From assembly GCA_964612345.1 (NCBI GenBank), contig CAZTEH010000004.1, positions 18,265 through 82,264 on the forward strand: DNA of 64,000 nt. The letters run 5' to 3'. Shown one piece after another: positions 1 to 64,000 of this stretch (positions are counted from its first letter, which is position 1; each line of letters starts with the position of its first letter). The notes beneath the pieces are model-generated. The model saw only the letters and a program-made list of their open reading frames with translations, was not told the DNA's origin and did no database searches. The DNA comes from an uncultured Oscillospiraceae bacterium. GTDB taxonomy: Bacteria; Bacillota; Clostridia; Peptostreptococcales; Anaerovoracaceae. The position numbers were made by a program, and so were the translations under genes.

Positions 1-606
1 TGCAGCCTGCGCTCTGGTAAGAGGATCGGTAGGATGGATCCTTCCGTCATTGTATGCTCCAAAGTATTCCCTTCCTGTCATTTTCTCCAAAGCAGCAGTA
101 GCCCAGGTTGCGATCAGTCTGTAATCGCGATAGGATTTCAGATTGCCTCCCCCTTTATAATTTGGAAGGATATTGGAAAGCATCACCGCGGCTTCCTGCC
201 TGGTGATTGGGCTGTTGGGCCGGAAGGTTTTTTCCTCGGCGCCACCCGCCGTGTAAGACGTTGTTTCGGCCATGGAGATAGCCTTGTAATACCATTTGTC
301 GTAGGTTACATCTTTATAGCTCGTTGCATCGTAATCGATATTGATATTAAAAGCATCATTGACCATGGAAACAAACTCGGCTCTTGTTACCGACTTGTCC
401 GGAAGAAAACGTCCGTCGGGATAGCCATTCACAAAGTTTTTGTTCGATGCTCTGGTAATAAAGCCTTCCGCCCAGTGTCCGCGGGTGTCCTTGAAGTTGG
501 TTGCCGCATAGGAATCGGTGGGCATGAAGAGAGGCAGCGACAAAACCAGCGCCAGCGATAATACCAGCGCCAATATCCGGTGTCCAATTCTTCGTTTCAG
601 GCTCAT
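1..606 (-). CDS. SLH-domain cell-wall-anchored protein, N-terminal part (gene continues past the window start)
   Basis: Missing from the ORF track because it runs off the edge. Minus-strand ATG at 606-604 is preceded by a GGGGGAAAAG RBS. My translation is MSLKRRIGHRILALVLSLALVLSLPLFMPTDSYAATNFKDTRGHWAEGFITRA...GYPDGRFLPDKSVTRAEF...RPNSPITRQEAAVM...DGRIHPTDPLTRAQAA, i.e. a signal peptide plus three SLH repeats. Confidence 0.85.
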   Translation of the reverse strand, partial: MSLKRRIGHRILALVLSLALVLSLPLFMPTDSYAATNFKDTRGHWAEGFITRASNKNFVNGYPDGRFLPDKSVTRAEFVSMVNDAFNINIDYDATSYKDVTYDKWYYKAISMAETTSYTAGGAEEKTFRPNSPITRQEAAVMLSNILPNYKGGGNLKSYRDYRLIATWATAALEKMTGREYFGAYNDGRIHPTDPLTRAQAA

Positions 607-654
607 TTTCTTTTCCCCCTTTTAAATATCGCAAATGATTACACGTTCCCCTAA

Positions 655-683
655 ATTCTACCATTGTTTCGTTTGGATTTCAA
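655..683 (-). promoter_or_regulatory. Sigma-A-like promoter for the SLH gene starting at 606
   Basis: On the minus strand: TTGAAA (683-678), 17-nt spacer ending in TGg, then TAGAAT (660-655), about 50 nt upstream of the ATG. Confidence 0.4.
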
Positions 684-750
684 TTCTCAACATAATAGAT
701 ATCGGCTGTAGAGATAATTTCTTAAATCGAGTTGGCCGTAGAATAAAGAG

Positions 751-780
751 CAGGCCCTTATCTGTTCAGATAAGGGCCTG
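751..780 (-). terminator. Perfect 14-bp palindromic hairpin (CAGGCCCTTATCTG / CAGATAAGGGCCTG), terminator-like
   Basis: Exact inverted repeat 751-764 / 767-780. On the minus strand it is followed by CTCTTTATTC. Confidence 0.45.
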
Positions 781-1000
781 TATAAAGAATGGATAATCTT
801 TATGGTGTAATATTATATACAGCATTCATATTGAGGGTCGTTGTGATACTATGCCCGCCTGTCAATACCGAAGCGGGAATCGTAACTACGATTTGCGGTG
901 TACTATTACAAGGCAATAAATAGTTTATCACTGTATTTGGGAAAATCAAACAAATTTCCAAAAATACTGTAAAAAAATAAGTAAAACAGACATTGTTTCA

Positions 1001-1026
1001 TAAAAGAAGGGCAGATTTCTCTGCCC
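1001..1026 (-). terminator. Intrinsic terminator of the 972-aa SLH gene
   Basis: GGGCAG (1009-1014) pairs with CTGCCC (1021-1026). A T-run (TTCTTTTA) follows on the minus strand, about 70 nt after the stop at 1094. Confidence 0.6.
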
Positions 1027-1093
1027 TTTATAAGGAAATGCTGTATTTAGTTTCTGTCAGAAAAAGAGGCCACAAGTTATATGTGCGAAATGG

Positions 1094-4012
1094 TTACAAT
1101 GGCCGAGTGAACGTAATGTAATACGGGACTTCGGTACTGCCGGACTTGATATTAAATACGACGGCAACGGGATCGGTTCCTGCCGGTATCGAAAGGCTAT
1201 AGCTTGCAGAACCCAAAACGCTGCTCAGTGTCGTGACGGAGACGCCGGTACCGGAAGGCTCTTTTACTTCCGCATATTCATCGTTTGCTGACACTGCCAA
1301 AGTTACGACGGCTGATCCGCTGGTTGAAAGCGCATAGGATAAAGTGCCTCCGCTTAATGTTTGAGAGATATTGTCGATGCTGATCGAGTTTACACTCGCA
1401 TCATTTACCGTGCTCAAGCTCATGGTATAGGTGCTTGCCGTTTTGCCGGCACCGGAAATCGTAATCGATAAGGAAGGATTGGCCGCGATATCTACTGAAG
1501 TAATCAAAACTCCAGCACCTGTTATGGTTCCAAGACCGTTTCCGGTAAGGGTAATTGTAGCGGTAGAATCCGCCAGCGCCCGTAATTCGATCGCCGAGAT
1601 GTTAGAATTCATACCAACGGAATAATGATACGTGGTCGAATGGAACGAGATCTGATTGTCGTTTATTACCGTCCCTCCGATGAATGGCTTAATGGTCAGG
1701 CTATCGAGAGTAACCCTTGGCAGGGTCGTCGTCGTCGATTGCTTAACCGGTGTGGAATAGGTACCCGCGGCATTCGAATACAGGGTTGCCCATACATCAT
1801 AAGCTACGCCGCTTCCCAATCCGCTCAATGAAGGCAAAGTTACAGAAGCTGAGGCTGATACACTCTCGTTTTTCGCTGATGCCAGCGCCAGTGCTCCGCT
1901 GCTGTTCTGACCAGCCGCAATCTGAGCTGCTGTTGGTGCGGTAGCTCCGGAAGGCACAACGACAGCGTAGAGCTTGCCGACCACATTCGGAGTCATGGTC
2001 GCTGAAATCGTCGTATCTCCCGGAGATACGGTAAAGCTATTCAGCGCTGGTGTTGTATATCCGGTGGTCCATGTTACGGAAGAGGATGGAATGACATCGC
2101 CGTCATCCTTGGTTTTAAGCTTGTTACTGACTACGGCCACATAGTATTTCTGGTTTAAGACCAAATTTGAATTCGGTGTTATGGTAATGACCTTTTTCGA
2201 TGAATTGATTGAAACGGAATAGGATACCGAATCACCGCTGGAGTTGGTTTTTTTAAACACCAGGCAGTCCTTCAAATAAGAGTCGCTGGTGCTGATTGTC
2301 GTTCCGCTATAGCGGACTACATCATCAGAGAACGCGATCGTAATGCCAGTATTGACCGGAACGGTTGTTGACCCGTTTACTGGGCTGTAAGTAGTAGTCA
2401 CGCTTTCAGTATCATCTCCGGTAGTAAAGTAGATCGATTGCGCCACATTTCCATTTCCATCGTTATCGCGGATGGAGTTTTTATCGATGATCACATAGTA
2501 TTTTGTGTCCTTCGACAATGCGGAGTCCGGCGTGATTGTTATGACTGTTTTTGCGCTGTTTATGGTAGCGGAATAAGCAACGGTGCTCCCGGAAGAGGAG
2601 CTTTTCCGCAGTTCAACGAAATCATCGATATCAGAACTGGAAATGCTGTCTCCATCGTACATTTCCATGGCTTCATCGAAGGTTATGGTGATCTTCGCAT
2701 CCAGTTTCACATTGGTTGCAGCATTTTTCGGGCTATAGGTTATATCAGAAGTTTCGTCTGATTCGGTCGGGGTATCGGCAGAAGATGCGATGGTCCATTT
2801 TTTCGGTTTCGTTTCATAGGTGATATCGTCCGCATTGACGTTCATTAGAGAAATCGTGCCGCTGCCATGGAAATAGCTTTCGACATTTACCGTCGCCGTG
2901 CTGATGGTAGTGCCGCTGGCCGCGGTGATATCCGAGCCCTTGCCGCTGACGGTTAAGGTATCGATGGTTCCGGTTTCTAAGGTAACATCCGCCTTGGTGC
3001 CGCTTACATTGACCTTTGGAAAACTACCTTTTAAAGTTACTTCTGCGGAACCATTCACAGTGATATTACTGAATCCGGGGCCAAAAAGACCGCCGCTTAA
3101 GCCGGAGGTTTGCAGGACAGAGGATTGTGAAGCGGAGAGTTTCGCAATGGCGGTTTCACCTTTTGCAAGAACGCGGACCGGATCGTCATCCTTATTGACG
3201 GTCACATTGGCAACACGGGAGTTGCTAACGGTTATGGAGTCGGTTCCCCCTCCCTTTACGGAAAGGCTGCCTAAAACAACACAGTTATCGATTGTGGCGC
3301 TGTCTTCGCCAAGATCCTCATCGATGGTTACATTATTGGAATAGATTTTGCCGGAAAGCTTGGTTCCGTCATCGTCGATTACAGGGCTGCTGGTAACGAT
3401 GGTCTCATGATCAATGATATCGCAGATGATCTTCGCTGTCTGAGCCCTTGTGAGCTGATCCGCCGGGTGGATTTTTCCATCGTTATAAGCACCGATGTAT
3501 CCTTTTCCATTGACCTTTTCGACGGCATCATAAGCCCAATCGGCGATAGAACCATAATCAGAATAGGTTTTCAGATTTGCATCTTCCCCATAGGTAGGTA
3601 CAATTCTGGAAATCATCACAGCGGCTTCCTGCCTTGTGATCGGATTGTTCGGCCGAAACGTATTGTCGTCATAGCCTGCAGTATAAGCTGCGGCGACAGC
3701 CTTTGCAACGTCATTGTAATACCACTCGCCGTAGGAAACGTCGCTGAACGTCAGGCTTTCCGTACCGGTGTTTCCGAGAGCCTTATTCACCATGGTGGCA
3801 AACTCGGCTCTGGTTACCGCTTTGTCCGGTTGAAACTTGCCATCCGGATATCCGGTTATTATTTTTTGATTAACGGCGGTATTGATGTAGCTTTCCGCCC
3901 AATGGCCGCCAGTATCGGTAAACGTGCTCGCTGCATAGGAATTTACAGGCACTGCCAGCGACAGCGACAGAACAATTGCCAGGATGCAGCATCCTAATCT
4001 TTTCAATCTCAT
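1094..4012 (-). CDS. Large SLH-domain surface protein with tandem SbsA/Big-like Ig domains and C-terminal cadherin-like beta-sandwich repeats
   Basis: 972-aa ORF with signal peptide (MRLKRLGCCILAIVLSLSLAVPVNSYA) and three SLH repeats (FTDTGGHWAE..., GYPDGKFQPDKAVTRAEF, TFRPNNPITRQEAAVM, IHPADQLTRAQTA). The rest is Thr/Ser/Val-rich beta-type sequence. GGGGGAAATAAT RBS lies before the ATG. Confidence 0.9.
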   Translation of the reverse strand: MRLKRLGCCILAIVLSLSLAVPVNSYAASTFTDTGGHWAESYINTAVNQKIITGYPDGKFQPDKAVTRAEFATMVNKALGNTGTESLTFSDVSYGEWYYNDVAKAVAAAYTAGYDDNTFRPNNPITRQEAAVMISRIVPTYGEDANLKTYSDYGSIADWAYDAVEKVNGKGYIGAYNDGKIHPADQLTRAQTAKIICDIIDHETIVTSSPVIDDDGTKLSGKIYSNNVTIDEDLGEDSATIDNCVVLGSLSVKGGGTDSITVSNSRVANVTVNKDDDPVRVLAKGETAIAKLSASQSSVLQTSGLSGGLFGPGFSNITVNGSAEVTLKGSFPKVNVSGTKADVTLETGTIDTLTVSGKGSDITAASGTTISTATVNVESYFHGSGTISLMNVNADDITYETKPKKWTIASSADTPTESDETSDITYSPKNAATNVKLDAKITITFDEAMEMYDGDSISSSDIDDFVELRKSSSSGSTVAYSATINSAKTVITITPDSALSKDTKYYVIIDKNSIRDNDGNGNVAQSIYFTTGDDTESVTTTYSPVNGSTTVPVNTGITIAFSDDVVRYSGTTISTSDSYLKDCLVFKKTNSSGDSVSYSVSINSSKKVITITPNSNLVLNQKYYVAVVSNKLKTKDDGDVIPSSSVTWTTGYTTPALNSFTVSPGDTTISATMTPNVVGKLYAVVVPSGATAPTAAQIAAGQNSSGALALASAKNESVSASASVTLPSLSGLGSGVAYDVWATLYSNAAGTYSTPVKQSTTTTLPRVTLDSLTIKPFIGGTVINDNQISFHSTTYHYSVGMNSNISAIELRALADSTATITLTGNGLGTITGAGVLITSVDIAANPSLSITISGAGKTASTYTMSLSTVNDASVNSISIDNISQTLSGGTLSYALSTSGSAVVTLAVSANDEYAEVKEPSGTGVSVTTLSSVLGSASYSLSIPAGTDPVAVVFNIKSGSTEVPYYITFTRPL
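2060..2737 (-). repeat. Tandem duplication of a ~107-aa Ig-like module inside the 972-aa SLH protein
   Basis: Residues 426-532 (YSPKNAATNVKLDAKITITFDEAM...KTVITITPDSALSKDTKYYVIID...IYFTTG) parallel residues 542-651 (YSPVNGSTTVPVNTGITIAFSDDV...KKVITITPNSNLVLNQKYYVAVV...VTWTTG). Confidence 0.8.
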
Positions 4013-4180
4013 AGATTATTTCCCCCTTATTAATAGATAAATATTGCATTCTTTATTTTCACACTTTAGTAAATTTTACTACTTCAATTATTACAATACA
4101 ATTTACGGGATGTTACGATTGTATTAAGTTGACTGAGCCAATTCGACTTATTTTGCCATTATTCGCACGATGTTTTTTGC

Positions 4181-4209
4181 TGGACACTCCTCCCTTAGAA
4201 GCATATAAT
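4181..4209 (+). promoter_or_regulatory. Sigma-A-like promoter for the SLH/GLUG gene
   Basis: TGGACA (4181-4186), 17-nt spacer, TATAAT (4204-4209). It would give a 5' UTR of about 120 nt. Confidence 0.4.
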
Positions 4210-4336
4210 TGGGATAGTATTAAACAGGGATTTCGATGCCAAAAAGAACATCATCTTTTTGACGCGGCAATAAGGAAGAAAGTTCCATTCGATCGGGAAA
4301 TTCGTATACATTTGGGAAAAATGGGAGGAAAAAGAG

Positions 4337-6739
4337 ATGAAACACAAGAAAGGATTATCCATAATACTGACAGTTGTTATGGTGCTGACCCTTGGATTGA
4401 GCAGCAGTTATGCGGAAACTTCTACGGGAGCCGCGGTGACGACTACCGGCGCGGACTTTACTGATATCAGCGGCCACTGGGCGGAATCAACCATAAAGGA
4501 GGCGGCAAGTCTTAAGATTGTGGGGGGCTATCCGGACGGTACTTATCTGCCGGATAATTTGATCAAAAGAGAAGAGTTTTATAAACTGCTTACAAATATA
4601 TTAACCGAGAAGCCTGACACGACCAACACAAAGATCCAATTCACCGATGTGGTGGATTATGAATGGTATGTTCCTACTATTAAAATAGCCGTGGCTTCCG
4701 GGATCACTTCCGGCTACGGAGATGGCACCTTCGGAATCGGCCTCATGATCAGCAGACAGGAAGCGGCAAAAGTAGCAGGCTCGGTGATACCAACCGCCGG
4801 AGTCGAGGATGAGAAGGGCGCTGAAACCGCCTTGGACAAGGGCCAGATCGCTGTCTGGGCATACGACTATGTTAACCTGATGTTTAATAAGGGTTACATG
4901 AAAGGGGATACGGAAGGCAACTTTCGCCCAACGATGGCACTGACCAGAGCGGAAGCAGCGACCATCCTATTAAATGTAAAGAAAAATGAAGCGGTTATTG
5001 CAGCGAATGCAGAGGAGCTTGCAACTACCGACTGCATGGCGGCGCACACTGGTCAGGAAGGCGTTTTTGTCAAAGGAGAAGGTACGAAAAACGACCCTTA
5101 TGAAATCGCCAGTGAGGAGCAGCTGAATCACATGAGGATGCATACATCAGAGGGAGCTTTCTATGTTTTAACAAAAAACATAGCGATCACAAAGGATTAT
5201 ACCACCACGCCTCCGGCAGTGGGCTCCGACGAAGCTAACTGGACCGGCGGTAACTTCGAGCCTATCGGAAGTAAAGAGGCACCTTTTAAAGGATCGCTTG
5301 ACGGAAACGATTATACCATCAGCGGTTTGAATATTTCGGGGACGATTGGCAGAAATTCAGATAAAACGGGAGCAAGCTATGCGGGCTTGTTTGGGTACTT
5401 GGCTTCAGGTTCCGATGTTACAGATCTAATTATTGACGCATCAACGATCACGGGGAATCAATATACAGGAGCAATTGCAGGATATAACGATGGAATGATT
5501 AAGAACTGCCAACTGGATAAAAAGGGAATTGTGAATGGAACAACTTATACCGGTGGGCTGGTAGGGTATAGTACACAGCCGTTATCCTCATTAAGAAATA
5601 GGGGAAGCGTAACCGGAACCTTAGCTTATACCGGTGGAATTGCAGGATCTGTAAGTGCGCCAGGCACGGCAATGATTTATTGCCAGAACGAAGGAACTGT
5701 TTCCGGAAATGAAAGCACTGGAGGAGTTGTGGGGAAATTTACATCCGCTTCAGGTTCGATTGCTTCCATTAAGGAATGTTATAACAAAGGTTCCGTGCAA
5801 GCCGGACCATATAATGCGGGCGGCATAGCAGGAATAGCAAGCGGAAGCAATTATGGTATCAATATCACAGACTGTGCAAATTCAGGTATTGTTTCAGGAA
5901 CAGGTGTAAATGGAGGAATTGTAGGATTTCTGGAAACCGACAAGGCTACAGTTACAAAAAGTAAGAATACTGGGGAAGTATCAGGTAATGGTGCCGGAGG
6001 TATTGTGGGTTATAACCAAGGCGTCGTAAGTTACAGCTATAATTCCGGCTCTGTAAAAGCAAATATTGATGGCGGCGGCATCGTTGCTTATCAGCAAGAC
6101 GGTGATGGAAGAATAACGAAATGTTATAATGAAGGAACCGTCAGTTCAAAGAGCTACGCCGGCGGTATCGTAGGGCAAAATGGTTCCAAGGTTGACAATT
6201 GTTATAATTCAGGCAAAGTCAGTGGGACAAATTCTATCGGCGGTGTTGCAGGGATGAATACAGGTACGGTTACTAACGTTTACGATTGTGGTACAGTTAC
6301 AGGAAGTAATGGCGTCGGAACTCTTTTGGGCAGAAACGCAGGAACGTTAAGCAACTCCTACTGGCTTGAGACTACCGGAACTTCAGGAATTGGCATGAAC
6401 GACAGCGAAAGCAGCCAGACGTTAGTAGTTAAAGTTACTCATGAAGAACTTTCTGGACAGACGAAGATTAAGACCAACAATGGATATGAGATGCTGATCA
6501 ATGTTATGAATGCCAACAATACTACCAACGCAAATATCGTTAATAAAACGAATCCGGATCCGGTTTGGGAATACCTATATAAAATTGTGGAATCAGCTAC
6601 GGAGCCGGACACCACAGTTGTATCGGATGGCGGGGGGGTTGTGCCTCCAATTCAATATGAGACGACAGATATAAAAGGAAATATAATTAAAGCTGAAGAT
6701 TTAACAACCAAATACCTATATCCCAGCATTATTAATTAA
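4337..6739 (+). CDS. SLH-domain surface protein with about 12 GLUG-type Gly-rich repeats
   Basis: 800-aa ORF with signal peptide and SLH repeats (FTDISGHWAESTI, GYPDGTYLPDNLIKREEF, NFRPTMALTRAEAATI). These are followed by a repeating N.G.V.G....GG(I/V)(A/V)G unit. GGGAGGAAAAAGAG RBS. Confidence 0.9.
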   Translation: MKHKKGLSIILTVVMVLTLGLSSSYAETSTGAAVTTTGADFTDISGHWAESTIKEAASLKIVGGYPDGTYLPDNLIKREEFYKLLTNILTEKPDTTNTKIQFTDVVDYEWYVPTIKIAVASGITSGYGDGTFGIGLMISRQEAAKVAGSVIPTAGVEDEKGAETALDKGQIAVWAYDYVNLMFNKGYMKGDTEGNFRPTMALTRAEAATILLNVKKNEAVIAANAEELATTDCMAAHTGQEGVFVKGEGTKNDPYEIASEEQLNHMRMHTSEGAFYVLTKNIAITKDYTTTPPAVGSDEANWTGGNFEPIGSKEAPFKGSLDGNDYTISGLNISGTIGRNSDKTGASYAGLFGYLASGSDVTDLIIDASTITGNQYTGAIAGYNDGMIKNCQLDKKGIVNGTTYTGGLVGYSTQPLSSLRNRGSVTGTLAYTGGIAGSVSAPGTAMIYCQNEGTVSGNESTGGVVGKFTSASGSIASIKECYNKGSVQAGPYNAGGIAGIASGSNYGINITDCANSGIVSGTGVNGGIVGFLETDKATVTKSKNTGEVSGNGAGGIVGYNQGVVSYSYNSGSVKANIDGGGIVAYQQDGDGRITKCYNEGTVSSKSYAGGIVGQNGSKVDNCYNSGKVSGTNSIGGVAGMNTGTVTNVYDCGTVTGSNGVGTLLGRNAGTLSNSYWLETTGTSGIGMNDSESSQTLVVKVTHEELSGQTKIKTNNGYEMLINVMNANNTTNANIVNKTNPDPVWEYLYKIVESATEPDTTVVSDGGGVVPPIQYETTDIKGNIIKAEDLTTKYLYPSIIN
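5378..6361 (+). repeat. Array of about 12 degenerate 22-30-aa GLUG-like repeats (protein level)
   Basis: Recurrent cores: AGLFGY, TGAIAGY, TGGLVGY, TGGIAGS, TGGVVGK, AGGIAGI, NGGIVGF, AGGIVGY, GGGIVAY, AGGIVGQ, IGGVAGM, VGTLLGR. Confidence 0.75.
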
Positions 6740-6775
6740 AACCAGGGTGAACTTAGAATTGTAATATGGCTGTAA

Positions 6776-6803
6776 TGGACTTAAACCTCTTATTTGATAT
6801 AAT
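6776..6803 (+). promoter_or_regulatory. Sigma-A-like promoter for the 6860/7493 SLH gene pair
   Basis: TGGACT (6776-6781), 16-nt spacer, TATAAT (6798-6803). The -35 sits inside the 13-mer CTGTAATGGACTT, which recurs at 9092-9104. Confidence 0.4.
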
Positions 6804-6859
6804 ATTCAAAGACCATGAGAGTGAAATAATTTTGTTATAATCCGAAAGGGGTGGAAAAT

Positions 6860-7480
6860 TTGAAAAGAAAAAATAAAGCATTAATACTAATAGTTACTCT
6901 TATATTGGCGTTATCTTCAGTTACAGGGGTTGCATTCGCGGATGTTGATTATAGTCAATGGGATACAATGGCAAATTATCCGTCAGACGTAAGTGCTACT
7001 TCGCCGCTGTTTCCTGCAGTGAAATATTTGATTGATAAAAAGGTATTGACTGGTTATTCTGATGGAACCTTCAAACCAGAGGGATATATTACAAGAGCTG
7101 AAATCGCTGTTGCAGTTACTAAAATGACGAACCGTACCGGGGAGCTTGCAGAAATGGAATTAAAGGAAGGTTTCGGCGATTTGGCAGGATACGGATGGGC
7201 TAAGGGTTATATCAACATTCTAGTAAACGCTAATGTTATTAAGGGTACAACCAGTACAACTTATGCGCCTGGGAAAAACATCAGTTATGCTGAGTTAATA
7301 ACAATATTAATCAGAACAAAAGGCAGTGCGGCATCAGAATTAGATAATGCCGGAACTTGGCCAAATAATTATATTTTATATGCGCAGACCTATAATTTAC
7401 TTGGTGATATAGTTGTAAGTGATTGGAATACACCGGCTACCAGGGGAGATGTAGCAAAATTGATCTATAGAATGATGTAA
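6860..7480 (+). CDS. Small secreted protein made only of SLH repeats (about 206 aa)
   Basis: The ORF track starts at GTG 6851. I prefer TTG 6860, 8 nt after the AAAGGGG RBS, which gives MKRKNKALILIVTLILALSSVTGVAFA. The rest is SLH-like: LTGYSDGTFKPEGYITRAEIA, FGDLAGYGWAKGYI, AGTWPNNYILYA. No further domain. Confidence 0.85.
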   Translation: MKRKNKALILIVTLILALSSVTGVAFADVDYSQWDTMANYPSDVSATSPLFPAVKYLIDKKVLTGYSDGTFKPEGYITRAEIAVAVTKMTNRTGELAEMELKEGFGDLAGYGWAKGYINILVNANVIKGTTSTTYAPGKNISYAELITILIRTKGSAASELDNAGTWPNNYILYAQTYNLLGDIVVSDWNTPATRGDVAKLIYRMM

Positions 7481-7492
7481 AAGGGGGAAATT

Positions 7493-8935
7493 ATGAAAAA
7501 CAGATTTTTAAAAAGGACAGCCATGACTTTGGCGTTTGTCCTAATGTGCAGTGGCTTTATATTTGCAGCGAATACGGTAGAAACCGCTGCGCTATCAGAT
7601 ATAGCGGGGGCATCGTATGAAGAGGCTGTAAAAACGCTTGTTGAAGAGGGAATCATTACAGGAGATACGGATGGACTGTTTCATCCTGATTCCAATTTAA
7701 CCAGAGCTCAGGCTTGTGTTATTGTCGTGAAGTCCATGAATCCACCCGCATCTGAAATTACAGGCACTGCCACTCAACCGATCAGCAAAAGCGGCTTTGC
7801 AGATATGTCGGGTTATGGCTGGGCGGAAGGCTATATCAGTTATGCTGTGAAGCATGGTGTTACAAAAGGTTATCCGGACGGCACTTTTAAGCCCGGTAAC
7901 AATGTGACCATGAATGAATTGATTACCATGGTACTCAGAGCCTCAGATTTTACCGACGAGAGTCTCGGAGGCACTTGGCCAGCAAATTATATAGAGAAGG
8001 CAACGGAACAGGAATTACTTAGTAACATCCCAACTCCAATCCCAACTCTTGCAACAAAATGGATGGCGGCACAGTTTGATTATAATGCATTGGATAAAAT
8101 TATAGCAGCAAATCCGTCAAAAGAGACACCGGGGCAGGGGACTGATCAGGATAAGCCAGATACCATTCCAAATACGGCCATAATGACATTTGCAAGTGGC
8201 AGCTTCAATAGTACAATGACGTCGTTTAGCGGCAAGGCTATATCGGAAGATGTAATCATATATACTTACGGTCAGTCGAAGGATTATACCAATACTATGA
8301 CCTTCACTAACAAGCTTTCCGATTATAGGATAGACACTGTATATAAATATAAAAATGTAAAAACCGCAGCGTTTTACAAGGTTGAGGGTGGTAAAATTAT
8401 TGCGATGGTAGTTCCTATGGATGTTGGCTTTAGCGGAAGAGCATACAGTGTTATTAATGATACGGACACTTCTTTGAATGTTAAAGCAGAATCTGTCACA
8501 GGAGTTGTGACTCTTACCGCAACAAGAGAAATCACTTGGCTTGGGAAAAAAGGACTTGCAAATGTTCCTACTAGCGCTCAGTATCTCCAGGGAGAAGTCT
8601 ATGAATTAAATCTCTCCGGCGGTGAAATTCAAAGCATTTATAAATCCTCTGAGGCAGGGAAAAAAGGTGATGCCTTCGAAGAGATTTCCAGTTCCGGCGC
8701 GATTTTCGTAACAGTTGAAAGCTGCGAGGATGGCGTAGTGAAGATTATAGATGCTGACGGGGGAAGAGTATTTGAGGTAAAAGATAATGCGTCCGTTTAT
8801 GTTATAGATCTGAATGATCCTACAGAGTATACAGCGGGTAGAGTGTCCGGAATCAGGGAGGGAATGCAAATCAGAGCATATGATATAACCGATGATGATG
8901 AACCTTCTGCGGATATTGTAGTATTAAAATATTAA
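7493..8935 (+). CDS. SLH-domain surface protein (480 aa)
   Basis: GGGGGA RBS, signal peptide, SLH repeats (ITGDTDGLFHPDSNLTRAQA, FADMSGYGWAEGYI, GGTWPANYIEKA), then a beta-rich C-terminal domain. Confidence 0.9.
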   Translation: MKNRFLKRTAMTLAFVLMCSGFIFAANTVETAALSDIAGASYEEAVKTLVEEGIITGDTDGLFHPDSNLTRAQACVIVVKSMNPPASEITGTATQPISKSGFADMSGYGWAEGYISYAVKHGVTKGYPDGTFKPGNNVTMNELITMVLRASDFTDESLGGTWPANYIEKATEQELLSNIPTPIPTLATKWMAAQFDYNALDKIIAANPSKETPGQGTDQDKPDTIPNTAIMTFASGSFNSTMTSFSGKAISEDVIIYTYGQSKDYTNTMTFTNKLSDYRIDTVYKYKNVKTAAFYKVEGGKIIAMVVPMDVGFSGRAYSVINDTDTSLNVKAESVTGVVTLTATREITWLGKKGLANVPTSAQYLQGEVYELNLSGGEIQSIYKSSEAGKKGDAFEEISSSGAIFVTVESCEDGVVKIIDADGGRVFEVKDNASVYVIDLNDPTEYTAGRVSGIREGMQIRAYDITDDDEPSADIVVLKY

Positions 8936-8962
8936 ATGAAAAAGATATTCTTTTAATATATG

Positions 8963-8993
8963 GGCGTCTGCTTTAGCAGACGTCTATTTTTAT
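8963..8993 (+). terminator. Intrinsic terminator after the 480-aa SLH gene
   Basis: GGCGTCTGC (8963-8971), TTTA loop, GCAGACGTC (8976-8984), then TATTTTTATT. Confidence 0.7.
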
Positions 8994-9097
8994 TGTAGTA
9001 TATGGTGCCGGGGGATACCAATACGTGTTTATCTGAGTCCTGGTAGTTTTTGTCGAAAATTGCGTGGAATGTTAACAGACCTGTAACACGTCTGTAA

Positions 9098-9126
9098 TGG
9101 ACTTCTTGGGACATGTTCGTTATAAT
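9098..9126 (+). promoter_or_regulatory. Distal promoter P1 of the S-layer gene
   Basis: TGGACT (9098-9103), 17-nt spacer, TATAAT (9121-9126). It is embedded in the shared 13-mer CTGTAATGGACTT. Confidence 0.4.
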
Positions 9127-9226
9127 AAAAATGTACCTTAGAGAACAACCCCTTGGCACTAGTCAAAAACATTGAAAGTATCTTCTTTTGGATGTATTAC
9201 AATTTGGTTACATTTGAAAGTAGTGG

Positions 9227-9255
9227 TTGACTGGTATCCGGGCAAAAGGTATAAT
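9227..9255 (+). promoter_or_regulatory. Proximal promoter P2 of the S-layer gene (near-consensus)
   Basis: TTGACT (9227-9232), 17-nt spacer, TATAAT (9250-9255). It would give a 5' UTR of about 140 nt. Confidence 0.55.
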
Positions 9256-9317
9256 TCAATGTGATAGAATATGCGGTGGATAAACGAACTGCATTTCTAT
9301 AGAAAATGTCAAATTAT

Positions 9318-9374
9318 CTTCTGAAGGGGAGGGTAATTTGAGCTAAACAACAAAAATAAGCTCCCCTTCGGAAG
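9318..9374 (+). promoter_or_regulatory. 5' UTR stem-loop just upstream of the S-layer gene RBS
   Basis: CTTCTGAAGGGGAG (9318-9331) pairs with CTCCCCTTCGGAAG (9361-9374): 14 bp with one G-U pair and a 29-nt loop. It ends about 15 nt before the AAAGGAGG RBS. Confidence 0.5.
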
Positions 9375-9402
9375 AAAAATACCTTAAAGGAGGAATTTTT
9401 TA

Positions 9403-11802
9403 ATGAGAAAAGTATTATCATTCGTATTAGTATTATCACTAGTACTAGGTAGTTTCTCAATGGCATTCGCTGCTACTCCAGCTTCAACTGGTCTTAGCGA
9501 TATCGATGGCATTGATAATGAAGCTGCTATCCAGGTTTCCTACGATCTTGGAATCGTAACAGGTAACCCAGATGGAACATTCTTACCTACAAAAGCTGTA
9601 ACCAGAGCAGAATTCGCTGCTATGATTACAAGAGCTCTTGCTATTCCTGATAGTGCACTTGCTGGTTACACTTCAACTAGCTTCAAAGACACTACTGGAT
9701 ATGGCTGGGCTGTTCCTTACCTTGCATTCTGCCAGTCCAAGGGCATCTTACTTGGTGACGGTGCTGGAAATGTAATGCCTGGAAGAACAATCAATACAAA
9801 CGAAGCAGTAACAATGGTTCTCAGAGCTATCGGTTACACTTCAAATTCATCCGTTCTCGTAGGTTTATGGCCTGCAAACTATGTGTCTCTTGCACAGGAT
9901 TTGGATCTGTATAGCGACGTTGCTTCCGTAGCAAACGTTGACAAGGCAAACGCTGCTCAGATTCTTTACAATGCATTGACTTTAACTAAAGTACAGGTAG
10001 CTACAGATGGAACTACTACAAACTTAGCTACTTCCATGCTGACTTCTGGATTAGATTGCACTTCAACTAACAGAATCGTAAACGATGGCGATTCCAGTAT
10101 TATCAATATCGCTCCGTATGTTGGTGCTTATGCAACAGTTTATACAAATGACGATGGCGATGTAGTAGCAGTAAAAGAAAAGTCCACGTTCTTAACAGGT
10201 AAATGGAATGCTGCTAAGACAAAGTTTACTGCTAATGATGTAGACTATACTATGGCTACAACTCAGACAGTAACAACTGTAGCTGGTCTTGTAAACAATG
10301 CAGTAGTAACTGCATCTGCTGGTGCTGTAACTAATTTTGCTGCAAGCACTACTTTCACAATCGCAGCTGACCTTTCTGGAAAGACAATCAACGGTGTTTA
10401 CACTGTAAACCAGTGGAAAGTAACTGCGGCTGAAAAAGCGGATTCTGCTATTCAACAGGAAATCGCTGACAACAAGCTTTTAAACTTTGACTTTGCAGAA
10501 AATGATGACGAAGATATCGATGTAAATTCATTTGCATTAGTTGGCGTTGCTAGCTTAGACAAGATTGCTAAAGATAACGTAGTTTATGTTTATACTTTAG
10601 GAAACGGTGCTTCTGCTGATATCGTTAAGGTTGCTGTTGGAACTGAAACCGTTGAAGGTATCGTTCAGGCATTCAACGTTTCTGACGATGAAGCAAAGGT
10701 CAATGGCAAGTATTATGCAAACTCTGGTCAAGGCACTGACTTAGGTACTGGAAATGTATCTGACACAGTTAAAGTATGGCTTGACGCTAGCGGCGATGTT
10801 TATGACTTCGACGTAACAGAAGGAAATGCTGACAACTATGCTGTAGTAACAGGAACAAAGAGTGCTCTTGGCTATGACAATATCATTAAATTACTCGACA
10901 AAGAGGGAGCTGAAAAGACTTATACTTTAGACAGTGATCTCACAGTTAACCCTGCAAAGGGCCAGATCGTAGTATTCGGTCTTGACAGTGATGGTATTGT
11001 TGATTCTATGGATGTTACAACCGCTGCTGTTGTAAATGGACAGACGATTTCTGCCAACGTCAAAGTTGAAACTTCAAATGTATTAACTTTTGGTGGCAAA
11101 TCATACAGAATTTCTAGCGACGTTGTTGTATTCACTTATGAAGGAGCTGCTCCTGCAACGGCTACAGACTTTGACATGAGTGCAATCGCGGATGTTGATG
11201 ATACTACAATCGTTTCAACTTCAGCTATATACTTTGATGAAGATGGCGTTGTTGCTGCTATCTTAGTTCCTGCTGATTCCGCTGACAGCTCAGCAAATGA
11301 CATCTATGGTGTTGTAAACGGCAAAGAACTGACAGTAAATGCTGACAATGATAAGGTATACCAGTTAACAGGATTTGCTAACGGTGCAGCTTTAGATAAG
11401 CTGACTTCATCCGAAGCAAAAGCTGCTCCAGTATTATTAGACACCAAGATTCGTGTATATAAATTTGGAGTAGACGCTGATGGAGCTATCAACGAAGTAA
11501 TTCTGCAGAACATTATCGGCCAAAGTGGAACAGGTGCTCTTACTAGTGGATCTGCACTTGCAAGCGGTAGCGGAATCGTTGTAACGAACTCAGGTACTGG
11601 ATATATCTCAGGTAATGCTACAATCGGAGCAATCGCTCTTGCTGATGATGTTAAATATTATCAGGTAACTTTCAATGATGACGGAACTGTAGACGAATAC
11701 TCCGTATTCTCCGGAACTGTACGAGAAGGTTATAAAGTTTGGATGGTTGACACAGACACAACTGATGCTCCAGGATACGAAGTAGTAGTTGTTCTTAAAT
11801 AA
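9403..11802 (+). CDS. Probable major S-layer protein (N-terminal SLH anchor, 799 aa)
   Basis: Strong AAAGGAGG RBS and signal peptide MRKVLSFVLVLSLVLGSFSMAFA. SLH repeats: VTGNPDGTFLPTKAVTRAEFAAM, FKDTTGYGWAVPYL, VGLWPANYVSLA. The body is acidic, Cys-poor and rich in Thr/Ala/Val/Asp. Codon usage differs from the neighbours (GCT/GTA/ACT/GGT/AAC-rich). Flanked by tandem promoters and a strong terminator. Confidence 0.85.
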   Translation: MRKVLSFVLVLSLVLGSFSMAFAATPASTGLSDIDGIDNEAAIQVSYDLGIVTGNPDGTFLPTKAVTRAEFAAMITRALAIPDSALAGYTSTSFKDTTGYGWAVPYLAFCQSKGILLGDGAGNVMPGRTINTNEAVTMVLRAIGYTSNSSVLVGLWPANYVSLAQDLDLYSDVASVANVDKANAAQILYNALTLTKVQVATDGTTTNLATSMLTSGLDCTSTNRIVNDGDSSIINIAPYVGAYATVYTNDDGDVVAVKEKSTFLTGKWNAAKTKFTANDVDYTMATTQTVTTVAGLVNNAVVTASAGAVTNFAASTTFTIAADLSGKTINGVYTVNQWKVTAAEKADSAIQQEIADNKLLNFDFAENDDEDIDVNSFALVGVASLDKIAKDNVVYVYTLGNGASADIVKVAVGTETVEGIVQAFNVSDDEAKVNGKYYANSGQGTDLGTGNVSDTVKVWLDASGDVYDFDVTEGNADNYAVVTGTKSALGYDNIIKLLDKEGAEKTYTLDSDLTVNPAKGQIVVFGLDSDGIVDSMDVTTAAVVNGQTISANVKVETSNVLTFGGKSYRISSDVVVFTYEGAAPATATDFDMSAIADVDDTTIVSTSAIYFDEDGVVAAILVPADSADSSANDIYGVVNGKELTVNADNDKVYQLTGFANGAALDKLTSSEAKAAPVLLDTKIRVYKFGVDADGAINEVILQNIIGQSGTGALTSGSALASGSGIVVTNSGTGYISGNATIGAIALADDVKYYQVTFNDDGTVDEYSVFSGTVREGYKVWMVDTDTTDAPGYEVVVVLK

Positions 11803-11858
11803 GAATGATTTCTAAATCGAACATCTAGGCAATTTAAACCAAATAAAGTATAACTTTT

Positions 11859-11890
11859 CGAAGGACAGAGAAATCTGTCCTTCGTTTTTT
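11859..11890 (+). terminator. Strong intrinsic terminator of the S-layer gene
   Basis: CGAAGGACAG (11859-11868), 6-nt loop, CTGTCCTTCG (11875-11884), then TTTTTT. Confidence 0.8.
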
Positions 11891-12054
11891 CGATTCAATG
11901 TCAATTGTTGGGGTTGATCCATAAGCGTCAAATCCTGCGCGCGTATGCAATCTGAACAGAATATGAGATAATGCTTCCGGAATTAATAAAATGAAGGAAG
12001 CATTGATGTCAAAAGCAACAGAAGGACAGAGGTAGCTATGGAGGTTAAGAATTC

Positions 12055-12300
12055 ATGATTTTGAGGACTGTGGAATGTGTTTATCCGAATGGTGCAGAGA
12101 AAAAAACATTCGATGGGATACTGGAAGTGGAAACTCAAGAAAGAGGAATCAGTGGCAGATACCCCATGCTGGTTAAAAATCGACAAGTCTCAAAGCCCAT
12201 CTCCGGTATCGAGACTGCAGATCCCTGTTGAGTCGGTGTCGGCTACGGGCACCGGCGTTATTGCTTTGAAATATGCCGGGCAGGATCTGGGTCTATCTCT
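12055..12300 (+). pseudogene. IS66 orf1 (TnpA-like) remnant, frameshifted
   Basis: Fragments ...SEWCREKNI... and ...SMGYWKWKLKKEE... lie in two frames. They resemble the HTH region of IS66 accessory protein A (WC.e.gIs...yY.W..Klr). Confidence 0.4.
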
Positions 12301-12311
12301 GTTATGAGAAG

Positions 12312-12500
12312 GTGGATTTCCGAAAAAATATCAACGGACTCGAGCAATAGTTCGGGGAAGTTTTCATCAAGACCAATTCGAAGGATCGTTCTTTGCGTTA
12401 TTCAGTAAATCCAGAAATGCAATAAAGGTACTCCAATGGGATATAAGCGGAATAGCACTCTATCATAGACGCGGGAAGGATGCCAGACGAGCCAAGTGCT
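12312..12500 (+). pseudogene. IS66 orf2 (TnpB-like) remnant, frameshifted
   Basis: VDFRKNINGLE, then a frame switch to AIVRGSFHQDQFEGSFFALFSKSRNAIKVLQWDISGIALYHRR. This matches the conserved IS66 TnpB core (DMRKSINGLAaIV...F..DPFsG.LFvFcNrrRdkiKiL.WD..Gf.LyyKRLE). Confidence 0.7.
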
Positions 12501-12519
12501 TTGGCCCATCCAACAAGCA

Positions 12520-12900
12520 GACGAATTTTGATCAACTGAGCTTCTTCAATGAAGCTGAGGCTGAAGTATATGATAAGATGTTGAACGAATCTTTCCTTTC
12601 TAATGTGAAACCTTTCAAGAAACATAAAAAGGAAAGGGTATAAAGATAAAATCACATGGCCACTCCCTATAACGATCATCGGTATATAGGAGAAGACACG
12701 GATAGCCGCAAGTGCGGAGCAACACCTCAGGAAATGTAGGCCGAAATCCGAAGAGAACCTCACGGTTATCCCGGCACAGGTACAAGAGACAGAACACGTA
12801 CAGTACGTTTGTGTCTGCAGAAGCTGCGACCGGGAAGTTACAGTGATACCATATATCATGATCAGGGAGGTAAGCATCAAATCATACGCATTGACTAAAA
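12520..12900 (+). pseudogene. IS66 transposase (TnpC) N-terminal fragment with in-frame stops, C-terminal about 350 aa missing
   Basis: NFDQLSFFNEAEAEV...KPFKKHKKERV, then ...SEENLTVIPAQVQETEHVQYVCVCRSCDRE. This matches the QLSLFnEAE and zinc-finger (E.l..iPA.v.V..Hvr.kY.Cr.CEre) regions of IS66 transposases. Confidence 0.7.
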
Positions 12901-13141
12901 CGTAATAAAGAAAAGCACGCCAACATCGAAATTGAAATGCTTGTCAATCTTAACATTGACAGTTATATAAGTTGGCGCTAATTAGCACCAATTCAATTAA
13001 AAACCTGAGTTTGGAAGTTGATTCAAATCTTTTACATTGCAAGGTGCTCATGTACTTGCCTCGACTTTTTCTCATATCTTAGCACAATTGAAAGAAGTCC
13101 TAAACTCTCAAAGAGTTAGCTAGTTTCACACATTACGTAAA

Positions 13142-14035
13142 TTATATATCCATAAACTTTGTCGCAACAATTGCATTTTGCGGTAATAAACAAGGTATAT
13201 TATCAATTATCGGATAAGCTAACAAACTATCCTCTGAAAAATAAGCATTCTTACTTTTAATAAAATTTGTTTTTGTAATAGGACAACATAATGGATCAAT
13301 TATATCTTCATTTAATTCTTTTTTAATTATCATTATGCCAGTAGGATTCAATGGGTTAGAGCATAAATCAAAAAGCCGATATTCTATAATATTAAATCCA
13401 AGATTGACTGCTGTATCATGTAAATTAGTGACATATCCATGATGTAGCATTCTTTGCCTTGCTTGCTCATTTGATAGTTCATATAAGGGCTCTAATAATA
13501 TTAAATACTTATTAGTTATTCGATACAGCTCAATTAGGGCGTCTTTTTCCCTTCCTCCGTTAGGCTCAATAGAGTGAGAGGTGTAAACAATATCAATTGA
13601 ATTGTCTTTGAATGGAGAACAAAACAAATCTCCAACTAACAAATCAATATTATGTGCATTTAATTCATTCATAAATTTTGTGGCATATTTTACTCTTGAC
13701 CATGATATATCAAATCCATAGCTTTTTAAAGGTTTGTCTTTCAAAAAAGAAATCATTGGAATTAAAGTTGTGCCTTCACCAACCCCTACCTCTAGCAGGG
13801 TTTGATACTTGCACAAATTATTGATTATTTTAGAAATATGTTCTGCATATTTATTTTTAAATTCCTTATTTTGATTATAGTCTTTAATATAAGTGCCTGC
13901 TTGAAAGTCATAACTTATCATAATGTCTTCTATTGAATTTTGTTTACATCCATCCATTTCATTTAAAAATCTAGTGATATTAACATTTTCTGAATATAAT
14001 TGCTTTATTCTATTCAATATTTTTAATTTATCCAT
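13142..14035 (-). CDS. Class I SAM-dependent methyltransferase fused to a C-terminal Trm112-like zinc-ribbon-type tail
   Basis: 297-aa ORF with SAM motif I LLEVGVGEGT. The tail IIDPLCCPITKTNFIKSKNAYFSEDSLLAYPIIDNIPCLLPQNA resembles Trm112/UPF0434 (CP.c...l......C.....YPi.dgIP.lL...A). It is divergent from the glycan operon. Confidence 0.75.
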   Translation of the reverse strand: MDKLKILNRIKQLYSENVNITRFLNEMDGCKQNSIEDIMISYDFQAGTYIKDYNQNKEFKNKYAEHISKIINNLCKYQTLLEVGVGEGTTLIPMISFLKDKPLKSYGFDISWSRVKYATKFMNELNAHNIDLLVGDLFCSPFKDNSIDIVYTSHSIEPNGGREKDALIELYRITNKYLILLEPLYELSNEQARQRMLHHGYVTNLHDTAVNLGFNIIEYRLFDLCSNPLNPTGIMIIKKELNEDIIDPLCCPITKTNFIKSKNAYFSEDSLLAYPIIDNIPCLLPQNAIVATKFMDI

Positions 14036-14166
14036 ATGTGTACTCCTTCATCTATAATATTTAAATAATATCATATATAATAATGAATGGATAATAAATC
14101 TTATAAGAAGTGTAATACTATTCGATTATAATAAGCTAAAGATTATTGTTTAAGATCACCTTTTTA

Positions 14167-14195
14167 TTGACAATGATAAGAAAGTAATATATTCT
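14167..14195 (+). promoter_or_regulatory. Candidate promoter of the 25-gene plus-strand glycan operon
   Basis: TTGACA (14167-14172), 17-nt spacer, TATTCT (14190-14195), about 60 nt upstream of the first gene. Confidence 0.4.
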
Positions 14196-14257
14196 AATGT
14201 TGTTCGGAAAATGAACGTTAAGTTTATGAACAATTGCTTTTAATGCGGAGAATAATA

Positions 14258-14758
14258 ATGACAGAAGAATTGGATATCCTAAGAATAGTAGTAGAGAATC
14301 CAAGTATATCCCAAAGAAAGATTGCAGAACAAACCGGCATATCTTTGGGACAAGTTAATTTTTTGATTAAAAAATGCGTTAAAAAGGGTTTGATTAAAAT
14401 AGAAGGACAAACATCTAAATCAATAAGATATAATCTTACGCCAAAAGGAATTGCTGAAAAGGCGTTGCTTACGCTTGAGTATGTTAAGATTTCATATGGA
14501 GCAGTAATCTCGTTAACTGATAAAATCAGAGCATTTGCAGAGCAGAATGAAAATAGCGGTAAACAAATATGTGTTTATGGACCACAGGATGAAATGATGG
14601 AGATTTGTAAATTAGCCCTTGGTGATCGAGCCACGTATTACCATAAATTTAGTGATATTAAATCAGTAAATTCTGATTTAATTTTATTTTACTGGGATGA
14701 CAGTATACAATTGATAAAAGATTTAAATGAAATAAAAGCAGTGAATATTTTATCATAA
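14258..14758 (+). CDS. Winged-helix (MarR/TrmB-like) transcriptional regulator, first gene of the glycan operon
   Basis: The track ORF starts at TTG 14234. ATG 14258 lies 7 nt after GGAG. HTH signature: ILRIVVENPSISQRKIAEQTGISLGQVNFLIKKCVKKGLIKIEGQ...YNLTPKGI. Confidence 0.7.
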   Translation: MTEELDILRIVVENPSISQRKIAEQTGISLGQVNFLIKKCVKKGLIKIEGQTSKSIRYNLTPKGIAEKALLTLEYVKISYGAVISLTDKIRAFAEQNENSGKQICVYGPQDEMMEICKLALGDRATYYHKFSDIKSVNSDLILFYWDDSIQLIKDLNEIKAVNILS

Positions 14759-14785
14759 GACATAAGTTCAAAAATGGAGGTAGTA

Positions 14786-15766
14786 ATGAATAAAGTCTTA
14801 GTTACAGGTGCAGATGGATTCATTGGAAGCCACCTGGTAGAACAATTAATAAAAGAAGGTAAAAGTGTGAAAGCATTTGTATATTATAATTCATTCAATT
14901 CATGGGGATGGCTTGATAACATTCCAAAAGATATTCTACGCGAGGTAGAAATCTTTTCTGGAGACATTCGCGACCCGAATGGTGTAAGAACTGCAATGAA
15001 AAATGTTAATGGCATATACCACTTGGCAGCATTAATTGCGATACCATTTAGTTATCATTCTCCTGATTCCTACGTTGATACCAATATTAAAGGCACGTTG
15101 AATGTGTTGCAGGCTGCAAGAGAATATGAAACAGAAAGAGTTCTGATTACATCAACATCAGAAGTATATGGAACAGCTAAGTATGTGCCGATCGACGAGA
15201 ATCATCCGTTTCAGGGCCAATCACCATATAGTGCGACCAAAATTGGAGCAGACAGACTGGCCGAGAGCTTCTATAAAAGCTTTAACATGCCTATTACTAT
15301 CGTTAGACCGTTCAATACGTTTGGCCCAAGGCAATCTGCTAGAGCTGTGATTCCAACAATTATTGCTCAACTGTTAACCGGAGACAATAATATTAAATTA
15401 GGAAGTATGTCGCCAACACGAGATTTTAACTATGTTAAGGATACGGTAGATGGATTTATTGAGATTGCAAAAAGTAATAATACAATTGGAGAAGAAATCA
15501 ATATAGCCACACAAAAGGAAATTTCAATTGGTGGATTGGCAAATATGATTATACAAAAAATAAATCCAAAGGCTCAAATTATTTGCGATGAAGAAAGGCT
15601 GAGACCTGAGAATAGCGAAGTAAACAGGCTGCTTGGGTCAAATAAAAAAATTAAGGAATTAACCAACTGGAATCCAAGGTATTCTTTTGAAGAAGGAATA
15701 GACGAAACGATAGAATGGATTAAAGACCATTTAGATAAATATAAAACGGATATATACAATATTTAA
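14786..15766 (+). CDS. legB: NAD-dependent NDP-HexNAc 4,6-dehydratase, LegB type (legionaminic acid pathway)
   Basis: MNKVLVTGADGFIGSHL Rossmann start, STSEVYG and YSATK catalytic motifs, ARPFNTFGPRQSARAVIPTII and LRPENSEV. From memory these align closely with Campylobacter Cj1319/LegB. The track start at 14774 is probably too early. Confidence 0.75.
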   Translation: MNKVLVTGADGFIGSHLVEQLIKEGKSVKAFVYYNSFNSWGWLDNIPKDILREVEIFSGDIRDPNGVRTAMKNVNGIYHLAALIAIPFSYHSPDSYVDTNIKGTLNVLQAAREYETERVLITSTSEVYGTAKYVPIDENHPFQGQSPYSATKIGADRLAESFYKSFNMPITIVRPFNTFGPRQSARAVIPTIIAQLLTGDNNIKLGSMSPTRDFNYVKDTVDGFIEIAKSNNTIGEEINIATQKEISIGGLANMIIQKINPKAQIICDEERLRPENSEVNRLLGSNKKIKELTNWNPRYSFEEGIDETIEWIKDHLDKYKTDIYNI

Positions 15767-15781
15767 CATGGAGTTAAAAAT

Positions 15782-16954
15782 ATGCAAATGTTTGTTCCAT
15801 TATCAGTACCGAATTTAAACGGTAACGAGAAACTATATATGAATGAAGCGATAGATACGGAATGGGTCTCTACTGCAGGACCTTTTGTTCAAAGATTCGA
15901 GAAAGAAATCGCTGAGTATGTAAATGTCAGCAATGCGGTGGCATGTCAAAGTGGTACTTCGGGATTGCATTTGGCATTACTAAATTTAGGGATAAACAAA
16001 AATCATGAAGTAATAGTGCCAACTTTGACTTTTATCGCAGCGATTAATCCTGTGAAGTACGTAGGTGCTGAACCAATCTTTATGGATTGTGATGATAGCT
16101 TGTGTATAGATCCCATTAAGATCCAGGAGTTTATTAATCAACAAGCTATTTTTGATGGAGATGTTCTAATAAACAAATCTACAAATAAAGTCATAAAAGC
16201 AATGATAGTCGTGCACGTGTTTGGTAATATGTGCGACATGGAAAAACTTTATGAGATATCACGAAAGTATAATATAAGCATAATAGAAGATGCTACGGAA
16301 GCATTGGGGACAAAGTATGTGAGTGGTAGTTTTCAGGGCGAATTTGCAGGAACAATAGGACATGCAGGTGTTTACTCATTTAATGGCAATAAGATTATAA
16401 CAACTGGCGGCGGTGGTATGGTAGTTTCAAAAAACAAAAGGGTCATAGATGATATAAGATATTTATCTACACAGGCGAAAAATGATGAAGTTTTCTTTAT
16501 ACATGATGAAATAGGTTATAATTATAGAATGACTAATATTCAAGCCGCTCTTGGTGTGGCACAATTAGAGCAATTGAATGATTTTATTAGAATAAAACAA
16601 GAAAATTACATCACATACCAAGATTGTCTTGATTCGATTAATTCTTTAAGACTATTAGGCTTTAGGGATGGAACTCATCCAAACTATTGGTTCTACTCGA
16701 TATTGATAGAGGATGAATGTAACATCACGAATCGTGAAATGATATCCAGATTGGCTGATTATAAGATACAAGCAAGACCTGTTTGGGGATTAATACATCA
16801 GCAAAGGCAATATTTAAATAGTCAAAAATATAAAATAGAGAAAGCCCAATATTATGGCACAAGGATTGTAAATGTACCCTGTAGTACAAACTTAACTAAG
16901 GAAGATATTAAATATATTTCTCAAGTAATTAAAACAATAGTGGAAAACAAATAA
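15782..16954 (+). CDS. legC: DegT/DnrJ/EryC1-family PLP aminotransferase, LegC type
   Basis: 390 aa with LSVPNLNGNEKLYMNEAIDTEWVST, FNGNKIITTGGGGMV (Schiff-base Lys region) and GYNYRMTNIQAALG. It sits directly after the LegB-type dehydratase. Confidence 0.75.
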   Translation: MQMFVPLSVPNLNGNEKLYMNEAIDTEWVSTAGPFVQRFEKEIAEYVNVSNAVACQSGTSGLHLALLNLGINKNHEVIVPTLTFIAAINPVKYVGAEPIFMDCDDSLCIDPIKIQEFINQQAIFDGDVLINKSTNKVIKAMIVVHVFGNMCDMEKLYEISRKYNISIIEDATEALGTKYVSGSFQGEFAGTIGHAGVYSFNGNKIITTGGGGMVVSKNKRVIDDIRYLSTQAKNDEVFFIHDEIGYNYRMTNIQAALGVAQLEQLNDFIRIKQENYITYQDCLDSINSLRLLGFRDGTHPNYWFYSILIEDECNITNREMISRLADYKIQARPVWGLIHQQRQYLNSQKYKIEKAQYYGTRIVNVPCSTNLTKEDIKYISQVIKTIVENK

Positions 16955-16964
16955 GGTAATTTGT

Positions 16965-18011
16965 ATGGATTTCAAGAAAATAATTGTAACAGAGAAATTA
17001 AAAATCAGAGATGCACTGGAACTTTTGAATACTACGGCGAAAAAAGTTTTATTTGTTGTTGATAAAGATAAACTTGTTGGAGCTATCAGCGACGGGGATA
17101 TTCGCAGATGGATTTTAAAAAATGGCGGCATAGACGAAAATGTTAGTAATGTGATGAACCCTAATCCAATAAAGATCTATAAAAAGGACAATCTCTTGGC
17201 AGGGAAATTAATGGAAAAACATGGAATTCTTTCCGTTCCAGTTGTTAACCAAGATGATGAAATTGTATGGATTTATTATTGGAATGATATAGCTGAAACG
17301 CAGGTCACACAAAAAATAATGCTGCCTGTTATTATTATGGCAGGGGGTAAAGGTGAAAGACTATTACCGTTTACTACAATTGTTCCGAAGCCGCTTATTC
17401 CAATAGGAGAAATCCCTATTGTTGAGAGAGTAATAAATAGCTTTAGGCAATATGGCTGCAATGATTTTACGCTTACGATAAATTATAAGAAAAATATGAT
17501 AAAAGCATATTTTGAAGAGATTGAAAAAGACTATGAATTAACATATGTTGAGGAGAATAAACCACTTGGTACTGGAGGAAGTTTATACCTTTTAAAAAAT
17601 AAAATAAATGATACTTTTATAGTAAGTAATTGTGATATTTTATTAGAAGTAGATTATGCAGAAGTATATGATTTCCATAAGAAACATAACAATTTAATTA
17701 CAGTAATAACTTCTTTAAGAAGATATGTGGTGCCTTATGGTGTGGTTGATATTAATGATGATGGAAGCATTAATAATATGATTGAAAAACCACAACTGGA
17801 TTATTTAGTTAATACAGGAGTATATTTTTTAGAACCGGAAGTCTTAGATTATTTGGTAGAAGATGAGTTTATACATATTACCGATCTAGTGGAAATATGT
17901 TTAAAGAATAATAAGCGAGTAGGTACTTATCCAATCAGTGGAGATGCATGGCTGGATATGGGCCAATTTGAAGATATGGAAATCATGAAAGAAAGATTAA
18001 AGAAGGTTTAA
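16965..18011 (+). CDS. ptmE: CBS-domain sugar-1-phosphate nucleotidyltransferase, PtmE type (GlcN-1-P guanylyltransferase-like)
   Basis: N-terminal CBS pair (LVGAISDGDIRRWIL, ILSVPVVNQDDEIV), then the NTP-transferase motif IIMAGGKGERLLPFT...PKPLIPIG and LGTGGSL. Campylobacter PtmE has the same architecture and feeds the GDP-linked legionaminic acid route. Confidence 0.7.
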   Translation: MDFKKIIVTEKLKIRDALELLNTTAKKVLFVVDKDKLVGAISDGDIRRWILKNGGIDENVSNVMNPNPIKIYKKDNLLAGKLMEKHGILSVPVVNQDDEIVWIYYWNDIAETQVTQKIMLPVIIMAGGKGERLLPFTTIVPKPLIPIGEIPIVERVINSFRQYGCNDFTLTINYKKNMIKAYFEEIEKDYELTYVEENKPLGTGGSLYLLKNKINDTFIVSNCDILLEVDYAEVYDFHKKHNNLITVITSLRRYVVPYGVVDINDDGSINNMIEKPQLDYLVNTGVYFLEPEVLDYLVEDEFIHITDLVEICLKNNKRVGTYPISGDAWLDMGQFEDMEIMKERLKKV

Positions 18012-18015
18012 CTAT

Positions 18016-26843: not shown

Positions 26844-28040
26844 ATGGACAAAGTACTATATACTACACCAGTATTAGAGTATCCTGCTGTTGGAGGTCCT
26901 CAGCTTAGGATCCAAAATTCTATTAAAGCACTGCATGGTATTTGCGAACTGCATGTAATATGCCGCAATACCTTTGAGGGAATTGGAGGAGAAGCGACAG
27001 AGCTTTTTTATAAGTCATATTGTGAACAATTTTTATATGCGCCTTCGGCAAGAAGCAATATGGGGTATTTAAATAAAATCGTTAGAAAAATTGATAAAAA
27101 TTATCACTTGGATGCCAAATTTATTGTTGATTATGCGCAAAAAAATAATATTAATATAATTTGGTTTGGATATGGGAATATCTCACATAAATTAATGCTG
27201 AATATAAAAAAAATGAATTCGGAGTTAAAATTAGTATGTGACACGGATAGTGTATGGTCTCGATTCGTTTTACGCGAATTACCATGTATTAAGGATCAAA
27301 AAAGGCGTTCTCTAATCCTTTCAGAAGGATTAGAGAAAATTAAAGAAGAGGCTTCTTGGGTTGAATATTGTAATATCACAACTGCGGTATCAGAGATTGA
27401 TGCTGAGTATTATAGGAGCTTGTGCTCTTTGCCCCAAAAAATCAAAGTTTTTTCAAATGTTGTAGATTTGGATTATTATCATCAAGTTGATCGTCCTAAA
27501 GATTTTATCACTCCCAACATATATCTGGCAGGAACCTTTTGGCCTGATAGTCCAATGGAGATAGCGGCAAGGTGGGTGATCAATGATGTATTACCGATTA
27601 TTAAGCGTAAAATACCAACAATACACTTTTATATTCTCGGGAATGGATCGAATCACATATTAAATGATATCAATGATAGGGATATCAATATTCTTGGAAG
27701 AGTTGAAAGTGTTTTACCGTATTTATCCAATTCAGATGTGGCAATTGTTCCTTTGAAATTTGAATCAGGTACTAGGTTTAAAATATTAGAGGCAGGTGCG
27801 TGTTCAGTTCCGATCGTTTCTACAACATTAGGGGCAGAAGGGATACCTGTCACGAATGGAAAAGATATATTATTAGCAGATGAACCAGTACAGTTTGCCG
27901 AAGCAATCATTAGAGTCATTGAAGATAAACAGCTTAGGGAGAAATTGGTTGAAAATTGTAGAAAACTTGTACAAGATAATTATAGTATTAATAAATTACA
28001 AGAAGAAGGTAGAGCAATCATATATGATCTGAAGCAATAA
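26844..28040 (+). CDS. GT-B glycosyltransferase (GT4 family-like)
   Basis: 398 aa. The C-terminal domain has VAIVPLKFESGTRFKILEAGACSVPIVSTTLGAEGI (E-X7-E type motif). Confidence 0.8.
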   Translation: MDKVLYTTPVLEYPAVGGPQLRIQNSIKALHGICELHVICRNTFEGIGGEATELFYKSYCEQFLYAPSARSNMGYLNKIVRKIDKNYHLDAKFIVDYAQKNNINIIWFGYGNISHKLMLNIKKMNSELKLVCDTDSVWSRFVLRELPCIKDQKRRSLILSEGLEKIKEEASWVEYCNITTAVSEIDAEYYRSLCSLPQKIKVFSNVVDLDYYHQVDRPKDFITPNIYLAGTFWPDSPMEIAARWVINDVLPIIKRKIPTIHFYILGNGSNHILNDINDRDINILGRVESVLPYLSNSDVAIVPLKFESGTRFKILEAGACSVPIVSTTLGAEGIPVTNGKDILLADEPVQFAEAIIRVIEDKQLREKLVENCRKLVQDNYSINKLQEEGRAIIYDLKQ

Positions 28041-28084
28041 AATAATAGTGATTATAATTAATGAGAGAGCGAAGGAAGAAACCA

Positions 28085-28525
28085 ATGGAACAGATTATAA
28101 ATAATAATAAAATAATAGCGATCTTAATTAGAGAAAGTTTTCAGGAATCAGGTGTTCATTTTTTCACTCCTGATGAGTTCTCACAGCAACTGGCATATAT
28201 GAATCATTCTGCGGGTAAAGTCATTGAACCACATGTTCATAATCCTGTCCACAGGAAAGTGCTTTATACTCAGGAGGTTTTAGTAATAAAAAGGGGTAAG
28301 CTTAAAGTAGACTTTTATTCAGACGACAAGCAATATCTAGAGAGCCGAATTTTAGAAAAGGGAGATGTGCTCTTGCTTGCTTCAGGGGGGCATGGCTTTG
28401 AAGTAATAGAGGACGTAACTATGTTTGAAATCAAGCAAGGACCATATGCAGGTGATACAGATAAAACGCGATTCCAAGGTGTAAAGCCGGAGGATTGTGT
28501 TGTTCGGGAGGATAATAATGAATGA
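28085..28525 (+). CDS. Cupin-fold protein (WbuC-like or sugar ketoisomerase-like)
   Basis: The track start is 28061; ATG 28085 follows GAAGGAAG. It has a His cluster (EPHVHNPVH) and a C-terminal FEIKQGPYAGDTDKTRF that resembles the WbuC-family E.K.GPF tail. It overlaps the next gene by 8 nt. Confidence 0.55.
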   Translation: MEQIINNNKIIAILIRESFQESGVHFFTPDEFSQQLAYMNHSAGKVIEPHVHNPVHRKVLYTQEVLVIKRGKLKVDFYSDDKQYLESRILEKGDVLLLASGGHGFEVIEDVTMFEIKQGPYAGDTDKTRFQGVKPEDCVVREDNNE

Positions 28526-29642
28526 TTTTATACCTGTCAATGAACCTTTATTAAATGGCAACGAAAAAAAATATTTAAATGAATGCATTGACACAGGATG
28601 GATTTCTTCTGAAGGGCCTTTTGTGACAAAATTTGAAGAAAGTTTAGCACAGTATGTGGATCGTCGATATGGAATTGCAGTATGCAATGGAACGGTAGCA
28701 TTAGATTTGGCAGTAGAAGCATTACAACTTAAGCCTGGTGATGAAGTGATCATGCCGACATTTACAATCATTTCATGTATAGCCCCCTTGATTAGAAGGG
28801 GCATTAAACCTGTCTTGGTTGATTCATGTTTAGATACTTGGAATATGGATGTTACCCAGATTGAAGAAAAGGTAACACCCAAAACAAAAGCCATTATGGT
28901 TGTTCATATTTATGGTTTACCTGTTGACATGCAGCCTGTGTTAAATATTGCAAAGAAATATGATTTGAAAATAATTGAAGATGCTGCTGAAATGCATGGA
29001 CAAACCTATAACGGCAAGAAATGCGGTAGTTTTGGCGATGTCAGCATTTTCAGCTTTTATCCTAATAAACATATAACTACTGGCGAAGGTGGTATGGTTT
29101 TAACTGACAATGAAGAATTAGCAAATAGATGCTATTCCTTTAGAAATCTATGTTTGACACCAGAACGCCGATTTGTTCATGACGAGCTGGGATATAATTA
29201 TAGGCTTTCAAACATACAGGCAGCTTTAGGGTTAGCACAGCTAGAAAAGTTAGAAGAACATATAACAACGAAAAAACTTATAGGTATAAAATATACTGAG
29301 CAGTTAAAAAATGTGGCAAAGTTGCAGCTGCCAGTTGTGAAAACAGCTTATGCAGATAATATTTACTGGGTGTATGGATTGGTTATCAAAGAAAGTGAGA
29401 ATACTGCGATGGAAACGATGAGGGTACTTGCTAAAAATGGAATTGGGACAAGACCGTTTTTCTTTTCGATGCACAAGCAGCCAGTATTTATGAAAATGGG
29501 GCTATTTGAAGGGGAACGTTACCCGATTGCTGAATATCTGTCAGAAAATGGGTTCTATATTCCAAGTGGAATGACCTTGACAGAAACACAGATAAAACAA
29601 GTTTCAGACACAGTAAGAGATGTTATGAATGAAATAAACTAG
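28518..29642 (+). CDS. DegT-family PLP aminotransferase, GDP-perosamine-synthase-like
   Basis: ATG 28518 lies 7 nt after GGGAGG (the track start GTG 28497 is probably too early). MNDFIPVNEPLLNGNEKKYLNECIDTGWISSEGPFV resembles the Per/RfbE N-terminus. FYPNKHITTGEGGMV is the Lys region. GYNYRLSNIQAALG is also present. Confidence 0.8.
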   Translation: MNDFIPVNEPLLNGNEKKYLNECIDTGWISSEGPFVTKFEESLAQYVDRRYGIAVCNGTVALDLAVEALQLKPGDEVIMPTFTIISCIAPLIRRGIKPVLVDSCLDTWNMDVTQIEEKVTPKTKAIMVVHIYGLPVDMQPVLNIAKKYDLKIIEDAAEMHGQTYNGKKCGSFGDVSIFSFYPNKHITTGEGGMVLTDNEELANRCYSFRNLCLTPERRFVHDELGYNYRLSNIQAALGLAQLEKLEEHITTKKLIGIKYTEQLKNVAKLQLPVVKTAYADNIYWVYGLVIKESENTAMETMRVLAKNGIGTRPFFFSMHKQPVFMKMGLFEGERYPIAEYLSENGFYIPSGMTLTETQIKQVSDTVRDVMNEIN

Positions 29643-29660
29643 AACTATAGGAGGAAAAGG

Positions 29661-30425
29661 ATGGCGGTATTTGGAGAGTATTCACAGTATTATAATTTGC
29701 TCTATAAGGATAAGGACTACAAAGCTGAAAGCGAATATATTCATCAATTAATACGAAAATATAAACCTGAAGCTTTGAATATTCTTGAAATGGGTTGTGG
29801 AACCTGCAAGCATGCGATAGAATTAACTAGTCATGGATATTCAATTTTTGGAATTGATATGAGCGAAGAAATGCTACAACAAGCAGAAGAAACAATAACA
29901 GATAAAAACATTAAAGATAAAATAAGTGTCGCTTGTTCTGACATTAGAACCTTTGAAACCGACACACGATTTGATGTATGCCTATCACTTTTTCATGTAA
30001 TAAGTTACCAAAATAGTAACGAAGACATTATTAGCGCATTTAATACTGCATCTAAACATTTAAAAGCAGATGGTATTTTTATTTTTGATTGTTGGTACGG
30101 ACCTGCTGTTTTGACAGATAGACCAGCTCTGCGTAAAAAATATTTGGAAGATGATATAATTGAAATTATAAGAAATGCGTCTCCAGATATGCATGCCAAA
30201 GAAAATATTGTGGATGTTAATTACTCAATTAACATAAAAAATAAAATAACAGGAGATCAAAAAACTATAACTGAAAAACATAAGATGAGATATCTTTTTT
30301 CACCTGAAGTTGAGTTAATGTTAAATTTGGCAGGGTTAAAATTGGAGAATAGTTTTGAATTTTTAACTGACCATGAACTTGGATACGACACATGGGGTGC
30401 ATGTTTCGTTGGGAGAAAAAGATGA
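29661..30425 (+). CDS. Class I SAM-dependent methyltransferase (resembles sugar N-methyltransferases of the TylM1/DesVI type)
   Basis: AGGAGG RBS. YSQYYNLLYKDKDYKAESEYI..., then ILEMGCGTCKH (motif I) and IFGIDMSEEML. Confidence 0.7.
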   Translation: MAVFGEYSQYYNLLYKDKDYKAESEYIHQLIRKYKPEALNILEMGCGTCKHAIELTSHGYSIFGIDMSEEMLQQAEETITDKNIKDKISVACSDIRTFETDTRFDVCLSLFHVISYQNSNEDIISAFNTASKHLKADGIFIFDCWYGPAVLTDRPALRKKYLEDDIIEIIRNASPDMHAKENIVDVNYSINIKNKITGDQKTITEKHKMRYLFSPEVELMLNLAGLKLENSFEFLTDHELGYDTWGACFVGRKR

Positions 30426-31558
30426 GTAAAACAGCGATTTTAGTGCTAGCAGACGATAGAGGAATATCGACTTTTCCTGCAGTATATAATACCGCTGCGG
30501 AATTAAAGAAACGTGGATGGGGAGTAAAGATTTACACGGGGTCTATTTGTGATAACTCTGATGTCATGGCGTTATTTGATGAATATAAAGTTATAAAATC
30601 TAGCATTAACCTCAGAATTCGATTTTTAGCAGAAATATTTCTATTTAGCAGTAATCTTTTAAAGGTCAAGAATAAAAAACTTATTTTTGCCTTTGAGCCC
30701 CGTGATGCAATAGCATGCTCATTTGCATCATTTTTTAACAAACATTGCAAATATATTTATTACAATTTAGAAATTCAAGAATATGATTTTTCTTCTAATG
30801 AATCAAAACTGCTCAAGTTTTTAAAGATGGCTTCACAGGTGATTCGAAAAAAACTGGAAACGTTATATTCTCAAAATGCGTATGCATTAGTAATTCAGGA
30901 CAAAGTGAGATTGGAAATTTTAAAGAAACATGGGATTAGTAACAGCAAGTATTACTTTATCCCCAATTCTTATATGTCAGAGAATATTGAATGTTCAAAG
31001 GTAAAGCATAAGGATAAAGGAGATTTGCTGTATTGCGGTGGATTAGAAAAGTGGTCAATCAGCTCAATGATCGATAGCCTGCCAAGAATGGAAAGTCTAC
31101 GCTTAACATTTTCAGGATGGTCAAGGGATAATTATTTAAGCACGGTTGAACAAAAATTGCAAAGTTTGGGAGTTAAGGTATATAAGCAGAAATTATCGCT
31201 TGAAGATTATAAGGAGTTGATTCGAAATTATGATGTTGGCTTAGTATGGTACTCTGACCTATCCTCAGATAATGTTAGGTATATGGGCAGATCATCTGGT
31301 AAGTATTTTATGTTTTTAAGTCAAGGTAAACCGGTAATAGTTCAGAATTTGCCAGGTCTGGCAGATGATGTGAAACAGTATAGTCTAGGAGTTGTTTTAG
31401 AGTCTCTCGACCAACTAAATGAAGCCATGAAGGAGATTATGGAGAATTATGCAGATTACCAAAGGAACGTGATTAAAACATATAAAGATGTCTATGCATA
31501 TGAAAATGCATCGAAGACTTTTTTTAATGAGATAGATGTAATCGGCGATATTATATAA
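30422..31558 (+). CDS. Hypothetical GT-B-like protein (possible glycosyltransferase)
   Basis: ATG 30422 overlaps the upstream stop (ATGA) after GGGAG. The 378-aa protein starts MSKTAILVLADDRG. The C-terminal SGKYFMFLSQGKPVIVQNLPGLADDV resembles the GT-B nucleotide-sugar half. Confidence 0.35.
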   Translation: MSKTAILVLADDRGISTFPAVYNTAAELKKRGWGVKIYTGSICDNSDVMALFDEYKVIKSSINLRIRFLAEIFLFSSNLLKVKNKKLIFAFEPRDAIACSFASFFNKHCKYIYYNLEIQEYDFSSNESKLLKFLKMASQVIRKKLETLYSQNAYALVIQDKVRLEILKKHGISNSKYYFIPNSYMSENIECSKVKHKDKGDLLYCGGLEKWSISSMIDSLPRMESLRLTFSGWSRDNYLSTVEQKLQSLGVKVYKQKLSLEDYKELIRNYDVGLVWYSDLSSDNVRYMGRSSGKYFMFLSQGKPVIVQNLPGLADDVKQYSLGVVLESLDQLNEAMKEIMENYADYQRNVIKTYKDVYAYENASKTFFNEIDVIGDII

Positions 31559-31590
31559 TAAGACATATGAGAGAAAGGGATGTATGAACT

Positions 31591-32928
31591 ATGCATTTAC
31601 TATTACTGTCGGGTGGATCAGGCAAACGCTTATGGCCACTTTCCAATGAAATAAGATCAAAACAATTTCTGCAAGTATTGCCGGGCCCAAATGGAAAACT
31701 AGAGTCGATGGTGCAGAGAGTTTACCGTCAGCTGCAAGAGGTTGGAGGATGGAGTTCGATAACTGTTGCCGCTGGTACTTCACAGCGAGATCAACTTGGC
31801 TTGCAACTCGGCAAGGATGTGAATATCGTTATTGAACCTGAACGCAGGGATACATTTCCTGCGATTGCTTTAGCCTGCTCCTATTTATATAGTGAATGCG
31901 GTGTCAAAGAAGAGGAACCCATTGCAGTATTACCAGTAGATCCTTTTGTGGAATTGGATTATTTTAAAAACATTGCCAAATTTCCTGAGATTTTAGACTC
32001 TCTGGAGAATGGCCTTTTATTAATGGGTGCTAAACCGACTTTTGCATCAGAAAAGTACGGCTATATTGTGCCGACTGATGACAATATAATTTCAGATGTA
32101 AAGCACTTTAAGGAGAAACCTGATTTAGAAACTGCAAAGCAGTTAATTTCTGATGGAGCACTATGGAATTGTGGCGTTTTTGGACTTAGATTAGGATATA
32201 TTACTCAAATTTTAAAAAACAAATATGGTATTGCTGATATATCATATCAAAACATACTAAAAGAGTTTGAAAACTTAAGCAAAACAAGCTTTGACTATGA
32301 AGTGGTGGAGCACGCAGAAAAGATAAAAGTTTTAAAACATGAAGGATCGTGGAAGGATCTGGGAACATGGGAGACCCTTACTGAGGAAATGGCTTTAGAG
32401 GTATCTGGTGTTTCAAAGGTCGATCATTTGTGTAAAAACACTCATGTGATTAACGAACAAGAACTCCCTGTTATAACGATGGGTATTAGGGATGCAGTTG
32501 TGGTTGCTAGCCGGGATGGTATATTAGTAGCAGCGAAAGGTGAAACATATAGACTTAAAGAATTTGCTTCAAGTATTTGTACGAGACCTATGTGCGAAGA
32601 AAAACGATGGGGCAGATATATCGTCATAGAACATACCCGCTATGATGATGGAACAGAGGAACTAACTAAAAAGCTATATATAAACAAGGATCAGCAAATT
32701 AGCTATCAGTATCACAAAAAAAGGAAGGAAATATGGACTATTGTCCGCGGTGAAGGGATCTTGTACTTAAATGGTATGAAAAAGAATGTATTCCCAGGAG
32801 ATGCTGTTAAGATTAATGAAAACGAGAAGCATGCTATATTAGCAATAACTGATTTAGAAATTATTGAGGTGCAGCTGGGGAATCCTCTCGTGGAGGATGA
32901 TATTGTCCGATTAGAAATGGTATGGTAA
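31591..32928 (+). CDS. manC: Mannose-1-phosphate guanylyltransferase with C-terminal cupin domain
   Basis: [34 protein letters not shown] and GYIV motifs, plus a C-terminal cupin (RWGRY...[19 protein letters not shown]). Confidence 0.85.
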
Positions 32929-32956
32929 TATAATTTTATTGGAAGGGATAACTATT

Positions 32957-34039
32957 ATGAGTAAAATAGCATTAATAACAGGAATTACTGGTCAGGACGG
33001 TTCATATTTAGCAGAGTTTCTAATAGAAAAAGGATATGAGGTACATGGCATTATAAGAAGAAGCTCTTCTTTTAATACAGAAAGAATTGAGCACCTATAT
33101 ATAGATGAGGCAATAAAGGACATGCATAGTAAAAAGAAATTACAGCTTCACTATGGCGACATGACTGACTCTACAAATATTATAAGGCTTATTAAAGAAA
33201 TCCAGCCTAATGAAATATATAATTTGGCAGCGCAATCTCATGTAAAAGTTTCGTTTGAGGTTCCTGAATATACAGCGGATACAGATGGTATTGGCGTGCT
33301 AAGATTGCTCGAAGCTGTGCGATTTCTGGACATGCAAAAGACAGTTAAAATCTATCATGCATCAACATCTGAACTTTTTGGAAAAGTTCAAGAGATACCA
33401 CAAAAAGAAACCACCCCATTTTATCCGAGGAGTCCATATGCATGTGCGAAACTGTATGCCTATTGGATCATAAAAAATTATAGGGAAGCTTATGGGATGT
33501 TCGCTGTAAATGGGATTCTATTTAATCACGAGGGAGAAAGAAGGGGAGAAACTTTTGTTACACGCAAGATTACCCTAGCGGCATCCAGAATAGCGCAGGG
33601 AAAGCAGACTAAGCTTTATCTTGGTAATTTAAGTGCAAAAAGAGATTGGGGTTACGCAAAGGATTATGTCGAATGCATGTGGCTTATGCTACAGACTGAT
33701 ATACCCGATGACTTTGTTGTTGCAACTGGTGAAATGCATACGGTTAGAGAATTCTGTGACCTAGCATTCAAGGAAGCTGGGATAGAGCTAAGCTGGCAAG
33801 GTGAGGGTATTAATGAAAAAGGGATTGATAAAAAGACTGAGAAAGTTGTTGTAGAAGTAGATCCTCAATACTTTCGACCTACAGAAGTAGAACTTCTTTT
33901 AGGTGATCCTACAAAGGCAAAAATAGTATTGGGATGGAACCCAACCAAAACTAAATTTGAACAATTAGTTAAGTTAATGGTGAAGTCAGATATGGAAATT
34001 GTTAAGAAGGAAGATAGAATTAGGAGAGTATTTGACTAA
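32957..34039 (+). CDS. gmd: GDP-mannose 4,6-dehydratase
   Basis: [87 protein letters not shown]. The track start TTG 32939 is probably too early. Confidence 0.95.
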
Positions 34040-34965
34040 TGTATAAAGAAAGCAAAATATATGTTGCAGGGCACAGTGGACTAGTAGGTTCCGCAATAGT
34101 AAGGAACTTAAACAAACAGGGATTTTATAATTTGGTGAGAAAAACCCATAATGAACTGGATTTAACAAATCAAATCCAGGTAGAGGACTTTTTTGCTGCA
34201 GAGAAACCCGATTATATTTTCCTTGCCGCTGCTCGGGTTGGAGGGATTAAAGCCAACAGCAGCTATCCTGCAGACTTCTTTTTCATTAACTCTATGATAC
34301 AAAATAATGTAATAAATAATGCCTATAAATTTGGTGTGAAAAAGTTATTGTTTTTAGGCAGCTCTTGCATTTATCCGAAACTTTGCCCACAACCAATGAA
34401 AGAAGAATATTTGCTGTCTGGTTACTTAGAATTAACAAATGAAGCTTATGCTCTAGCTAAAATCTCAGGACTGAAAATGTGCCAATATTATAATACTCAG
34501 TACGGCACAAATTTCATAAGTTGTATGCCAACGAATTTATATGGACAAAATGATAATTTTGATTTGGATACAGCTCATGTTTTACCTGCGTTGATGAGGA
34601 AATTTCATGAAGCCAAGATAAAAGAAGCGTCACAAGTGGAAATATGGGGCACCGGAATGCCCATGAGGGAATTTCTTCATGTTGACGATATGGCAGACGC
34701 CTGTCTCTTTTTAATGGAGAATTATGACGGTCAGGAACATGTGAATATTGGAGCGGGCAAGGAATTATCCATAAAAGAATTAGCGGTTCTAATGAAAGAA
34801 ATTGTTGGCTATGAAGGTGAACTGGTCTTTGACGCCAGTAAACCCGACGGGATGAAGAGAAAACTGCTTGACACCAATAAGTTGAACAAATTAGGTTGGC
34901 ATCATAAAATAGGTCTATCTGAAGGAATCAAAGCTACTTATGATTGGTATTCAACACAACGATAA
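34039..34965 (+). CDS. fcl: GDP-L-fucose synthase (GDP-4-keto-6-deoxymannose 3,5-epimerase/4-reductase)
   Basis: [54 protein letters not shown], and start/stop overlap (TAATG) with gmd. Confidence 0.9.
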
Positions 34966-34987
34966 TAGAGTAAAATGGTGATAATTA

Positions 34988-35758
34988 ATGATTACAAATG
35001 GCAACGAAATGACTGAATTATGTACAATTATTACGGTCTGCTATAATAGCGAAGAATTTATCAAGCAGACGATTGAATCAGTGTTATATCAAACGTATAA
35101 GAATTTTGAGTATATAATAGTTGATGGTGGATCATCAGATGAAACTCTTAATATTATAAAATCATATGAACCAAAATTCGATGGAAGACTGAGGTGGATA
35201 TCCGAGCCTGATGGGGGCATTTATGACGCAATGAATAAAGGAATTTTATTAGCAAAAGGAAAATGGATTGGAATAATAAATAGTGACGATTGGTATGAGC
35301 AAGAGGCTATTAGTATGATAGCGAATTTATTTAGCAGTAACAATGATATTCAACTCATCCATGGAAAAATTAGGATAATTGACTTTAATAATAACTTTAA
35401 AAAAATCGTGGGAGGTTTGGAAGATGTAAAAAGGCTCTCATATAAAGATTTCATGCCCATTTGCCATCCAAGTTCTTTTGTAAGAATAGATGTATATAAT
35501 AAGTTAGGCTTGTTTAATCAACAGTATAAAATTGCTGCTGATTACGATTTTGTAATGCGGTGCGTAGAAGATAAAATAAATATAAGATATATTGATGAAA
35601 TAATTTGTAATTTTAGGGACGGTGGCATTAGTAATACTAATTGGAAAAAATCGCTAAAGGAATCATTAATAATAAAAAAAATTTATGACAATAGCAGAAT
35701 AATACCATATATAACTTTCCTGAGAAGCTATTTGATTAACTATATTAAATCTAAATAG
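34988..35758 (+). CDS. GT2-family (GT-A) glycosyltransferase
   Basis: CTIITVCYNSEEFIKQTIESVLYQTYKNFEYIIVDGGSSDETLNII and INSDDW (DXD). Confidence 0.85.
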   Translation: MITNGNEMTELCTIITVCYNSEEFIKQTIESVLYQTYKNFEYIIVDGGSSDETLNIIKSYEPKFDGRLRWISEPDGGIYDAMNKGILLAKGKWIGIINSDDWYEQEAISMIANLFSSNNDIQLIHGKIRIIDFNNNFKKIVGGLEDVKRLSYKDFMPICHPSSFVRIDVYNKLGLFNQQYKIAADYDFVMRCVEDKINIRYIDEIICNFRDGGISNTNWKKSLKESLIIKKIYDNSRIIPYITFLRSYLINYIKSK

Positions 35759-35781
35759 TAATGGTGATTGAGGAAGTATTA

Positions 35782-36885
35782 ATGAAAACAATTTTTGTCA
35801 ATGCCACAGCTACAACAACAGGTGGAGGATTAATCATACTGCAACAATTTTTGGAGACCTTACCAATTCAGGATACTGATAATGTTTATTACGTGTTTTG
35901 CGCTGCGGATGCTGTAAATAATTATAACGGTAGTAATATAAAAATCATTAACAATATATATAAGAGAAAGTGGATCGGCAGAATTTTATGGGATAATTTC
36001 GGAATTGAAAAGTGGATGAAAAACTGTAGAGTTAAACCGGATTTAATAGTGTCATTTCAAAATACTGGTGTTAGGCTTGGCAGAAGAATCAAACAGATAA
36101 TTTATTATCATCAATCTATACCGATGTATGAGTACCAGTGGTCATTAATAAAGAAGCAAGAAAGAAAGCTATGGATTTATAAAAATATTTATCCATGGTT
36201 TGTTAAGAAACATTTTTATGCAGATGATGTACTCGTTGTACAGAGTTCTTGGATGAAAGAGGCTAGTAGTAAAGTCCTTGATATACCATTAGATCGTATT
36301 AGGATTATTAAACCAACGATACAATTATATGGACATATTAAAGCCAGTCCAAAACGTAAATCTGAAAGGGAGAGTTTCAATATATTCTATCCAGCATCCG
36401 GCGTTGCATTTAAGAATCATAAAATAATATATGATGCATTAATAATTATAGCTAATACTAGGAAAGAGCTATTTAAAAACATAAAGTTTTATATTACACT
36501 AGAAAATGACGAAAAATTACATCAATATAATTCAGAGCTAAACGAAAACATTATATTCTTAGGACAATTAGAATACTCAAAATTGCTTGAATTCTATCCC
36601 CAAATGGATTTAATGGTGTTCCCAAGTTATTTGGAAACAGTGGGGTTACCATTATTAGAAGCCGCATATTTTGGGCTTGAAATCATAGCTTCAGATTTGC
36701 CGTATGCTATGGAGGCAGTAAGTGAATATAATGGAGCTAGTTTTGTAAAACATGACGATGCACGGACTTGGGCTGATGCGATAATTTCTGCATATGAGAA
36801 TCAGAAGAAATATGATGGATTTTTGCCTAATCAAAATAACAGTTGGGAAGATATGTTTCTGTTAATAAAGCAACAATTGATGTAG
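35782..36885 (+). CDS. GT-B glycosyltransferase (GT4 family-like)
   Basis: ATG 35782 follows GAGGAAG (track start 35761). The C-terminal VFPSYLETVGLPLLEAAYFGLEIIASDLPYAMEAV is an E-X7-E motif. Confidence 0.8.
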   Translation: MKTIFVNATATTTGGGLIILQQFLETLPIQDTDNVYYVFCAADAVNNYNGSNIKIINNIYKRKWIGRILWDNFGIEKWMKNCRVKPDLIVSFQNTGVRLGRRIKQIIYYHQSIPMYEYQWSLIKKQERKLWIYKNIYPWFVKKHFYADDVLVVQSSWMKEASSKVLDIPLDRIRIIKPTIQLYGHIKASPKRKSERESFNIFYPASGVAFKNHKIIYDALIIIANTRKELFKNIKFYITLENDEKLHQYNSELNENIIFLGQLEYSKLLEFYPQMDLMVFPSYLETVGLPLLEAAYFGLEIIASDLPYAMEAVSEYNGASFVKHDDARTWADAIISAYENQKKYDGFLPNQNNSWEDMFLLIKQQLM

Positions 36886-36897
36886 AGGTGTAAAACA

Positions 36898-37917
36898 ATG
36901 TTTAAAAATAAAATACTGTTAATAACAGGTGGAACCGGATCTTTTGGTAATGCTGTTTTAAAAAAATTTTTATCTAGTGATGTTGCGCAGATCCGAATTT
37001 TTTCACGTGACGAAAAAAAACAGGACGATATGAGGAATCTGTACAAGAACGATAAAATTAAATATTATATCGGAGATGTAAGGGACTATTATAGTGTCAT
37101 GAACGCAATGCACGGCGTGGACTATATTTTCCATGCGGCCGCGTTAAAACAGGTACCTTCATGTGAGTTTTTTCCCATGGAGGCTGTAAAAACAAATGTA
37201 GTCGGTACAGATAATGTTCTGACTGCCGCGATTGAAGCAAAAGTCAAAAAGGTTATATGCCTTTCCACAGACAAAGCCGCTTATCCGATCAACGCCATGG
37301 GGATATCAAAGGCGATGATGGAAAAGGTTTTTGTGGCAAAATCCAGAACGATTGACGATAAAAAAATGACGATTTGCGGGACAAGATATGGTAATGTAAT
37401 GGCTTCCAGAGGTTCTGTAATACCGCTTTTTGTCGATCAAATCAAAAAAGGTTTGCCATTGACTATCACGAATCCGAATATGACCAGATTCCTTATGAGT
37501 CTGGATGAGGCAGTGGAATTGGTCGAATTTGCTTTTAAGCATGCGGATAACGGTGATTTAATGGTCCAAAAATCACCGGCTTGTACAATAGAGATTTTGG
37601 CGCTCGCCGTAAAGGAAATCTTCAAAGCAGACAATCCGATAAAGACGATTGGAACCAGACATGGAGAGAAGTTGTTCGAAACACTCCTGACAAAAGAGGA
37701 ATATGCAAAAGCTGTGAATATGGAAGAGTATTTTAAGGTCCAGGCAGATAAAAGAGATTTAAATTACGACCAGTACTTTTTTGAAGGCGATGAACGCTTG
37801 TCACGGGAGGATGAATACACATCCCATAACACAGAACGTTTGACACTGAAACAGGTTAAGGAAAAATTAATGACATTGGATTATATCCGGGAAGAATTGA
37901 AAGAATGGGGCAAATAA
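36898..37917 (+). CDS. UDP-GlcNAc 4,6-dehydratase/5(3)-epimerase of the CapE/FnlA/WbjB/QnlA type
   Basis: MFKNKILLITGGTGSFGNAVLKKFL...IRIFSRDEKKQDDMR...HAAALKQVPSCEFFPMEAVKTNV...LSTDKAAYPINAMGISKAMMEKVFVAKSR...GTRYGNVMASRGSVIPLF. From memory this is nearly collinear with S. aureus Cap5E. Confidence 0.9.
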   Translation: MFKNKILLITGGTGSFGNAVLKKFLSSDVAQIRIFSRDEKKQDDMRNLYKNDKIKYYIGDVRDYYSVMNAMHGVDYIFHAAALKQVPSCEFFPMEAVKTNVVGTDNVLTAAIEAKVKKVICLSTDKAAYPINAMGISKAMMEKVFVAKSRTIDDKKMTICGTRYGNVMASRGSVIPLFVDQIKKGLPLTITNPNMTRFLMSLDEAVELVEFAFKHADNGDLMVQKSPACTIEILALAVKEIFKADNPIKTIGTRHGEKLFETLLTKEEYAKAVNMEEYFKVQADKRDLNYDQYFFEGDERLSREDEYTSHNTERLTLKQVKEKLMTLDYIREELKEWGK

Positions 37918-37918
37918 A

Positions 37919-38776
37919 ATGCGGTTTCTGATTTTCGGAGCTTCCGGCATGGCGGGCCATACAATCGTTGCTTATCTGATGGAGCAGGGGCACGATGTGA
38001 CATCGTTCTCCAGACAGCCCTTGAATTATTGTAATAAGGTCGTGATCGGCGATGTATTAAATGATCAGGTAATCGAAAAGGCAATACGGGAAAACAATTA
38101 CGATGTTATTGTAAATTGTGTCGGAGTTTTAAATCAGACTGCAGAAGAGGACAAGCCAAAAGCTGTATTGCTGAATAGCTATCTACCGCATCGAATCAGC
38201 TCCTGTGCGAACCGGTATGGATCCAGGCTCATTCAAATGAGCACTGATTGTGTATTTTCCGGAAACACTGGTGGGTATCAGGAAGATTCCTTACCGGACG
38301 GGAAAACCTTTTATGATCGGACGAAGGCTTTAGGGGAAGTCAATGATGCCGTGAATCTGACATTTCGAAATTCCATTATCGGACCGGATATCAATCAAAA
38401 GGGAATCGGATTATTCAACTGGTTCATGAAGCAATCGGGTAGCCTATCGGGTTTCAATAAAGCGATCTGGACGGGTGTGACAACCTTGACACTGGCAAAG
38501 GCAATTGAAGCCGCAGCGGAGCAGAATCTGACCGGCATTTATCATTTGGTCAACAATAAGACGATCAGTAAGTACGAGTTGCTTAAGCTATTCAATTATT
38601 ATTTTAAAGCGGATAGACTAACGATTTCGCCTAATGATAAGGTAAACGTGGATAAGTCATTGATCAACACCAGAAAGGATTTTGATTTCATAGTGTCTGA
38701 TTATGATGTTATGGTTATGCAAATGCACGATTGGATCGACGGGCACAAGGAATTCTATCCGCACTATTTTAAATAA
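37919..38776 (+). CDS. RmlD-like SDR reductase (WbvR/QnlB type rather than CapF/FnlB type)
   Basis: 285 aa with MRFLIFGASGMAGHTI, STDCVFSG and YDRTKALGE (YxxxK). Its size and architecture fit dTDP-4-dehydrorhamnose-reductase-like C4 reductases, not the ~370-aa two-domain CapF. Confidence 0.65.
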   Translation: MRFLIFGASGMAGHTIVAYLMEQGHDVTSFSRQPLNYCNKVVIGDVLNDQVIEKAIRENNYDVIVNCVGVLNQTAEEDKPKAVLLNSYLPHRISSCANRYGSRLIQMSTDCVFSGNTGGYQEDSLPDGKTFYDRTKALGEVNDAVNLTFRNSIIGPDINQKGIGLFNWFMKQSGSLSGFNKAIWTGVTTLTLAKAIEAAAEQNLTGIYHLVNNKTISKYELLKLFNYYFKADRLTISPNDKVNVDKSLINTRKDFDFIVSDYDVMVMQMHDWIDGHKEFYPHYFK

Positions 38777-38791
38777 TATAAGAGGTATAAG

Positions 38792-39919
38792 ATGAATACA
38801 AAGTTGAAAGTGATGACCATTATCGGTACCAGGCCGGAGATTATAAAATTAAGCGAGATCATAAAAAAATGTGATGTCTACTTTGACCATATTCTGGTCC
38901 ATACGGGACAAAATTGGGACTATACACTGAACAAGGTGTTCTTTGAGGAGCTGGGCCTGCGTGAACCTGATTATTATCTGGACTCAGTGGGGAAAAATCT
39001 TGGTGAAACAATGGGCAATATCATAGCCAAGTCCTATGATCTGCTGGTTGAGGTAAAGCCGGATGCGCTTCTAATCCTGGGCGACACCAATTCAGCACTT
39101 TCCGCTATATCCGCAAAACGATTGAAGACACCGATTTTTCATATGGAAGCGGGCAACCGATGCTTTGACGAAAACCTTCCAGAGGAAATCAACAGAAAGA
39201 TCGTAGATCATATCAGCGATATTAATTTGCCTTATACTGAGCATGCCCGCAGATATCTGCTGGCGGAAGGTATTCGGAAAGAGCATATCTATGTCACCGG
39301 CTCACCCATGTTTGAGGTGATCGACAAATACAGAACGCAGATCGAAGAGAGCGATATCCTGAAACCGCTGGAATTGGAGAAGAGTAAGTATATCATTGTC
39401 TCGGCTCATAGAGAAGAAAATATAGATAATGAAAAAAATTTCCTTTCACTGATGACGGCAATCAATCGAATTGCAGAAATTTACAATATGCCTGTGGTTT
39501 ATTCCACACATCCCAGAAGCAGGAAATTTATTGACGAAAGAGGATTCCAATTCCATAAGCTGGTACGGAGCCTGAAACCGTTTGGTTTCTTTGACTACAA
39601 CAAGCTGCAGCTCAATGCATTTTGTGTGCTGTCCGACAGCGGAACGTTGGCGGAGGAGACAGCGATCCTGAAATTTCCATCCGTCTCGTTGCGAACTTCA
39701 ACGGAGCGGCCGGAGGCACTTGATAAAGGCGGTATGGTCTTAGGCGGCATAAAAACAGATAATATCCTGCAGGCCGTAGAGCTATCTAGAACGATGTGGG
39801 AGAACGGTGACAAGGGGATCGATGTCCCGGCATATTCTGATGGGAATGTATCGGGGAAGATCGTGAAAATGATCCAGAGCTATACGAAAATAGTCAATAA
39901 GGTTATCTGGGACAAATAG
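38792..39919 (+). CDS. UDP-HexNAc 2-epimerase, non-hydrolysing (CapG/FnlC/QnlC/WbvD type)
   Basis: KVMTIIGTRPEIIKLS, HTGQNWDY, LILGDTNS and HMEAGNRCFDENLPEEINRKIVDHISD. Confidence 0.9.
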   Translation: MNTKLKVMTIIGTRPEIIKLSEIIKKCDVYFDHILVHTGQNWDYTLNKVFFEELGLREPDYYLDSVGKNLGETMGNIIAKSYDLLVEVKPDALLILGDTNSALSAISAKRLKTPIFHMEAGNRCFDENLPEEINRKIVDHISDINLPYTEHARRYLLAEGIRKEHIYVTGSPMFEVIDKYRTQIEESDILKPLELEKSKYIIVSAHREENIDNEKNFLSLMTAINRIAEIYNMPVVYSTHPRSRKFIDERGFQFHKLVRSLKPFGFFDYNKLQLNAFCVLSDSGTLAEETAILKFPSVSLRTSTERPEALDKGGMVLGGIKTDNILQAVELSRTMWENGDKGIDVPAYSDGNVSGKIVKMIQSYTKIVNKVIWDK

Positions 39920-39944
39920 AACGTTACAAATCAAATCATAGAAA

Positions 39945-39990
39945 AAGACAGCCTGCTTCCGATCATTTCAGGATCTGAAGCAGGCTTTTT
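39945..39990. terminator. Bidirectional terminator between the convergent glycan transcription units
   Basis: GCCTGCTTC (39951-39959) pairs with GAAGCAGGC (39977-39985). It is flanked by AAAAA upstream and TTTTT downstream. The stop codon of the minus-strand GT lies in the loop. Confidence 0.7.
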
Positions 39991-41285
39991 ATAAAGTTTT
40001 CTGAGGAAAAATGCTCTTCATAATATTTTCTGGAATTCTTCCCGTATTGGCTGACTGCGGAGGGATCGGCAGCGTGTCCGTAACAAAGGCTGGCAAATTG
40101 GTAAAGGTTTTCTGCAAGGGTTAGATGTTCTTCTGCCTCACAAACCAGTCCGCATTCCGCTTCCTGGATCACAGCGGCGGTTTCGCCATCAATAGCAGCT
40201 AAAATCGGCTTTCCTGCAGCCATATATGTCTGCACCTTATTCGGAAGTGTGCTGGATATCACGTCATCCTTCTTCAAAGTTATGAGCATAGCATCGGCGA
40301 TACTGTAAAATTGGGGCATTGCCTCCAACGGATGCCGGCCGTGAAAGACCACACCTGCTTTAAGCCCTGTTTCGCTCGGATTCTCTGCCTCTGCATCGCT
40401 GACTAGGATATCCAGCTCTTTTGCAAGTGTGATACTGTTCTCATAAGCTGATCCATCTCCCACAATATGGACCAGTACGGGGTATGGCAATTGTTTTTTA
40501 GAGTGTAATAGATCCAACTTCAATTCATAGACTGCCTTCAGAATCGTTTCTACACCCTGCATTTTTCCGATGTTGCCGGCAAAGACAAAATTACAGACAT
40601 CGGATACCGACTCGGAACAGATGCTTTCGGGGCCGGAAAATAAATCTTGAGCAAACATGGGGATATGTGTAATGGGCCCCTTATAGTCGAGTATTTCTCT
40701 TAAGTATTTGTCAAAATGTCTCGAGCTTGTGATAATGTGATCACACTTATTGTAAATGTAACGGCTGATCAGCTTAATTGTATTATAAAAGAATCCATGA
40801 TTTTTCAGCCCTACAGAGACGATGCTTTCAGGCCAAAGATCAAAGCAATACAAAAACATAGGCAGCTTTAACTTTTTCTTGAGAATAATTGCGGGGATCC
40901 CCATTGTGACTGGAGAATACTGTGTTACCAAAATCCGATCGAAAGTGGTACCGGATTTTTTCGATTGCTTTGCAATACGGTAAGCTGCACGGGAAGCGTT
41001 GAACGCAAAGCTTAAATAATTGAGCATCAAATTCCGTTTGCCAGTTTTTCGAGGATAAAGCCTGCATCGGAGCACGTTGACATTATTGATCAACTCAGTA
41101 AAGATTCCGTGAGATGTATTTTTCAAATCTCGCCACTGATATTCAGGAAAAATTTTTCCCATCGGATAATTCGGCTGTCCTGTGAGCACCGTCACCTCAT
41201 GCCCGAGAGAGGCCAATTTGGAGCAGATGTCGTTGACTCCAAACTGTTCGGGATAATAATATTGAGAGATAATCAAAAATTTCAT
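39963..41285 (-). CDS. GT4-family glycosyltransferase of the WbuB/Cap5L type (candidate 6-deoxy-L-HexNAc transferase)
   Basis: GAGGAG RBS. MKFLIISQYYYPEQFGVNDICSKLASLGHEVTVLTGQPNYP is the typical WbuB-like N-terminus. C-terminal LPNKVQTYMAAGKPILAA. Confidence 0.75.
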   Translation of the reverse strand: MKFLIISQYYYPEQFGVNDICSKLASLGHEVTVLTGQPNYPMGKIFPEYQWRDLKNTSHGIFTELINNVNVLRCRLYPRKTGKRNLMLNYLSFAFNASRAAYRIAKQSKKSGTTFDRILVTQYSPVTMGIPAIILKKKLKLPMFLYCFDLWPESIVSVGLKNHGFFYNTIKLISRYIYNKCDHIITSSRHFDKYLREILDYKGPITHIPMFAQDLFSGPESICSESVSDVCNFVFAGNIGKMQGVETILKAVYELKLDLLHSKKQLPYPVLVHIVGDGSAYENSITLAKELDILVSDAEAENPSETGLKAGVVFHGRHPLEAMPQFYSIADAMLITLKKDDVISSTLPNKVQTYMAAGKPILAAIDGETAAVIQEAECGLVCEAEEHLTLAENLYQFASLCYGHAADPSAVSQYGKNSRKYYEEHFSSENFIKSLLQILK

Positions 41286-41308
41286 GGCAACTCCTCAATC
41301 GATTGAAT

Positions 41309-42259
41309 TTAACCCCGATATTTAATAATGCCGTAGTCCACACGGACCCCGCTCAGGTATTCCTCTACTTCTTCTTTAATTCCATCTTCAAAAGAAAGCG
41401 GATCGTAGCCAAAATCATTCTTTGCATCTGCATGACTAAATGCCTTGTCCTCCTGCATTCTCATTACCTGTTCAACGGTAATGATAGCATTTTTAAACAA
41501 TGCATTATAGACCTTTGCCGCTAAAATCGAGAAAGAAATCGGGATAGGGATAATCTGGATATTACTGCCTATATAGGAACGAATGATCTTTATTATTTTC
41601 AGGTAGGAAATCTGATCTTTGCCGGATAGGTTGTACTCCTTATTCATCGTTTTGTCTGGGTTCAGCAGCACATCATAATAGGCATTTCCAAGATCTCTCG
41701 CATGCACCGGCTGCATGAGATTCTGACCGTTGCCGAACAGTGGAAAGATCCTATGCTCTTTCAAATATCCGATCAATCGATACATATTTCTATCAGCGGA
41801 GGATCCGTAAATCATAGTTGGTCTTAATACGGTGCAATTCAGAATACGTTCTCCGTTTTGATTGAACACCTTATGACCAATTATTTCATCCTCGATATTA
41901 ATATAAACTTCGGATGCACTCTTATATTTTGAAAAACGACCAGTGGTATGGACAAGAATTACCCAATTGGCATGACTTCTGATTGCTGAATTAACAATTA
42001 TTAAAGAACGCGTAATCCCTGCAATATGGATAACCGTCTGGACTCCCTTCATTGACTCGATTAAGAAATCCTCATCCTCAATATTACCGACAACGAATTC
42101 AATGTCCAGACTGCATTGGTCGAATATTTTATATTTCTCTGGTGTCTTTTCTCGGCTGTCTCTCATTACACAACGAATCCTGCCCTGGTATCCCTCGGAT
42201 GCAAGTCTTTTTAACAGCCATTTACCACTGTGTCCCGTAATTCCTGTAATATACAACAT
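41309..42259 (-). CDS. NAD(P)-dependent sugar epimerase/reductase (Cap5N-like SDR)
   Basis: MLYITGITGHSGKWLLKRL Rossmann start, 316 aa. It lies immediately downstream of the small phosphoglycosyl transferase, as in the S. aureus cap5M-cap5N arrangement. Confidence 0.7.
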   Translation of the reverse strand: MLYITGITGHSGKWLLKRLASEGYQGRIRCVMRDSREKTPEKYKIFDQCSLDIEFVVGNIEDEDFLIESMKGVQTVIHIAGITRSLIIVNSAIRSHANWVILVHTTGRFSKYKSASEVYINIEDEIIGHKVFNQNGERILNCTVLRPTMIYGSSADRNMYRLIGYLKEHRIFPLFGNGQNLMQPVHARDLGNAYYDVLLNPDKTMNKEYNLSGKDQISYLKIIKIIRSYIGSNIQIIPIPISFSILAAKVYNALFKNAIITVEQVMRMQEDKAFSHADAKNDFGYDPLSFEDGIKEEVEEYLSGVRVDYGIIKYRG

Positions 42260-42279
42260 ATTTTCTTACTCCGATCGGA

Positions 42280-42900
42280 TTATAGATTCGCTTTCGGCCC
42301 GCCTTCGGAAACACCTTTCCGCGCAAGTACGCTGAATATGGTCATAACGAATATACGAACATCCAAAGAGAAACAGATATTTTTCGCATAGAAGCCATCT
42401 AGTTCCGCCTTGACGTCAATCGGCAGTTCATCTCTACCGTTTACCTGCGCCCATCCTGTTATTCCGGGTTTCATTGAGTTGGCGCTGATTCCTGTCTTCG
42501 ATTTCTGATTTTCTCTCGCCTGCAGGAGATCGTATTGGTTCCATAAAGCCGGTCTGGGACCAATAAATGACATCTCCCCATTTAGGATATTCAGAAGCTG
42601 AGGAAGTTCATCAAGACTTGTTTTTCTGAGGATTTTACCAGATTTGGTTATATAGCTTTCAGGATCCTGAAGAAGATGAGTCGGAGTATCTTTCGGTGCG
42701 TTTGCCATCATTGTTCTGAACTTATATATTTCAAAAAAAACTCCGCTTTTCCCAAATCTCTTCTGCTTAAATAAAACTGGACCCTTGGAATCCAGTTTTA
42801 TTATAAGTGAAATCAAGAATAATATCGGTGCCAGCAATACAATCAGACATAGAGCAAAGATACGATCTAAGATCTGCTTAACATGAAGATACAGTTTCAT
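42280..42900 (-). CDS. Small monotopic phosphoglycosyl transferase (PglC/Cap5M/WbaP-C-terminal type, Bac_transf)
   Basis: 206 aa with one N-terminal re-entrant helix (IFALCLIVLLAPILFLISLIIKL), then DSKGPVLFKQKRFGKSGVFFEIYKFRTM, DELPQLLNIL.GEMSFIGPRP and PGITGWAQVNGR. Confidence 0.9.
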   Translation of the reverse strand: MKLYLHVKQILDRIFALCLIVLLAPILFLISLIIKLDSKGPVLFKQKRFGKSGVFFEIYKFRTMMANAPKDTPTHLLQDPESYITKSGKILRKTSLDELPQLLNILNGEMSFIGPRPALWNQYDLLQARENQKSKTGISANSMKPGITGWAQVNGRDELPIDVKAELDGFYAKNICFSLDVRIFVMTIFSVLARKGVSEGGPKANL

Positions 42901-42921
42901 CCTTTTAAATCCTTTAACTTT

Positions 42922-44886
42922 TTATTCTATATTTGAGTGAGCTTTCAGCATCATATTGATTGAGATACCCATACCGAGCAGTCCGTAAAACATTGGCATA
43001 ACAGATACAGTGCTATCGTTCACGAATCCAGAAACAAGAAATCCACAGATACCAAGGAATATACCAACACCAGTATAAGTGATAAAGCGATCGTATTTAG
43101 CACGCCGATATATTGAAAAGCTTTGTATAATGTAAATCCCCCAAAGAACCAGCAATGAGAGCATTGAGATTCCGCCCGTTCCAATAATCGCATCAAAGTA
43201 CATGTTATGAGGTTTATCAACGACAATATTTATATTAGTTGAAAATGTACCAGAATTATATTTGCCGACATAATCGTCATGAGGGAAATAGATACAGAAA
43301 GTATCAGCACCATGCCCTAATATTAGAGTATCCTTCATTAGAGGGATTGATCTTGACCAAATGTAGCCACGACCACTACCAAAGCCTTGGTTATTTTTCC
43401 ATCCGATTGCATCTACTTTACGCAAATCAATTATCTTGCCAAATCCATTTAAGTATTTGGGGCCATCTGCTGTAATCATAAATGGCCATTCGTCTCCATT
43501 TGTTCCAATTACAAAATAATGATTTGAACTTTCATCTTGAGCAGGTCTAACCGTGATCAACTTAAATCGGGGATCATTGACTTTATAAATTGGAGTGACA
43601 TTTGTAGGAGCCAAATCCAAGATATTATCTTCAGAATCACTGATTTGCAAAGCGATTGGATCATCAGGGAATGTTTTGAATTTCACTTCATTGCCATCGA
43701 AACTTAAAACAATTGAATCTCCGGAGATTGTCATATAGTCTAATTTATGTTGAACATTTGAATCAGTACTAACACCTGGAGAAGTTGAAGTATCTGTTGC
43801 TGAAAGTTCAGACTGGACAGATCCGCTCTTTCCCAATACACTATCGATGGCATTAGTTAATTCGGGAAGCCATCTTTCATAACTAATACCGGCGATTACA
43901 ATGGTTAAAGCTAGTAGGATTGTAACGGGTTTCCACCACTGTATGATTCTTTTGTTAAGAACAATAATTCCTATCATAACAACAACAGCCATACCTAAAA
44001 GTCCACCTGACGAGGCAGAACCTATCAAGTTAAAAATTAGCAGAGTGAACAATGCGCCCCAGGTAAATTTTCTCCACAATGGTTCTTTATCTTGTTTCAT
44101 AACAGACATTATAAATATCATGCCGAACAATGGAATAAGTAATGTTAAGTAAAAAGATACATAGTTTATATTATAAACAGTTTGATATATTTCTTTGTTT
44201 TGGAAAGTAAAATTTAAACTATCAACATCTTTCCAGAACCAACTTGGAGTTAATAATTTTTTACCAATATCAGTTCTGAAAAAATCATGATCGAGTGCCT
44301 GTGTCAATCCTAGGATTCCCAAAAGAGCGCTCGTTACAGCAAGTGGATATACAACCCATTTAACATCCCGTTCTGTACGTATCGTATTGATAACATAGAA
44401 TAAAACGATCATATAGCCTAAAAGAGAAAGCGTGCCTTCAAATCGATCGTTCCAACCCCATAAAGCAAATATCTTGTAATCTGAGGTGGCATAAGATAAT
44501 AAAACAAAAACTGTATAGATTATCATCGGGATATATGCAAAGCTTCGTTTTAAGGAAAAAGATTGTGAAAAAACTCTATATAAGAGAAGTACTAATACAA
44601 AGACAGCACATATAATTATTGCTTGCATTTTATAGTAACTGAAAAAGTCAGTTAGCTGATTTTTTCCGCCGCTCCAAAAAAACTGGCTCATTGGTCTTTC
44701 GTAAATGACCATTCTAGTGAGTATGATAATAACCGCAGTGAAAATGGATATTGGAAGCATTTGGAACCAATGAGTATTCTCACCTATTTTTGGCGCACAA
44801 CTCATATTATAAAGATAACCTGGTAAAAATCTATTGCTATTATTTACTTTCTTTTCTACATCCTTTTTCTTTGTATCCTTCGACAT
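42922..44886 (-). CDS. Wzy_C (O-antigen ligase/PglL/WsaB-type) polytopic membrane protein with an enlarged external loop; candidate O-oligosaccharyltransferase
   Basis: 654 aa, GGAGG RBS, about 10 TM segments in residues 40-335 and 2-3 in 570-650. The loop carries the ligase-type signatures GSGRGYIWSRSIPLMKDTLILGHGADTF and KPHNMYFDAIIGTGGIS (compare RL.iW...l.....P..G.G.G.F and aHN.yL..l.E.G..G). Confidence 0.7.
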   Translation of the reverse strand: MSKDTKKKDVEKKVNNSNRFLPGYLYNMSCAPKIGENTHWFQMLPISIFTAVIIILTRMVIYERPMSQFFWSGGKNQLTDFFSYYKMQAIIICAVFVLVLLLYRVFSQSFSLKRSFAYIPMIIYTVFVLLSYATSDYKIFALWGWNDRFEGTLSLLGYMIVLFYVINTIRTERDVKWVVYPLAVTSALLGILGLTQALDHDFFRTDIGKKLLTPSWFWKDVDSLNFTFQNKEIYQTVYNINYVSFYLTLLIPLFGMIFIMSVMKQDKEPLWRKFTWGALFTLLIFNLIGSASSGGLLGMAVVVMIGIIVLNKRIIQWWKPVTILLALTIVIAGISYERWLPELTNAIDSVLGKSGSVQSELSATDTSTSPGVSTDSNVQHKLDYMTISGDSIVLSFDGNEVKFKTFPDDPIALQISDSEDNILDLAPTNVTPIYKVNDPRFKLITVRPAQDESSNHYFVIGTNGDEWPFMITADGPKYLNGFGKIIDLRKVDAIGWKNNQGFGSGRGYIWSRSIPLMKDTLILGHGADTFCIYFPHDDYVGKYNSGTFSTNINIVVDKPHNMYFDAIIGTGGISMLSLLVLWGIYIIQSFSIYRRAKYDRFITYTGVGIFLGICGFLVSGFVNDSTVSVMPMFYGLLGMGISINMMLKAHSNIE

Positions 44887-45053
44887 TTGAATTCCTCCGT
44901 GTATCTAAAAATATCTATATTCCAACATTTAACTATATTATTATATCTTATAGCATAAACCCCTTCAAGTGAAAGTTATATATTAAATCCATTTCATAGA
45001 GAAGGGATATTGATAGTATGTGATATAAATTTATTACTATTATTTTTAATACA

Positions 45054-45082
45054 TTGACCTATAACAATTTGTCGTTTATAGT
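45054..45082 (+). promoter_or_regulatory. Sigma-A-like promoter of the 45136 gene
   Basis: TTGACC (45054-45059), 17-nt spacer, TATAGT (45077-45082). Confidence 0.45.
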
Positions 45083-45135
45083 TATGTTGATTGGAGTTTT
45101 ATTATTAGATTTAAGTCTATCAGAGGGGGATTTAC

Positions 45136-46182
45136 ATGAAAAGGGTTATTACATTTATCCTGCTATTATCATTATTTACTAGCAATTTATTAATATCATA
45201 TGCGGCTTCATCAGACACTCCGCCTTCAAATCAAAGAAAAATAATAGTCTATTTGAAACCTGACGTTTCTGTGGAGTTCAACAATGTTAAACAGGCATTT
45301 CGTGACCTAAATGGATCAGTAGTTTATCCAATTATATACAACGGTTCGACTTATTTACCTATTCGGGCTGTTTCAGGAATAATGAAAGAACCTATCGAAT
45401 GGGATGGAGCCAGTAAAACAATTTTCATTGGAAGAACTCTTTCGAATCCAAACAAAACCTCTGTCGATACAAGTACCGCTTCTGCTATAGCAATAAGTGA
45501 GGTGGACGAAAGTCGTATTTCTTTAAAAGCTGATTTGGTTAATGCATATTTAAAACCGGATATTTTGGTAATGTATGATTTTACACTCCAAACCTTCATA
45601 GATGTAAATGGAGTGCAGATTTATCCAATCATTTATAATGGGACAACCTACCTGCCAATTCGAGCTATCTCTGAGTTGATGAAAGAGCCTATCGAATGGG
45701 ACGGAATTAAGAAAACTGTTTACATAGGAGATGGCGAAGAAACGCAGCAAGAAAACACTGTAGAAGAGGAAGAGGTTAGCCTGGCAACGAAAAATCTTAT
45801 TAGCTTGTTTGAGCGGGAAGAGGTACTTTACTATGAAGCAACAGCGAAAACCACAAGCTTAAAAGATATTGTTTCTTTAGATGAAAAACAAATAATAGCA
45901 ACAGCAATTAGTGATAATTATTTACAAGCACAAAATTTAACCCTAGAAATAAAAGCAGTAGATATTTCAAATTATACAGATGAAGAAATAGCGACTTATA
46001 ATAAATTAATAGCTTTCGCTGAAAGTACTGAATATTATATTCTCGTATTAGAAAACATTGCTTATCTGGCGGCACAAGACTCAGATTATTCAATGCTTGC
46101 GGAGACATTCTTATACTTTGCGATGGATTGCCAGACTAAAATGGAAGAAACCAGGACTTTAGTGCAGGGTTTAAATCAATAA
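45136..46182 (+). CDS. Secreted protein with two copper-amine-oxidase N-terminal-like (stalk) domains and a helical C-terminal domain
   Basis: GAGGGGG RBS and signal peptide. It carries two copies of YPIIYNG(S/T)TYLPIRA(V/I)S..MKEPIEWDG..KT(I/V)(F/Y)IG, typical of the Cu_amine_oxidN1 family. Confidence 0.8.
   Translation: MKRVITFILLLSLFTSNLLISYAASSDTPPSNQRKIIVYLKPDVSVEFNNVKQAFRDLNGSVVYPIIYNGSTYLPIRAVSGIMKEPIEWDGASKTIFIGRTLSNPNKTSVDTSTASAIAISEVDESRISLKADLVNAYLKPDILVMYDFTLQTFIDVNGVQIYPIIYNGTTYLPIRAISELMKEPIEWDGIKKTVYIGDGEETQQENTVEEEEVSLATKNLISLFEREEVLYYEATAKTTSLKDIVSLDEKQIIATAISDNYLQAQNLTLEIKAVDISNYTDEEIATYNKLIAFAESTEYYILVLENIAYLAAQDSDYSMLAETFLYFAMDCQTKMEETRTLVQGLNQ
45244..45729 (+). repeat. 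Internal duplication (two ~63-aa stalk domains)
   Basis: Residues 37-99 and 136-198 align without gaps over most of their length. Confidence 0.8.
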
Positions 46183-46197
46183 GATTCAGTTTATTAT

Positions 46198-46235
46198 AAG
46201 AGAGTATCTATGAAGGATTCATAGATACTCTCTTG
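46198..46235. terminator. Bidirectional terminator between convergent genes
   Basis: AAGAGAGTATCTATGA (46198-46213) pairs with TCATAGATACTCTCTT (46220-46235): a 16-bp perfect stem followed by GTTTATTT. Confidence 0.7.
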
Positions 46236-46273
46236 TTTATTTCACCGTGACTTTGATTGAAAATAAGTTTATC

Positions 46274-47497
46274 TTATTTTATCGTTGCGGTTTTAACTCC
46301 GACACCGCTGCTAAGTCCATAATCGTTTACCGCAAGAACATACTCCAATAATGCTTTGGAGTACGATAATTGCTGATTATAATAACCAAGCTGTGCTTCC
46401 TCTACATCAGATAATGTTGCCATCCCAGAATCATATTGAAGTTGGGTTAATCTAACAGTTTCTTTTGAGTTCTCAACAGCCTTCTTTCCAGTCTGCACGG
46501 CAGAATACTTTTGATTCATTGCCATGTATTTTGTTCTGACATCATTTTCAACAGTTAGAGGTGCATTCTTATATCCGGTCTCGGCAGATAACATGGCCAT
46601 CTTTGCGGCAATATACTTTGAAGAAGTCGATGGGAGCTTTGAATAATTAGCAAATGATAGTTTCGTCATATCCCTATTATATAAGGCTTCTGCTATTTCA
46701 TTTCGATTAATCAAAGCGGACTTAATAGAATCTTGTAACGATTTTGTTGACAAAGGGATTTCTTTTATTGTGTCGGTTAATGCTACTTTTTGCATTAAGT
46801 CATATCCCATGAATTGATTAAAGGACATTTTCATAGTATTAAGACCATTTGCTGCAGCCGAAAACTGATCTTTTGCTTCGTAAACGGACACTTCTGCTTT
46901 CAACACATCATTTTTGGATACGGTTCCAAGTTTATATTTTAACTGTGTATTTGATAGAAGTTTTTCTTTTAACGCTAAATTATCTTTTGCAATTTGTTCC
47001 TGATTTTCAAGCTCCTTAAAAGTATAATAATTATTAAGTGTATCTGTTTTCAGTTTGTTTATTTCCGCATCATAATTCTTTGGCCCTTGAGTCGTTGCAT
47101 AAGCTCTATTATATTTCAGCATTGCTTTGTTGGAATTATCATACTCCCAGAATGAAGCAGGATCATTTTCTGCTTTATTTATATTTTTAACTGATTCTCC
47201 ATATCCTTGAGCAACACCATAAGAATTCTGCTTATTCAGTTCAGCCATCTGAGCCCCTGAGCTGTCTGCAAGCATTTTTTTATAGGCATTATCAAGGGTT
47301 AGATTGATTGGTGTTCCCGTAAAGGTCATATCAGGAACGATAGTAACGGCTGCCCCTGTCGTTTCTATGGCTGATGATGTAGTAGTGATTGTTCCTGTAG
47401 CTGCAACGGTAGTTTTCGCTGACTCTGCTGCAAAAGCTACAGTGATTCCGCTCAGTATTAATAATAATACCAGGCTTGTACATAAAACTTTTTTCAT
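46274..47497 (-). CDS. TolC-like (outer membrane efflux protein family) secreted protein
   Basis: 407 aa with signal peptide MKKVLCTSLVLLLILSGITVAFA. Two OEP-type halves carry LTLDNAYKKML..., LKYKLGTVSKNDVLKAEVSVYEAK and LTQLQYDSGMATLSDVEEAQLGYYNQQLSY..ALLEY. Confidence 0.65.
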   Translation of the reverse strand: MKKVLCTSLVLLLILSGITVAFAAESAKTTVAATGTITTTSSAIETTGAAVTIVPDMTFTGTPINLTLDNAYKKMLADSSGAQMAELNKQNSYGVAQGYGESVKNINKAENDPASFWEYDNSNKAMLKYNRAYATTQGPKNYDAEINKLKTDTLNNYYTFKELENQEQIAKDNLALKEKLLSNTQLKYKLGTVSKNDVLKAEVSVYEAKDQFSAAANGLNTMKMSFNQFMGYDLMQKVALTDTIKEIPLSTKSLQDSIKSALINRNEIAEALYNRDMTKLSFANYSKLPSTSSKYIAAKMAMLSAETGYKNAPLTVENDVRTKYMAMNQKYSAVQTGKKAVENSKETVRLTQLQYDSGMATLSDVEEAQLGYYNQQLSYSKALLEYVLAVNDYGLSSGVGVKTATIK

Positions 47498-47564
47498 TGA
47501 ATCTCAAATCCTTTCTCTTCTTTTAAATAAATGATATCTTTCTGACTCGTCGGTCAGCATTTTT

Positions 47565-47593
47565 ATTTTACTCCTAAATACAACAATCGTCAA
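47565..47593 (-). promoter_or_regulatory. Sigma-A-like promoter of the TolC-like gene
   Basis: On the minus strand: TTGACG (47593-47588), 17-nt spacer, TAAAAT (47570-47565). Confidence 0.45.
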
Positions 47594-47685
47594 TATACAA
47601 TTCGCCATTATGTGTTGAATTTGCGTGGGTTTGAGCGGGTCCATATTTCCCAAAATCATGGTAACAGTTAATTATTAACTCAATA

Positions 47686-47745
47686 TGAACGAAAAAGAAA
47701 ACGAGCCTGCACAGATGCCATTTGAATGACATCTGAAGAGGCTCG
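47686..47745 (-). terminator. Intrinsic terminator ending the Cache-to-Cys-rich-protein operon
   Basis: On the minus strand, CGAGCCT...AGGCTCG (47745-47739 / 47708-47702) encloses the inner stem CAGATG/CATCTG and is followed by TTTTCTTTTT. Confidence 0.65.
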
Positions 47746-47778
47746 GGTTAAATTTTGTTAAGTTAAGTTTGGTTCCGG

Positions 47779-47982
47779 CTACTGCTTAACGAGCTCCGCA
47801 AACGCTTCAAAGCTCCAATCGGTTCTTCCGGTGATATCATCGGTAACCTTCAGGAAGAAGCATTTTGGCATTTCTCTGCATTTCAAACTGTCCTCAACGC
47901 ATAGGCTGCAGCCTTGGTCGTGATTATGCGGATTGAAGGAACAGGTATAGTCCGTGCACGGGCAAAAAGGTGAACTTGACAT
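47779..47982 (-). CDS. Small Cys-rich protein (67 aa, DUF6485-like)
   Basis: SPFCPCTDYTCSFNPHNHDQGCSLCVEDSLKCREMPKCFF gives 7 Cys in 40 residues. Its ATG overlaps the upstream stop (TAATG), implying translational coupling to the amidohydrolase. Confidence 0.6.
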   Translation of the reverse strand: MSSSPFCPCTDYTCSFNPHNHDQGCSLCVEDSLKCREMPKCFFLKVTDDITGRTDWSFEAFAELVKQ

Positions 47983-49679
47983 TATGCATCTCCCTTTCTT
48001 TCGTAAATAACCGTTCCGTCCATCATGGTCATGTCCACATGACTGTTCATGATTTCAGAAGGATCCACATCAAACAGATTCTTGTTGATCACGACGATAT
48101 CGGCGAAGTTCCCCGGTACCAGTGTCCCCAGTTCATTCTCCCTGCTCACGCCATAAGCGGAACCGTAGGTATAGCTGCGAAGGATCTCATACAGGGTAAG
48201 CTTCTGAGTCGGATTCCAGCCGCCTTCCGGTTTGCCGTCGTTATGCAGTCTGGTTACGGCTCGGTAGATTTCCAGAAACGGATTGTTGTCCACCACCGGA
48301 CAGTCGCTTCCGATTGCCAGGACTCCTGCGGTATCATACAGACTCTTCAGAGGCCAGGTCTTGCCGGCACGTTCCGGTCCAAGGGTGATGGGATAAGGAT
48401 TTTCGTCAAAGATCTGAGTCAGAGCGATGTGCTCCGGCTGAACGGACGGGATGATCCCTAGTTCTCCAAATCGCGGCAGATCCTCATCGGACAGCATTTC
48501 AATGTGCTCGATGGCATGACGGCATTGATTCTTTCCATACATCTTGATCGCATTCTCGTAATAATCCAGACCCATCCTCGCCGACTTGTCGCCGCAGGAA
48601 TGGAGCTTTACGGAGAAGCCTCTGCGATGCGCTTCGGGCACGGCATTTTTAATGGCTTCCGTATCGTTGAGGGAAATGCCGAAGTTCCCCGGAGCGTCTG
48701 TATATTCTTCCAGCACCAGAGCGGTATGAGTGGTGCTCACTCCATCCAGAAATTGCTTCAGCATCTCGACGCGAAGCTTATCGGATCGATATTTCTCACG
48801 CCATTCTTCCGCCTGATCCAAATCTCCGAGAAGATCTGGGGCGGCATGGATTCGAACAGTCAATTCGCCTTTCTTATCCATATCACTGTAAACGTCCAGA
48901 TTCCCCATGTTGCCGTGGAAATAAGGCTGTACGTCATTGACAGATGTGATTCCGTATTCTGCCGCACCCTGCTGGTAAGATCGGATCAAGACTTTTTCCT
49001 GCTCCGGAGTGAAAACCAGGGCATATTTCCCAACAAGTCCGGTAGCGGATTCATAAAGAAATCCCGTGGCTTCTCCTGTTTCATCTCTTGCGATCTCTCC
49101 GCCAAAAGGACTCGGGGTATCATTAGTGATGCCTGCGATCTCAAGCGCCTTGCTGTTGACCCAGGCTCCGTGTGCCTCGGCATTTACAAGGAAGACCGGT
49201 CTGTCCGGGAAGTATTGATCCAAAGACTTCTTTGTCGGCAGAGTTCGGTTATCCCAGAACACATGGTACCAGCTGAAGCCGACCACCCATCCGTCTATAT
49301 CCGATGAAGGAGGGTGCTCAGGCTGCTCGCAGCCGCCGAAGGGAACCATGGGTTCCCTAGCGGAAGCGGCGTCAGCCGCTTTTTTGACCATGAGCGCCGC
49401 TTCCTCTTCCGATCTTGCATCGATTAAATTGACGTAAGTCCGGAACATACCGGCCATCAGAAGATGGGTATGACTGTCATGGAAACCCGCCATGACCAGC
49501 TTGTCACCATAGTCAAGCACTTTTGTATCGGCATCGATATATTCATTTGCATCTTTTCGATCTCCAACACCGATAATCTTGTTGCCCTTCACGGCAACGT
49601 AGCCGCAAAAAGGCTTCTCCGCAACACTGTCAAAGACCGCATTGCTCTTTATTACAATATCCGCTTTCATTCTTCTCAC
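47982..49679 (-). CDS. Metal-dependent amidohydrolase (Amidohydro_3-like, 565 aa)
   Basis: VMAGFHDSHTHLL (HxH metal site), KLHSCGD, AIEHIE, LAIGSDCPV. The start is uncertain (GTG 49679 or ATG 49670). Confidence 0.8.
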   Translation of the reverse strand: MRRMKADIVIKSNAVFDSVAEKPFCGYVAVKGNKIIGVGDRKDANEYIDADTKVLDYGDKLVMAGFHDSHTHLLMAGMFRTYVNLIDARSEEEAALMVKKAADAASAREPMVPFGGCEQPEHPPSSDIDGWVVGFSWYHVFWDNRTLPTKKSLDQYFPDRPVFLVNAEAHGAWVNSKALEIAGITNDTPSPFGGEIARDETGEATGFLYESATGLVGKYALVFTPEQEKVLIRSYQQGAAEYGITSVNDVQPYFHGNMGNLDVYSDMDKKGELTVRIHAAPDLLGDLDQAEEWREKYRSDKLRVEMLKQFLDGVSTTHTALVLEEYTDAPGNFGISLNDTEAIKNAVPEAHRRGFSVKLHSCGDKSARMGLDYYENAIKMYGKNQCRHAIEHIEMLSDEDLPRFGELGIIPSVQPEHIALTQIFDENPYPITLGPERAGKTWPLKSLYDTAGVLAIGSDCPVVDNNPFLEIYRAVTRLHNDGKPEGGWNPTQKLTLYEILRSYTYGSAYGVSRENELGTLVPGNFADIVVINKNLFDVDPSEIMNSHVDMTMMDGTVIYERKGDA

Positions 49680-49770
49680 TTATTCCCTTTCTTCAACTAG
49701 TAAGAAATCTAGCAATATAAAGTGATATTAGTTTATTAACGAAATGAAATCTCCATTATAAGCAGAGTCT

Positions 49771-49911
49771 TTTTAGGAATTACTATGCTTTCAAATTTTG
49801 CGAATAAGGTTTTCTGCGAGCTTGCGAAGAAAAGCATTGTTTGAGCGAAGCGAGTTTGCTTTTCTATCAGAAAGCCACGAGCAAAATTTATTAAAGTATG
49901 AATTCCTAAAA
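49771..49911. repeat. Imperfect nested palindromic element of about 140 bp (REP/MITE-like) between the amidohydrolase and permease genes
   Basis: Outer arms: TTTTAGGAATT (49771-49781) with AATTCCTAAAA (49901-49911). Next arms: AAATTTTGC (49793-49801) with GCAAAATTT (49881-49889). Inner 9-bp stem: AGAAAAGCA (49828-49836) with TGCTTTTCT (49857-49865). The core holds reiterated GCGAG/GCGAAG units. Confidence 0.5.
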
Positions 49912-49942
49912 CCAACTCTGCGAATAATGGATAATAGAATTT

Positions 49943-51343
49943 TTATTCCTCCATCTTCAAATCCGGTGGAAGCTTTCGGAAGAAGTTGGTGGTGGCGGCA
50001 AGGTAGACGACGCCTACGGCAAGCCAGCTGAAGCCCAGCATCTTGGAGTTGGCATCCAGGCTGATCCAGATGGCCAGGCAGACGAATGCTCCGCCCAAAG
50101 GCAGGATCAAATACTTGATGAGGCTCATACCGGAACGCTCTTTTTTCTTGATAAAGTAATGAGCGATAACGGAGATGTTAACCAAGGCAAAGCCTGCAAG
50201 TGCACCAAAGTTGATCAGGGACGCTGCTACACCCAGAGATAACTTAATACCGATAAGGCTGATCGCACCGATCAAGAAAATATTGTAGGTAGGGGTCTTG
50301 TGTTTTGGATGGATGTAATTAAAGAATTTCTTAGGAAGGGATCCATCGCGTCCCATGCTGTACAGTATTCTTGCTGCAGAAGCCTGGGAAGCCATGGCGG
50401 AAGCCAGACAGCCGATGCAGTAAGCAGCGGTAAATAAATATCCCATGGTAGCACCGGCTATTTTTCCTATCAATTCATAGGCACCGGAATCTATTGATTC
50501 GAAGTCAGACCATGCAGTTGGCCATGCCAGTTGACTTAGATATGCGACCACGATAAATACAACGCCGGCGCCTAGACAAGTAATAATGATTGCTTTTCCG
50601 ATGTTTTTTTCCGGATCGATCGCTTCTTCGGATACAGTGGTTACCGCATCGAAACCAAGGAAGGATAATGCCAGTATCGAAGCTCCTGTTAAAATAACAC
50701 CAAATCCCATGGAGGAGAGCTCTGCATTGTTAACGAATGCATTCATATCGAAGAAGGTAGCTGCTCCGCCTCCGGAAACCAGATATTTGATAACAAAGAT
50801 GACAAAGGCCAATAAGAAGATCCCTTGTATCACGATAAGACCATTGTTGACCCATGCGGTGAGCTGTATTCCGAAATAGTTTACAATTGTTACAACAACA
50901 ATGTATCCAACGATCCATGCCCAAGCCGGAACGCCTGGGAATACAGGAGCTAAGAAGATTGCTGCAAGCAGATAATTGATCATTGGCAGTAATAAATAGT
51001 CCATCAGGATCGCCCAGCCTGCCAGGAAGCCCAGATGCGGATTCATGGATCGCTGCACATAGGTGTAAACTGATCCCGCCACAGGATAAGCTTTTACCAT
51101 TTGGCTATAGCTTAAAGCGGTCAGGACCATCGCTACGGTGGCGACCGCATAGGTCAGAGAGAGCATGCCGTGTGTCATGTTTGAAACGAGTCCGTATGTA
51201 GAAAAGATGGTCAATGGGCAAAGATAGGCTAATCCATAGAAGATCAGCGAGCTCAAAGGAAGAACCCGGTTCAGCGTTTGCTCATAACCAAACTTTTCTA
51301 GTCTTTTCGTGTCTTGTACATTTTGTGAATCCATTTTTTTCAC
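49943..51343 (-). CDS. APC-superfamily amino acid/polyamine permease
   Basis: 466 aa with about 12 TM segments. YSQMVKAYPVAGSVYTYVQRSMNPHLGFLAGW is typical of APC (PuuP/YkfD-like) transporters. AAAGGGTGA RBS. Confidence 0.9.
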   Translation of the reverse strand: MKKMDSQNVQDTKRLEKFGYEQTLNRVLPLSSLIFYGLAYLCPLTIFSTYGLVSNMTHGMLSLTYAVATVAMVLTALSYSQMVKAYPVAGSVYTYVQRSMNPHLGFLAGWAILMDYLLLPMINYLLAAIFLAPVFPGVPAWAWIVGYIVVVTIVNYFGIQLTAWVNNGLIVIQGIFLLAFVIFVIKYLVSGGGAATFFDMNAFVNNAELSSMGFGVILTGASILALSFLGFDAVTTVSEEAIDPEKNIGKAIIITCLGAGVVFIVVAYLSQLAWPTAWSDFESIDSGAYELIGKIAGATMGYLFTAAYCIGCLASAMASQASAARILYSMGRDGSLPKKFFNYIHPKHKTPTYNIFLIGAISLIGIKLSLGVAASLINFGALAGFALVNISVIAHYFIKKKERSGMSLIKYLILPLGGAFVCLAIWISLDANSKMLGFSWLAVGVVYLAATTNFFRKLPPDLKMEE

Positions 51344-51407
51344 CCTTTCATTCGTAATATATAAAATAATAACGGGAACATAAGGATTTCCGGAACCGAA
51401 TCCGGAT

Positions 51408-52286
51408 TTACTTGATCGACAGATACATCAGTTCGCCGTAGGAGTCCACTCTTCTGTCGCGATGGAACTGCAGGATATCTCTCGCACGTTTGATCTCATC
51501 CAGATCCAGCTCTGCAACGATGAGGTCTTCTTCTTTTCTCTTGCCTTCTGCAATCAGATTGCCCCAGGGATCGGATACGAAGCTTCTTCCGTAAAATTCC
51601 ATGAATCCGCTGCCGTCGGCGGCATCTTCCCGGCCGACGCGATTGCAGGCGCAGACGTAAAAGTTGTTATGGATCCCGTGGCCGCGAATGGCATCGACCC
51701 AAGTCTGGGAGGTATCCAAATCCGGATTGTCCGGCTCCGAGCCGATGGCGGAAGGATAGAAGATGAAGTCTGCACCCTTGATTGCCATGATTCTGGTTGG
51801 CTCCGGGAACCATTCATCCCAGCAGATCAGAACGCCGAAGGTTCCGTACTTCGTCTTCCAGACGGTATAAGGAGAATCTCCCGGAGTGAAGTAGTATTTC
51901 TCTAGGTACTGTGGACCTTCCGGAATGTGATGCTTTCTGTAAACGCCGAGCATGGTGCCGTCCGCGTCGATGACCGCCGCGCTGTTGTAGTAAACGCCGT
52001 CCATGGCATATTCGTAGAAACAGCTGACGATGACGACATCCAGTTCCTTTGCCAGAGCCATCATTTCCAGATTGGTCGGTCCGTCTGCCGGTTCCGCCCA
52101 GTCGTATTTGGTATAGTCAATGATCTGCGCAAAATACTGACCGTTAAAGAGCTCCTGGGTGCAGATTATTTTCGCCCCCTTCGCAGCCAGCTCGCGGACT
52201 TGCGATTTTGCCTTCTTTAGATTCTCGCTTCGGTCGGTAACGCAGGCAAACTGCGTCATTCCAATGATGACCTTTCCCTTGTTCAT
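51408..52286 (-). CDS. aguB: Nitrilase-superfamily C-N hydrolase, N-carbamoylputrescine-amidase-like
   Basis: 292 aa with ICTQELF (Glu), YRKHHIP (Lys) and VLICWDEWFPE (catalytic Cys). Length and motifs match AguB-type enzymes. Confidence 0.7.
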   Translation of the reverse strand: MNKGKVIIGMTQFACVTDRSENLKKAKSQVRELAAKGAKIICTQELFNGQYFAQIIDYTKYDWAEPADGPTNLEMMALAKELDVVIVSCFYEYAMDGVYYNSAAVIDADGTMLGVYRKHHIPEGPQYLEKYYFTPGDSPYTVWKTKYGTFGVLICWDEWFPEPTRIMAIKGADFIFYPSAIGSEPDNPDLDTSQTWVDAIRGHGIHNNFYVCACNRVGREDAADGSGFMEFYGRSFVSDPWGNLIAEGKRKEEDLIVAELDLDEIKRARDILQFHRDRRVDSYGELMYLSIK

Positions 52287-53776
52287 TTTTTTGTACTCCC
52301 TTCTACTTTATTATTGGATCGGACGGAATTCTCGTCCAGATAGTAAATGCCTCCAAGTTTTTTGTTCTGATCATGGATGTAGGTCAAATCTCCTAACAGA
52401 TGGGTTATCTGCTCTAAAAGCATCTTGCTTTCTTCCAATTGGAATTCATTCAGATAACCATTGATCGAATTGCTGTCGTAATGCTGGTGCATGCGTTCCA
52501 GGATGATTTCCAGCTTATTGGCAGTCGAAGTCAGTTTTTCCTGTGCGAGCTCCTCGATGTAGAGATTCTCTTTTAAAGCAAGAATGAACTTCTCTGTCGT
52601 CATCCGGATAAATTCGATTTCATCCAGCATTTTCTGTCCTTCGCTGTTTCTGCCGAATTTTATTGTCCGTGTATCTTTCTGAAGATCCTGACAGAATAAT
52701 TTGTGGATTTTTCGCTGCGCTTCGTCCACGGGCTTTGCAATGTATTTCCCTAAAAAATAGGCGACAGCGGCACAGAGTATGATTCCAACCAGAATCACGG
52801 TGTCGATGAGTGTTCGAATGTAATTCAGATCTTTGAATATTTCCTGGGACTTCACTTCGATAACAAAAATATATCCATTGCTCATTTTGCCGTAGCTCAG
52901 CACCTTGCCGTCGGTGGCTTTTCCAATAAATACACGCTTTGACGTACCGTTTTCGATGACATCAATCAATTTTTGATATCCTGCCTCCGGATCGGCCAGA
53001 TTGGTATTCCCGTTTACTTCTTTTGCACCGGGGGTAACGATGACGTCATAGTCGCTGCTTAACAGGAACGCATACCCCGTATCGAGTACCTTGAATTTCT
53101 CGATAATGGTTTTTACCGATTCAAAGGTCATGTCGATGCCGGCCACGCCGATGAGCTGGTTCTTGTAATATAACGGTGCATTGTAGGAGATCATATAATA
53201 ACCGGTATAGATATCGATGTAAGGCTTGCTCCAGACGCCTGTCTTTGCTGTGACCGCATCGTAATACCAGCCCATTTTTTCATTGCTGGGATAGAAGTTC
53301 TTTTTCAGCTCCATATTGCTTCGCTGGATTTCGCCGGTGAGATTTTTATCCAGAAACCAGACGCCGTAGGTCTCATCGTCTTCTCCCAGATGAAGCGGGA
53401 TGCTCGGCTCGAAATCGAAATAAATGCCCAGAAAATCATCCAGATTGTCTACCGCGAACTGCTTTGTCAATGCAACCAGCATCTGATCCTGATAATTTCT
53501 TAAATAGGCATCCGGGTCGGAGTAAAGCGCATCGTAATCGATGGTTCCGTTGATGGCGGACAGATAGGAATCCAGGGTGTTTTCTACCTTTTCCGTGGAA
53601 TTGCTGAAGATGCTCGCGTAATTTTCGGCAGTCATCTCCAGATTTTTATATACGTTTTCCTCGACGACTTTGCTGCTCTGGTAAAGAACCAGTCCGCCGA
53701 TGGCCGCGGATAGCACCGAGGCACAGAGCATGACCACGACCATGATTTTGCTGCTTGTTCTCCAAATCTCTTTCAT
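52283..53776 (-). CDS. Membrane sensor with extracytoplasmic double-Cache-like domain and a ~165-aa coiled-coil cytoplasmic tail without recognisable output domain
   Basis: Preferred start is ATG 53776 (MKEIWRTSSKIMVVVMLCASVLSAAIGGLVLY, TM1); the track ORF extends to 53923. Cache-like core: GVWSKPYIDIYTGYYMISYNAPLYYKNQLIGVAGIDMTF. TM2: VILVGIILCAAVAYFLGKYI. There is no H-box, MCP, GGDEF or HD motif afterwards. The stop overlaps the aguB-like start (ATGA). Confidence 0.65.
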   Translation of the reverse strand: MKEIWRTSSKIMVVVMLCASVLSAAIGGLVLYQSSKVVEENVYKNLEMTAENYASIFSNSTEKVENTLDSYLSAINGTIDYDALYSDPDAYLRNYQDQMLVALTKQFAVDNLDDFLGIYFDFEPSIPLHLGEDDETYGVWFLDKNLTGEIQRSNMELKKNFYPSNEKMGWYYDAVTAKTGVWSKPYIDIYTGYYMISYNAPLYYKNQLIGVAGIDMTFESVKTIIEKFKVLDTGYAFLLSSDYDVIVTPGAKEVNGNTNLADPEAGYQKLIDVIENGTSKRVFIGKATDGKVLSYGKMSNGYIFVIEVKSQEIFKDLNYIRTLIDTVILVGIILCAAVAYFLGKYIAKPVDEAQRKIHKLFCQDLQKDTRTIKFGRNSEGQKMLDEIEFIRMTTEKFILALKENLYIEELAQEKLTSTANKLEIILERMHQHYDSNSINGYLNEFQLEESKMLLEQITHLLGDLTYIHDQNKKLGGIYYLDENSVRSNNKVEGSTKK

Positions 53777-53938
53777 CTGCAAATCCAATCCCTCCATAAT
53801 ATCTATGTTGAAGTATATCGCCTTATCATATAAAACAAATAATAGAATAATCAAAAAATAATAAAAATTCAGACGACTGTGGTTGTATCTTGATGATTTG
53901 GGGATTCGGCGGTATAATGACAAGTAATTTATTGAAGC

Positions 53939-55672
53939 TTGTTAGTATTGGTGAAAAATATGTTTCTGATGTTTTATTATGCGCTGATTCTGTCCATATT
54001 CCTTTTTATATTTGCATTCGTTTTTTTATCCATTTACAAAAAAACCCATGAAAGAGCCATCGGGTTCTGGGGTGCCAGCTGGGGACTTTACGGTGTGGGC
54101 GTTCTCATGCAGATTCTTTTCATCGATGTGATCCCAAGCACCTATCTCCTGACCTTTCAGCAGGTGGTTTTTTCGCTCAGCGCGTTGATGCTGCTGACAG
54201 GCACCTATCACTTAACGCAGAAGGATGTGCCGCGGTTATGGACCTGGCTGTTTTTGGGCAACATGCTGTGGATCATTCTCTGCTTGAATTTTGATTTTAT
54301 CTATTTTATCGAAGTGCTTCCACTGTCCCTTTTCTACAGCGTCGTTGCCATCTACACGGGAATCGAATTTTTGCAGGAATGGCCCATTGAGGGAACGGAA
54401 AAGAGTGTCACCGGAATTATTTTTATCATCTGGGGGATCCATAAGTCTTATTATTTTTATCTGAACCCGGACTTTACTTCTTCCTCAACCCATTATATTC
54501 TGGAGCTCGCGCTGATACTGGCGCTGAATGTGGCCATCTTCTTTGTCTTCCTCCAGAAGAACAACAATACCCTGAAAAGAAACGAAAAGATCTTTCGGCT
54601 GCTGACGGAGAATTCAAGGGATATCATTTATCTTTATACAACAAAACCGGATCCGTGTTTTGAATACATCAGCCCAAACGTCACACGAATTTTGGGCTAT
54701 ACGCAGAATCAGTTTTACGAAAATCCCTATCTGCTGCTGGAATGCGTTCATCCGGAGGACAAGGCATTGTTCGACTTGAGCAATACGCCAAACCTTTCCC
54801 CTGATTCTTCGGTTACCTTGCGGTACCTGACAAGCGGTGGGGAATACCGATGGTTCCAGGAGTATACGGCCTTGATCCACGATTCTTCCGGTGAGATCTT
54901 CGGCATTGAGGGAAGGATGCAGGATGTCACGGAGAACAAGAAGTACAGCGATGAAAAGAATCATTCGGAAAAGGAGCGGCAGAAGCTGCTGTATGTCATT
55001 TCCCATGAGCTGAAAACTCCGATCACAACGCTTCGGGGAAATCTGGAGGCCATTCTGGACAATAAGATCAACGACGACAAGGTACGGCTGGTGGAATCGG
55101 TTTCCAACGCATATCAGAAAACCCGCCTTCTGGAGCGGCTGGTTACCGATCTATTCGAGCTGTCACAATTTGAAAGCAGCCAATTTACCTTCAATTTCTA
55201 CCTCCTGTCCTTTGAAGAGAGCTTTCTGCCGATTTTCGAGAAGTTTTCCCATGACGCCGAGCAGGCGGGGTATGCGTTTTCCTTGCGCATTGCAGAGGAG
55301 ATCGACCGAAAAAATCTGGAGTTTATCCTGGATGTTGAAAGAATCGATCAGGTCATGTATAATCTTGTGAACAACGCCATGAAAAACACGCCGCGGGAGG
55401 GGAAAATCACAATCGATTGCAAACTCCTGAACAAGGACTTTATTATGATCCGGATATCCGATACGGGCTACGGCATTGCCGAGAAGGATATCCCTCATAT
55501 ATTTGAAATGTTCTATACGGTCTCTAATGCAAAGGGAAACAGGGGCACAGGTCTTGGCCTTGCCATATCAAAGGAAATCCTGTTCAAGCATCACGCGGAG
55601 ATTTCCGTGGAAAGCCAATTGAATGAGGGAACTGCATTCACGATCAAATTTCCTGTTGCAAATGTCAATTAA
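53939..55672 (+). CDS. Sensor histidine kinase (polytopic N-terminal membrane domain, PAS, HisKA, HATPase_c)
   Basis: About 6-7 TM segments with very short loops, then PAS (IIYLYTTKPDPCFEYISPNVTRILGY), H-box SHELKTPITTLRG, N-box LVNNAMKNTP, G1 DTGYGI and G2 GTGLGLAISKEI. The start could instead be ATG 53957. Confidence 0.85.
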   Translation: MLVLVKNMFLMFYYALILSIFLFIFAFVFLSIYKKTHERAIGFWGASWGLYGVGVLMQILFIDVIPSTYLLTFQQVVFSLSALMLLTGTYHLTQKDVPRLWTWLFLGNMLWIILCLNFDFIYFIEVLPLSLFYSVVAIYTGIEFLQEWPIEGTEKSVTGIIFIIWGIHKSYYFYLNPDFTSSSTHYILELALILALNVAIFFVFLQKNNNTLKRNEKIFRLLTENSRDIIYLYTTKPDPCFEYISPNVTRILGYTQNQFYENPYLLLECVHPEDKALFDLSNTPNLSPDSSVTLRYLTSGGEYRWFQEYTALIHDSSGEIFGIEGRMQDVTENKKYSDEKNHSEKERQKLLYVISHELKTPITTLRGNLEAILDNKINDDKVRLVESVSNAYQKTRLLERLVTDLFELSQFESSQFTFNFYLLSFEESFLPIFEKFSHDAEQAGYAFSLRIAEEIDRKNLEFILDVERIDQVMYNLVNNAMKNTPREGKITIDCKLLNKDFIMIRISDTGYGIAEKDIPHIFEMFYTVSNAKGNRGTGLGLAISKEILFKHHAEISVESQLNEGTAFTIKFPVANVN

Positions 55673-55690
55673 AAAGAAAGGGTGAGCTTT

Positions 55691-56404
55691 ATGCCAAATG
55701 AAAACATTCTGCTGGTGGACGACGAAAAAGGGATCATAGACTTCTCAACGCTATATCTGGTGGAAGAGGGATTTCATGTTTTCCCGGCTTTCTGCGGCTC
55801 GGAAGCTCTTGATATACTGAGAAAACAGAAAATCGACCTCATCGTTTTGGACATCATGCTCCCCGACATTGAAGGAACGGAGCTTTGCCTGAGCATTCGC
55901 AAAATAACGGACTGCCCGATCATCTTTGCCAGCTGCAAATCCAATGATATCGACAAGGTCATTGCACTCGGCGCAGGCGGGGATGATTATATCACCAAGC
56001 CGTTTTCCGGGATGGAGCTGGTCGCCCGCATCAAAGCCCATTTGCGGAGGAACCGGCTGGTGGAGAACCAGAAAACCGGCTCAAAATCCATGCTGGAGTA
56101 TCAGGATATCAAGATCAACACGGATACGTATGAAGTTCAGTGCGGAGACAGGAAGGTTTCCCTGTCGGCCAAGGAATTTGAGATTCTGGCGCTTCTCATG
56201 TCCAATCCTAAGCGCATTTATACGATGGAACAGATCTACGAGGCAGTCTGGAAGGAAAATTCTCTGGACGGCGATTCCAGGACCATCATCGTCTATATCG
56301 GGAACATCCGTAAGAAAATAGAGACGGACGCATCCAATCCAAGGTTTATTCTGACGGTCCGGGGCGTGGGCTATAAGTTCAACGCGAATTTGCAGACTGT
56401 GTAG
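55691..56404 (+). CDS. OmpR/PhoB-family response regulator
   Basis: ILLVDDE...DLIVLDIMLPDIEG receiver domain and C-terminal winged helix (LSAKEFEILALLM...LTVRGVGYKF). ATG 55691 is preferred over GTG 55682. Confidence 0.9.
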   Translation: MPNENILLVDDEKGIIDFSTLYLVEEGFHVFPAFCGSEALDILRKQKIDLIVLDIMLPDIEGTELCLSIRKITDCPIIFASCKSNDIDKVIALGAGGDDYITKPFSGMELVARIKAHLRRNRLVENQKTGSKSMLEYQDIKINTDTYEVQCGDRKVSLSAKEFEILALLMSNPKRIYTMEQIYEAVWKENSLDGDSRTIIVYIGNIRKKIETDASNPRFILTVRGVGYKFNANLQTV

Positions 56405-56441
56405 TCGCAAAGCAGAATTTGGGAAGAAAGGTCAAAAGCAA

Positions 56442-57368
56442 ATGAAAGAAATCAAGACGGCAGCCATGATCGGTTTGGGCAATTTGGGCATCGCCTACGG
56501 AAATCATCTTTCGAAAAAAATGCCCAAGGAAGATTTGAGGATCATCGCCGATCAAAGCCGGATCGAACGCTATGAAAAGGATTTGGTTTACTGCAACGGG
56601 GAACGCTGCGATTTTCATTACGTCACTCCGGAAGCGGTAATGGAGCCGGCAGACCTTGTTCTCATTATGGTAAAATTCCAGAACCTTGCAGAGGCCATCG
56701 GCGCCATTAAGAATCAGGTTGGAAAGGATACCGTTATCCTGTCCGCTTTGAACGGGATCTCCAGCGAAGGAATGGTAGGCGATGCCTATGGCATGGATAA
56801 GGTGCTCTATTGCGTTGCGCAGGGGATGGATGGGATCAAAACGGGAAACCGGCTGACCTATGATCATATGGGAATGCTCTGCTTCGGAGACGGAGAAGCG
56901 GGAGTCATTTCAGAGAATACAAGAACGGTAGAGACTTTTTTCAAGAAGGCAGAGCTTCCTCACGAGGTTGAGACGGATATGATGAAAAGGCTGTGGGGCA
57001 AATTCATGATGAATGTCGGCGTCAACCAGACGGCGGCCGTTTATCTGTGCAACTACGGAGGACTTCAGGAGGAAGGGCTGGCCAGAAATACCATGATCGC
57101 GGCCATGCGTGAGGTCATTCCGTTGTCTGAGCGGGTGGGACTTCCTCTGACGGAAGAAGATTTGGCCTACTGGCTGAAGGTCCTGGGATCTTTGCGACCC
57201 GAAGGAAAGCCGTCCATGCAGCAGGATATGGAGGCCGGGAAGACGACGGAGGTGGAGTTGTTCTCCGGCACGGTGCTGGAACTGGGACGAAAGTACGGGA
57301 TTTCAACACCGGTGAACGAATTCTTGTGTCAGAAAATAAAGACTATGGAGCAGCAATCAGGTTCTTGA
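56442..57368 (+). CDS. panE: 2-dehydropantoate 2-reductase (ketopantoate reductase, ApbA/PanE family)
   Basis: N-terminal AMIGLGNLG dinucleotide fold. C-terminal KPSMQQDMEAGKTTEVELFSGTVLELGRKYGISTPVN is the characteristic PanE signature. Confidence 0.75.
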   Translation: MKEIKTAAMIGLGNLGIAYGNHLSKKMPKEDLRIIADQSRIERYEKDLVYCNGERCDFHYVTPEAVMEPADLVLIMVKFQNLAEAIGAIKNQVGKDTVILSALNGISSEGMVGDAYGMDKVLYCVAQGMDGIKTGNRLTYDHMGMLCFGDGEAGVISENTRTVETFFKKAELPHEVETDMMKRLWGKFMMNVGVNQTAAVYLCNYGGLQEEGLARNTMIAAMREVIPLSERVGLPLTEEDLAYWLKVLGSLRPEGKPSMQQDMEAGKTTEVELFSGTVLELGRKYGISTPVNEFLCQKIKTMEQQSGS

Positions 57369-58812
57369 CGGATAGTCGGTTCAGGATTTTGCATAAATAT
57401 TGATAAGTCCGGTCAAAGGAAGCCAGTTCCATCCGCTCGCGCGGAGTGTGGACGTCCAGGGTGTTTGGCATCAATACAATGATATCCATTCCGCCCATAT
57501 TTTCCGCAATAGTCCCTGCATCGGTTCCGGAATGGATCCGTCGGCGTATGAAATCCTTTCCTGTTTCCTCTTTGAAAACATCGGACCAGATGCGGATGAG
57601 CGGAGAATTTTCTTCTATGGTATAACCGGAATAATGGAACGCTTCCTGATAGACCGCATTGTGATTTTCTGCAATCAGAACCGTCTGCACAACCAGATCG
57701 GAAATCTGCGCGGTGGAGATACTGCGGCAGGAATAACCGATTTTGATTCGGCTGCCTTCCATAGAAACGATGCCCAAATTCCTTGAACCAATGGGAAAAT
57801 CAGGGGCGTTCTTGTCCCATGTCTCGACTCCGACGGGGAGCATACAAATCAAGTGAATGACTTCGCCGGATGCAGCTTGGGTCAGTGCGGAGGCTGTTTC
57901 ATAACCAGAATATAATCCGCTATCGAATACGGCCGTTAATCCCGGATCGTCCTCTTTCAACTCTTTTGAGATCTCATGGACGGTCTTTTGTACAATACGA
58001 TTCAATTCACCTTCGAAGAGGGTAAAGAGCGCTTCGCATTCCTGTGGAATCCCGTTGAGGATGGTGCCTCCGGTGATGGAAATCAGCTGAACCGGATACT
58101 CGCTGCTGATCGCAGAGAGGATCCGGGCGGTGATTTGAATGGCATTTCCCTGCCCTTTTCCGATGTTCAATGCGGCATGTCCGCCCCGAAGACCGGATAC
58201 CCTCAATGAGAAAACTGCTTTATCATTCGGCACCATGGGACACTCTTTCATGATGTATCCGCAATGGATTCCGGTTGTTGAAACGATGGTGGTTCCTTCT
58301 TCCAGTCCGTCCAGCGCGATCAGCATTTTTGACGAGAGCTTCGAATAATCGAGGTGGCGGGCGCCTCCCATTCCATCCTCTTCCTGTACGGTGAAGACAC
58401 ATTCCAGAGGGGGATGCATGATCGCCGGATGATCCAATATGGCAAGCATCAAGGCCACTCCGGCACCGTCGTCAGATCCAAGGGTGGTGCCCTGCGCTTT
58501 CACCCATCCATTCTCCACGATCAGCTTGATGGATTCGGTGGAAAAATCAAAAGATGTTCCCGGCTCCTTTTCGCAGACCATATCGAGATGCGCCTGCAGC
58601 ATGACTGATTTCGAGTTTTCACAACCCGCCGTTCCGGCCTTTTTTATGATCACATTGCCTATTTTATCCTGATCGAACCAAAGGCCTCTGTTTTTCGCAA
58701 ACGCAACGATGTAATCGGAAACAGCCTGTTCCCGGAAAGACTGCCGTGGAATTCTGCTGATCTCTTCAAAGAATTTTTGATGGGGCTTTGTTGTATCCAG
58801 AACACATTCCAT
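57343..58812 (-). CDS. pepD: Aminoacyl-histidine dipeptidase (PepD, M20 family)
   Basis: FFEEISRIPRQSF.E..VSDYIV.FAKNRGL....D..GNVIIKK.GT.G, LQAHLDMV and GSDDGAGVA. 489 aa, GGAGGAG RBS. Confidence 0.85.
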   Translation of the reverse strand: MECVLDTTKPHQKFFEEISRIPRQSFREQAVSDYIVAFAKNRGLWFDQDKIGNVIIKKAGTAGCENSKSVMLQAHLDMVCEKEPGTSFDFSTESIKLIVENGWVKAQGTTLGSDDGAGVALMLAILDHPAIMHPPLECVFTVQEEDGMGGARHLDYSKLSSKMLIALDGLEEGTTIVSTTGIHCGYIMKECPMVPNDKAVFSLRVSGLRGGHAALNIGKGQGNAIQITARILSAISSEYPVQLISITGGTILNGIPQECEALFTLFEGELNRIVQKTVHEISKELKEDDPGLTAVFDSGLYSGYETASALTQAASGEVIHLICMLPVGVETWDKNAPDFPIGSRNLGIVSMEGSRIKIGYSCRSISTAQISDLVVQTVLIAENHNAVYQEAFHYSGYTIEENSPLIRIWSDVFKEETGKDFIRRRIHSGTDAGTIAENMGGMDIIVLMPNTLDVHTPRERMELASFDRTYQYLCKILNRLSVKNLIAAP

Positions 58813-58976
58813 AGTTTAACTCCTCCAAACACACGGTTCATCTGCTTTATCATCATATTATAGCATAGGAGCGAATTTACAGATGGTATAAAAATATAAT
58901 GTAATAATTTTAAATTTCGGCTAAAATAGGATTAACAAAACTATTACAGAGATAAGAATACAAAGGAAATGAACTA

Positions 58977-61900
58977 ATGGATTTAAAATCAAGACTGTCA
59001 CTAAATAAAATAAGGGATATTGCAGGGAGCAAGATAAATTATGTGAGAGGAGAGGAATACCTTACAAGAAAAAAAGTTACTGACGTCAAGCTTTGGGAGA
59101 ATGAAGGAGAAGAGCAGCTGTCCGCCTCGATACAAGGAAACGGAGAAGCCCCTTATATTACCAGTGTCCTCATCGCCGACTTAGGTGAAGTCATAGGCTA
59201 TGATTGTACATGCCCTGCTTTTTATGACAATAATAGGGTCTGCAAGCATATCGTAGCCCTGCTGCTTTACCGATTCAGCAATAAAGAGAAAAGAGCTTAC
59301 AAGATCATGGAGGGAGCAGGCCCATTTGATGATGATGGTTATTACGATGATGATGATGATTATGATGATTACGATGATGATCTTGAAAGAGATATCACCA
59401 CCAGAGAAGATTATGCTAGAATCGTAAATAGTCTGGAGAATCAAAAACGCGGAACGGACAAAGTTGTTTATACAGATCCGCGCATCAAAACCTTAATTTA
59501 CCGTTATGCAAACGATGATTTGGCAAAAGTTTCTGCAGAAAATAATGTAAAGGCAGTGCCTAAGCTGGATTTGTTCGAGGGAGTTGCATATTTAAGCATT
59601 ACGATTGGAAGTTCAAGGCAATATATTGTAAAAAACATAGAAAGCTTCTGCAATAACATGAAAATCAGATCGAATGTAAACTACGGCAAGGAACTGGAGC
59701 TTACTCATCATATCGATGCCTTTGAACCGGAATCACAGCCATTAGTAAGATTTATTCTAAAAAAACAGACTGAAAAAGATCATTACTCTTCTTTGAACAA
59801 CCGATATTCAGGAGGGTATGGATATCAGTATGGCGGCAGCACTTATGGACCGGAAAGAGATAAGAGGAACCTAAAGCTTTCGCCTTCCGGCATTGATGAA
59901 CTATTTGACTTACTGATCGACAAGGAAATCACGATTGGTGCAGGGAAACCTTCAAAATTAGTGAATAACACCCCTTGCTATTATTTGGAAATGAAAGAGC
60001 TTCCTGAGCAGAAGGGCTTTGTTTTAACTTTGCCTGATTATCATTACATTTTTGGTGAAAGGTACATTTATTTATATTGCAGCGAAAATTCTAAATTTGG
60101 AAAAGAGCATGGCCTTGCTAATATATTATATCGCTGCGGCGAGGATTTTTCTTTGCGGTTAAAGGATCTGATCACAGCCCGACTTGGTTCCGGACAGCCT
60201 CTTATTATATCTGATGATGACATGACATCCTTTTATGTTAATGTTTTGTCTGAACTGAAGGATATTGTAGAAATAAAAGGAGATCTTTCTAAGCTTAAAA
60301 AATTTGCCCCCGATGAAATGCAGGTAAAATTTTATCTGGACAGCCCGAAGAATGACGCCGTCACTGCTGTATTGAAACTTCAGTATGGAGACGTGGAAAT
60401 AGATCCTTATGACAATTCCCAAAAACCGCCGAAGGGCATCGCCAGAGATGAAAAAAAAGAACGAAGAATTAACATCATTATGAACAAGTACTTTAAGTAC
60501 TATGACCCACAGCAGAAGTTTTCATTTATGCAGGGAGATAACGATTTAATTTATCATTTCGTTACAGAAGGCTTTGCAGAAATTGCTAAGTTAGGTCAGG
60601 TATTTGTGTCGGACAGATTCAAAAATATGAGTGTGAAGAGGCCGCCTCAGATTGCAGTGGGTGTTCGGTTGGAAAGCGACCTGCTTCATATTGATCTGGA
60701 TACTAAGGAGCTGCCTCTGGACGAGGCAATGGATGCGTTGGAGCAATACCGGCAGAAGCGAAAGTATTATAGAATGAAGGACGGCAGCTTTCTTAAGCTG
60801 GAGGATGCCGGGTTTTCCGAACTGGCTGAGCTGGTGGAAGGGCTTGGGCTTTCCCGGAAAGATCTTTCCAAAGAAGAAATTACAGTTCCTAAATACAGAG
60901 CTTTATATCTCGATCATTTGCTGAAAAGTTCAGACAATGTTACATTTGAAAGGAATGGACATTTTAAGAGTCTGGTTAAAAATATGAAAGCAATTGATGA
61001 CAGTGAGTTTACGATTCCGGAAAGTCTGGACCATATTATGAGAGGATATCAAAAGGATGGCTATCGTTGGCTGGCTACTATGGACAGCTATGGGTTCGGC
61101 GGGATTCTGGCAGATGATATGGGTCTTGGAAAAACCCTGCAGGTCATCTCTTTACTGCTTTCGAAAAAAGAAGAAGGACAGGATCACAGCGCTTTGGTTG
61201 TTTGCCCTGCTTCTCTGGTTTTAAACTGGCAAAATGAAATACAGAAATTTGCACCCCGGATGAATGCGTTGGCTGTAATAGGCTCCCTGATAGAACGAAG
61301 AGCTTTATTAAAGCAAATGGATGACTATGATGTAATCATTACCTCCTATGATTTACTGAAAAGAGACATTGATCAGTATCAGGAAAAAGAATTCCGCTAT
61401 CATATCGTAGACGAGGCTCAGTTCATTAAAAATCAAGGAACTCAGAATGCAAAAGCAGTCAAGACCATAAAGAGCAGGCAGCGTTTTGCACTGACCGGCA
61501 CGCCGGTGGAGAACAGGCTTAGCGAACTATGGAGCATATTTGATTTTCTGATGCCGGGATATCTGTTCAGCTATCATAAATTTAAAGAAATATATGAAAC
61601 TGATATTGTAAAAAACGGCGACAAAGAAAAAACTGCAATGCTGAGCAGACAGGTTGCTCCGTTCATGCTTCGCAGATTGAAGCGCAATGTACTCAAAGAG
61701 CTGCCGGAAAAGATAGAAAGTGTAATTCATGCGCAGATGGAAGGGGAGCAGAAAAAACTGTACCTGGCAAATTTAGCAAGGGCTAAGTCGGATATTAAAG
61801 ACAAGATTAAGGAAAGCGGCTTTGAAAACAATAAACTCATGATTTTGGCTTTGCTGACCAGACTGCGGCAGATCTGCTGCCATCCATCCCTTTGTTATGA

Positions 61901-62429
61901 AGATTACAAGGCAGAAAGTGCAAAACTGGAAGCCTGCATCGAACTGCTGCTTGAGGCCTCTTCCGCCGGACATAAGGTGCTACTGTTTTCACAGTTTACT
62001 TCCATGCTGGAAATAATAGAAAAACGATTAAAAAAAGAAGGACTCTCTTACTATATGCTTACAGGCGCTACAGCAAAAGAGAAAAGAATGGAGCTGGTGG
62101 ATCACTTCAATGTAGATGATACGCAGGTCTTCCTGATCTCGTTGAAGGCAGGAGGTACTGGGTTGAACCTTACTGGGGCTGATGTTGTCATCCATTATGA
62201 TCCATGGTGGAATATTGCAGCCCAAAATCAAGCCACAGACAGGACCCACAGAATCGGGCAGAAAAACAGTGTGCAGGTGTACAAGCTCATAGAAAAAGGA
62301 ACATTGGAAGAAAAAATTCTCAAGCTCCAGGAAAGTAAAAAAGACTTGGCCGACTCTATTGTGAAAGATGATATGAAAGGATTTCAAGCACTCACACAAG
62401 ATGCATTGCTGAAGCTTTTGGAGCCATAG
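58977..62429 (+). CDS. SWIM zinc-finger + SNF2-family helicase (YwqA/RapA-like, 1150 aa)
   Basis: SWIM: CTCPAFYDNNRVCKHIVALL. SNF2 motifs: ADDMGLGKTLQ (I), DEAQFIKN (II), LTGTPVENRL (III), QATDRTHRIGQ (VI). Confidence 0.9.
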   Translation: MDLKSRLSLNKIRDIAGSKINYVRGEEYLTRKKVTDVKLWENEGEEQLSASIQGNGEAPYITSVLIADLGEVIGYDCTCPAFYDNNRVCKHIVALLLYRFSNKEKRAYKIMEGAGPFDDDGYYDDDDDYDDYDDDLERDITTREDYARIVNSLENQKRGTDKVVYTDPRIKTLIYRYANDDLAKVSAENNVKAVPKLDLFEGVAYLSITIGSSRQYIVKNIESFCNNMKIRSNVNYGKELELTHHIDAFEPESQPLVRFILKKQTEKDHYSSLNNRYSGGYGYQYGGSTYGPERDKRNLKLSPSGIDELFDLLIDKEITIGAGKPSKLVNNTPCYYLEMKELPEQKGFVLTLPDYHYIFGERYIYLYCSENSKFGKEHGLANILYRCGEDFSLRLKDLITARLGSGQPLIISDDDMTSFYVNVLSELKDIVEIKGDLSKLKKFAPDEMQVKFYLDSPKNDAVTAVLKLQYGDVEIDPYDNSQKPPKGIARDEKKERRINIIMNKYFKYYDPQQKFSFMQGDNDLIYHFVTEGFAEIAKLGQVFVSDRFKNMSVKRPPQIAVGVRLESDLLHIDLDTKELPLDEAMDALEQYRQKRKYYRMKDGSFLKLEDAGFSELAELVEGLGLSRKDLSKEEITVPKYRALYLDHLLKSSDNVTFERNGHFKSLVKNMKAIDDSEFTIPESLDHIMRGYQKDGYRWLATMDSYGFGGILADDMGLGKTLQVISLLLSKKEEGQDHSALVVCPASLVLNWQNEIQKFAPRMNALAVIGSLIERRALLKQMDDYDVIITSYDLLKRDIDQYQEKEFRYHIVDEAQFIKNQGTQNAKAVKTIKSRQRFALTGTPVENRLSELWSIFDFLMPGYLFSYHKFKEIYETDIVKNGDKEKTAMLSRQVAPFMLRRLKRNVLKELPEKIESVIHAQMEGEQKKLYLANLARAKSDIKDKIKESGFENNKLMILALLTRLRQICCHPSLCYEDYKAESAKLEACIELLLEASSAGHKVLLFSQFTSMLEIIEKRLKKEGLSYYMLTGATAKEKRMELVDHFNVDDTQVFLISLKAGGTGLNLTGADVVIHYDPWWNIAAQNQATDRTHRIGQKNSVQVYKLIEKGTLEEKILKLQESKKDLADSIVKDDMKGFQALTQDALLKLLEP
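59328..59381 (+). repeat. GAT/TAT-rich trinucleotide tract encoding an Asp/Tyr acidic linker
   Basis: gatgatgatggttattacgatgatgatgatgattatgatgattacgatgatgat encodes DDDGYYDDDDDYDDYDDD. Confidence 0.8.
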
Positions 62430-62494
62430 CTGCAGCGAAAGGCTCCATCATCCATGCTTTCATATTTTATGAACGCAGTTTTCAGTATTTTCGA

Positions 62495-62523
62495 TTGAAG
62501 TTCTAAAACAGATATGTTATAAT
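62495..62523 (+). promoter_or_regulatory. Promoter of the tRNA-Val gene
   Basis: TTGAAG (62495-62500), 17-nt spacer ending in TGt, TATAAT (62518-62523), about 65 nt upstream of the tRNA. Confidence 0.5.
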
Positions 62524-62587
62524 CCAATTCGCGGAACAAAAAAAGGCATAAAATAAATAAGACCTCCCGCAGACCATATCATAATAT

Positions 62588-62663
62588 GGGCGATTAACTC
62601 AGTTGGTAGAGTGTCACCTCGACAAGGTGGAAGTCGTTGGTTCGAGCCCAATATCGCCCACCA
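62588..62663 (+). tRNA. tRNA-Val (anticodon GAC) with encoded CCA
   Basis: Hand-folded cloverleaf. Acceptor GGGCGAT/ATCGCCC; D arm ACTC-AGTTGGTA-GAGT; anticodon arm TCACC-TCGACAA-GGTGG; variable loop AAGTC; T arm GTTGG-TTCGAGC-CCAAT; discriminator A plus CCA. Confidence 0.9.
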
Positions 62664-62666
62664 AAA

Positions 62667-62698
62667 AACCTTCTTGATTTAAAGAAGGTTTTTCTTTT
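62667..62698 (+). terminator. Intrinsic terminator after tRNA-Val
   Basis: AACCTTCTT (62667-62675) pairs with AAGAAGGTT (62682-62690), followed by TTTCTTTT. Confidence 0.7.
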
Positions 62699-62843
62699 AT
62701 CTTGTATCACCATCTTGTAGGATGGATATGATACAAGACAGCTCGCTGATAGGCATAAAAGCGTCTGATTTGAACGCTTCGGGAAAAGCTTGCGCACAAA
62801 CGTCTTGTATGGTATTGTGATGATATAAGATGGAGGTAAAAAA

Positions 62844-64000: not shown

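Follow-up and report, generated by a model that had tools for sequence, protein, structure and literature searches.

The window analysed here is the whole stretch of 64,000 nucleotides from a Gram-positive anaerobe, and it contains a glycan island of ~32 kb (13142-44886) next to genes for SLH surface proteins. The SLH genes lie upstream, followed by IS66 remnants and then by the low-GC island. Six SLH genes had been placed 1.3 kb upstream by the initial annotation, and these were recovered as five complete genes and a sixth that is cut by the window start. The complete genes encode proteins of 972 aa (1094-4012, minus strand), 800 aa (4337-6739), 209 aa (6851-7480), 480 aa (7493-8935) and 799 aa (9403-11802; the last four on the plus strand), with Pfam SLH E-values of 1e-16 to 5e-37. 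The N-terminal part of the sixth (1 to ~590, minus strand) was found by tblastn with the SLH regions of the window and contains three SLH repeats (Pfam, E 2.8e-30). All five complete proteins have a signal peptide or N-terminal hydrophobic segment and are, judged by their sequences, candidate S-layer or S-layer-associated proteins. A terminator-like hairpin (11859-11884) follows the last SLH gene. The 1.3-kb gap to the island contains decayed IS66-family transposase fragments (11900..13100, plus strand), which lie at the boundary; Pfam matches were obtained on stop-free fragments (TnpB_IS66, E 1.2e-8; zf-IS66, E 4.8e-4), and an intact ORF was not found in this interval. The GC content is 29-38% over 13-37 kb of the window, 40-44% over the conserved core at 37-43 kb and 40-50% in the flanks. 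A MarR/winged-helix regulator (14234..14758, plus strand; Pfam HTH_24, MarR_2), preceded by a promoter-like site (14167-14195), opens a plus-strand block of 26 genes. All features of the initial parts list were found as placed by Pfam/NCBIfam searches and a hydropathy scan.

Four nucleotide-sugar pathways can be distinguished on the plus strand. The first (14774..21347; Pfam, NCBIfam) is of the legionaminic-acid (nonulosonic acid) type. It comprises a LegB dehydratase (517.8 bits, NCBIfam cut-off 475), a LegC aminotransferase (472.1 bits, cut-off 420), a CBS-nucleotidyltransferase, a NeuD-type acetyltransferase (168.3 bits, cut-off 160.8), a 297-aa unknown protein, a NeuB-type synthase and a CMP-sugar synthetase; the NeuB-type and PseF-type NCBIfam matches in this block score below their own cut-offs. 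In the second (25843..30425; Pfam, NCBIfam), a Gmd-like dehydratase (25843), a WbuC-like cupin (28061) and a DegT aminotransferase (28497) are found together with one GT4 and a methyltransferase, and the product would be a sugar of the GDP-4-amino-4,6-dideoxyhexose type. The third is a GDP-L-fucose pathway (31591..34965) with ManC, Gmd and an Fcl-type epimerase/reductase, where Pfam matches GDP_Man_Dehyd (516.9 bits), NTP_transferase with MannoseP_isomer, and Epimerase. The fourth is a UDP-2-acetamido-2,6-dideoxy-L-hexose pathway (36898..39919; Pfam) that consists of an FnlA-type 4,6-dehydratase/5-epimerase (NCBIfam FnlA, 546 bits), an RmlD-like reductase and a UDP-GlcNAc 2-epimerase. Because the middle enzyme of this trio is RmlD-like (285 aa) and not FnlB-type, the 6-deoxy-L-HexNAc product may be L-RhaNAc or L-QuiNAc. 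The higher-GC core common to relatives begins with this trio at 36898, and trio homologues of 63-73% identity adjoin the ligase there.

The estimate of about seven candidate glycosyltransferases and three methyltransferases was borne out, with four firm and three weak glycosyltransferase assignments. Firm are the GT4 at 26844 (plus strand; Pfam/NCBIfam), the GT2 (256 aa, 34988) and GT4 (374 aa, 35761) at 34988..36885 (plus strand; Pfam), and the GT4 at 39963. The weak candidates, all on the plus strand, are the 297-aa protein of the nonulosonic block (18691; weak Pfam GT2 match), a 388-aa GT-B-like protein (30392..31558; weak matches to an NCBIfam galactofuranosyltransferase-type model, E 2e-7, and to Glycos_transf_1) and a soluble 567-aa protein (23224..24927). 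The latter has no NCBIfam match and no TM segment, and its gene position suggests a nonulosonic-acid/Kdo-type glycosyltransferase. The methyltransferases are a class I SAM enzyme of 297 aa (13142..14035, minus strand; Pfam Methyltransf_25/11/31), an FkbM-family enzyme (24964..25767, plus strand; Pfam Methyltransf_21, E 3e-14) and the SAM enzyme of the GDP-amino-sugar branch (29661, plus strand; Pfam/NCBIfam).

According to the hydropathy scan the island encodes three membrane proteins only. The first is a fused TMD-NBD ABC exporter (21383..23167, plus strand; 594 aa, 6 TM by TM scan; Pfam ABC_membrane and ABC_tran). PglK ranks top among its NCBIfam matches with 358 bits, followed by MsbA with 287; the equivalog cut-off for PglK is 1000, which the proposed PglK label fails. 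A homologue of 64% identity is located in another nonulosonic-acid cluster, and the protein is the island's sole flippase candidate for a lipid-linked glycan. The second is a small monotopic phosphoglycosyl transferase (PGT) of the PglC type (42280..42900, minus strand; 206 aa; Pfam Bac_transf, 200.8 bits), with a single N-terminal hydrophobic helix containing a Pro break and the motifs SLDELPQL and GPRP. Its conserved partners (39963..42259, minus strand; Pfam, NCBIfam) are a WbuB/WcaI-like GT4 (440 aa; 39963) and an SDR epimerase/reductase (316 aa; 41309), with synteny in the related loci L001, L004, L019, L025, L091, L095 and L101. The third membrane protein (42922..44886, minus strand; 654 aa) heads this ligase-PGT-SDR-GT4 operon, behind a promoter-like site at 44968-44940. 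As had been noted from the ORFs, Pfam finds no Wzx/MOP, Wzz, LCP or CsaB (PS_pyruv_trans) match anywhere in the window. The HMM matches expected were obtained for the PGT and the ABC exporter; Wzy_C fell just under its cut-off and PF05159 (Capsule_synth, in the 567-aa protein) was weak (E 1.7e-3).

The 654-aa protein scores 29.2 bits against Pfam Wzy_C (cut-off 31.7) and has at least 11 TM segments by TM scan. Its AlphaFold model (pLDDT 88.6) shows a WaaL fold: in Foldseek the O-antigen ligase WaaL (7TPG) was the only meaningful PDB match (prob 1.00, TM 0.54 on target). An extracytoplasmic beta domain is inserted at about aa 380-490. The residues R148, E150, R506, D528, D557, K558 and H560 are invariant, the Arg-His pair R506 and H560 being placed in and just beyond the large outer loop. 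PglL_A and Wzy_C_2, the markers of the PglL class, and TPR domains are all absent from the protein, which limits the suggested parallel to PglL.

The protein belongs to a large uncharacterised Firmicute family. Over 133 Anaerovoracaceae loci it is 42-85% identical, and the glycan genes there differ. Two types of initiating module lie beside it in relatives, PGT+SDR+GT4+Fnl or DegT+PglD+PGT; in many relatives the latter, with a PglD-like protein, occurs with a PglF-like dehydratase and is a bacillosamine-type start. Three types of exporter (MOP flippase, Wzm/Wzt and fused ABC) occur at related loci, the fused ABC only in this island, and some family members adjoin Wzm/Wzt pathways, for which a polymerase is not needed. 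The initial reading of the protein as a ligase and not a polymerase is supported by the WaaL fold, by a family member in a pilus operon, and because the protein is conserved while adjacent glycan genes change and pairs with polymerase-free Wzm/Wzt. It is very improbable that the protein is a Wzy-type polymerase for capsule or exopolysaccharide, linking repeat units into a chain for later release or attachment. The Pfam Wzy_C clan does include polymerases, some sources name homologues 'polymerase', and the homologue in Clostridium tyrobutyricum adjoins a Wzz/tyrosine-kinase (BY-kinase) gene. However, polymerases are normally highly divergent and tied to one repeat unit, whereas genera that differ in their glycan loci share this protein in conserved form. 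Moreover, ABC-2 pathways use no polymerase, the island contains neither Wzx nor Wzz/kinase, and the sole structural match is a ligase.

The acceptor is more difficult to assign. Of 45 loci that extend 5 kb or more to each side of the ligase, 25 have a gene for an envelope protein (SLH, CWB2, OEP or CuAO_N1) no farther than 5 kb from it. As to whether such islands always sit beside SLH genes, among 37 large related loci only 12 have an SLH gene at 10 kb or less from the ligase. The ligase part of the initial S-layer O-glycosylation reading stands, and an S-layer acceptor is kept as a conditional proposal in view of this count and of the LCP genes within the 10-kb flanks of the ligase at 10 of the 45 loci. 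Two of these (L116 and L134) combine ligase, MOP flippase and LCP, and an SLH gene too. Such loci, the SLH genes beside the island and the C. tyrobutyricum homologue, which also neighbours a WbaP-type PGT beside CWB2 proteins and suggests a polysaccharide pathway there, would fit a possible but rather unlikely alternative. In it, the Wzy_C protein would join or polymerise lipid-linked units into a polysaccharide of the secondary cell wall or O-antigen-like type, and an LCP encoded elsewhere would attach this to peptidoglycan; the polysaccharide could serve as ligand of the neighbouring SLH proteins. WpaA/WpaB of B. anthracis have been proposed to join or polymerise such units (PMC6030368), but these are PF13425 proteins, and PF13425 does not match the 654-aa protein. 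SLH binding requires pyruvylated ManNAc (PMC6030368), and Pfam finds no CsaB (pyruvyl transferase), LCP or TagA/WecG genes in the window. The glycan genes are also hypervariable among close relatives while SLH domains are conserved, and both the high conservation of the protein and its Wzm/Wzt pairing oppose a repeat-unit polymerase.

Two relatives with end-to-end homology (28-34% identity) point towards protein. In Desulfitobacterium metallireducens surface-protein genes come first, then the ligase, a WbaP-type PGT, rhamnose genes and Wzm/Wzt, which is also how the S-layer glycosylation clusters of Geobacillus, Paenibacillus and C. difficile Ox247 are arranged. The Halanaerobium congolense homologue is part of a type IV pilus operon, where it is flanked by pilC on one side and on the other by the gene for a true type IV pilin with a Ser-rich C-terminus. 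By analogy, both contexts would indicate protein acceptors. They also weigh against a lipid-anchored glycan, in which a TacL- or WaaL-like ligase would move the chain from undecaprenyl diphosphate to a membrane glycolipid to give a variable 'Gram-positive O-antigen' lipoglycan. This appears improbable, despite the WaaL-like fold, a conserved ligase among variable glycan genes as at WaaL and O-antigen loci, and the Gram-positive precedent of TacL, a pneumococcal enzyme of the O-antigen-ligase family that produces lipoteichoic acid (PMC5727136). The conserved neighbourhood contains no gene for glycolipid-anchor synthesis. We know of no lipoglycan in this bacterial family.

Immediately beyond the ligase lie a secreted envelope protein with Cu_amine_oxidN1 repeats (45136..46182, plus strand; Pfam, signal peptide), which recurs beside the ligase at 18 genome loci, and a secreted TolC-like (OEP) protein (46274..47497, minus strand; two Pfam OEP matches, E 2.5e-22), which is among its commonest neighbours (24 genome loci). 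The TolC-like protein has a Thr/Ser/Ala-rich tract after its signal peptide, and Thr-rich tracts also occur in OEP orthologues and SLH-OEP fusions; the TolC-like protein is a candidate acceptor.

Taken together, the island is proposed to serve in attaching a complex sugar chain to proteins of the cell surface, a reading that we hold with moderate confidence, and the 654-aa protein is probably a protein O-oligosaccharyltransferase. We infer the following order of steps, with one glycan being assembled on undecaprenyl phosphate in the cytoplasm. The PGT (42280) would attach the first sugar phosphate, the neighbouring SDR (41309) probably contributing to the making of that sugar. The WbuB-like GT4 (39963) would then add the 6-deoxy-L-HexNAc supplied by the Fnl trio. 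Approximately six more soluble glycosyltransferases would add sugars that are presumably fucose, a 4-amino-6-deoxyhexose and a legionaminic-acid-type sugar, and the three methyltransferases may cap or modify the chain. The fused ABC exporter (21383) may flip the completed lipid-linked glycan to the outer side of the membrane. Finally, the ligase (42922) would transfer the glycan en bloc onto Ser/Thr/Tyr of secreted envelope proteins, above all a conditional step; likely targets would be the neighbouring SLH proteins (S-layer-type) and possibly the Thr-rich TolC-like protein.

Like WaaL (7TPG), the ligase combines a core of many TM segments with a large outer loop bearing conserved Arg and His, but sequence identity is 11%, and it is ~250 residues longer with its beta-sandwich insertion. 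The named relatives are Anaerovoracaceae, which are taken to be monoderm, so a lipid A-core acceptor is not expected in this host. The FucNAc modules of S. aureus cap5/8 and of the P. aeruginosa O11 type (CapE/F/G, CapL, CapM, CapN) start glycans with D-FucNAc and then L-FucNAc. By Pfam/NCBIfam and what is known of these loci, the core here (small PGT, SDR, WbuB/CapL-like GT4 and FnlA-type trio) is the same gene set; it differs in its RmlD-like middle enzyme, and the window lacks a CapD/PglF-type membrane dehydratase, Wzx, Wzy and CapA/B. Campylobacter Pgl (PglC, PglK) and Neisseria PglL share the small monotopic PGT and the en bloc transfer, here proposed, of a finished lipid-linked oligosaccharide. 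A fused ABC flippase is found in Campylobacter as well, although the exporter here scores far below the PglK equivalog cut-off. The PglL marker domains are missing from the ligase, whose beta domain is not known from PglL, and the host is a Firmicute expected to be monoderm.

TfpO/PilO of Pseudomonas aeruginosa is encoded directly beside the gene for its substrate, pilin (PMC12645811). The likeness is one of gene context, a Wzy_C-family enzyme by its substrate gene, as with the Halanaerobium member; the window has no pilin gene, and the family here is of about 600-650 aa with the inserted beta domain. A close parallel in layout and domains is with the slg clusters of Geobacillus stearothermophilus NRS 2004/3a (WsaB), Paenibacillus alvei (WsfB) and Clostridioides difficile Ox247 (Orf19). 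There a membrane ligase with a Wzy_C domain transfers the glycan after its assembly on a cytoplasmic lipid carrier and ABC export, and the S-layer glycan is lost when the ligase is mutated (PMC2943079, PMC6254364). Lipid-carrier assembly and ABC export are proposed here too, with a Wzy_C ligase. Low GC and nearness to surface-protein genes are published features of slg clusters (PMC2943079), which the low-GC variable centre and nearby surface-protein genes of the island match. In contrast, slg clusters use a large WbaP-type Gal-1-P transferase instead of a small PglC-type PGT, a two-component Wzm/Wzt ABC-2 transporter instead of a fused PglK/MsbA-type exporter, and rhamnose-rich polymers instead of nonulosonic acid, fucose and amino-deoxy sugars; the ligase here also has no TPR domain. 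This ligase and the validated S-layer ligase may be of different subfamilies, since no NCBIfam model matches the former, whereas a CDD model matches C. difficile Orf19 (PMC6254364 supplement). The system is of a known kind with some unusual parts.

All open reading frames (ORFs) of at least 100 aa in the window were scanned against Pfam and NCBIfam, and the gene map of the initial annotation was borne out by the ORF listing and by these scans. The glycan island (13142-44886) is preceded by five complete genes for SLH-domain proteins with signal peptides (1094-11802), and by a sixth that is cut by the window start (1 to ~590, minus strand) and carries three SLH repeats. On the strand opposite to this truncated gene, and overlapping it, a 175-aa ORF (34-561, plus strand) has no family match and is almost certainly not a real gene. 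A terminator-like hairpin is found 3' of the last SLH gene. The 1.3-kb gap that follows contains no intact gene, only decayed fragments of the IS66 family (11900-13100; TnpB_IS66 with an E-value of 1.2e-8, and zf-IS66) without an intact ORF. The fragments sit exactly between the SLH array and the low-GC island, and have the appearance of a scar left by recombination or insertion at the edge of the latter.

The island itself is organized in two convergent blocks: 26 tightly packed genes on the plus strand (14234-39919) and a minus-strand operon, running from 44886 down to 39963, that encodes the ligase, a phosphoglycosyl transferase (PGT), an SDR (at 41309) and a GT4 (at 39963). A promoter-like site of this operon is located at 44968-44940. 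The GC content is 29-38% at 13-37 kb and 40-44% at 37-43 kb, compared to 40-50% in the flanks. A low-GC variable center, a higher-GC conserved core and the IS66 scar together fit cassette exchange by recombination, as has been described for S-layer glycosylation (slg) and O-antigen loci (PMC2943079). At the far end of the window, 3' of unrelated metabolic and two-component genes, the stretch 58977-63761 holds a gene for an SNF2-family helicase of 1150 aa with a SWIM finger, together with a tRNA-Val (62588-62663) and a gene for a Fic-domain protein. In a Sinanaerobacter locus (L001), an SNF2 homologue is encoded near the ligase.

Within the island, a legionaminic-acid-type block comprises LegB, LegC, a CBS-nucleotidyltransferase, a NeuD-type acetyltransferase, a NeuB-type synthase and a CMP-transferase. 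LegB (517.8 bits, cut-off 475) and LegC (472.1 bits, cut-off 420) pass their NCBIfam thresholds, while the NeuB-type synthase remains below its own (337.6 vs 399.65 bits). The block also lacks a hydrolysing 2-epimerase of the LegG/NeuC type, the only Epimerase_2 gene (38792) being a member of the FnlA block. For these two reasons the exact nonulosonic acid is uncertain. In the position where LegG/NeuC is usually found in legionaminic acid clusters, a 297-aa protein with a weak GT2 match is encoded (18691-19584, plus strand). The block may make a non-standard nonulosonic acid, or the 297-aa protein may be an unrecognised enzyme for the 2-epimerase step. Other genes provide a GDP-fucose set (ManC/Gmd/Fcl). 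A further Gmd-like dehydratase is accompanied by a DegT aminotransferase, a WbuC-like cupin and a methyltransferase. A 6-deoxy-L-HexNAc set consists of FnlA, a reductase and a 2-epimerase. The reductase between FnlA and the 2-epimerase (37919-38776, plus strand) is RmlD-like and 285 aa long; in three related loci (L001, L082 and L086) a gene of ~370 aa takes its position. Given this difference, the sugar is possibly not L-FucNAc, and may instead be L-RhaNAc or L-QuiNAc. Four firm and three weak glycosyltransferases and three methyltransferases complete the island.

According to a hydropathy scan, the membrane proteins of the island are three: the PGT, a fused ABC exporter with six transmembrane (TM) segments and the 654-aa ligase candidate. 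The PGT (42280-42900, minus strand) counts 206 aa, matches Bac_transf (PF02397) with 200.8 bits and contains a helix at residues 16-34 with a Pro break, as well as the motifs SLDELPQL (with the Asp-Glu dyad) and GPRP. Its size of ~200 aa, the single re-entrant N-terminal helix and the Bac_transf domain with its dyad mark it as a monotopic enzyme of the PglC type, in agreement with the small monotopic PGT proposed initially. The exporter (21383-23167, plus strand) is a fused TMD-NBD half-transporter encoded inside the glycan locus. PglK (NF050066) is its top model with 358 bits, followed by MsbA with 287, but the equivalog cut-off of 1000 is not reached and the protein should be called PglK-like rather than PglK. 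The fused architecture given in the earlier description as an MsbA/PglK-type exporter has held. Among the 45 loci of relatives with at least 5 kb on both sides of the ligase gene, a MOP flippase is present in 13, Wzm/Wzt in seven and a fused ABC exporter in none, which makes the window an exception. A copy of the exporter with 64% identity occurs on an unrelated metagenome contig (L085, 10001-16201) beside NeuB and CMP-transferase genes, and nonulosonic acid plus ABC exporter may be a travelling mobile module. The 481-aa neighbor of the exporter on that contig has no detectable relation to the 567-aa protein of the window. The absence of Wzx, Wzz, LCP and CsaB noted initially was confirmed, as the Pfam scan of ORFs of at least 100 aa found none of the Wzx/MOP, Wzz/kinase, LCP, CsaB and TagA families across the window. 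CsaB pyruvyl transferase and TagA/WecG ManNAc transferase, the markers of loci for SLH-anchoring polymers, are therefore both missing from these ORFs.

The ligase (42922-44886, minus strand) scores 29.2 bits (E-value 9.1e-7) against Wzy_C (PF04932), which is below the gathering cut-off of 31.7; in most of its homologues a precomputed PF04932 match exists. A Pfam scan with E-values up to 10 returned Wzy_C and two noise matches only, and PglL_A, Wzy_C_2, O-antigen_lig (PF13425) and TPR were all absent from it. No NCBIfam model matches the protein either, and a family-profile sequence search of the PDB was empty. No public assembly contained the exact protein on record. At least 11 hydrophobic or TM segments were identified by hydropathy, and the AlphaFold model places an outer loop at about aa 350-560. 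The model obtained from a 120-sequence alignment has a pLDDT of 88.6, compared to 50.6 with 16 sequences. When searched against the PDB with Foldseek, it matched WaaL (7TPG_B) with a probability of 1.00, an E-value of 3.5e-3 and a TM-score of 0.54 on the target, and no other match had an E-value below 0.3. The predicted fold is WaaL-like, within the superfamily of clan CL0499. R148, E150, R506, D528, D557, K558 and H560 are invariant, also in the alignment that reaches 27-33% identity. R506 and H560 are preserved in alignments of 16, 120 and 16 diverse sequences, and are candidate counterparts of the essential outer-loop Arg and His of WaaL. A beta-rich domain of ~110 residues (aa ~380-490; the stretch 43387-43800 on the minus strand corresponds to aa ~363-500; pLDDT ~95) is inserted in the outer loop and is kept in relatives down to 28% identity. 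It has no Pfam family and no confident PDB match in Foldseek, and it may bind the acceptor.

An exhaustive profile search (E-value of at most 1e-30) collected 1,388 clusters at 50% identity. Named members belong to Anaerovoracaceae, Caloramator, Clostridium, Desulfosporosinus, Desulfitobacterium, Acetivibrionales and the diderm Halanaerobiales. The TolC-like gene near the ligase prompted the question of whether the protein could be a true LPS WaaL of a diderm host. This was rejected for the window since LPS genes are lacking and all named close relatives are Anaerovoracaceae, which we take to be monoderm. The diderm Halanaerobiales do possess family members, but there the gene lies within a pilus operon. 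Searches for the gene contexts in Bacillus sp. (P0173) and Selenihalanaerobacter (P0482) gave no result.

The protein could alternatively be a Wzy polymerase that extends repeat units. In Anaerovoracaceae, relatives with 42-67% identity were found in 133 genome loci, and metagenome proteins reach up to 85%. The glycan genes around them vary, and the distal sugar genes differ almost everywhere. Even the initiating module comes in two types: PGT, SDR, a WbuB-like GT4 and the FnlA trio in the window and Sinanaerobacter, and a bacillosamine-like DegT, a PglD-like protein and a PGT with a PglF-like dehydratase in Anaerovorax and Aminipila. The sequence of a repeat-unit polymerase should change along with the glycan, which that of the 654-aa protein does not. 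In Anoxybacterium hadale and Desulfitobacterium the homologue directly adjoins a Wzm/Wzt pathway, a type of pathway that completes its polymer before export and does without a polymerase. Wzx and Wzz are also missing from the window. A polymerase role is very improbable. No separate Wzy was found in the flanks of the relatives, where the unannotated ORFs that were checked have zero to three TM segments, and this weighs neither way. The protein is most probably a ligase, as the initial annotation had proposed, and its conservation across differing glycan loci, the pairing with Wzm/Wzt and the WaaL fold all point in that direction.

As for the acceptor, a protein is favored by three lines of gene context. 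In Desulfitobacterium metallireducens, four CWB2 surface proteins are followed by the ligase, a WbaP-type PGT, GT2s, RmlA/C and Wzm/Wzt. The same architecture has been published for the slg clusters of G. stearothermophilus, P. alvei and C. difficile Ox247, and in the latter S-layer glycosylation was abolished when the ligase gene was disrupted (PMC2943079; PMC6254364). In Halanaerobium congolense (L087, 5835-21815), the gene belongs to a complete type IV pilus operon, in which PilB, PilT and PilC precede the ligase, and a pilin, a prepilin peptidase, minor pilins, PilMN and a secretin come after it in this order. The pilin is a true one, with an N_methyl motif and KASISN at its C-terminal end, and the context hints at O-glycosylation of the pilin in this diderm Firmicute. 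The two homologues can be aligned over their full length with the window ligase at 28-34% identity and have its motifs in common. Lastly, 25 of the 45 well-flanked loci have a gene for an envelope protein at most 5 kb away from the ligase.

One of the commonest ligase neighbors in Anaerovoracaceae, often directly upstream and on the same strand, is the secreted TolC-like protein with two Pfam OEP domains (OEP; 46274-47497, minus strand). In many of its orthologues the signal peptide is directly followed by a Thr/Ser/Ala-rich tract, whose length varies and in Aminipila reaches ~70-90 aa of SAITTTN-like repeats. Orthologues occur in L003, L013, L021, L023, L026, L031 and L083, and fusions with an N-terminal SLH part in L018, L019 and L079; a 415-aa protein in L025 is alike but weaker. 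When all ORFs of the related loci were scanned for Ser/Thr tracts, the matches among real secreted proteins were limited to OEP orthologues and some few SLH proteins. This is suggestive of OEP and SLH substrates, and the OEP protein is a possible candidate. A TolC-like protein is puzzling in a lineage taken as monoderm, i.e. without an outer membrane. Between it and the ligase, a secreted protein with two Cu_amine_oxidN1 repeats is encoded (45136-46182, plus strand), an arrangement that recurs in 18 genome loci.

A firm call for a protein acceptor is weakened by four observations. The initial annotation had asked whether the island always sits by SLH genes, and it does not: of 37 large related loci, only 12 have an SLH gene within 10 kb of the ligase. 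An LCP gene is present in the flanks of 10 of the 45 well-flanked loci, the homologue in C. tyrobutyricum adjoins a Wzz/kinase gene, and the domains of the PglL class and TPR are absent. A literature search for S-layer or glycoprotein data in Anaerovoracaceae found nothing relevant. The glycan could instead become a peptidoglycan-linked wall polymer, through a joining step like that of WpaA/B and an LCP encoded elsewhere. This is unlikely, as the window contains no CsaB, TagA or LCP, the glycan genes are hypervariable and the ligase does not match PF13425, the family to which WpaA and WpaB of B. anthracis are assigned (PMC6030368). Ligation of the glycan to a glycolipid, in the manner of TacL (PMC5727136), is improbable.

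From the observed gene content, folds, lack of other machinery, conservation and contexts, we infer a mechanism with its step order, sugar identities, flipping and acceptor. Undecaprenyl phosphate would be primed by the PGT, after which the conserved GT4 would add the 6-deoxy-L-HexNAc. The cassette transferases would then extend the chain with fucose, the amino-deoxyhexose and the nonulosonic acid, and the methyltransferases would modify or cap it. The finished glycan would be flipped by the fused ABC exporter and transferred en bloc by the WaaL-fold ligase onto secreted envelope proteins. Prime candidates among these are the SLH proteins encoded nearby and perhaps also the Thr-rich TolC-like protein. 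We regard the chances of this whole scheme, protein acceptor included, as evenly balanced.

A broader reading is tentative and rather doubtful. Here, the ligase would stand for a large and uncharacterised family of protein O-oligosaccharyltransferases with a WaaL fold and a beta-sandwich insert, which is spread across the Firmicutes, counts at least 1,388 clusters and would serve as a general glycosylation system for envelope proteins in Clostridia. A conserved ligase and initiating module would be fed by hypervariable glycan cassettes, and the targets would be encoded next door: SLH/CWB2 proteins, the type IV pilin of Halanaerobium and the Thr-rich N-terminal tract of the TolC-like protein in Anaerovoracaceae. 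If true, this would give Gram-positives a counterpart of Neisseria PglL or of general O-glycosylation in Bacteroidetes. A more interesting lead than the island alone is the very large, unannotated family across Clostridia to which the ligase points, and the conserved gene neighborhoods of this family (surface-layer proteins, pilin, Thr-rich TolC-like protein) offer concrete candidate substrates. To our knowledge, protein O-glycosylation by a lipid-linked glycan and a Wzy_C ligase has been proven in few Gram-positives only, namely Geobacillus, Paenibacillus and one C. difficile lineage. Should the island work as proposed, the mechanism would be extended to Anaerovoracaceae, a poorly studied family of anaerobes that was found here in metagenomes of bioreactors, sludge and animal guts. 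The tools would be different ones, namely a PglC-type initiator and a fused ABC flippase, and the chain would include a sialic-acid-like sugar. The combination of a conserved core and a swappable cassette may be a natural glyco-engineering template for Gram-positive hosts.

Compared to known systems, the window would resemble the Gram-positive slg systems in its working, while its toolkit of PglC-type PGT and fused ABC exporter is closer to the Pgl systems of Campylobacter and Neisseria. The ligase differs from the PglL/PglS class, in which PglL_A and Wzy_C_2 accompany the ligase domain (PMC12645811), and, in not matching PF13425, from WpaA/WpaB. For TfpO/PilO, the substrate gene is located next door (PMC12645811). 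This is mirrored by the Halanaerobium homologue beside its pilin, whereas the neighbors of the window ligase are the secreted OEP, Cu_amine_oxidN1 and SLH proteins, which are candidate substrates at most. C. difficile Orf19 matches the CDD model 'sorted_by_XrtN' (PMC6254364 supplement), in contrast to the window ligase with its lack of NCBIfam matches. Judged by layout, a Wzy_C ligase in a glycan cluster near S-layer genes, the window is like the loci of WsaB (AF328862), WsfB (HM011508) and Orf19 of C. difficile Ox247.

Follow-up and report, generated by a model that had tools for sequence, protein, structure and literature searches.

The 64,000-nucleotide stretch of DNA analysed here (hereafter the window) encodes an O-antigen-ligase-type membrane enzyme whose Wzy_C domain is interrupted by a true insertion, residues 346-494, and this insertion carries a module of ten beta strands. 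Judged from its predicted structure, the module is a real, self-folding and previously undescribed domain, and the ligase represents a known kind of enzyme in a new architectural form. We describe the fold of the ligase, the insertion, the autonomy of the module, its topology and distribution, and the variation in its copy number. From the genomic context we infer how the donor is made, that the acceptor is a protein, and that the module serves in docking. Coordinates of all features are given in Table 1.

Table 1. The ligase gene, its parts and its neighbours, in window positions
Feature	Position	Strand	Evidence
O-antigen-ligase-type (Wzy_C, GT-C) membrane enzyme gene	42922..44886	(-)	Intact ORF, 654 aa; Wzy_C match; 12-TM AF2 model
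TM helices 1-9 and short K/R-rich cytoplasmic loops, residues 40-351 (helix extension 336-351 included)	43834..44769	(-)	Hydropathy, charge distribution, DSSP of AF2 model
Insertion relative to canonical Wzy_C, residues 346-494	43405..43851	(-)	In-silico excision; short linker only in natural relative P0149
Disordered Ser/Thr-rich linker, residues 352-379	43750..43833	(-)	pLDDT<50 over 354-378
All-beta module, ten strands, residues 380-490 (~110 aa)	43417..43749	(-)	AF2 of isolated segment
Catalytic part of extracytoplasmic loop, residues 491-561: GSGRGYIW (R506), GHGADT (H525, D528), DKPHNMY (H560)	43204..43416	(-)	Wzy_C profile positions 74-146
TM helices 10-12, residues 562-654	42925..43203	(-)	Hydropathy, AF2 model
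Small phosphoglycosyl transferase (PGT, Bac_transf), predicted maker of lipid-linked donor	42280..42900	(-)	Pfam 200.8 bits
Secreted Cu_amine_oxidN1-domain protein between ligase and TolC-like gene	45136..46182	(+)	Pfam 54.9 bits
TolC-family (OEP) secreted protein, Thr-rich degenerate-repeat N-terminal tail; candidate acceptor	46274..47497	(-)	Pfam OEP 80 bits
Glycan biosynthesis locus: nonulosonic-acid genes (NeuB, CMP-transferase), GDP-mannose-derived sugars, FnlABC-like genes, glycosyltransferases, methyltransferases	13142..42259	(.)	Pfam
Fused ABC exporter (ABC_membrane + ABC_tran), candidate flippase for lipid-linked glycan	21383..23167	(+)	Pfam; multi-TM
Five SLH-domain surface proteins (972, 800, 209, 480, 799 aa); candidate acceptors	1094..11802	(.)	Pfam SLH 58-126 bits

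Fold and catalytic loop of the ligase

Both hydropathy and the AF2 model gave 12 TM helices for the 654-residue ligase, the same number as in WaaL, and a single large loop between TM9, which ends at about residues 334-351, and TM10, which starts at ~562. The original prediction had recognised this loop and put it at ~235 residues; it measures ~225. Confidence in the full-length model is moderate overall (pLDDT 70), and some stretches of the catalytic loop are weakly modelled. Its only significant fold match in the PDB was WaaL 7tpg (chain 7tpg_B; Foldseek probability 1.00, TM-score 0.53 on the target). Neither the single protein nor a family profile found anything useful in sequence searches of PDB chains. 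The link to WaaL rests on the fold and on Pfam. The intact protein scored 29.2 bits against Wzy_C, in two stretches and below the Pfam gathering score of 31.7, while distant relatives reached 42-58 bits uncut. Apart from Wzy_C, a Pfam scan at E<=1 returned only a chance match to DUF2631.

The ligase-type signatures had been assigned to the distal part of the loop only, and the profile agrees: residues 490-576 match Wzy_C best, at profile positions 74-146 of 149. This catalytic loop is the most conserved region of the protein, with pairwise identities of 74% in a close set and 52% in a distant set of relatives. R506 and H560 were invariant in alignments A1 and A2, and a His stood at the catalytic position in 117 of the 118 representatives with a motif match. 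O-antigen ligases are marked by such a His, where polymerases carry Asp or Glu, and are recognised by a loop Arg that binds the diphosphate and a loop His that activates the acceptor (PMC10920833). With R506 and H560 the ligase fits this description, and these two residues of the TM9-TM10 loop would carry out the transfer chemistry. It does not resemble the Wzy polymerases (BP-Pol, GT122-135), which have Asp or Glu together with Wzx and Wzz partners, as it has His and as Wzx and Wzz were absent among the window proteins scanned.

An inserted, self-folding beta module

The segment singled out in the original prediction, window positions 43387-43881 on the (-) strand, encodes residues 336-500 of the 654-aa ORF, in exact agreement with the sequence quoted there. 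When residues 346-494 were excised in silico, the Wzy_C match rose from 29.2 bits in split form to a contiguous 44.5 bits over profile positions 2-146 of 149. Together with the length of WaaL, which has 403 residues against 654 in the ligase, and with the existence of a module-less relative (P0149, see below), the excision shows that the segment is extra to the WaaL/Wzy loop, as had been proposed. The charge pattern follows the positive-inside rule: the short cytoplasmic loops are rich in K/R and the large loop is acidic, which puts the large loop outside. This rule and the WaaL-like topology of the model support an extracytoplasmic location of the module. By excision and topology, then, the segment is neither an ordinary part of a WaaL/Wzy loop nor cytoplasmic, the two outcomes that the original prediction had named against itself.

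The ~165 residues had been taken as a beta-rich domain that stands on its own, preceded by a Ser/Thr linker. That description holds for a module of ~110 residues (380-490), which folds confidently as an isolated segment (AF2; pLDDT 91.6, pTM 0.83), and the rest consists of a helix extension (336-351) and the Ser/Thr linker itself (352-379). The linker is among the three most S/T-rich segments of the window; across relatives its length varies and its pairwise identity is just 15-20%.

The module matched no family in Pfam or NCBIfam, and Foldseek searches of the PDB and BFVD gave nothing better than E 0.05, with TM-scores of ~0.5 or less. Weak, scattered matches to beta-trefoil, lectin and OspA-like folds were set aside, and kinship with the Cu_amine_oxidN1 domain encoded next door was ruled out (hhalign probability 0.9%). 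We found no description of the module in the literature. A simple beta-meander may have been duplicated within it (hhalign probability 65%, E 6e-5). Its best-conserved positions are D417, F469, D438-x-R440-F/Y441 and several glycines, which look structural; most conserved positions fall in the hydrophobic core or in turns, and the best-conserved ones outline no obvious binding site.

Distribution and copy number of the module

At least 488 homologues of the ligase were found; among the 120 matches listed, identities were 54-85% and several proteins were named ‘O-antigen ligase family protein’. The insert is shared by a co-linear family of 590-680-aa proteins. At E<1e-30 this family amounts to 1105 clusters, with members in at least 595 species genomes, chiefly those of Clostridia. 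Cultured relatives with the gene include Anaerovorax odorimutans DSM 5092, Aminipila, Sinanaerobacter chloroacetimidivorans and Anoxybacterium hadale. The insert is normal for the ligase’s own large subfamily and not peculiar to this gene. A module-only profile run against a 5.8-billion-protein collection returned no scored match and missed known family members too, a limit of the word index that makes this search silent on distribution. The organism itself is recorded from rock and groundwater metagenomes only, and the ligase sequence was absent from the RNA runs searched.

Across relatives, the number of modules at this one site is 0, 1, 2 or 3, in tandem where there are several. Of 135 full-length representatives, 123 had a single copy, even at identities as low as ~30%, which argues for a selected function, and five had two or three copies (P0180, P0199, P0166, P0186 and P0202). 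The sole clear module-less relative is P0149 (499 aa), which has a short linker at the insertion site. Its catalytic His is also gone (DKPFNLY) and its gene lies in a different operon, so the lost module is accompanied by a lost or altered function. Pairwise identity of the module was 44% in the close set and 19% in the distant set, and by these comparisons it evolves faster than the catalytic core.

Genomic neighbourhood

The layout of the window, with SLH genes at 1-11.8 kb and a glycan locus at 13-42 kb followed by the PGT and the ligase, fits that of S-layer glycan ligase loci. Besides the PGT and the ligase, the ABC exporter was the only multi-TM protein among the eight locus proteins scanned for TM helices, and no family match to Wzx, Wzy, Wzz or LCP was found among the other window proteins scanned. 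The ligase was present in 80 of 80 related loci and a PGT homologue in 31 of them; in 19 loci this homologue was no more than three genes away from the ligase. Sugar genes were present in fewer loci than the PGT. A TolC-like homologue lay directly upstream of the ligase in nine loci and within three genes in 14. The tail of the TolC-like protein is 17-94 aa long in most of the 91 homologues scored, and three have none. Cu_amine_oxidN1-like neighbours occurred in 12 of 83 loci, including one beside the distant, three-module P0166, and SLH, Cu_amine_oxidN1 and TolC-like neighbours were found in just 11-18 of ~80 loci. P0166 sits amid SLH, Big, RCC1 and Cu_amine_oxidN1 surface proteins, with glycan genes absent nearby, while the three-module P0202 adjoins a Wzz+GNVR protein and a CapD-like dehydratase. 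In some Clostridia the ligase gene lies beside glycolytic genes.

Comparison with known ligases and oligosaccharyltransferases

WaaL (CAZy GT121; PDB 7TPG, from Cupriavidus metallidurans) shares with the ligase the 12-TM GT-C fold, the placement of catalytic elements in a large extracytoplasmic TM9-TM10 loop, and the conservation of an Arg and a His there. By analogy, the ligase is expected to use an Und-PP-linked donor. It differs in lacking a sequence-level match to any PDB chain and in having ~150 residues inserted at the start of the loop, where WaaL has no inserted domain. Clostridia are taken here to be Gram-positive and to have no lipid A-core. As the relatives of the ligase are almost all Clostridia, its acceptor must differ from that of WaaL.

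A Wzy_C/WaaL-like core is also found in the Gram-negative O-oligosaccharyltransferases PglL, PglS and TfpO/PilO. These transfer Und-PP-glycans en bloc to Ser/Thr of secreted proteins, and dedicated enzymes are often encoded beside their substrate (PMC12645811). PglL_A and Wzy_C_2, which are separate Pfam accessory domains of the PglL/PglS class, were not detected in the ligase in the Pfam scan at E<=1, following the co-occurrence criterion of PMC12645811; the module is instead nested inside Wzy_C and varies in copy number.

Parallels in gene setting are WsaB of Geobacillus stearothermophilus, WsfB of Paenibacillus alvei and Orf19 of C. difficile Ox247. These are proteins of the Wzy_C type whose genes lie within or next to S-layer glycosylation loci that also contain a PGT and an ABC transporter; in the window, too, SLH proteins occur together with an ABC exporter, a PGT and the ligase. 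WsaB and WsfB are precedents for ligase-type S-layer glycosylation in Firmicutes (PMC2943079), and Orf19 mutants lose S-layer glycosylation (PMC6254364). Compared by description, WsfB has a C-terminal TPR motif and WsaB a separate TPR protein (PMC2943079), in contrast to the in-loop beta module of the ligase, in which the Pfam scan found no TPR. The reported CDD match of Orf19, ‘sorted_by_XrtN’, had no counterpart in the ligase in NCBIfam. An O-antigen ligase with an added globular domain is also known in WadA, the bimodular GT121-GT25 enzyme of Brucella and Mesorhizobium (PMC10920833). There the addition is an appended GT25 of the cytoplasmic type, whereas that of the ligase is predicted to be extracytoplasmic, lies within the catalytic loop and is non-enzymatic by all searches.

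What the module may do

In the pathway that we propose, the small PGT next to the ligase would act with the locus glycosyltransferases to build a glycan on undecaprenyl phosphate, the fused ABC exporter would flip it to the other side of the membrane, and the ligase would move it en bloc to an acceptor on that outer side. The adjacency of the PGT, the presence of the exporter and the absence of Wzx, Wzy and Wzz among the window proteins scanned are consistent with this donor pathway. At the start of the catalytic loop, the subfamily has gained a flexible Ser/Thr linker and a self-folding, duplicable module of ~110 aa. The module has no catalytic residues. It most likely acts on the acceptor or cell-wall side, where it may dock or position secreted surface proteins or extend the reach of the enzyme. 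Candidate acceptors would be proteins with Ser/Thr-rich segments, namely the SLH proteins or the TolC-like neighbour with its Thr-rich tail; the five SLH proteins in the window, the surface-protein setting of P0166 and the TolC-like tail point in this direction. Acceptor recognition by the module, predicted from such context, is plausible. Against it stand the structural look of the best-conserved module positions, the small share of related loci with SLH, Cu_amine_oxidN1 or TolC-like neighbours, the glycolytic neighbours in some Clostridia, the Wzz-type neighbour of P0202 and the moderate quality of the full-length model. That the gene product is a WaaL-type, His-dependent GT-C enzyme of a very large, mostly clostridial subfamily, working in the whole proposed pathway and with an acceptor-side module, we judge to be an even call. 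A more specific version is doubtful at present: the module would be a new domain family specific to clostridial ligase-type enzymes that docks acceptors in dedicated protein O-glycosylation, guiding the enzyme to the TolC-like Thr-rich tail and/or the SLH proteins, with copy number (1-3) tuning reach or valency. On that version, the O-oligosaccharyltransferase still missing for the glycosylated surface proteins of Clostridia would be found in this subfamily.

The enzyme might instead handle polysaccharide, either polymerising a cell-wall or capsular glycan or ligating a glycan to lipid or to another glycan, and the module would then bind carbohydrate or handle chains, keeping to the donor or to the polymer as it grows. 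Polymerases do occur among Wzy_C proteins, and attachment of capsule to the wall has been proposed for Gram-positive members of GT121 (PMC10920833). Sugar-synthesis genes vary between related loci while the ligase is constant, the module is the part that evolves fast, as expected if it tracked variable glycans, and the position of P0202 beside a Wzz-type protein and a CapD-like dehydratase fits work on polysaccharide rather than on protein. We nevertheless regard this explanation as somewhat unlikely, since the His at the catalytic position in essentially all members is the signature of ligases and not of polymerases, Wzx, Wzz and LCP were not found among the window proteins scanned, and the module matches no CBM or lectin family or fold in Pfam, NCBIfam, the PDB or BFVD. 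Some members, moreover, are encoded amid surface-protein genes with glycan genes absent nearby.

The module could also be a passive spacer or cap with no specific recognition, lifting or shielding the catalytic loop in the thick Gram-positive envelope, with its reach set by copy number. Such a role would suit the range of 0 to 3 copies at one site, the flexible linker of variable length ahead of the module, the possible internal duplication of a beta-meander, and the predominance of core and turn residues among the conserved positions. Retention of a single copy in nearly all full-length representatives, even distant ones, speaks against it, as does the joint absence of module and catalytic His in P0149 with its different operon, and we think a purely passive part improbable.

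The original prediction had also read the AT-richness of the ligase gene as a sign of separate acquisition. Its GC content is indeed below that of the PGT gene (35.2%, with GC3 30%, against 40.9%), but most of the glycan locus and the other neighbouring genes have a matching composition, and the outlier is the FnlA-to-PGT block (GC3 41-52%); this block, and the sharing of the ligase by all 80 loci, tell against separate acquisition. The notion that the segment is an ordinary piece of WaaL/Wzy loop or a misread sequence, in a gene recently acquired alone, draws on that GC difference and is scarcely credible, being refuted by the excision test, the alignment with the shorter WaaL, P0149 and the GC comparison, and opposed by the synteny of ligase and TolC-like genes in many relatives.

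Significance

To our knowledge, the choice of acceptor by ligase-type enzymes is poorly understood, particularly in Gram-positive bacteria, and we know of few S-layer glycan ligases in these bacteria that are defined genetically (WsaB, WsfB and C. difficile Orf19) and of none that is defined structurally. As a domain that folds by itself, varies in copy number, is predicted to lie beside the active site and belongs to a family known from at least 595 species genomes, the module is a testable candidate for a specificity element. Were it a mere spacer, it would still be a useful annotation, as a new domain inside proteins labelled ‘O-antigen ligase family’. If it docks acceptors, clostridial glycoproteins would become more predictable and O-oligosaccharyltransferases could be retargeted for glycoconjugates.

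A WaaL-type ligase with an interrupted Wzy_C domain

The ligase gene is intact, and the protein segment quoted in the original prediction is the exact translation of window positions 43387-43881 (-), which encode residues 336-500. The protein is already present in a public protein collection, where 488 homologs were found; the 120 listed matches share 54-85% identity with it and are 624-715 aa long, and several of those from Anaerovoracaceae (genera including Aminipila, Anaerovorax, Sinanaerobacter, and Anoxybacterium) carry the name "O-antigen ligase family protein". A sequence-run search recovered the ligase DNA in rock and groundwater metagenome runs and found no RNA runs containing it. The match of the intact protein to the Pfam Wzy_C domain is weak and split (29.2 bits, where the cut-off is 31.7), with its best stretch at residues 490-576 (profile positions 74-146), and there was no NCBIfam match and no PDB chain match by sequence, including with the family profile. 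An AlphaFold2 model of the full-length protein (35 homologs as input, mean pLDDT 70) has 12 transmembrane helices. For this model Foldseek gave a single meaningful PDB fold match, the O-antigen ligase WaaL (7tpg), at probability 1.00 and with a TM-score of 0.53 normalized to the 403 residues of the target. The loop motifs GSGRGYIW, with R506, and DKPHNMY, with H560, are invariant in our alignments of close homologs (A1) and distant members (A2), and His occupies the H560 position in 117 of the 118 cluster representatives matching the motif. A His at this position has been reported for O-antigen ligases, as opposed to Asp or Glu in Wzy-type polymerases (PMC10920833).

With the 12 helices following the WaaL arrangement, the TM9-TM10 loop is placed outside the cytoplasm. 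Lys and Arg are abundant at the N-terminus and in short loops (108-117, 169-176, 264-278, 311-317, and 585-600), and the large 224-residue loop is net acidic (18 Lys and Arg vs 28 Asp and Glu). Neither the charge distribution nor the helix arrangement thus gave any sign of a cytoplasmic insert, in agreement with the extracytoplasmic location proposed for it. When residues 346-494 were deleted in silico and the 505-aa product was rescanned with Pfam, Wzy_C scored 44.5 bits as a single contiguous match to profile positions 2-146 of 149; the domain is therefore interrupted between approximately positions 70 and 74 by about 150 residues. A natural counterpart is P0149, a 499-aa relative with 41% identity to the query on the N-terminal side of the insert and 56% on the C-terminal side, which has only a short linker at this site. 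The segment is accordingly a true insertion, as had been claimed. In P0149 itself (L082 2855-4354) the motif reads DKPFNLY, with Phe replacing the catalytic His, and its gene shares an operon with ABC_tran and FtsX genes, overlapping the start of that gene pair. P0149 may be a non-catalytic or repurposed paralog.

Features of the ligase, its insert, and the surrounding window
Feature	Position	Strand	Evidence or composition
Ligase ORF	42922-44886	-	654 aa
Helix extension	residues 336-351	-	full-length AlphaFold2 model
Ser/Thr-rich disordered linker	residues 354-378	-	pLDDT<50, full-length AlphaFold2 model
Ten beta strands	within residues 382-479	-	pLDDT ~80-85, full-length AlphaFold2 model
Small PGT (Bac_transf), epimerase, GT4 glycosyltransferase	after ligase	-	PGT Pfam 200.8 bits
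Nonulosonic-acid pathway, including exporter	14774-23167	+	dehydratase, DegT aminotransferase, CBS-NTP transferase, PglD-like acetyltransferase, NeuB, CMP-transferase
567-aa soluble protein	23224-24927	+	Capsule_synth, 18.3 bits
388-aa soluble protein	30392-31558	+	
Five SLH-domain surface proteins, clustered beside the glycan locus	1094-11802		972 aa with Big_5, 800 aa with GLUG, others 209, 480, and 799 aa
TolC-family secreted protein	46274-47497	-	Pfam OEP 80 bits
FnlA-FnlB-FnlC-GT4-epimerase-PGT block	36898-42900		GC3 41-52%
Rest of glycan locus	13142-36885		GC3 21-35%
Ligase, Cu_amine_oxidN1, and TolC-like genes	42922-47497		GC3 21-35%

The beta module and its distribution

Modeled alone (residues 376-500, from an alignment of 34 homologous segments), the module folds with pLDDT 91.6 and pTM 0.83. 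It has no match in Pfam or NCBIfam, and nothing significant was found for its fold in PDB or BFVD (best E-values 0.4 and 0.06, respectively). In hhalign its two halves align weakly to each other over 37 columns (probability 65%, E 6e-5), suggesting an old internal duplication.

HMMER, run exhaustively against 1.84 billion cluster representatives, recovered 2543 relatives at E<=0.001, 1105 of them at E<1e-30. The best 150 of the 2543 are mostly 590-680 aa long, and most of these give one co-linear match spanning the loop, with identities as low as about 30%. With one genome per species, relatives were found in at least 595 genomes, including Anaerovoracaceae, Oscillospiraceae, Lachnospiraceae, Clostridium, Desulfosporosinus, Ruminiclostridium, and Anaerocolumna. 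All 22 distant members aligned (A2) contain the module, and a local HMM of it detected one copy in 123 of 135 full-length representatives, two in 2 (P0180 and P0199), three in tandem in 3 (P0166, 844 aa; P0186, 910 aa; P0202, 984 aa), and none in 7. The extra copies are all at the same loop site, and across 1.05 Mb of the window and related loci this HMM matched only ligase ORFs. The module is therefore a feature of the family and no peculiarity of the gene in the window. Ligase paralogs from this subfamily lie next to each other in the gene maps of some loci (three consecutive ORFs in L078, two in L041), each with a beta module. Variation in copy number and a confident fold in isolation are what would be expected of an autonomous domain, and together with the ten strands they bear out the prediction of such a beta-rich domain behind a Ser/Thr linker.

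Pairwise identity within the module is 44% in A1 and 19% in A2, compared with 67% and 31% for TM1-9, 74% and 52% for the catalytic loop, 64% and 41% for TM10-12, and 20% and 15% for the linker. Judged from these alignments, the module is retained yet diverging faster than the core. Its most conserved positions (D417, F469, D438-x-R440-F/Y441, and several glycines) look structural and do not resemble a clear binding site.

These observations support the view that the gene encodes a ligase of the WaaL type, in which an autonomous beta module is nested on the extracytoplasmic side, directly ahead of the first catalytic helix. Known O-oligosaccharyltransferases have added PglL_A and Wzy_C_2 domains (PMC12645811), neither of which Pfam detected here. 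By their descriptions, WsfB, with a C-terminal TPR motif (PMC2943079), and WadA, with an added GT25 domain (PMC10920833), also differ from the ligase, whose module is nested in the Wzy_C loop; none of these enzymes has been described with a domain at such a place. A full-text literature search found no published description of the module. What is new is thus the architecture, while the proteins, under a generic name, and the kind of enzyme were already known.

The glycan locus and related loci

The 13-40 kb region also holds GDP-mannose-derived sugar genes, FnlABC-like genes, and several glycosyltransferases and methyltransferases. The fused ABC_membrane and ABC_tran exporter after the nonulosonic-acid genes is likely the flippase for a lipid-linked glycan. 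The glycan would be fully assembled in the cytoplasm, flipped by this exporter, and transferred en bloc, a route that fits the lack of Wzx, Wzz, and LCP family matches among the window proteins scanned and the restriction of transmembrane segments, among eight locus proteins scanned, to the exporter and PGT besides the ligase. The 567-aa and 388-aa soluble proteins belong to no clear family, the former having only a weak match, and may be unusual glycosyltransferases.

The composition of the locus is a mosaic. The ligase gene (35.2% GC, GC3 30%) is more AT-rich than the PGT gene (40.9%, GC3 41%), from which separate acquisition of the ligase had been proposed. Most of the locus at 13-37 kb has 28-39% GC, however, and the Cu_amine_oxidN1 and TolC-like genes 35-36%. 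This proposal is unsupported because it is the FnlA-to-PGT block that deviates, resembling the housekeeping flank at 48-62 kb, and because the ligase is the part of the locus common to all related loci.

Upstream of the ligase are the genes for a secreted Cu_amine_oxidN1 protein and the TolC-family protein, the latter with a Thr-rich N-terminal tail past its signal peptide (AESAKTTVAATGTITTTSSAIETTGAAV) made of Thr/Ser/Ala-rich degenerate repeats. We take the Anaerovoracaceae to be a Gram-positive, single-membrane lineage, yet they have this TolC-family protein, and homologs in the family are annotated as such. Their tails are 17-94 residues long and built of degenerate repeats, for example (S/G)A(I/V)(D/E/T)TT, and three have no measurable tail. 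By tblastn, a TolC-like gene is present in 18/80 related loci, within three genes of the ligase homolog in 14 and directly upstream in 9; the small PGT is present in 31/80, within three genes in 19. SLH proteins lie near the ligase homolog in 11/83 loci and Cu_amine_oxidN1 proteins in 12/83. The distant, three-module P0166 is surrounded by genes for SLH, Big_1, RCC1, and Cu_amine_oxidN1 surface proteins, and its neighborhood lacks glycan genes. In several loci of uncultured Clostridia and Lachnospiraceae MAGs (L043, L046, L049, and L055), pgk, tpi, and gpmI, read by eye, follow the ligase in a housekeeping setting with no adjoining glycan genes.

Possible role of the module

Ligase-type glycosylation of S-layers has been reported in Firmicutes for WsaB and WsfB (PMC2943079), and loss of the glycan on Thr-38 in a mutant of C. 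difficile Orf19 provides a further S-layer precedent (PMC6254364). Genes for dedicated O-oligosaccharyltransferases often adjoin those of their substrates (PMC12645811), and the TolC-like protein may be such a dedicated substrate. We infer an acceptor-side or wall-side role for the module, because it has no catalytic residues, diverges faster than the core, varies in copy number, sits on a flexible tether, and recurs near surface-protein genes; most simply, it would dock secreted proteins with Ser/Thr-rich segments. Alternatively, the module could handle the glycan in a polysaccharide pathway. Next to the three-module P0202 lies a Wzz+GNVR protein, together with a CapD-like dehydratase; this hints that some family members act in such pathways, and the sugar-synthesis genes vary, each occurring in 0-17/80 loci, far fewer than the ligase. 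At this site (L081 11501-12781), the Wzz+GNVR protein resembles a chain-length regulator, and P0202 also lies among toxin-antitoxin pairs. A passive spacer is a further alternative. The architecture would gain in interest if the module proves to be the element that sets acceptor specificity.
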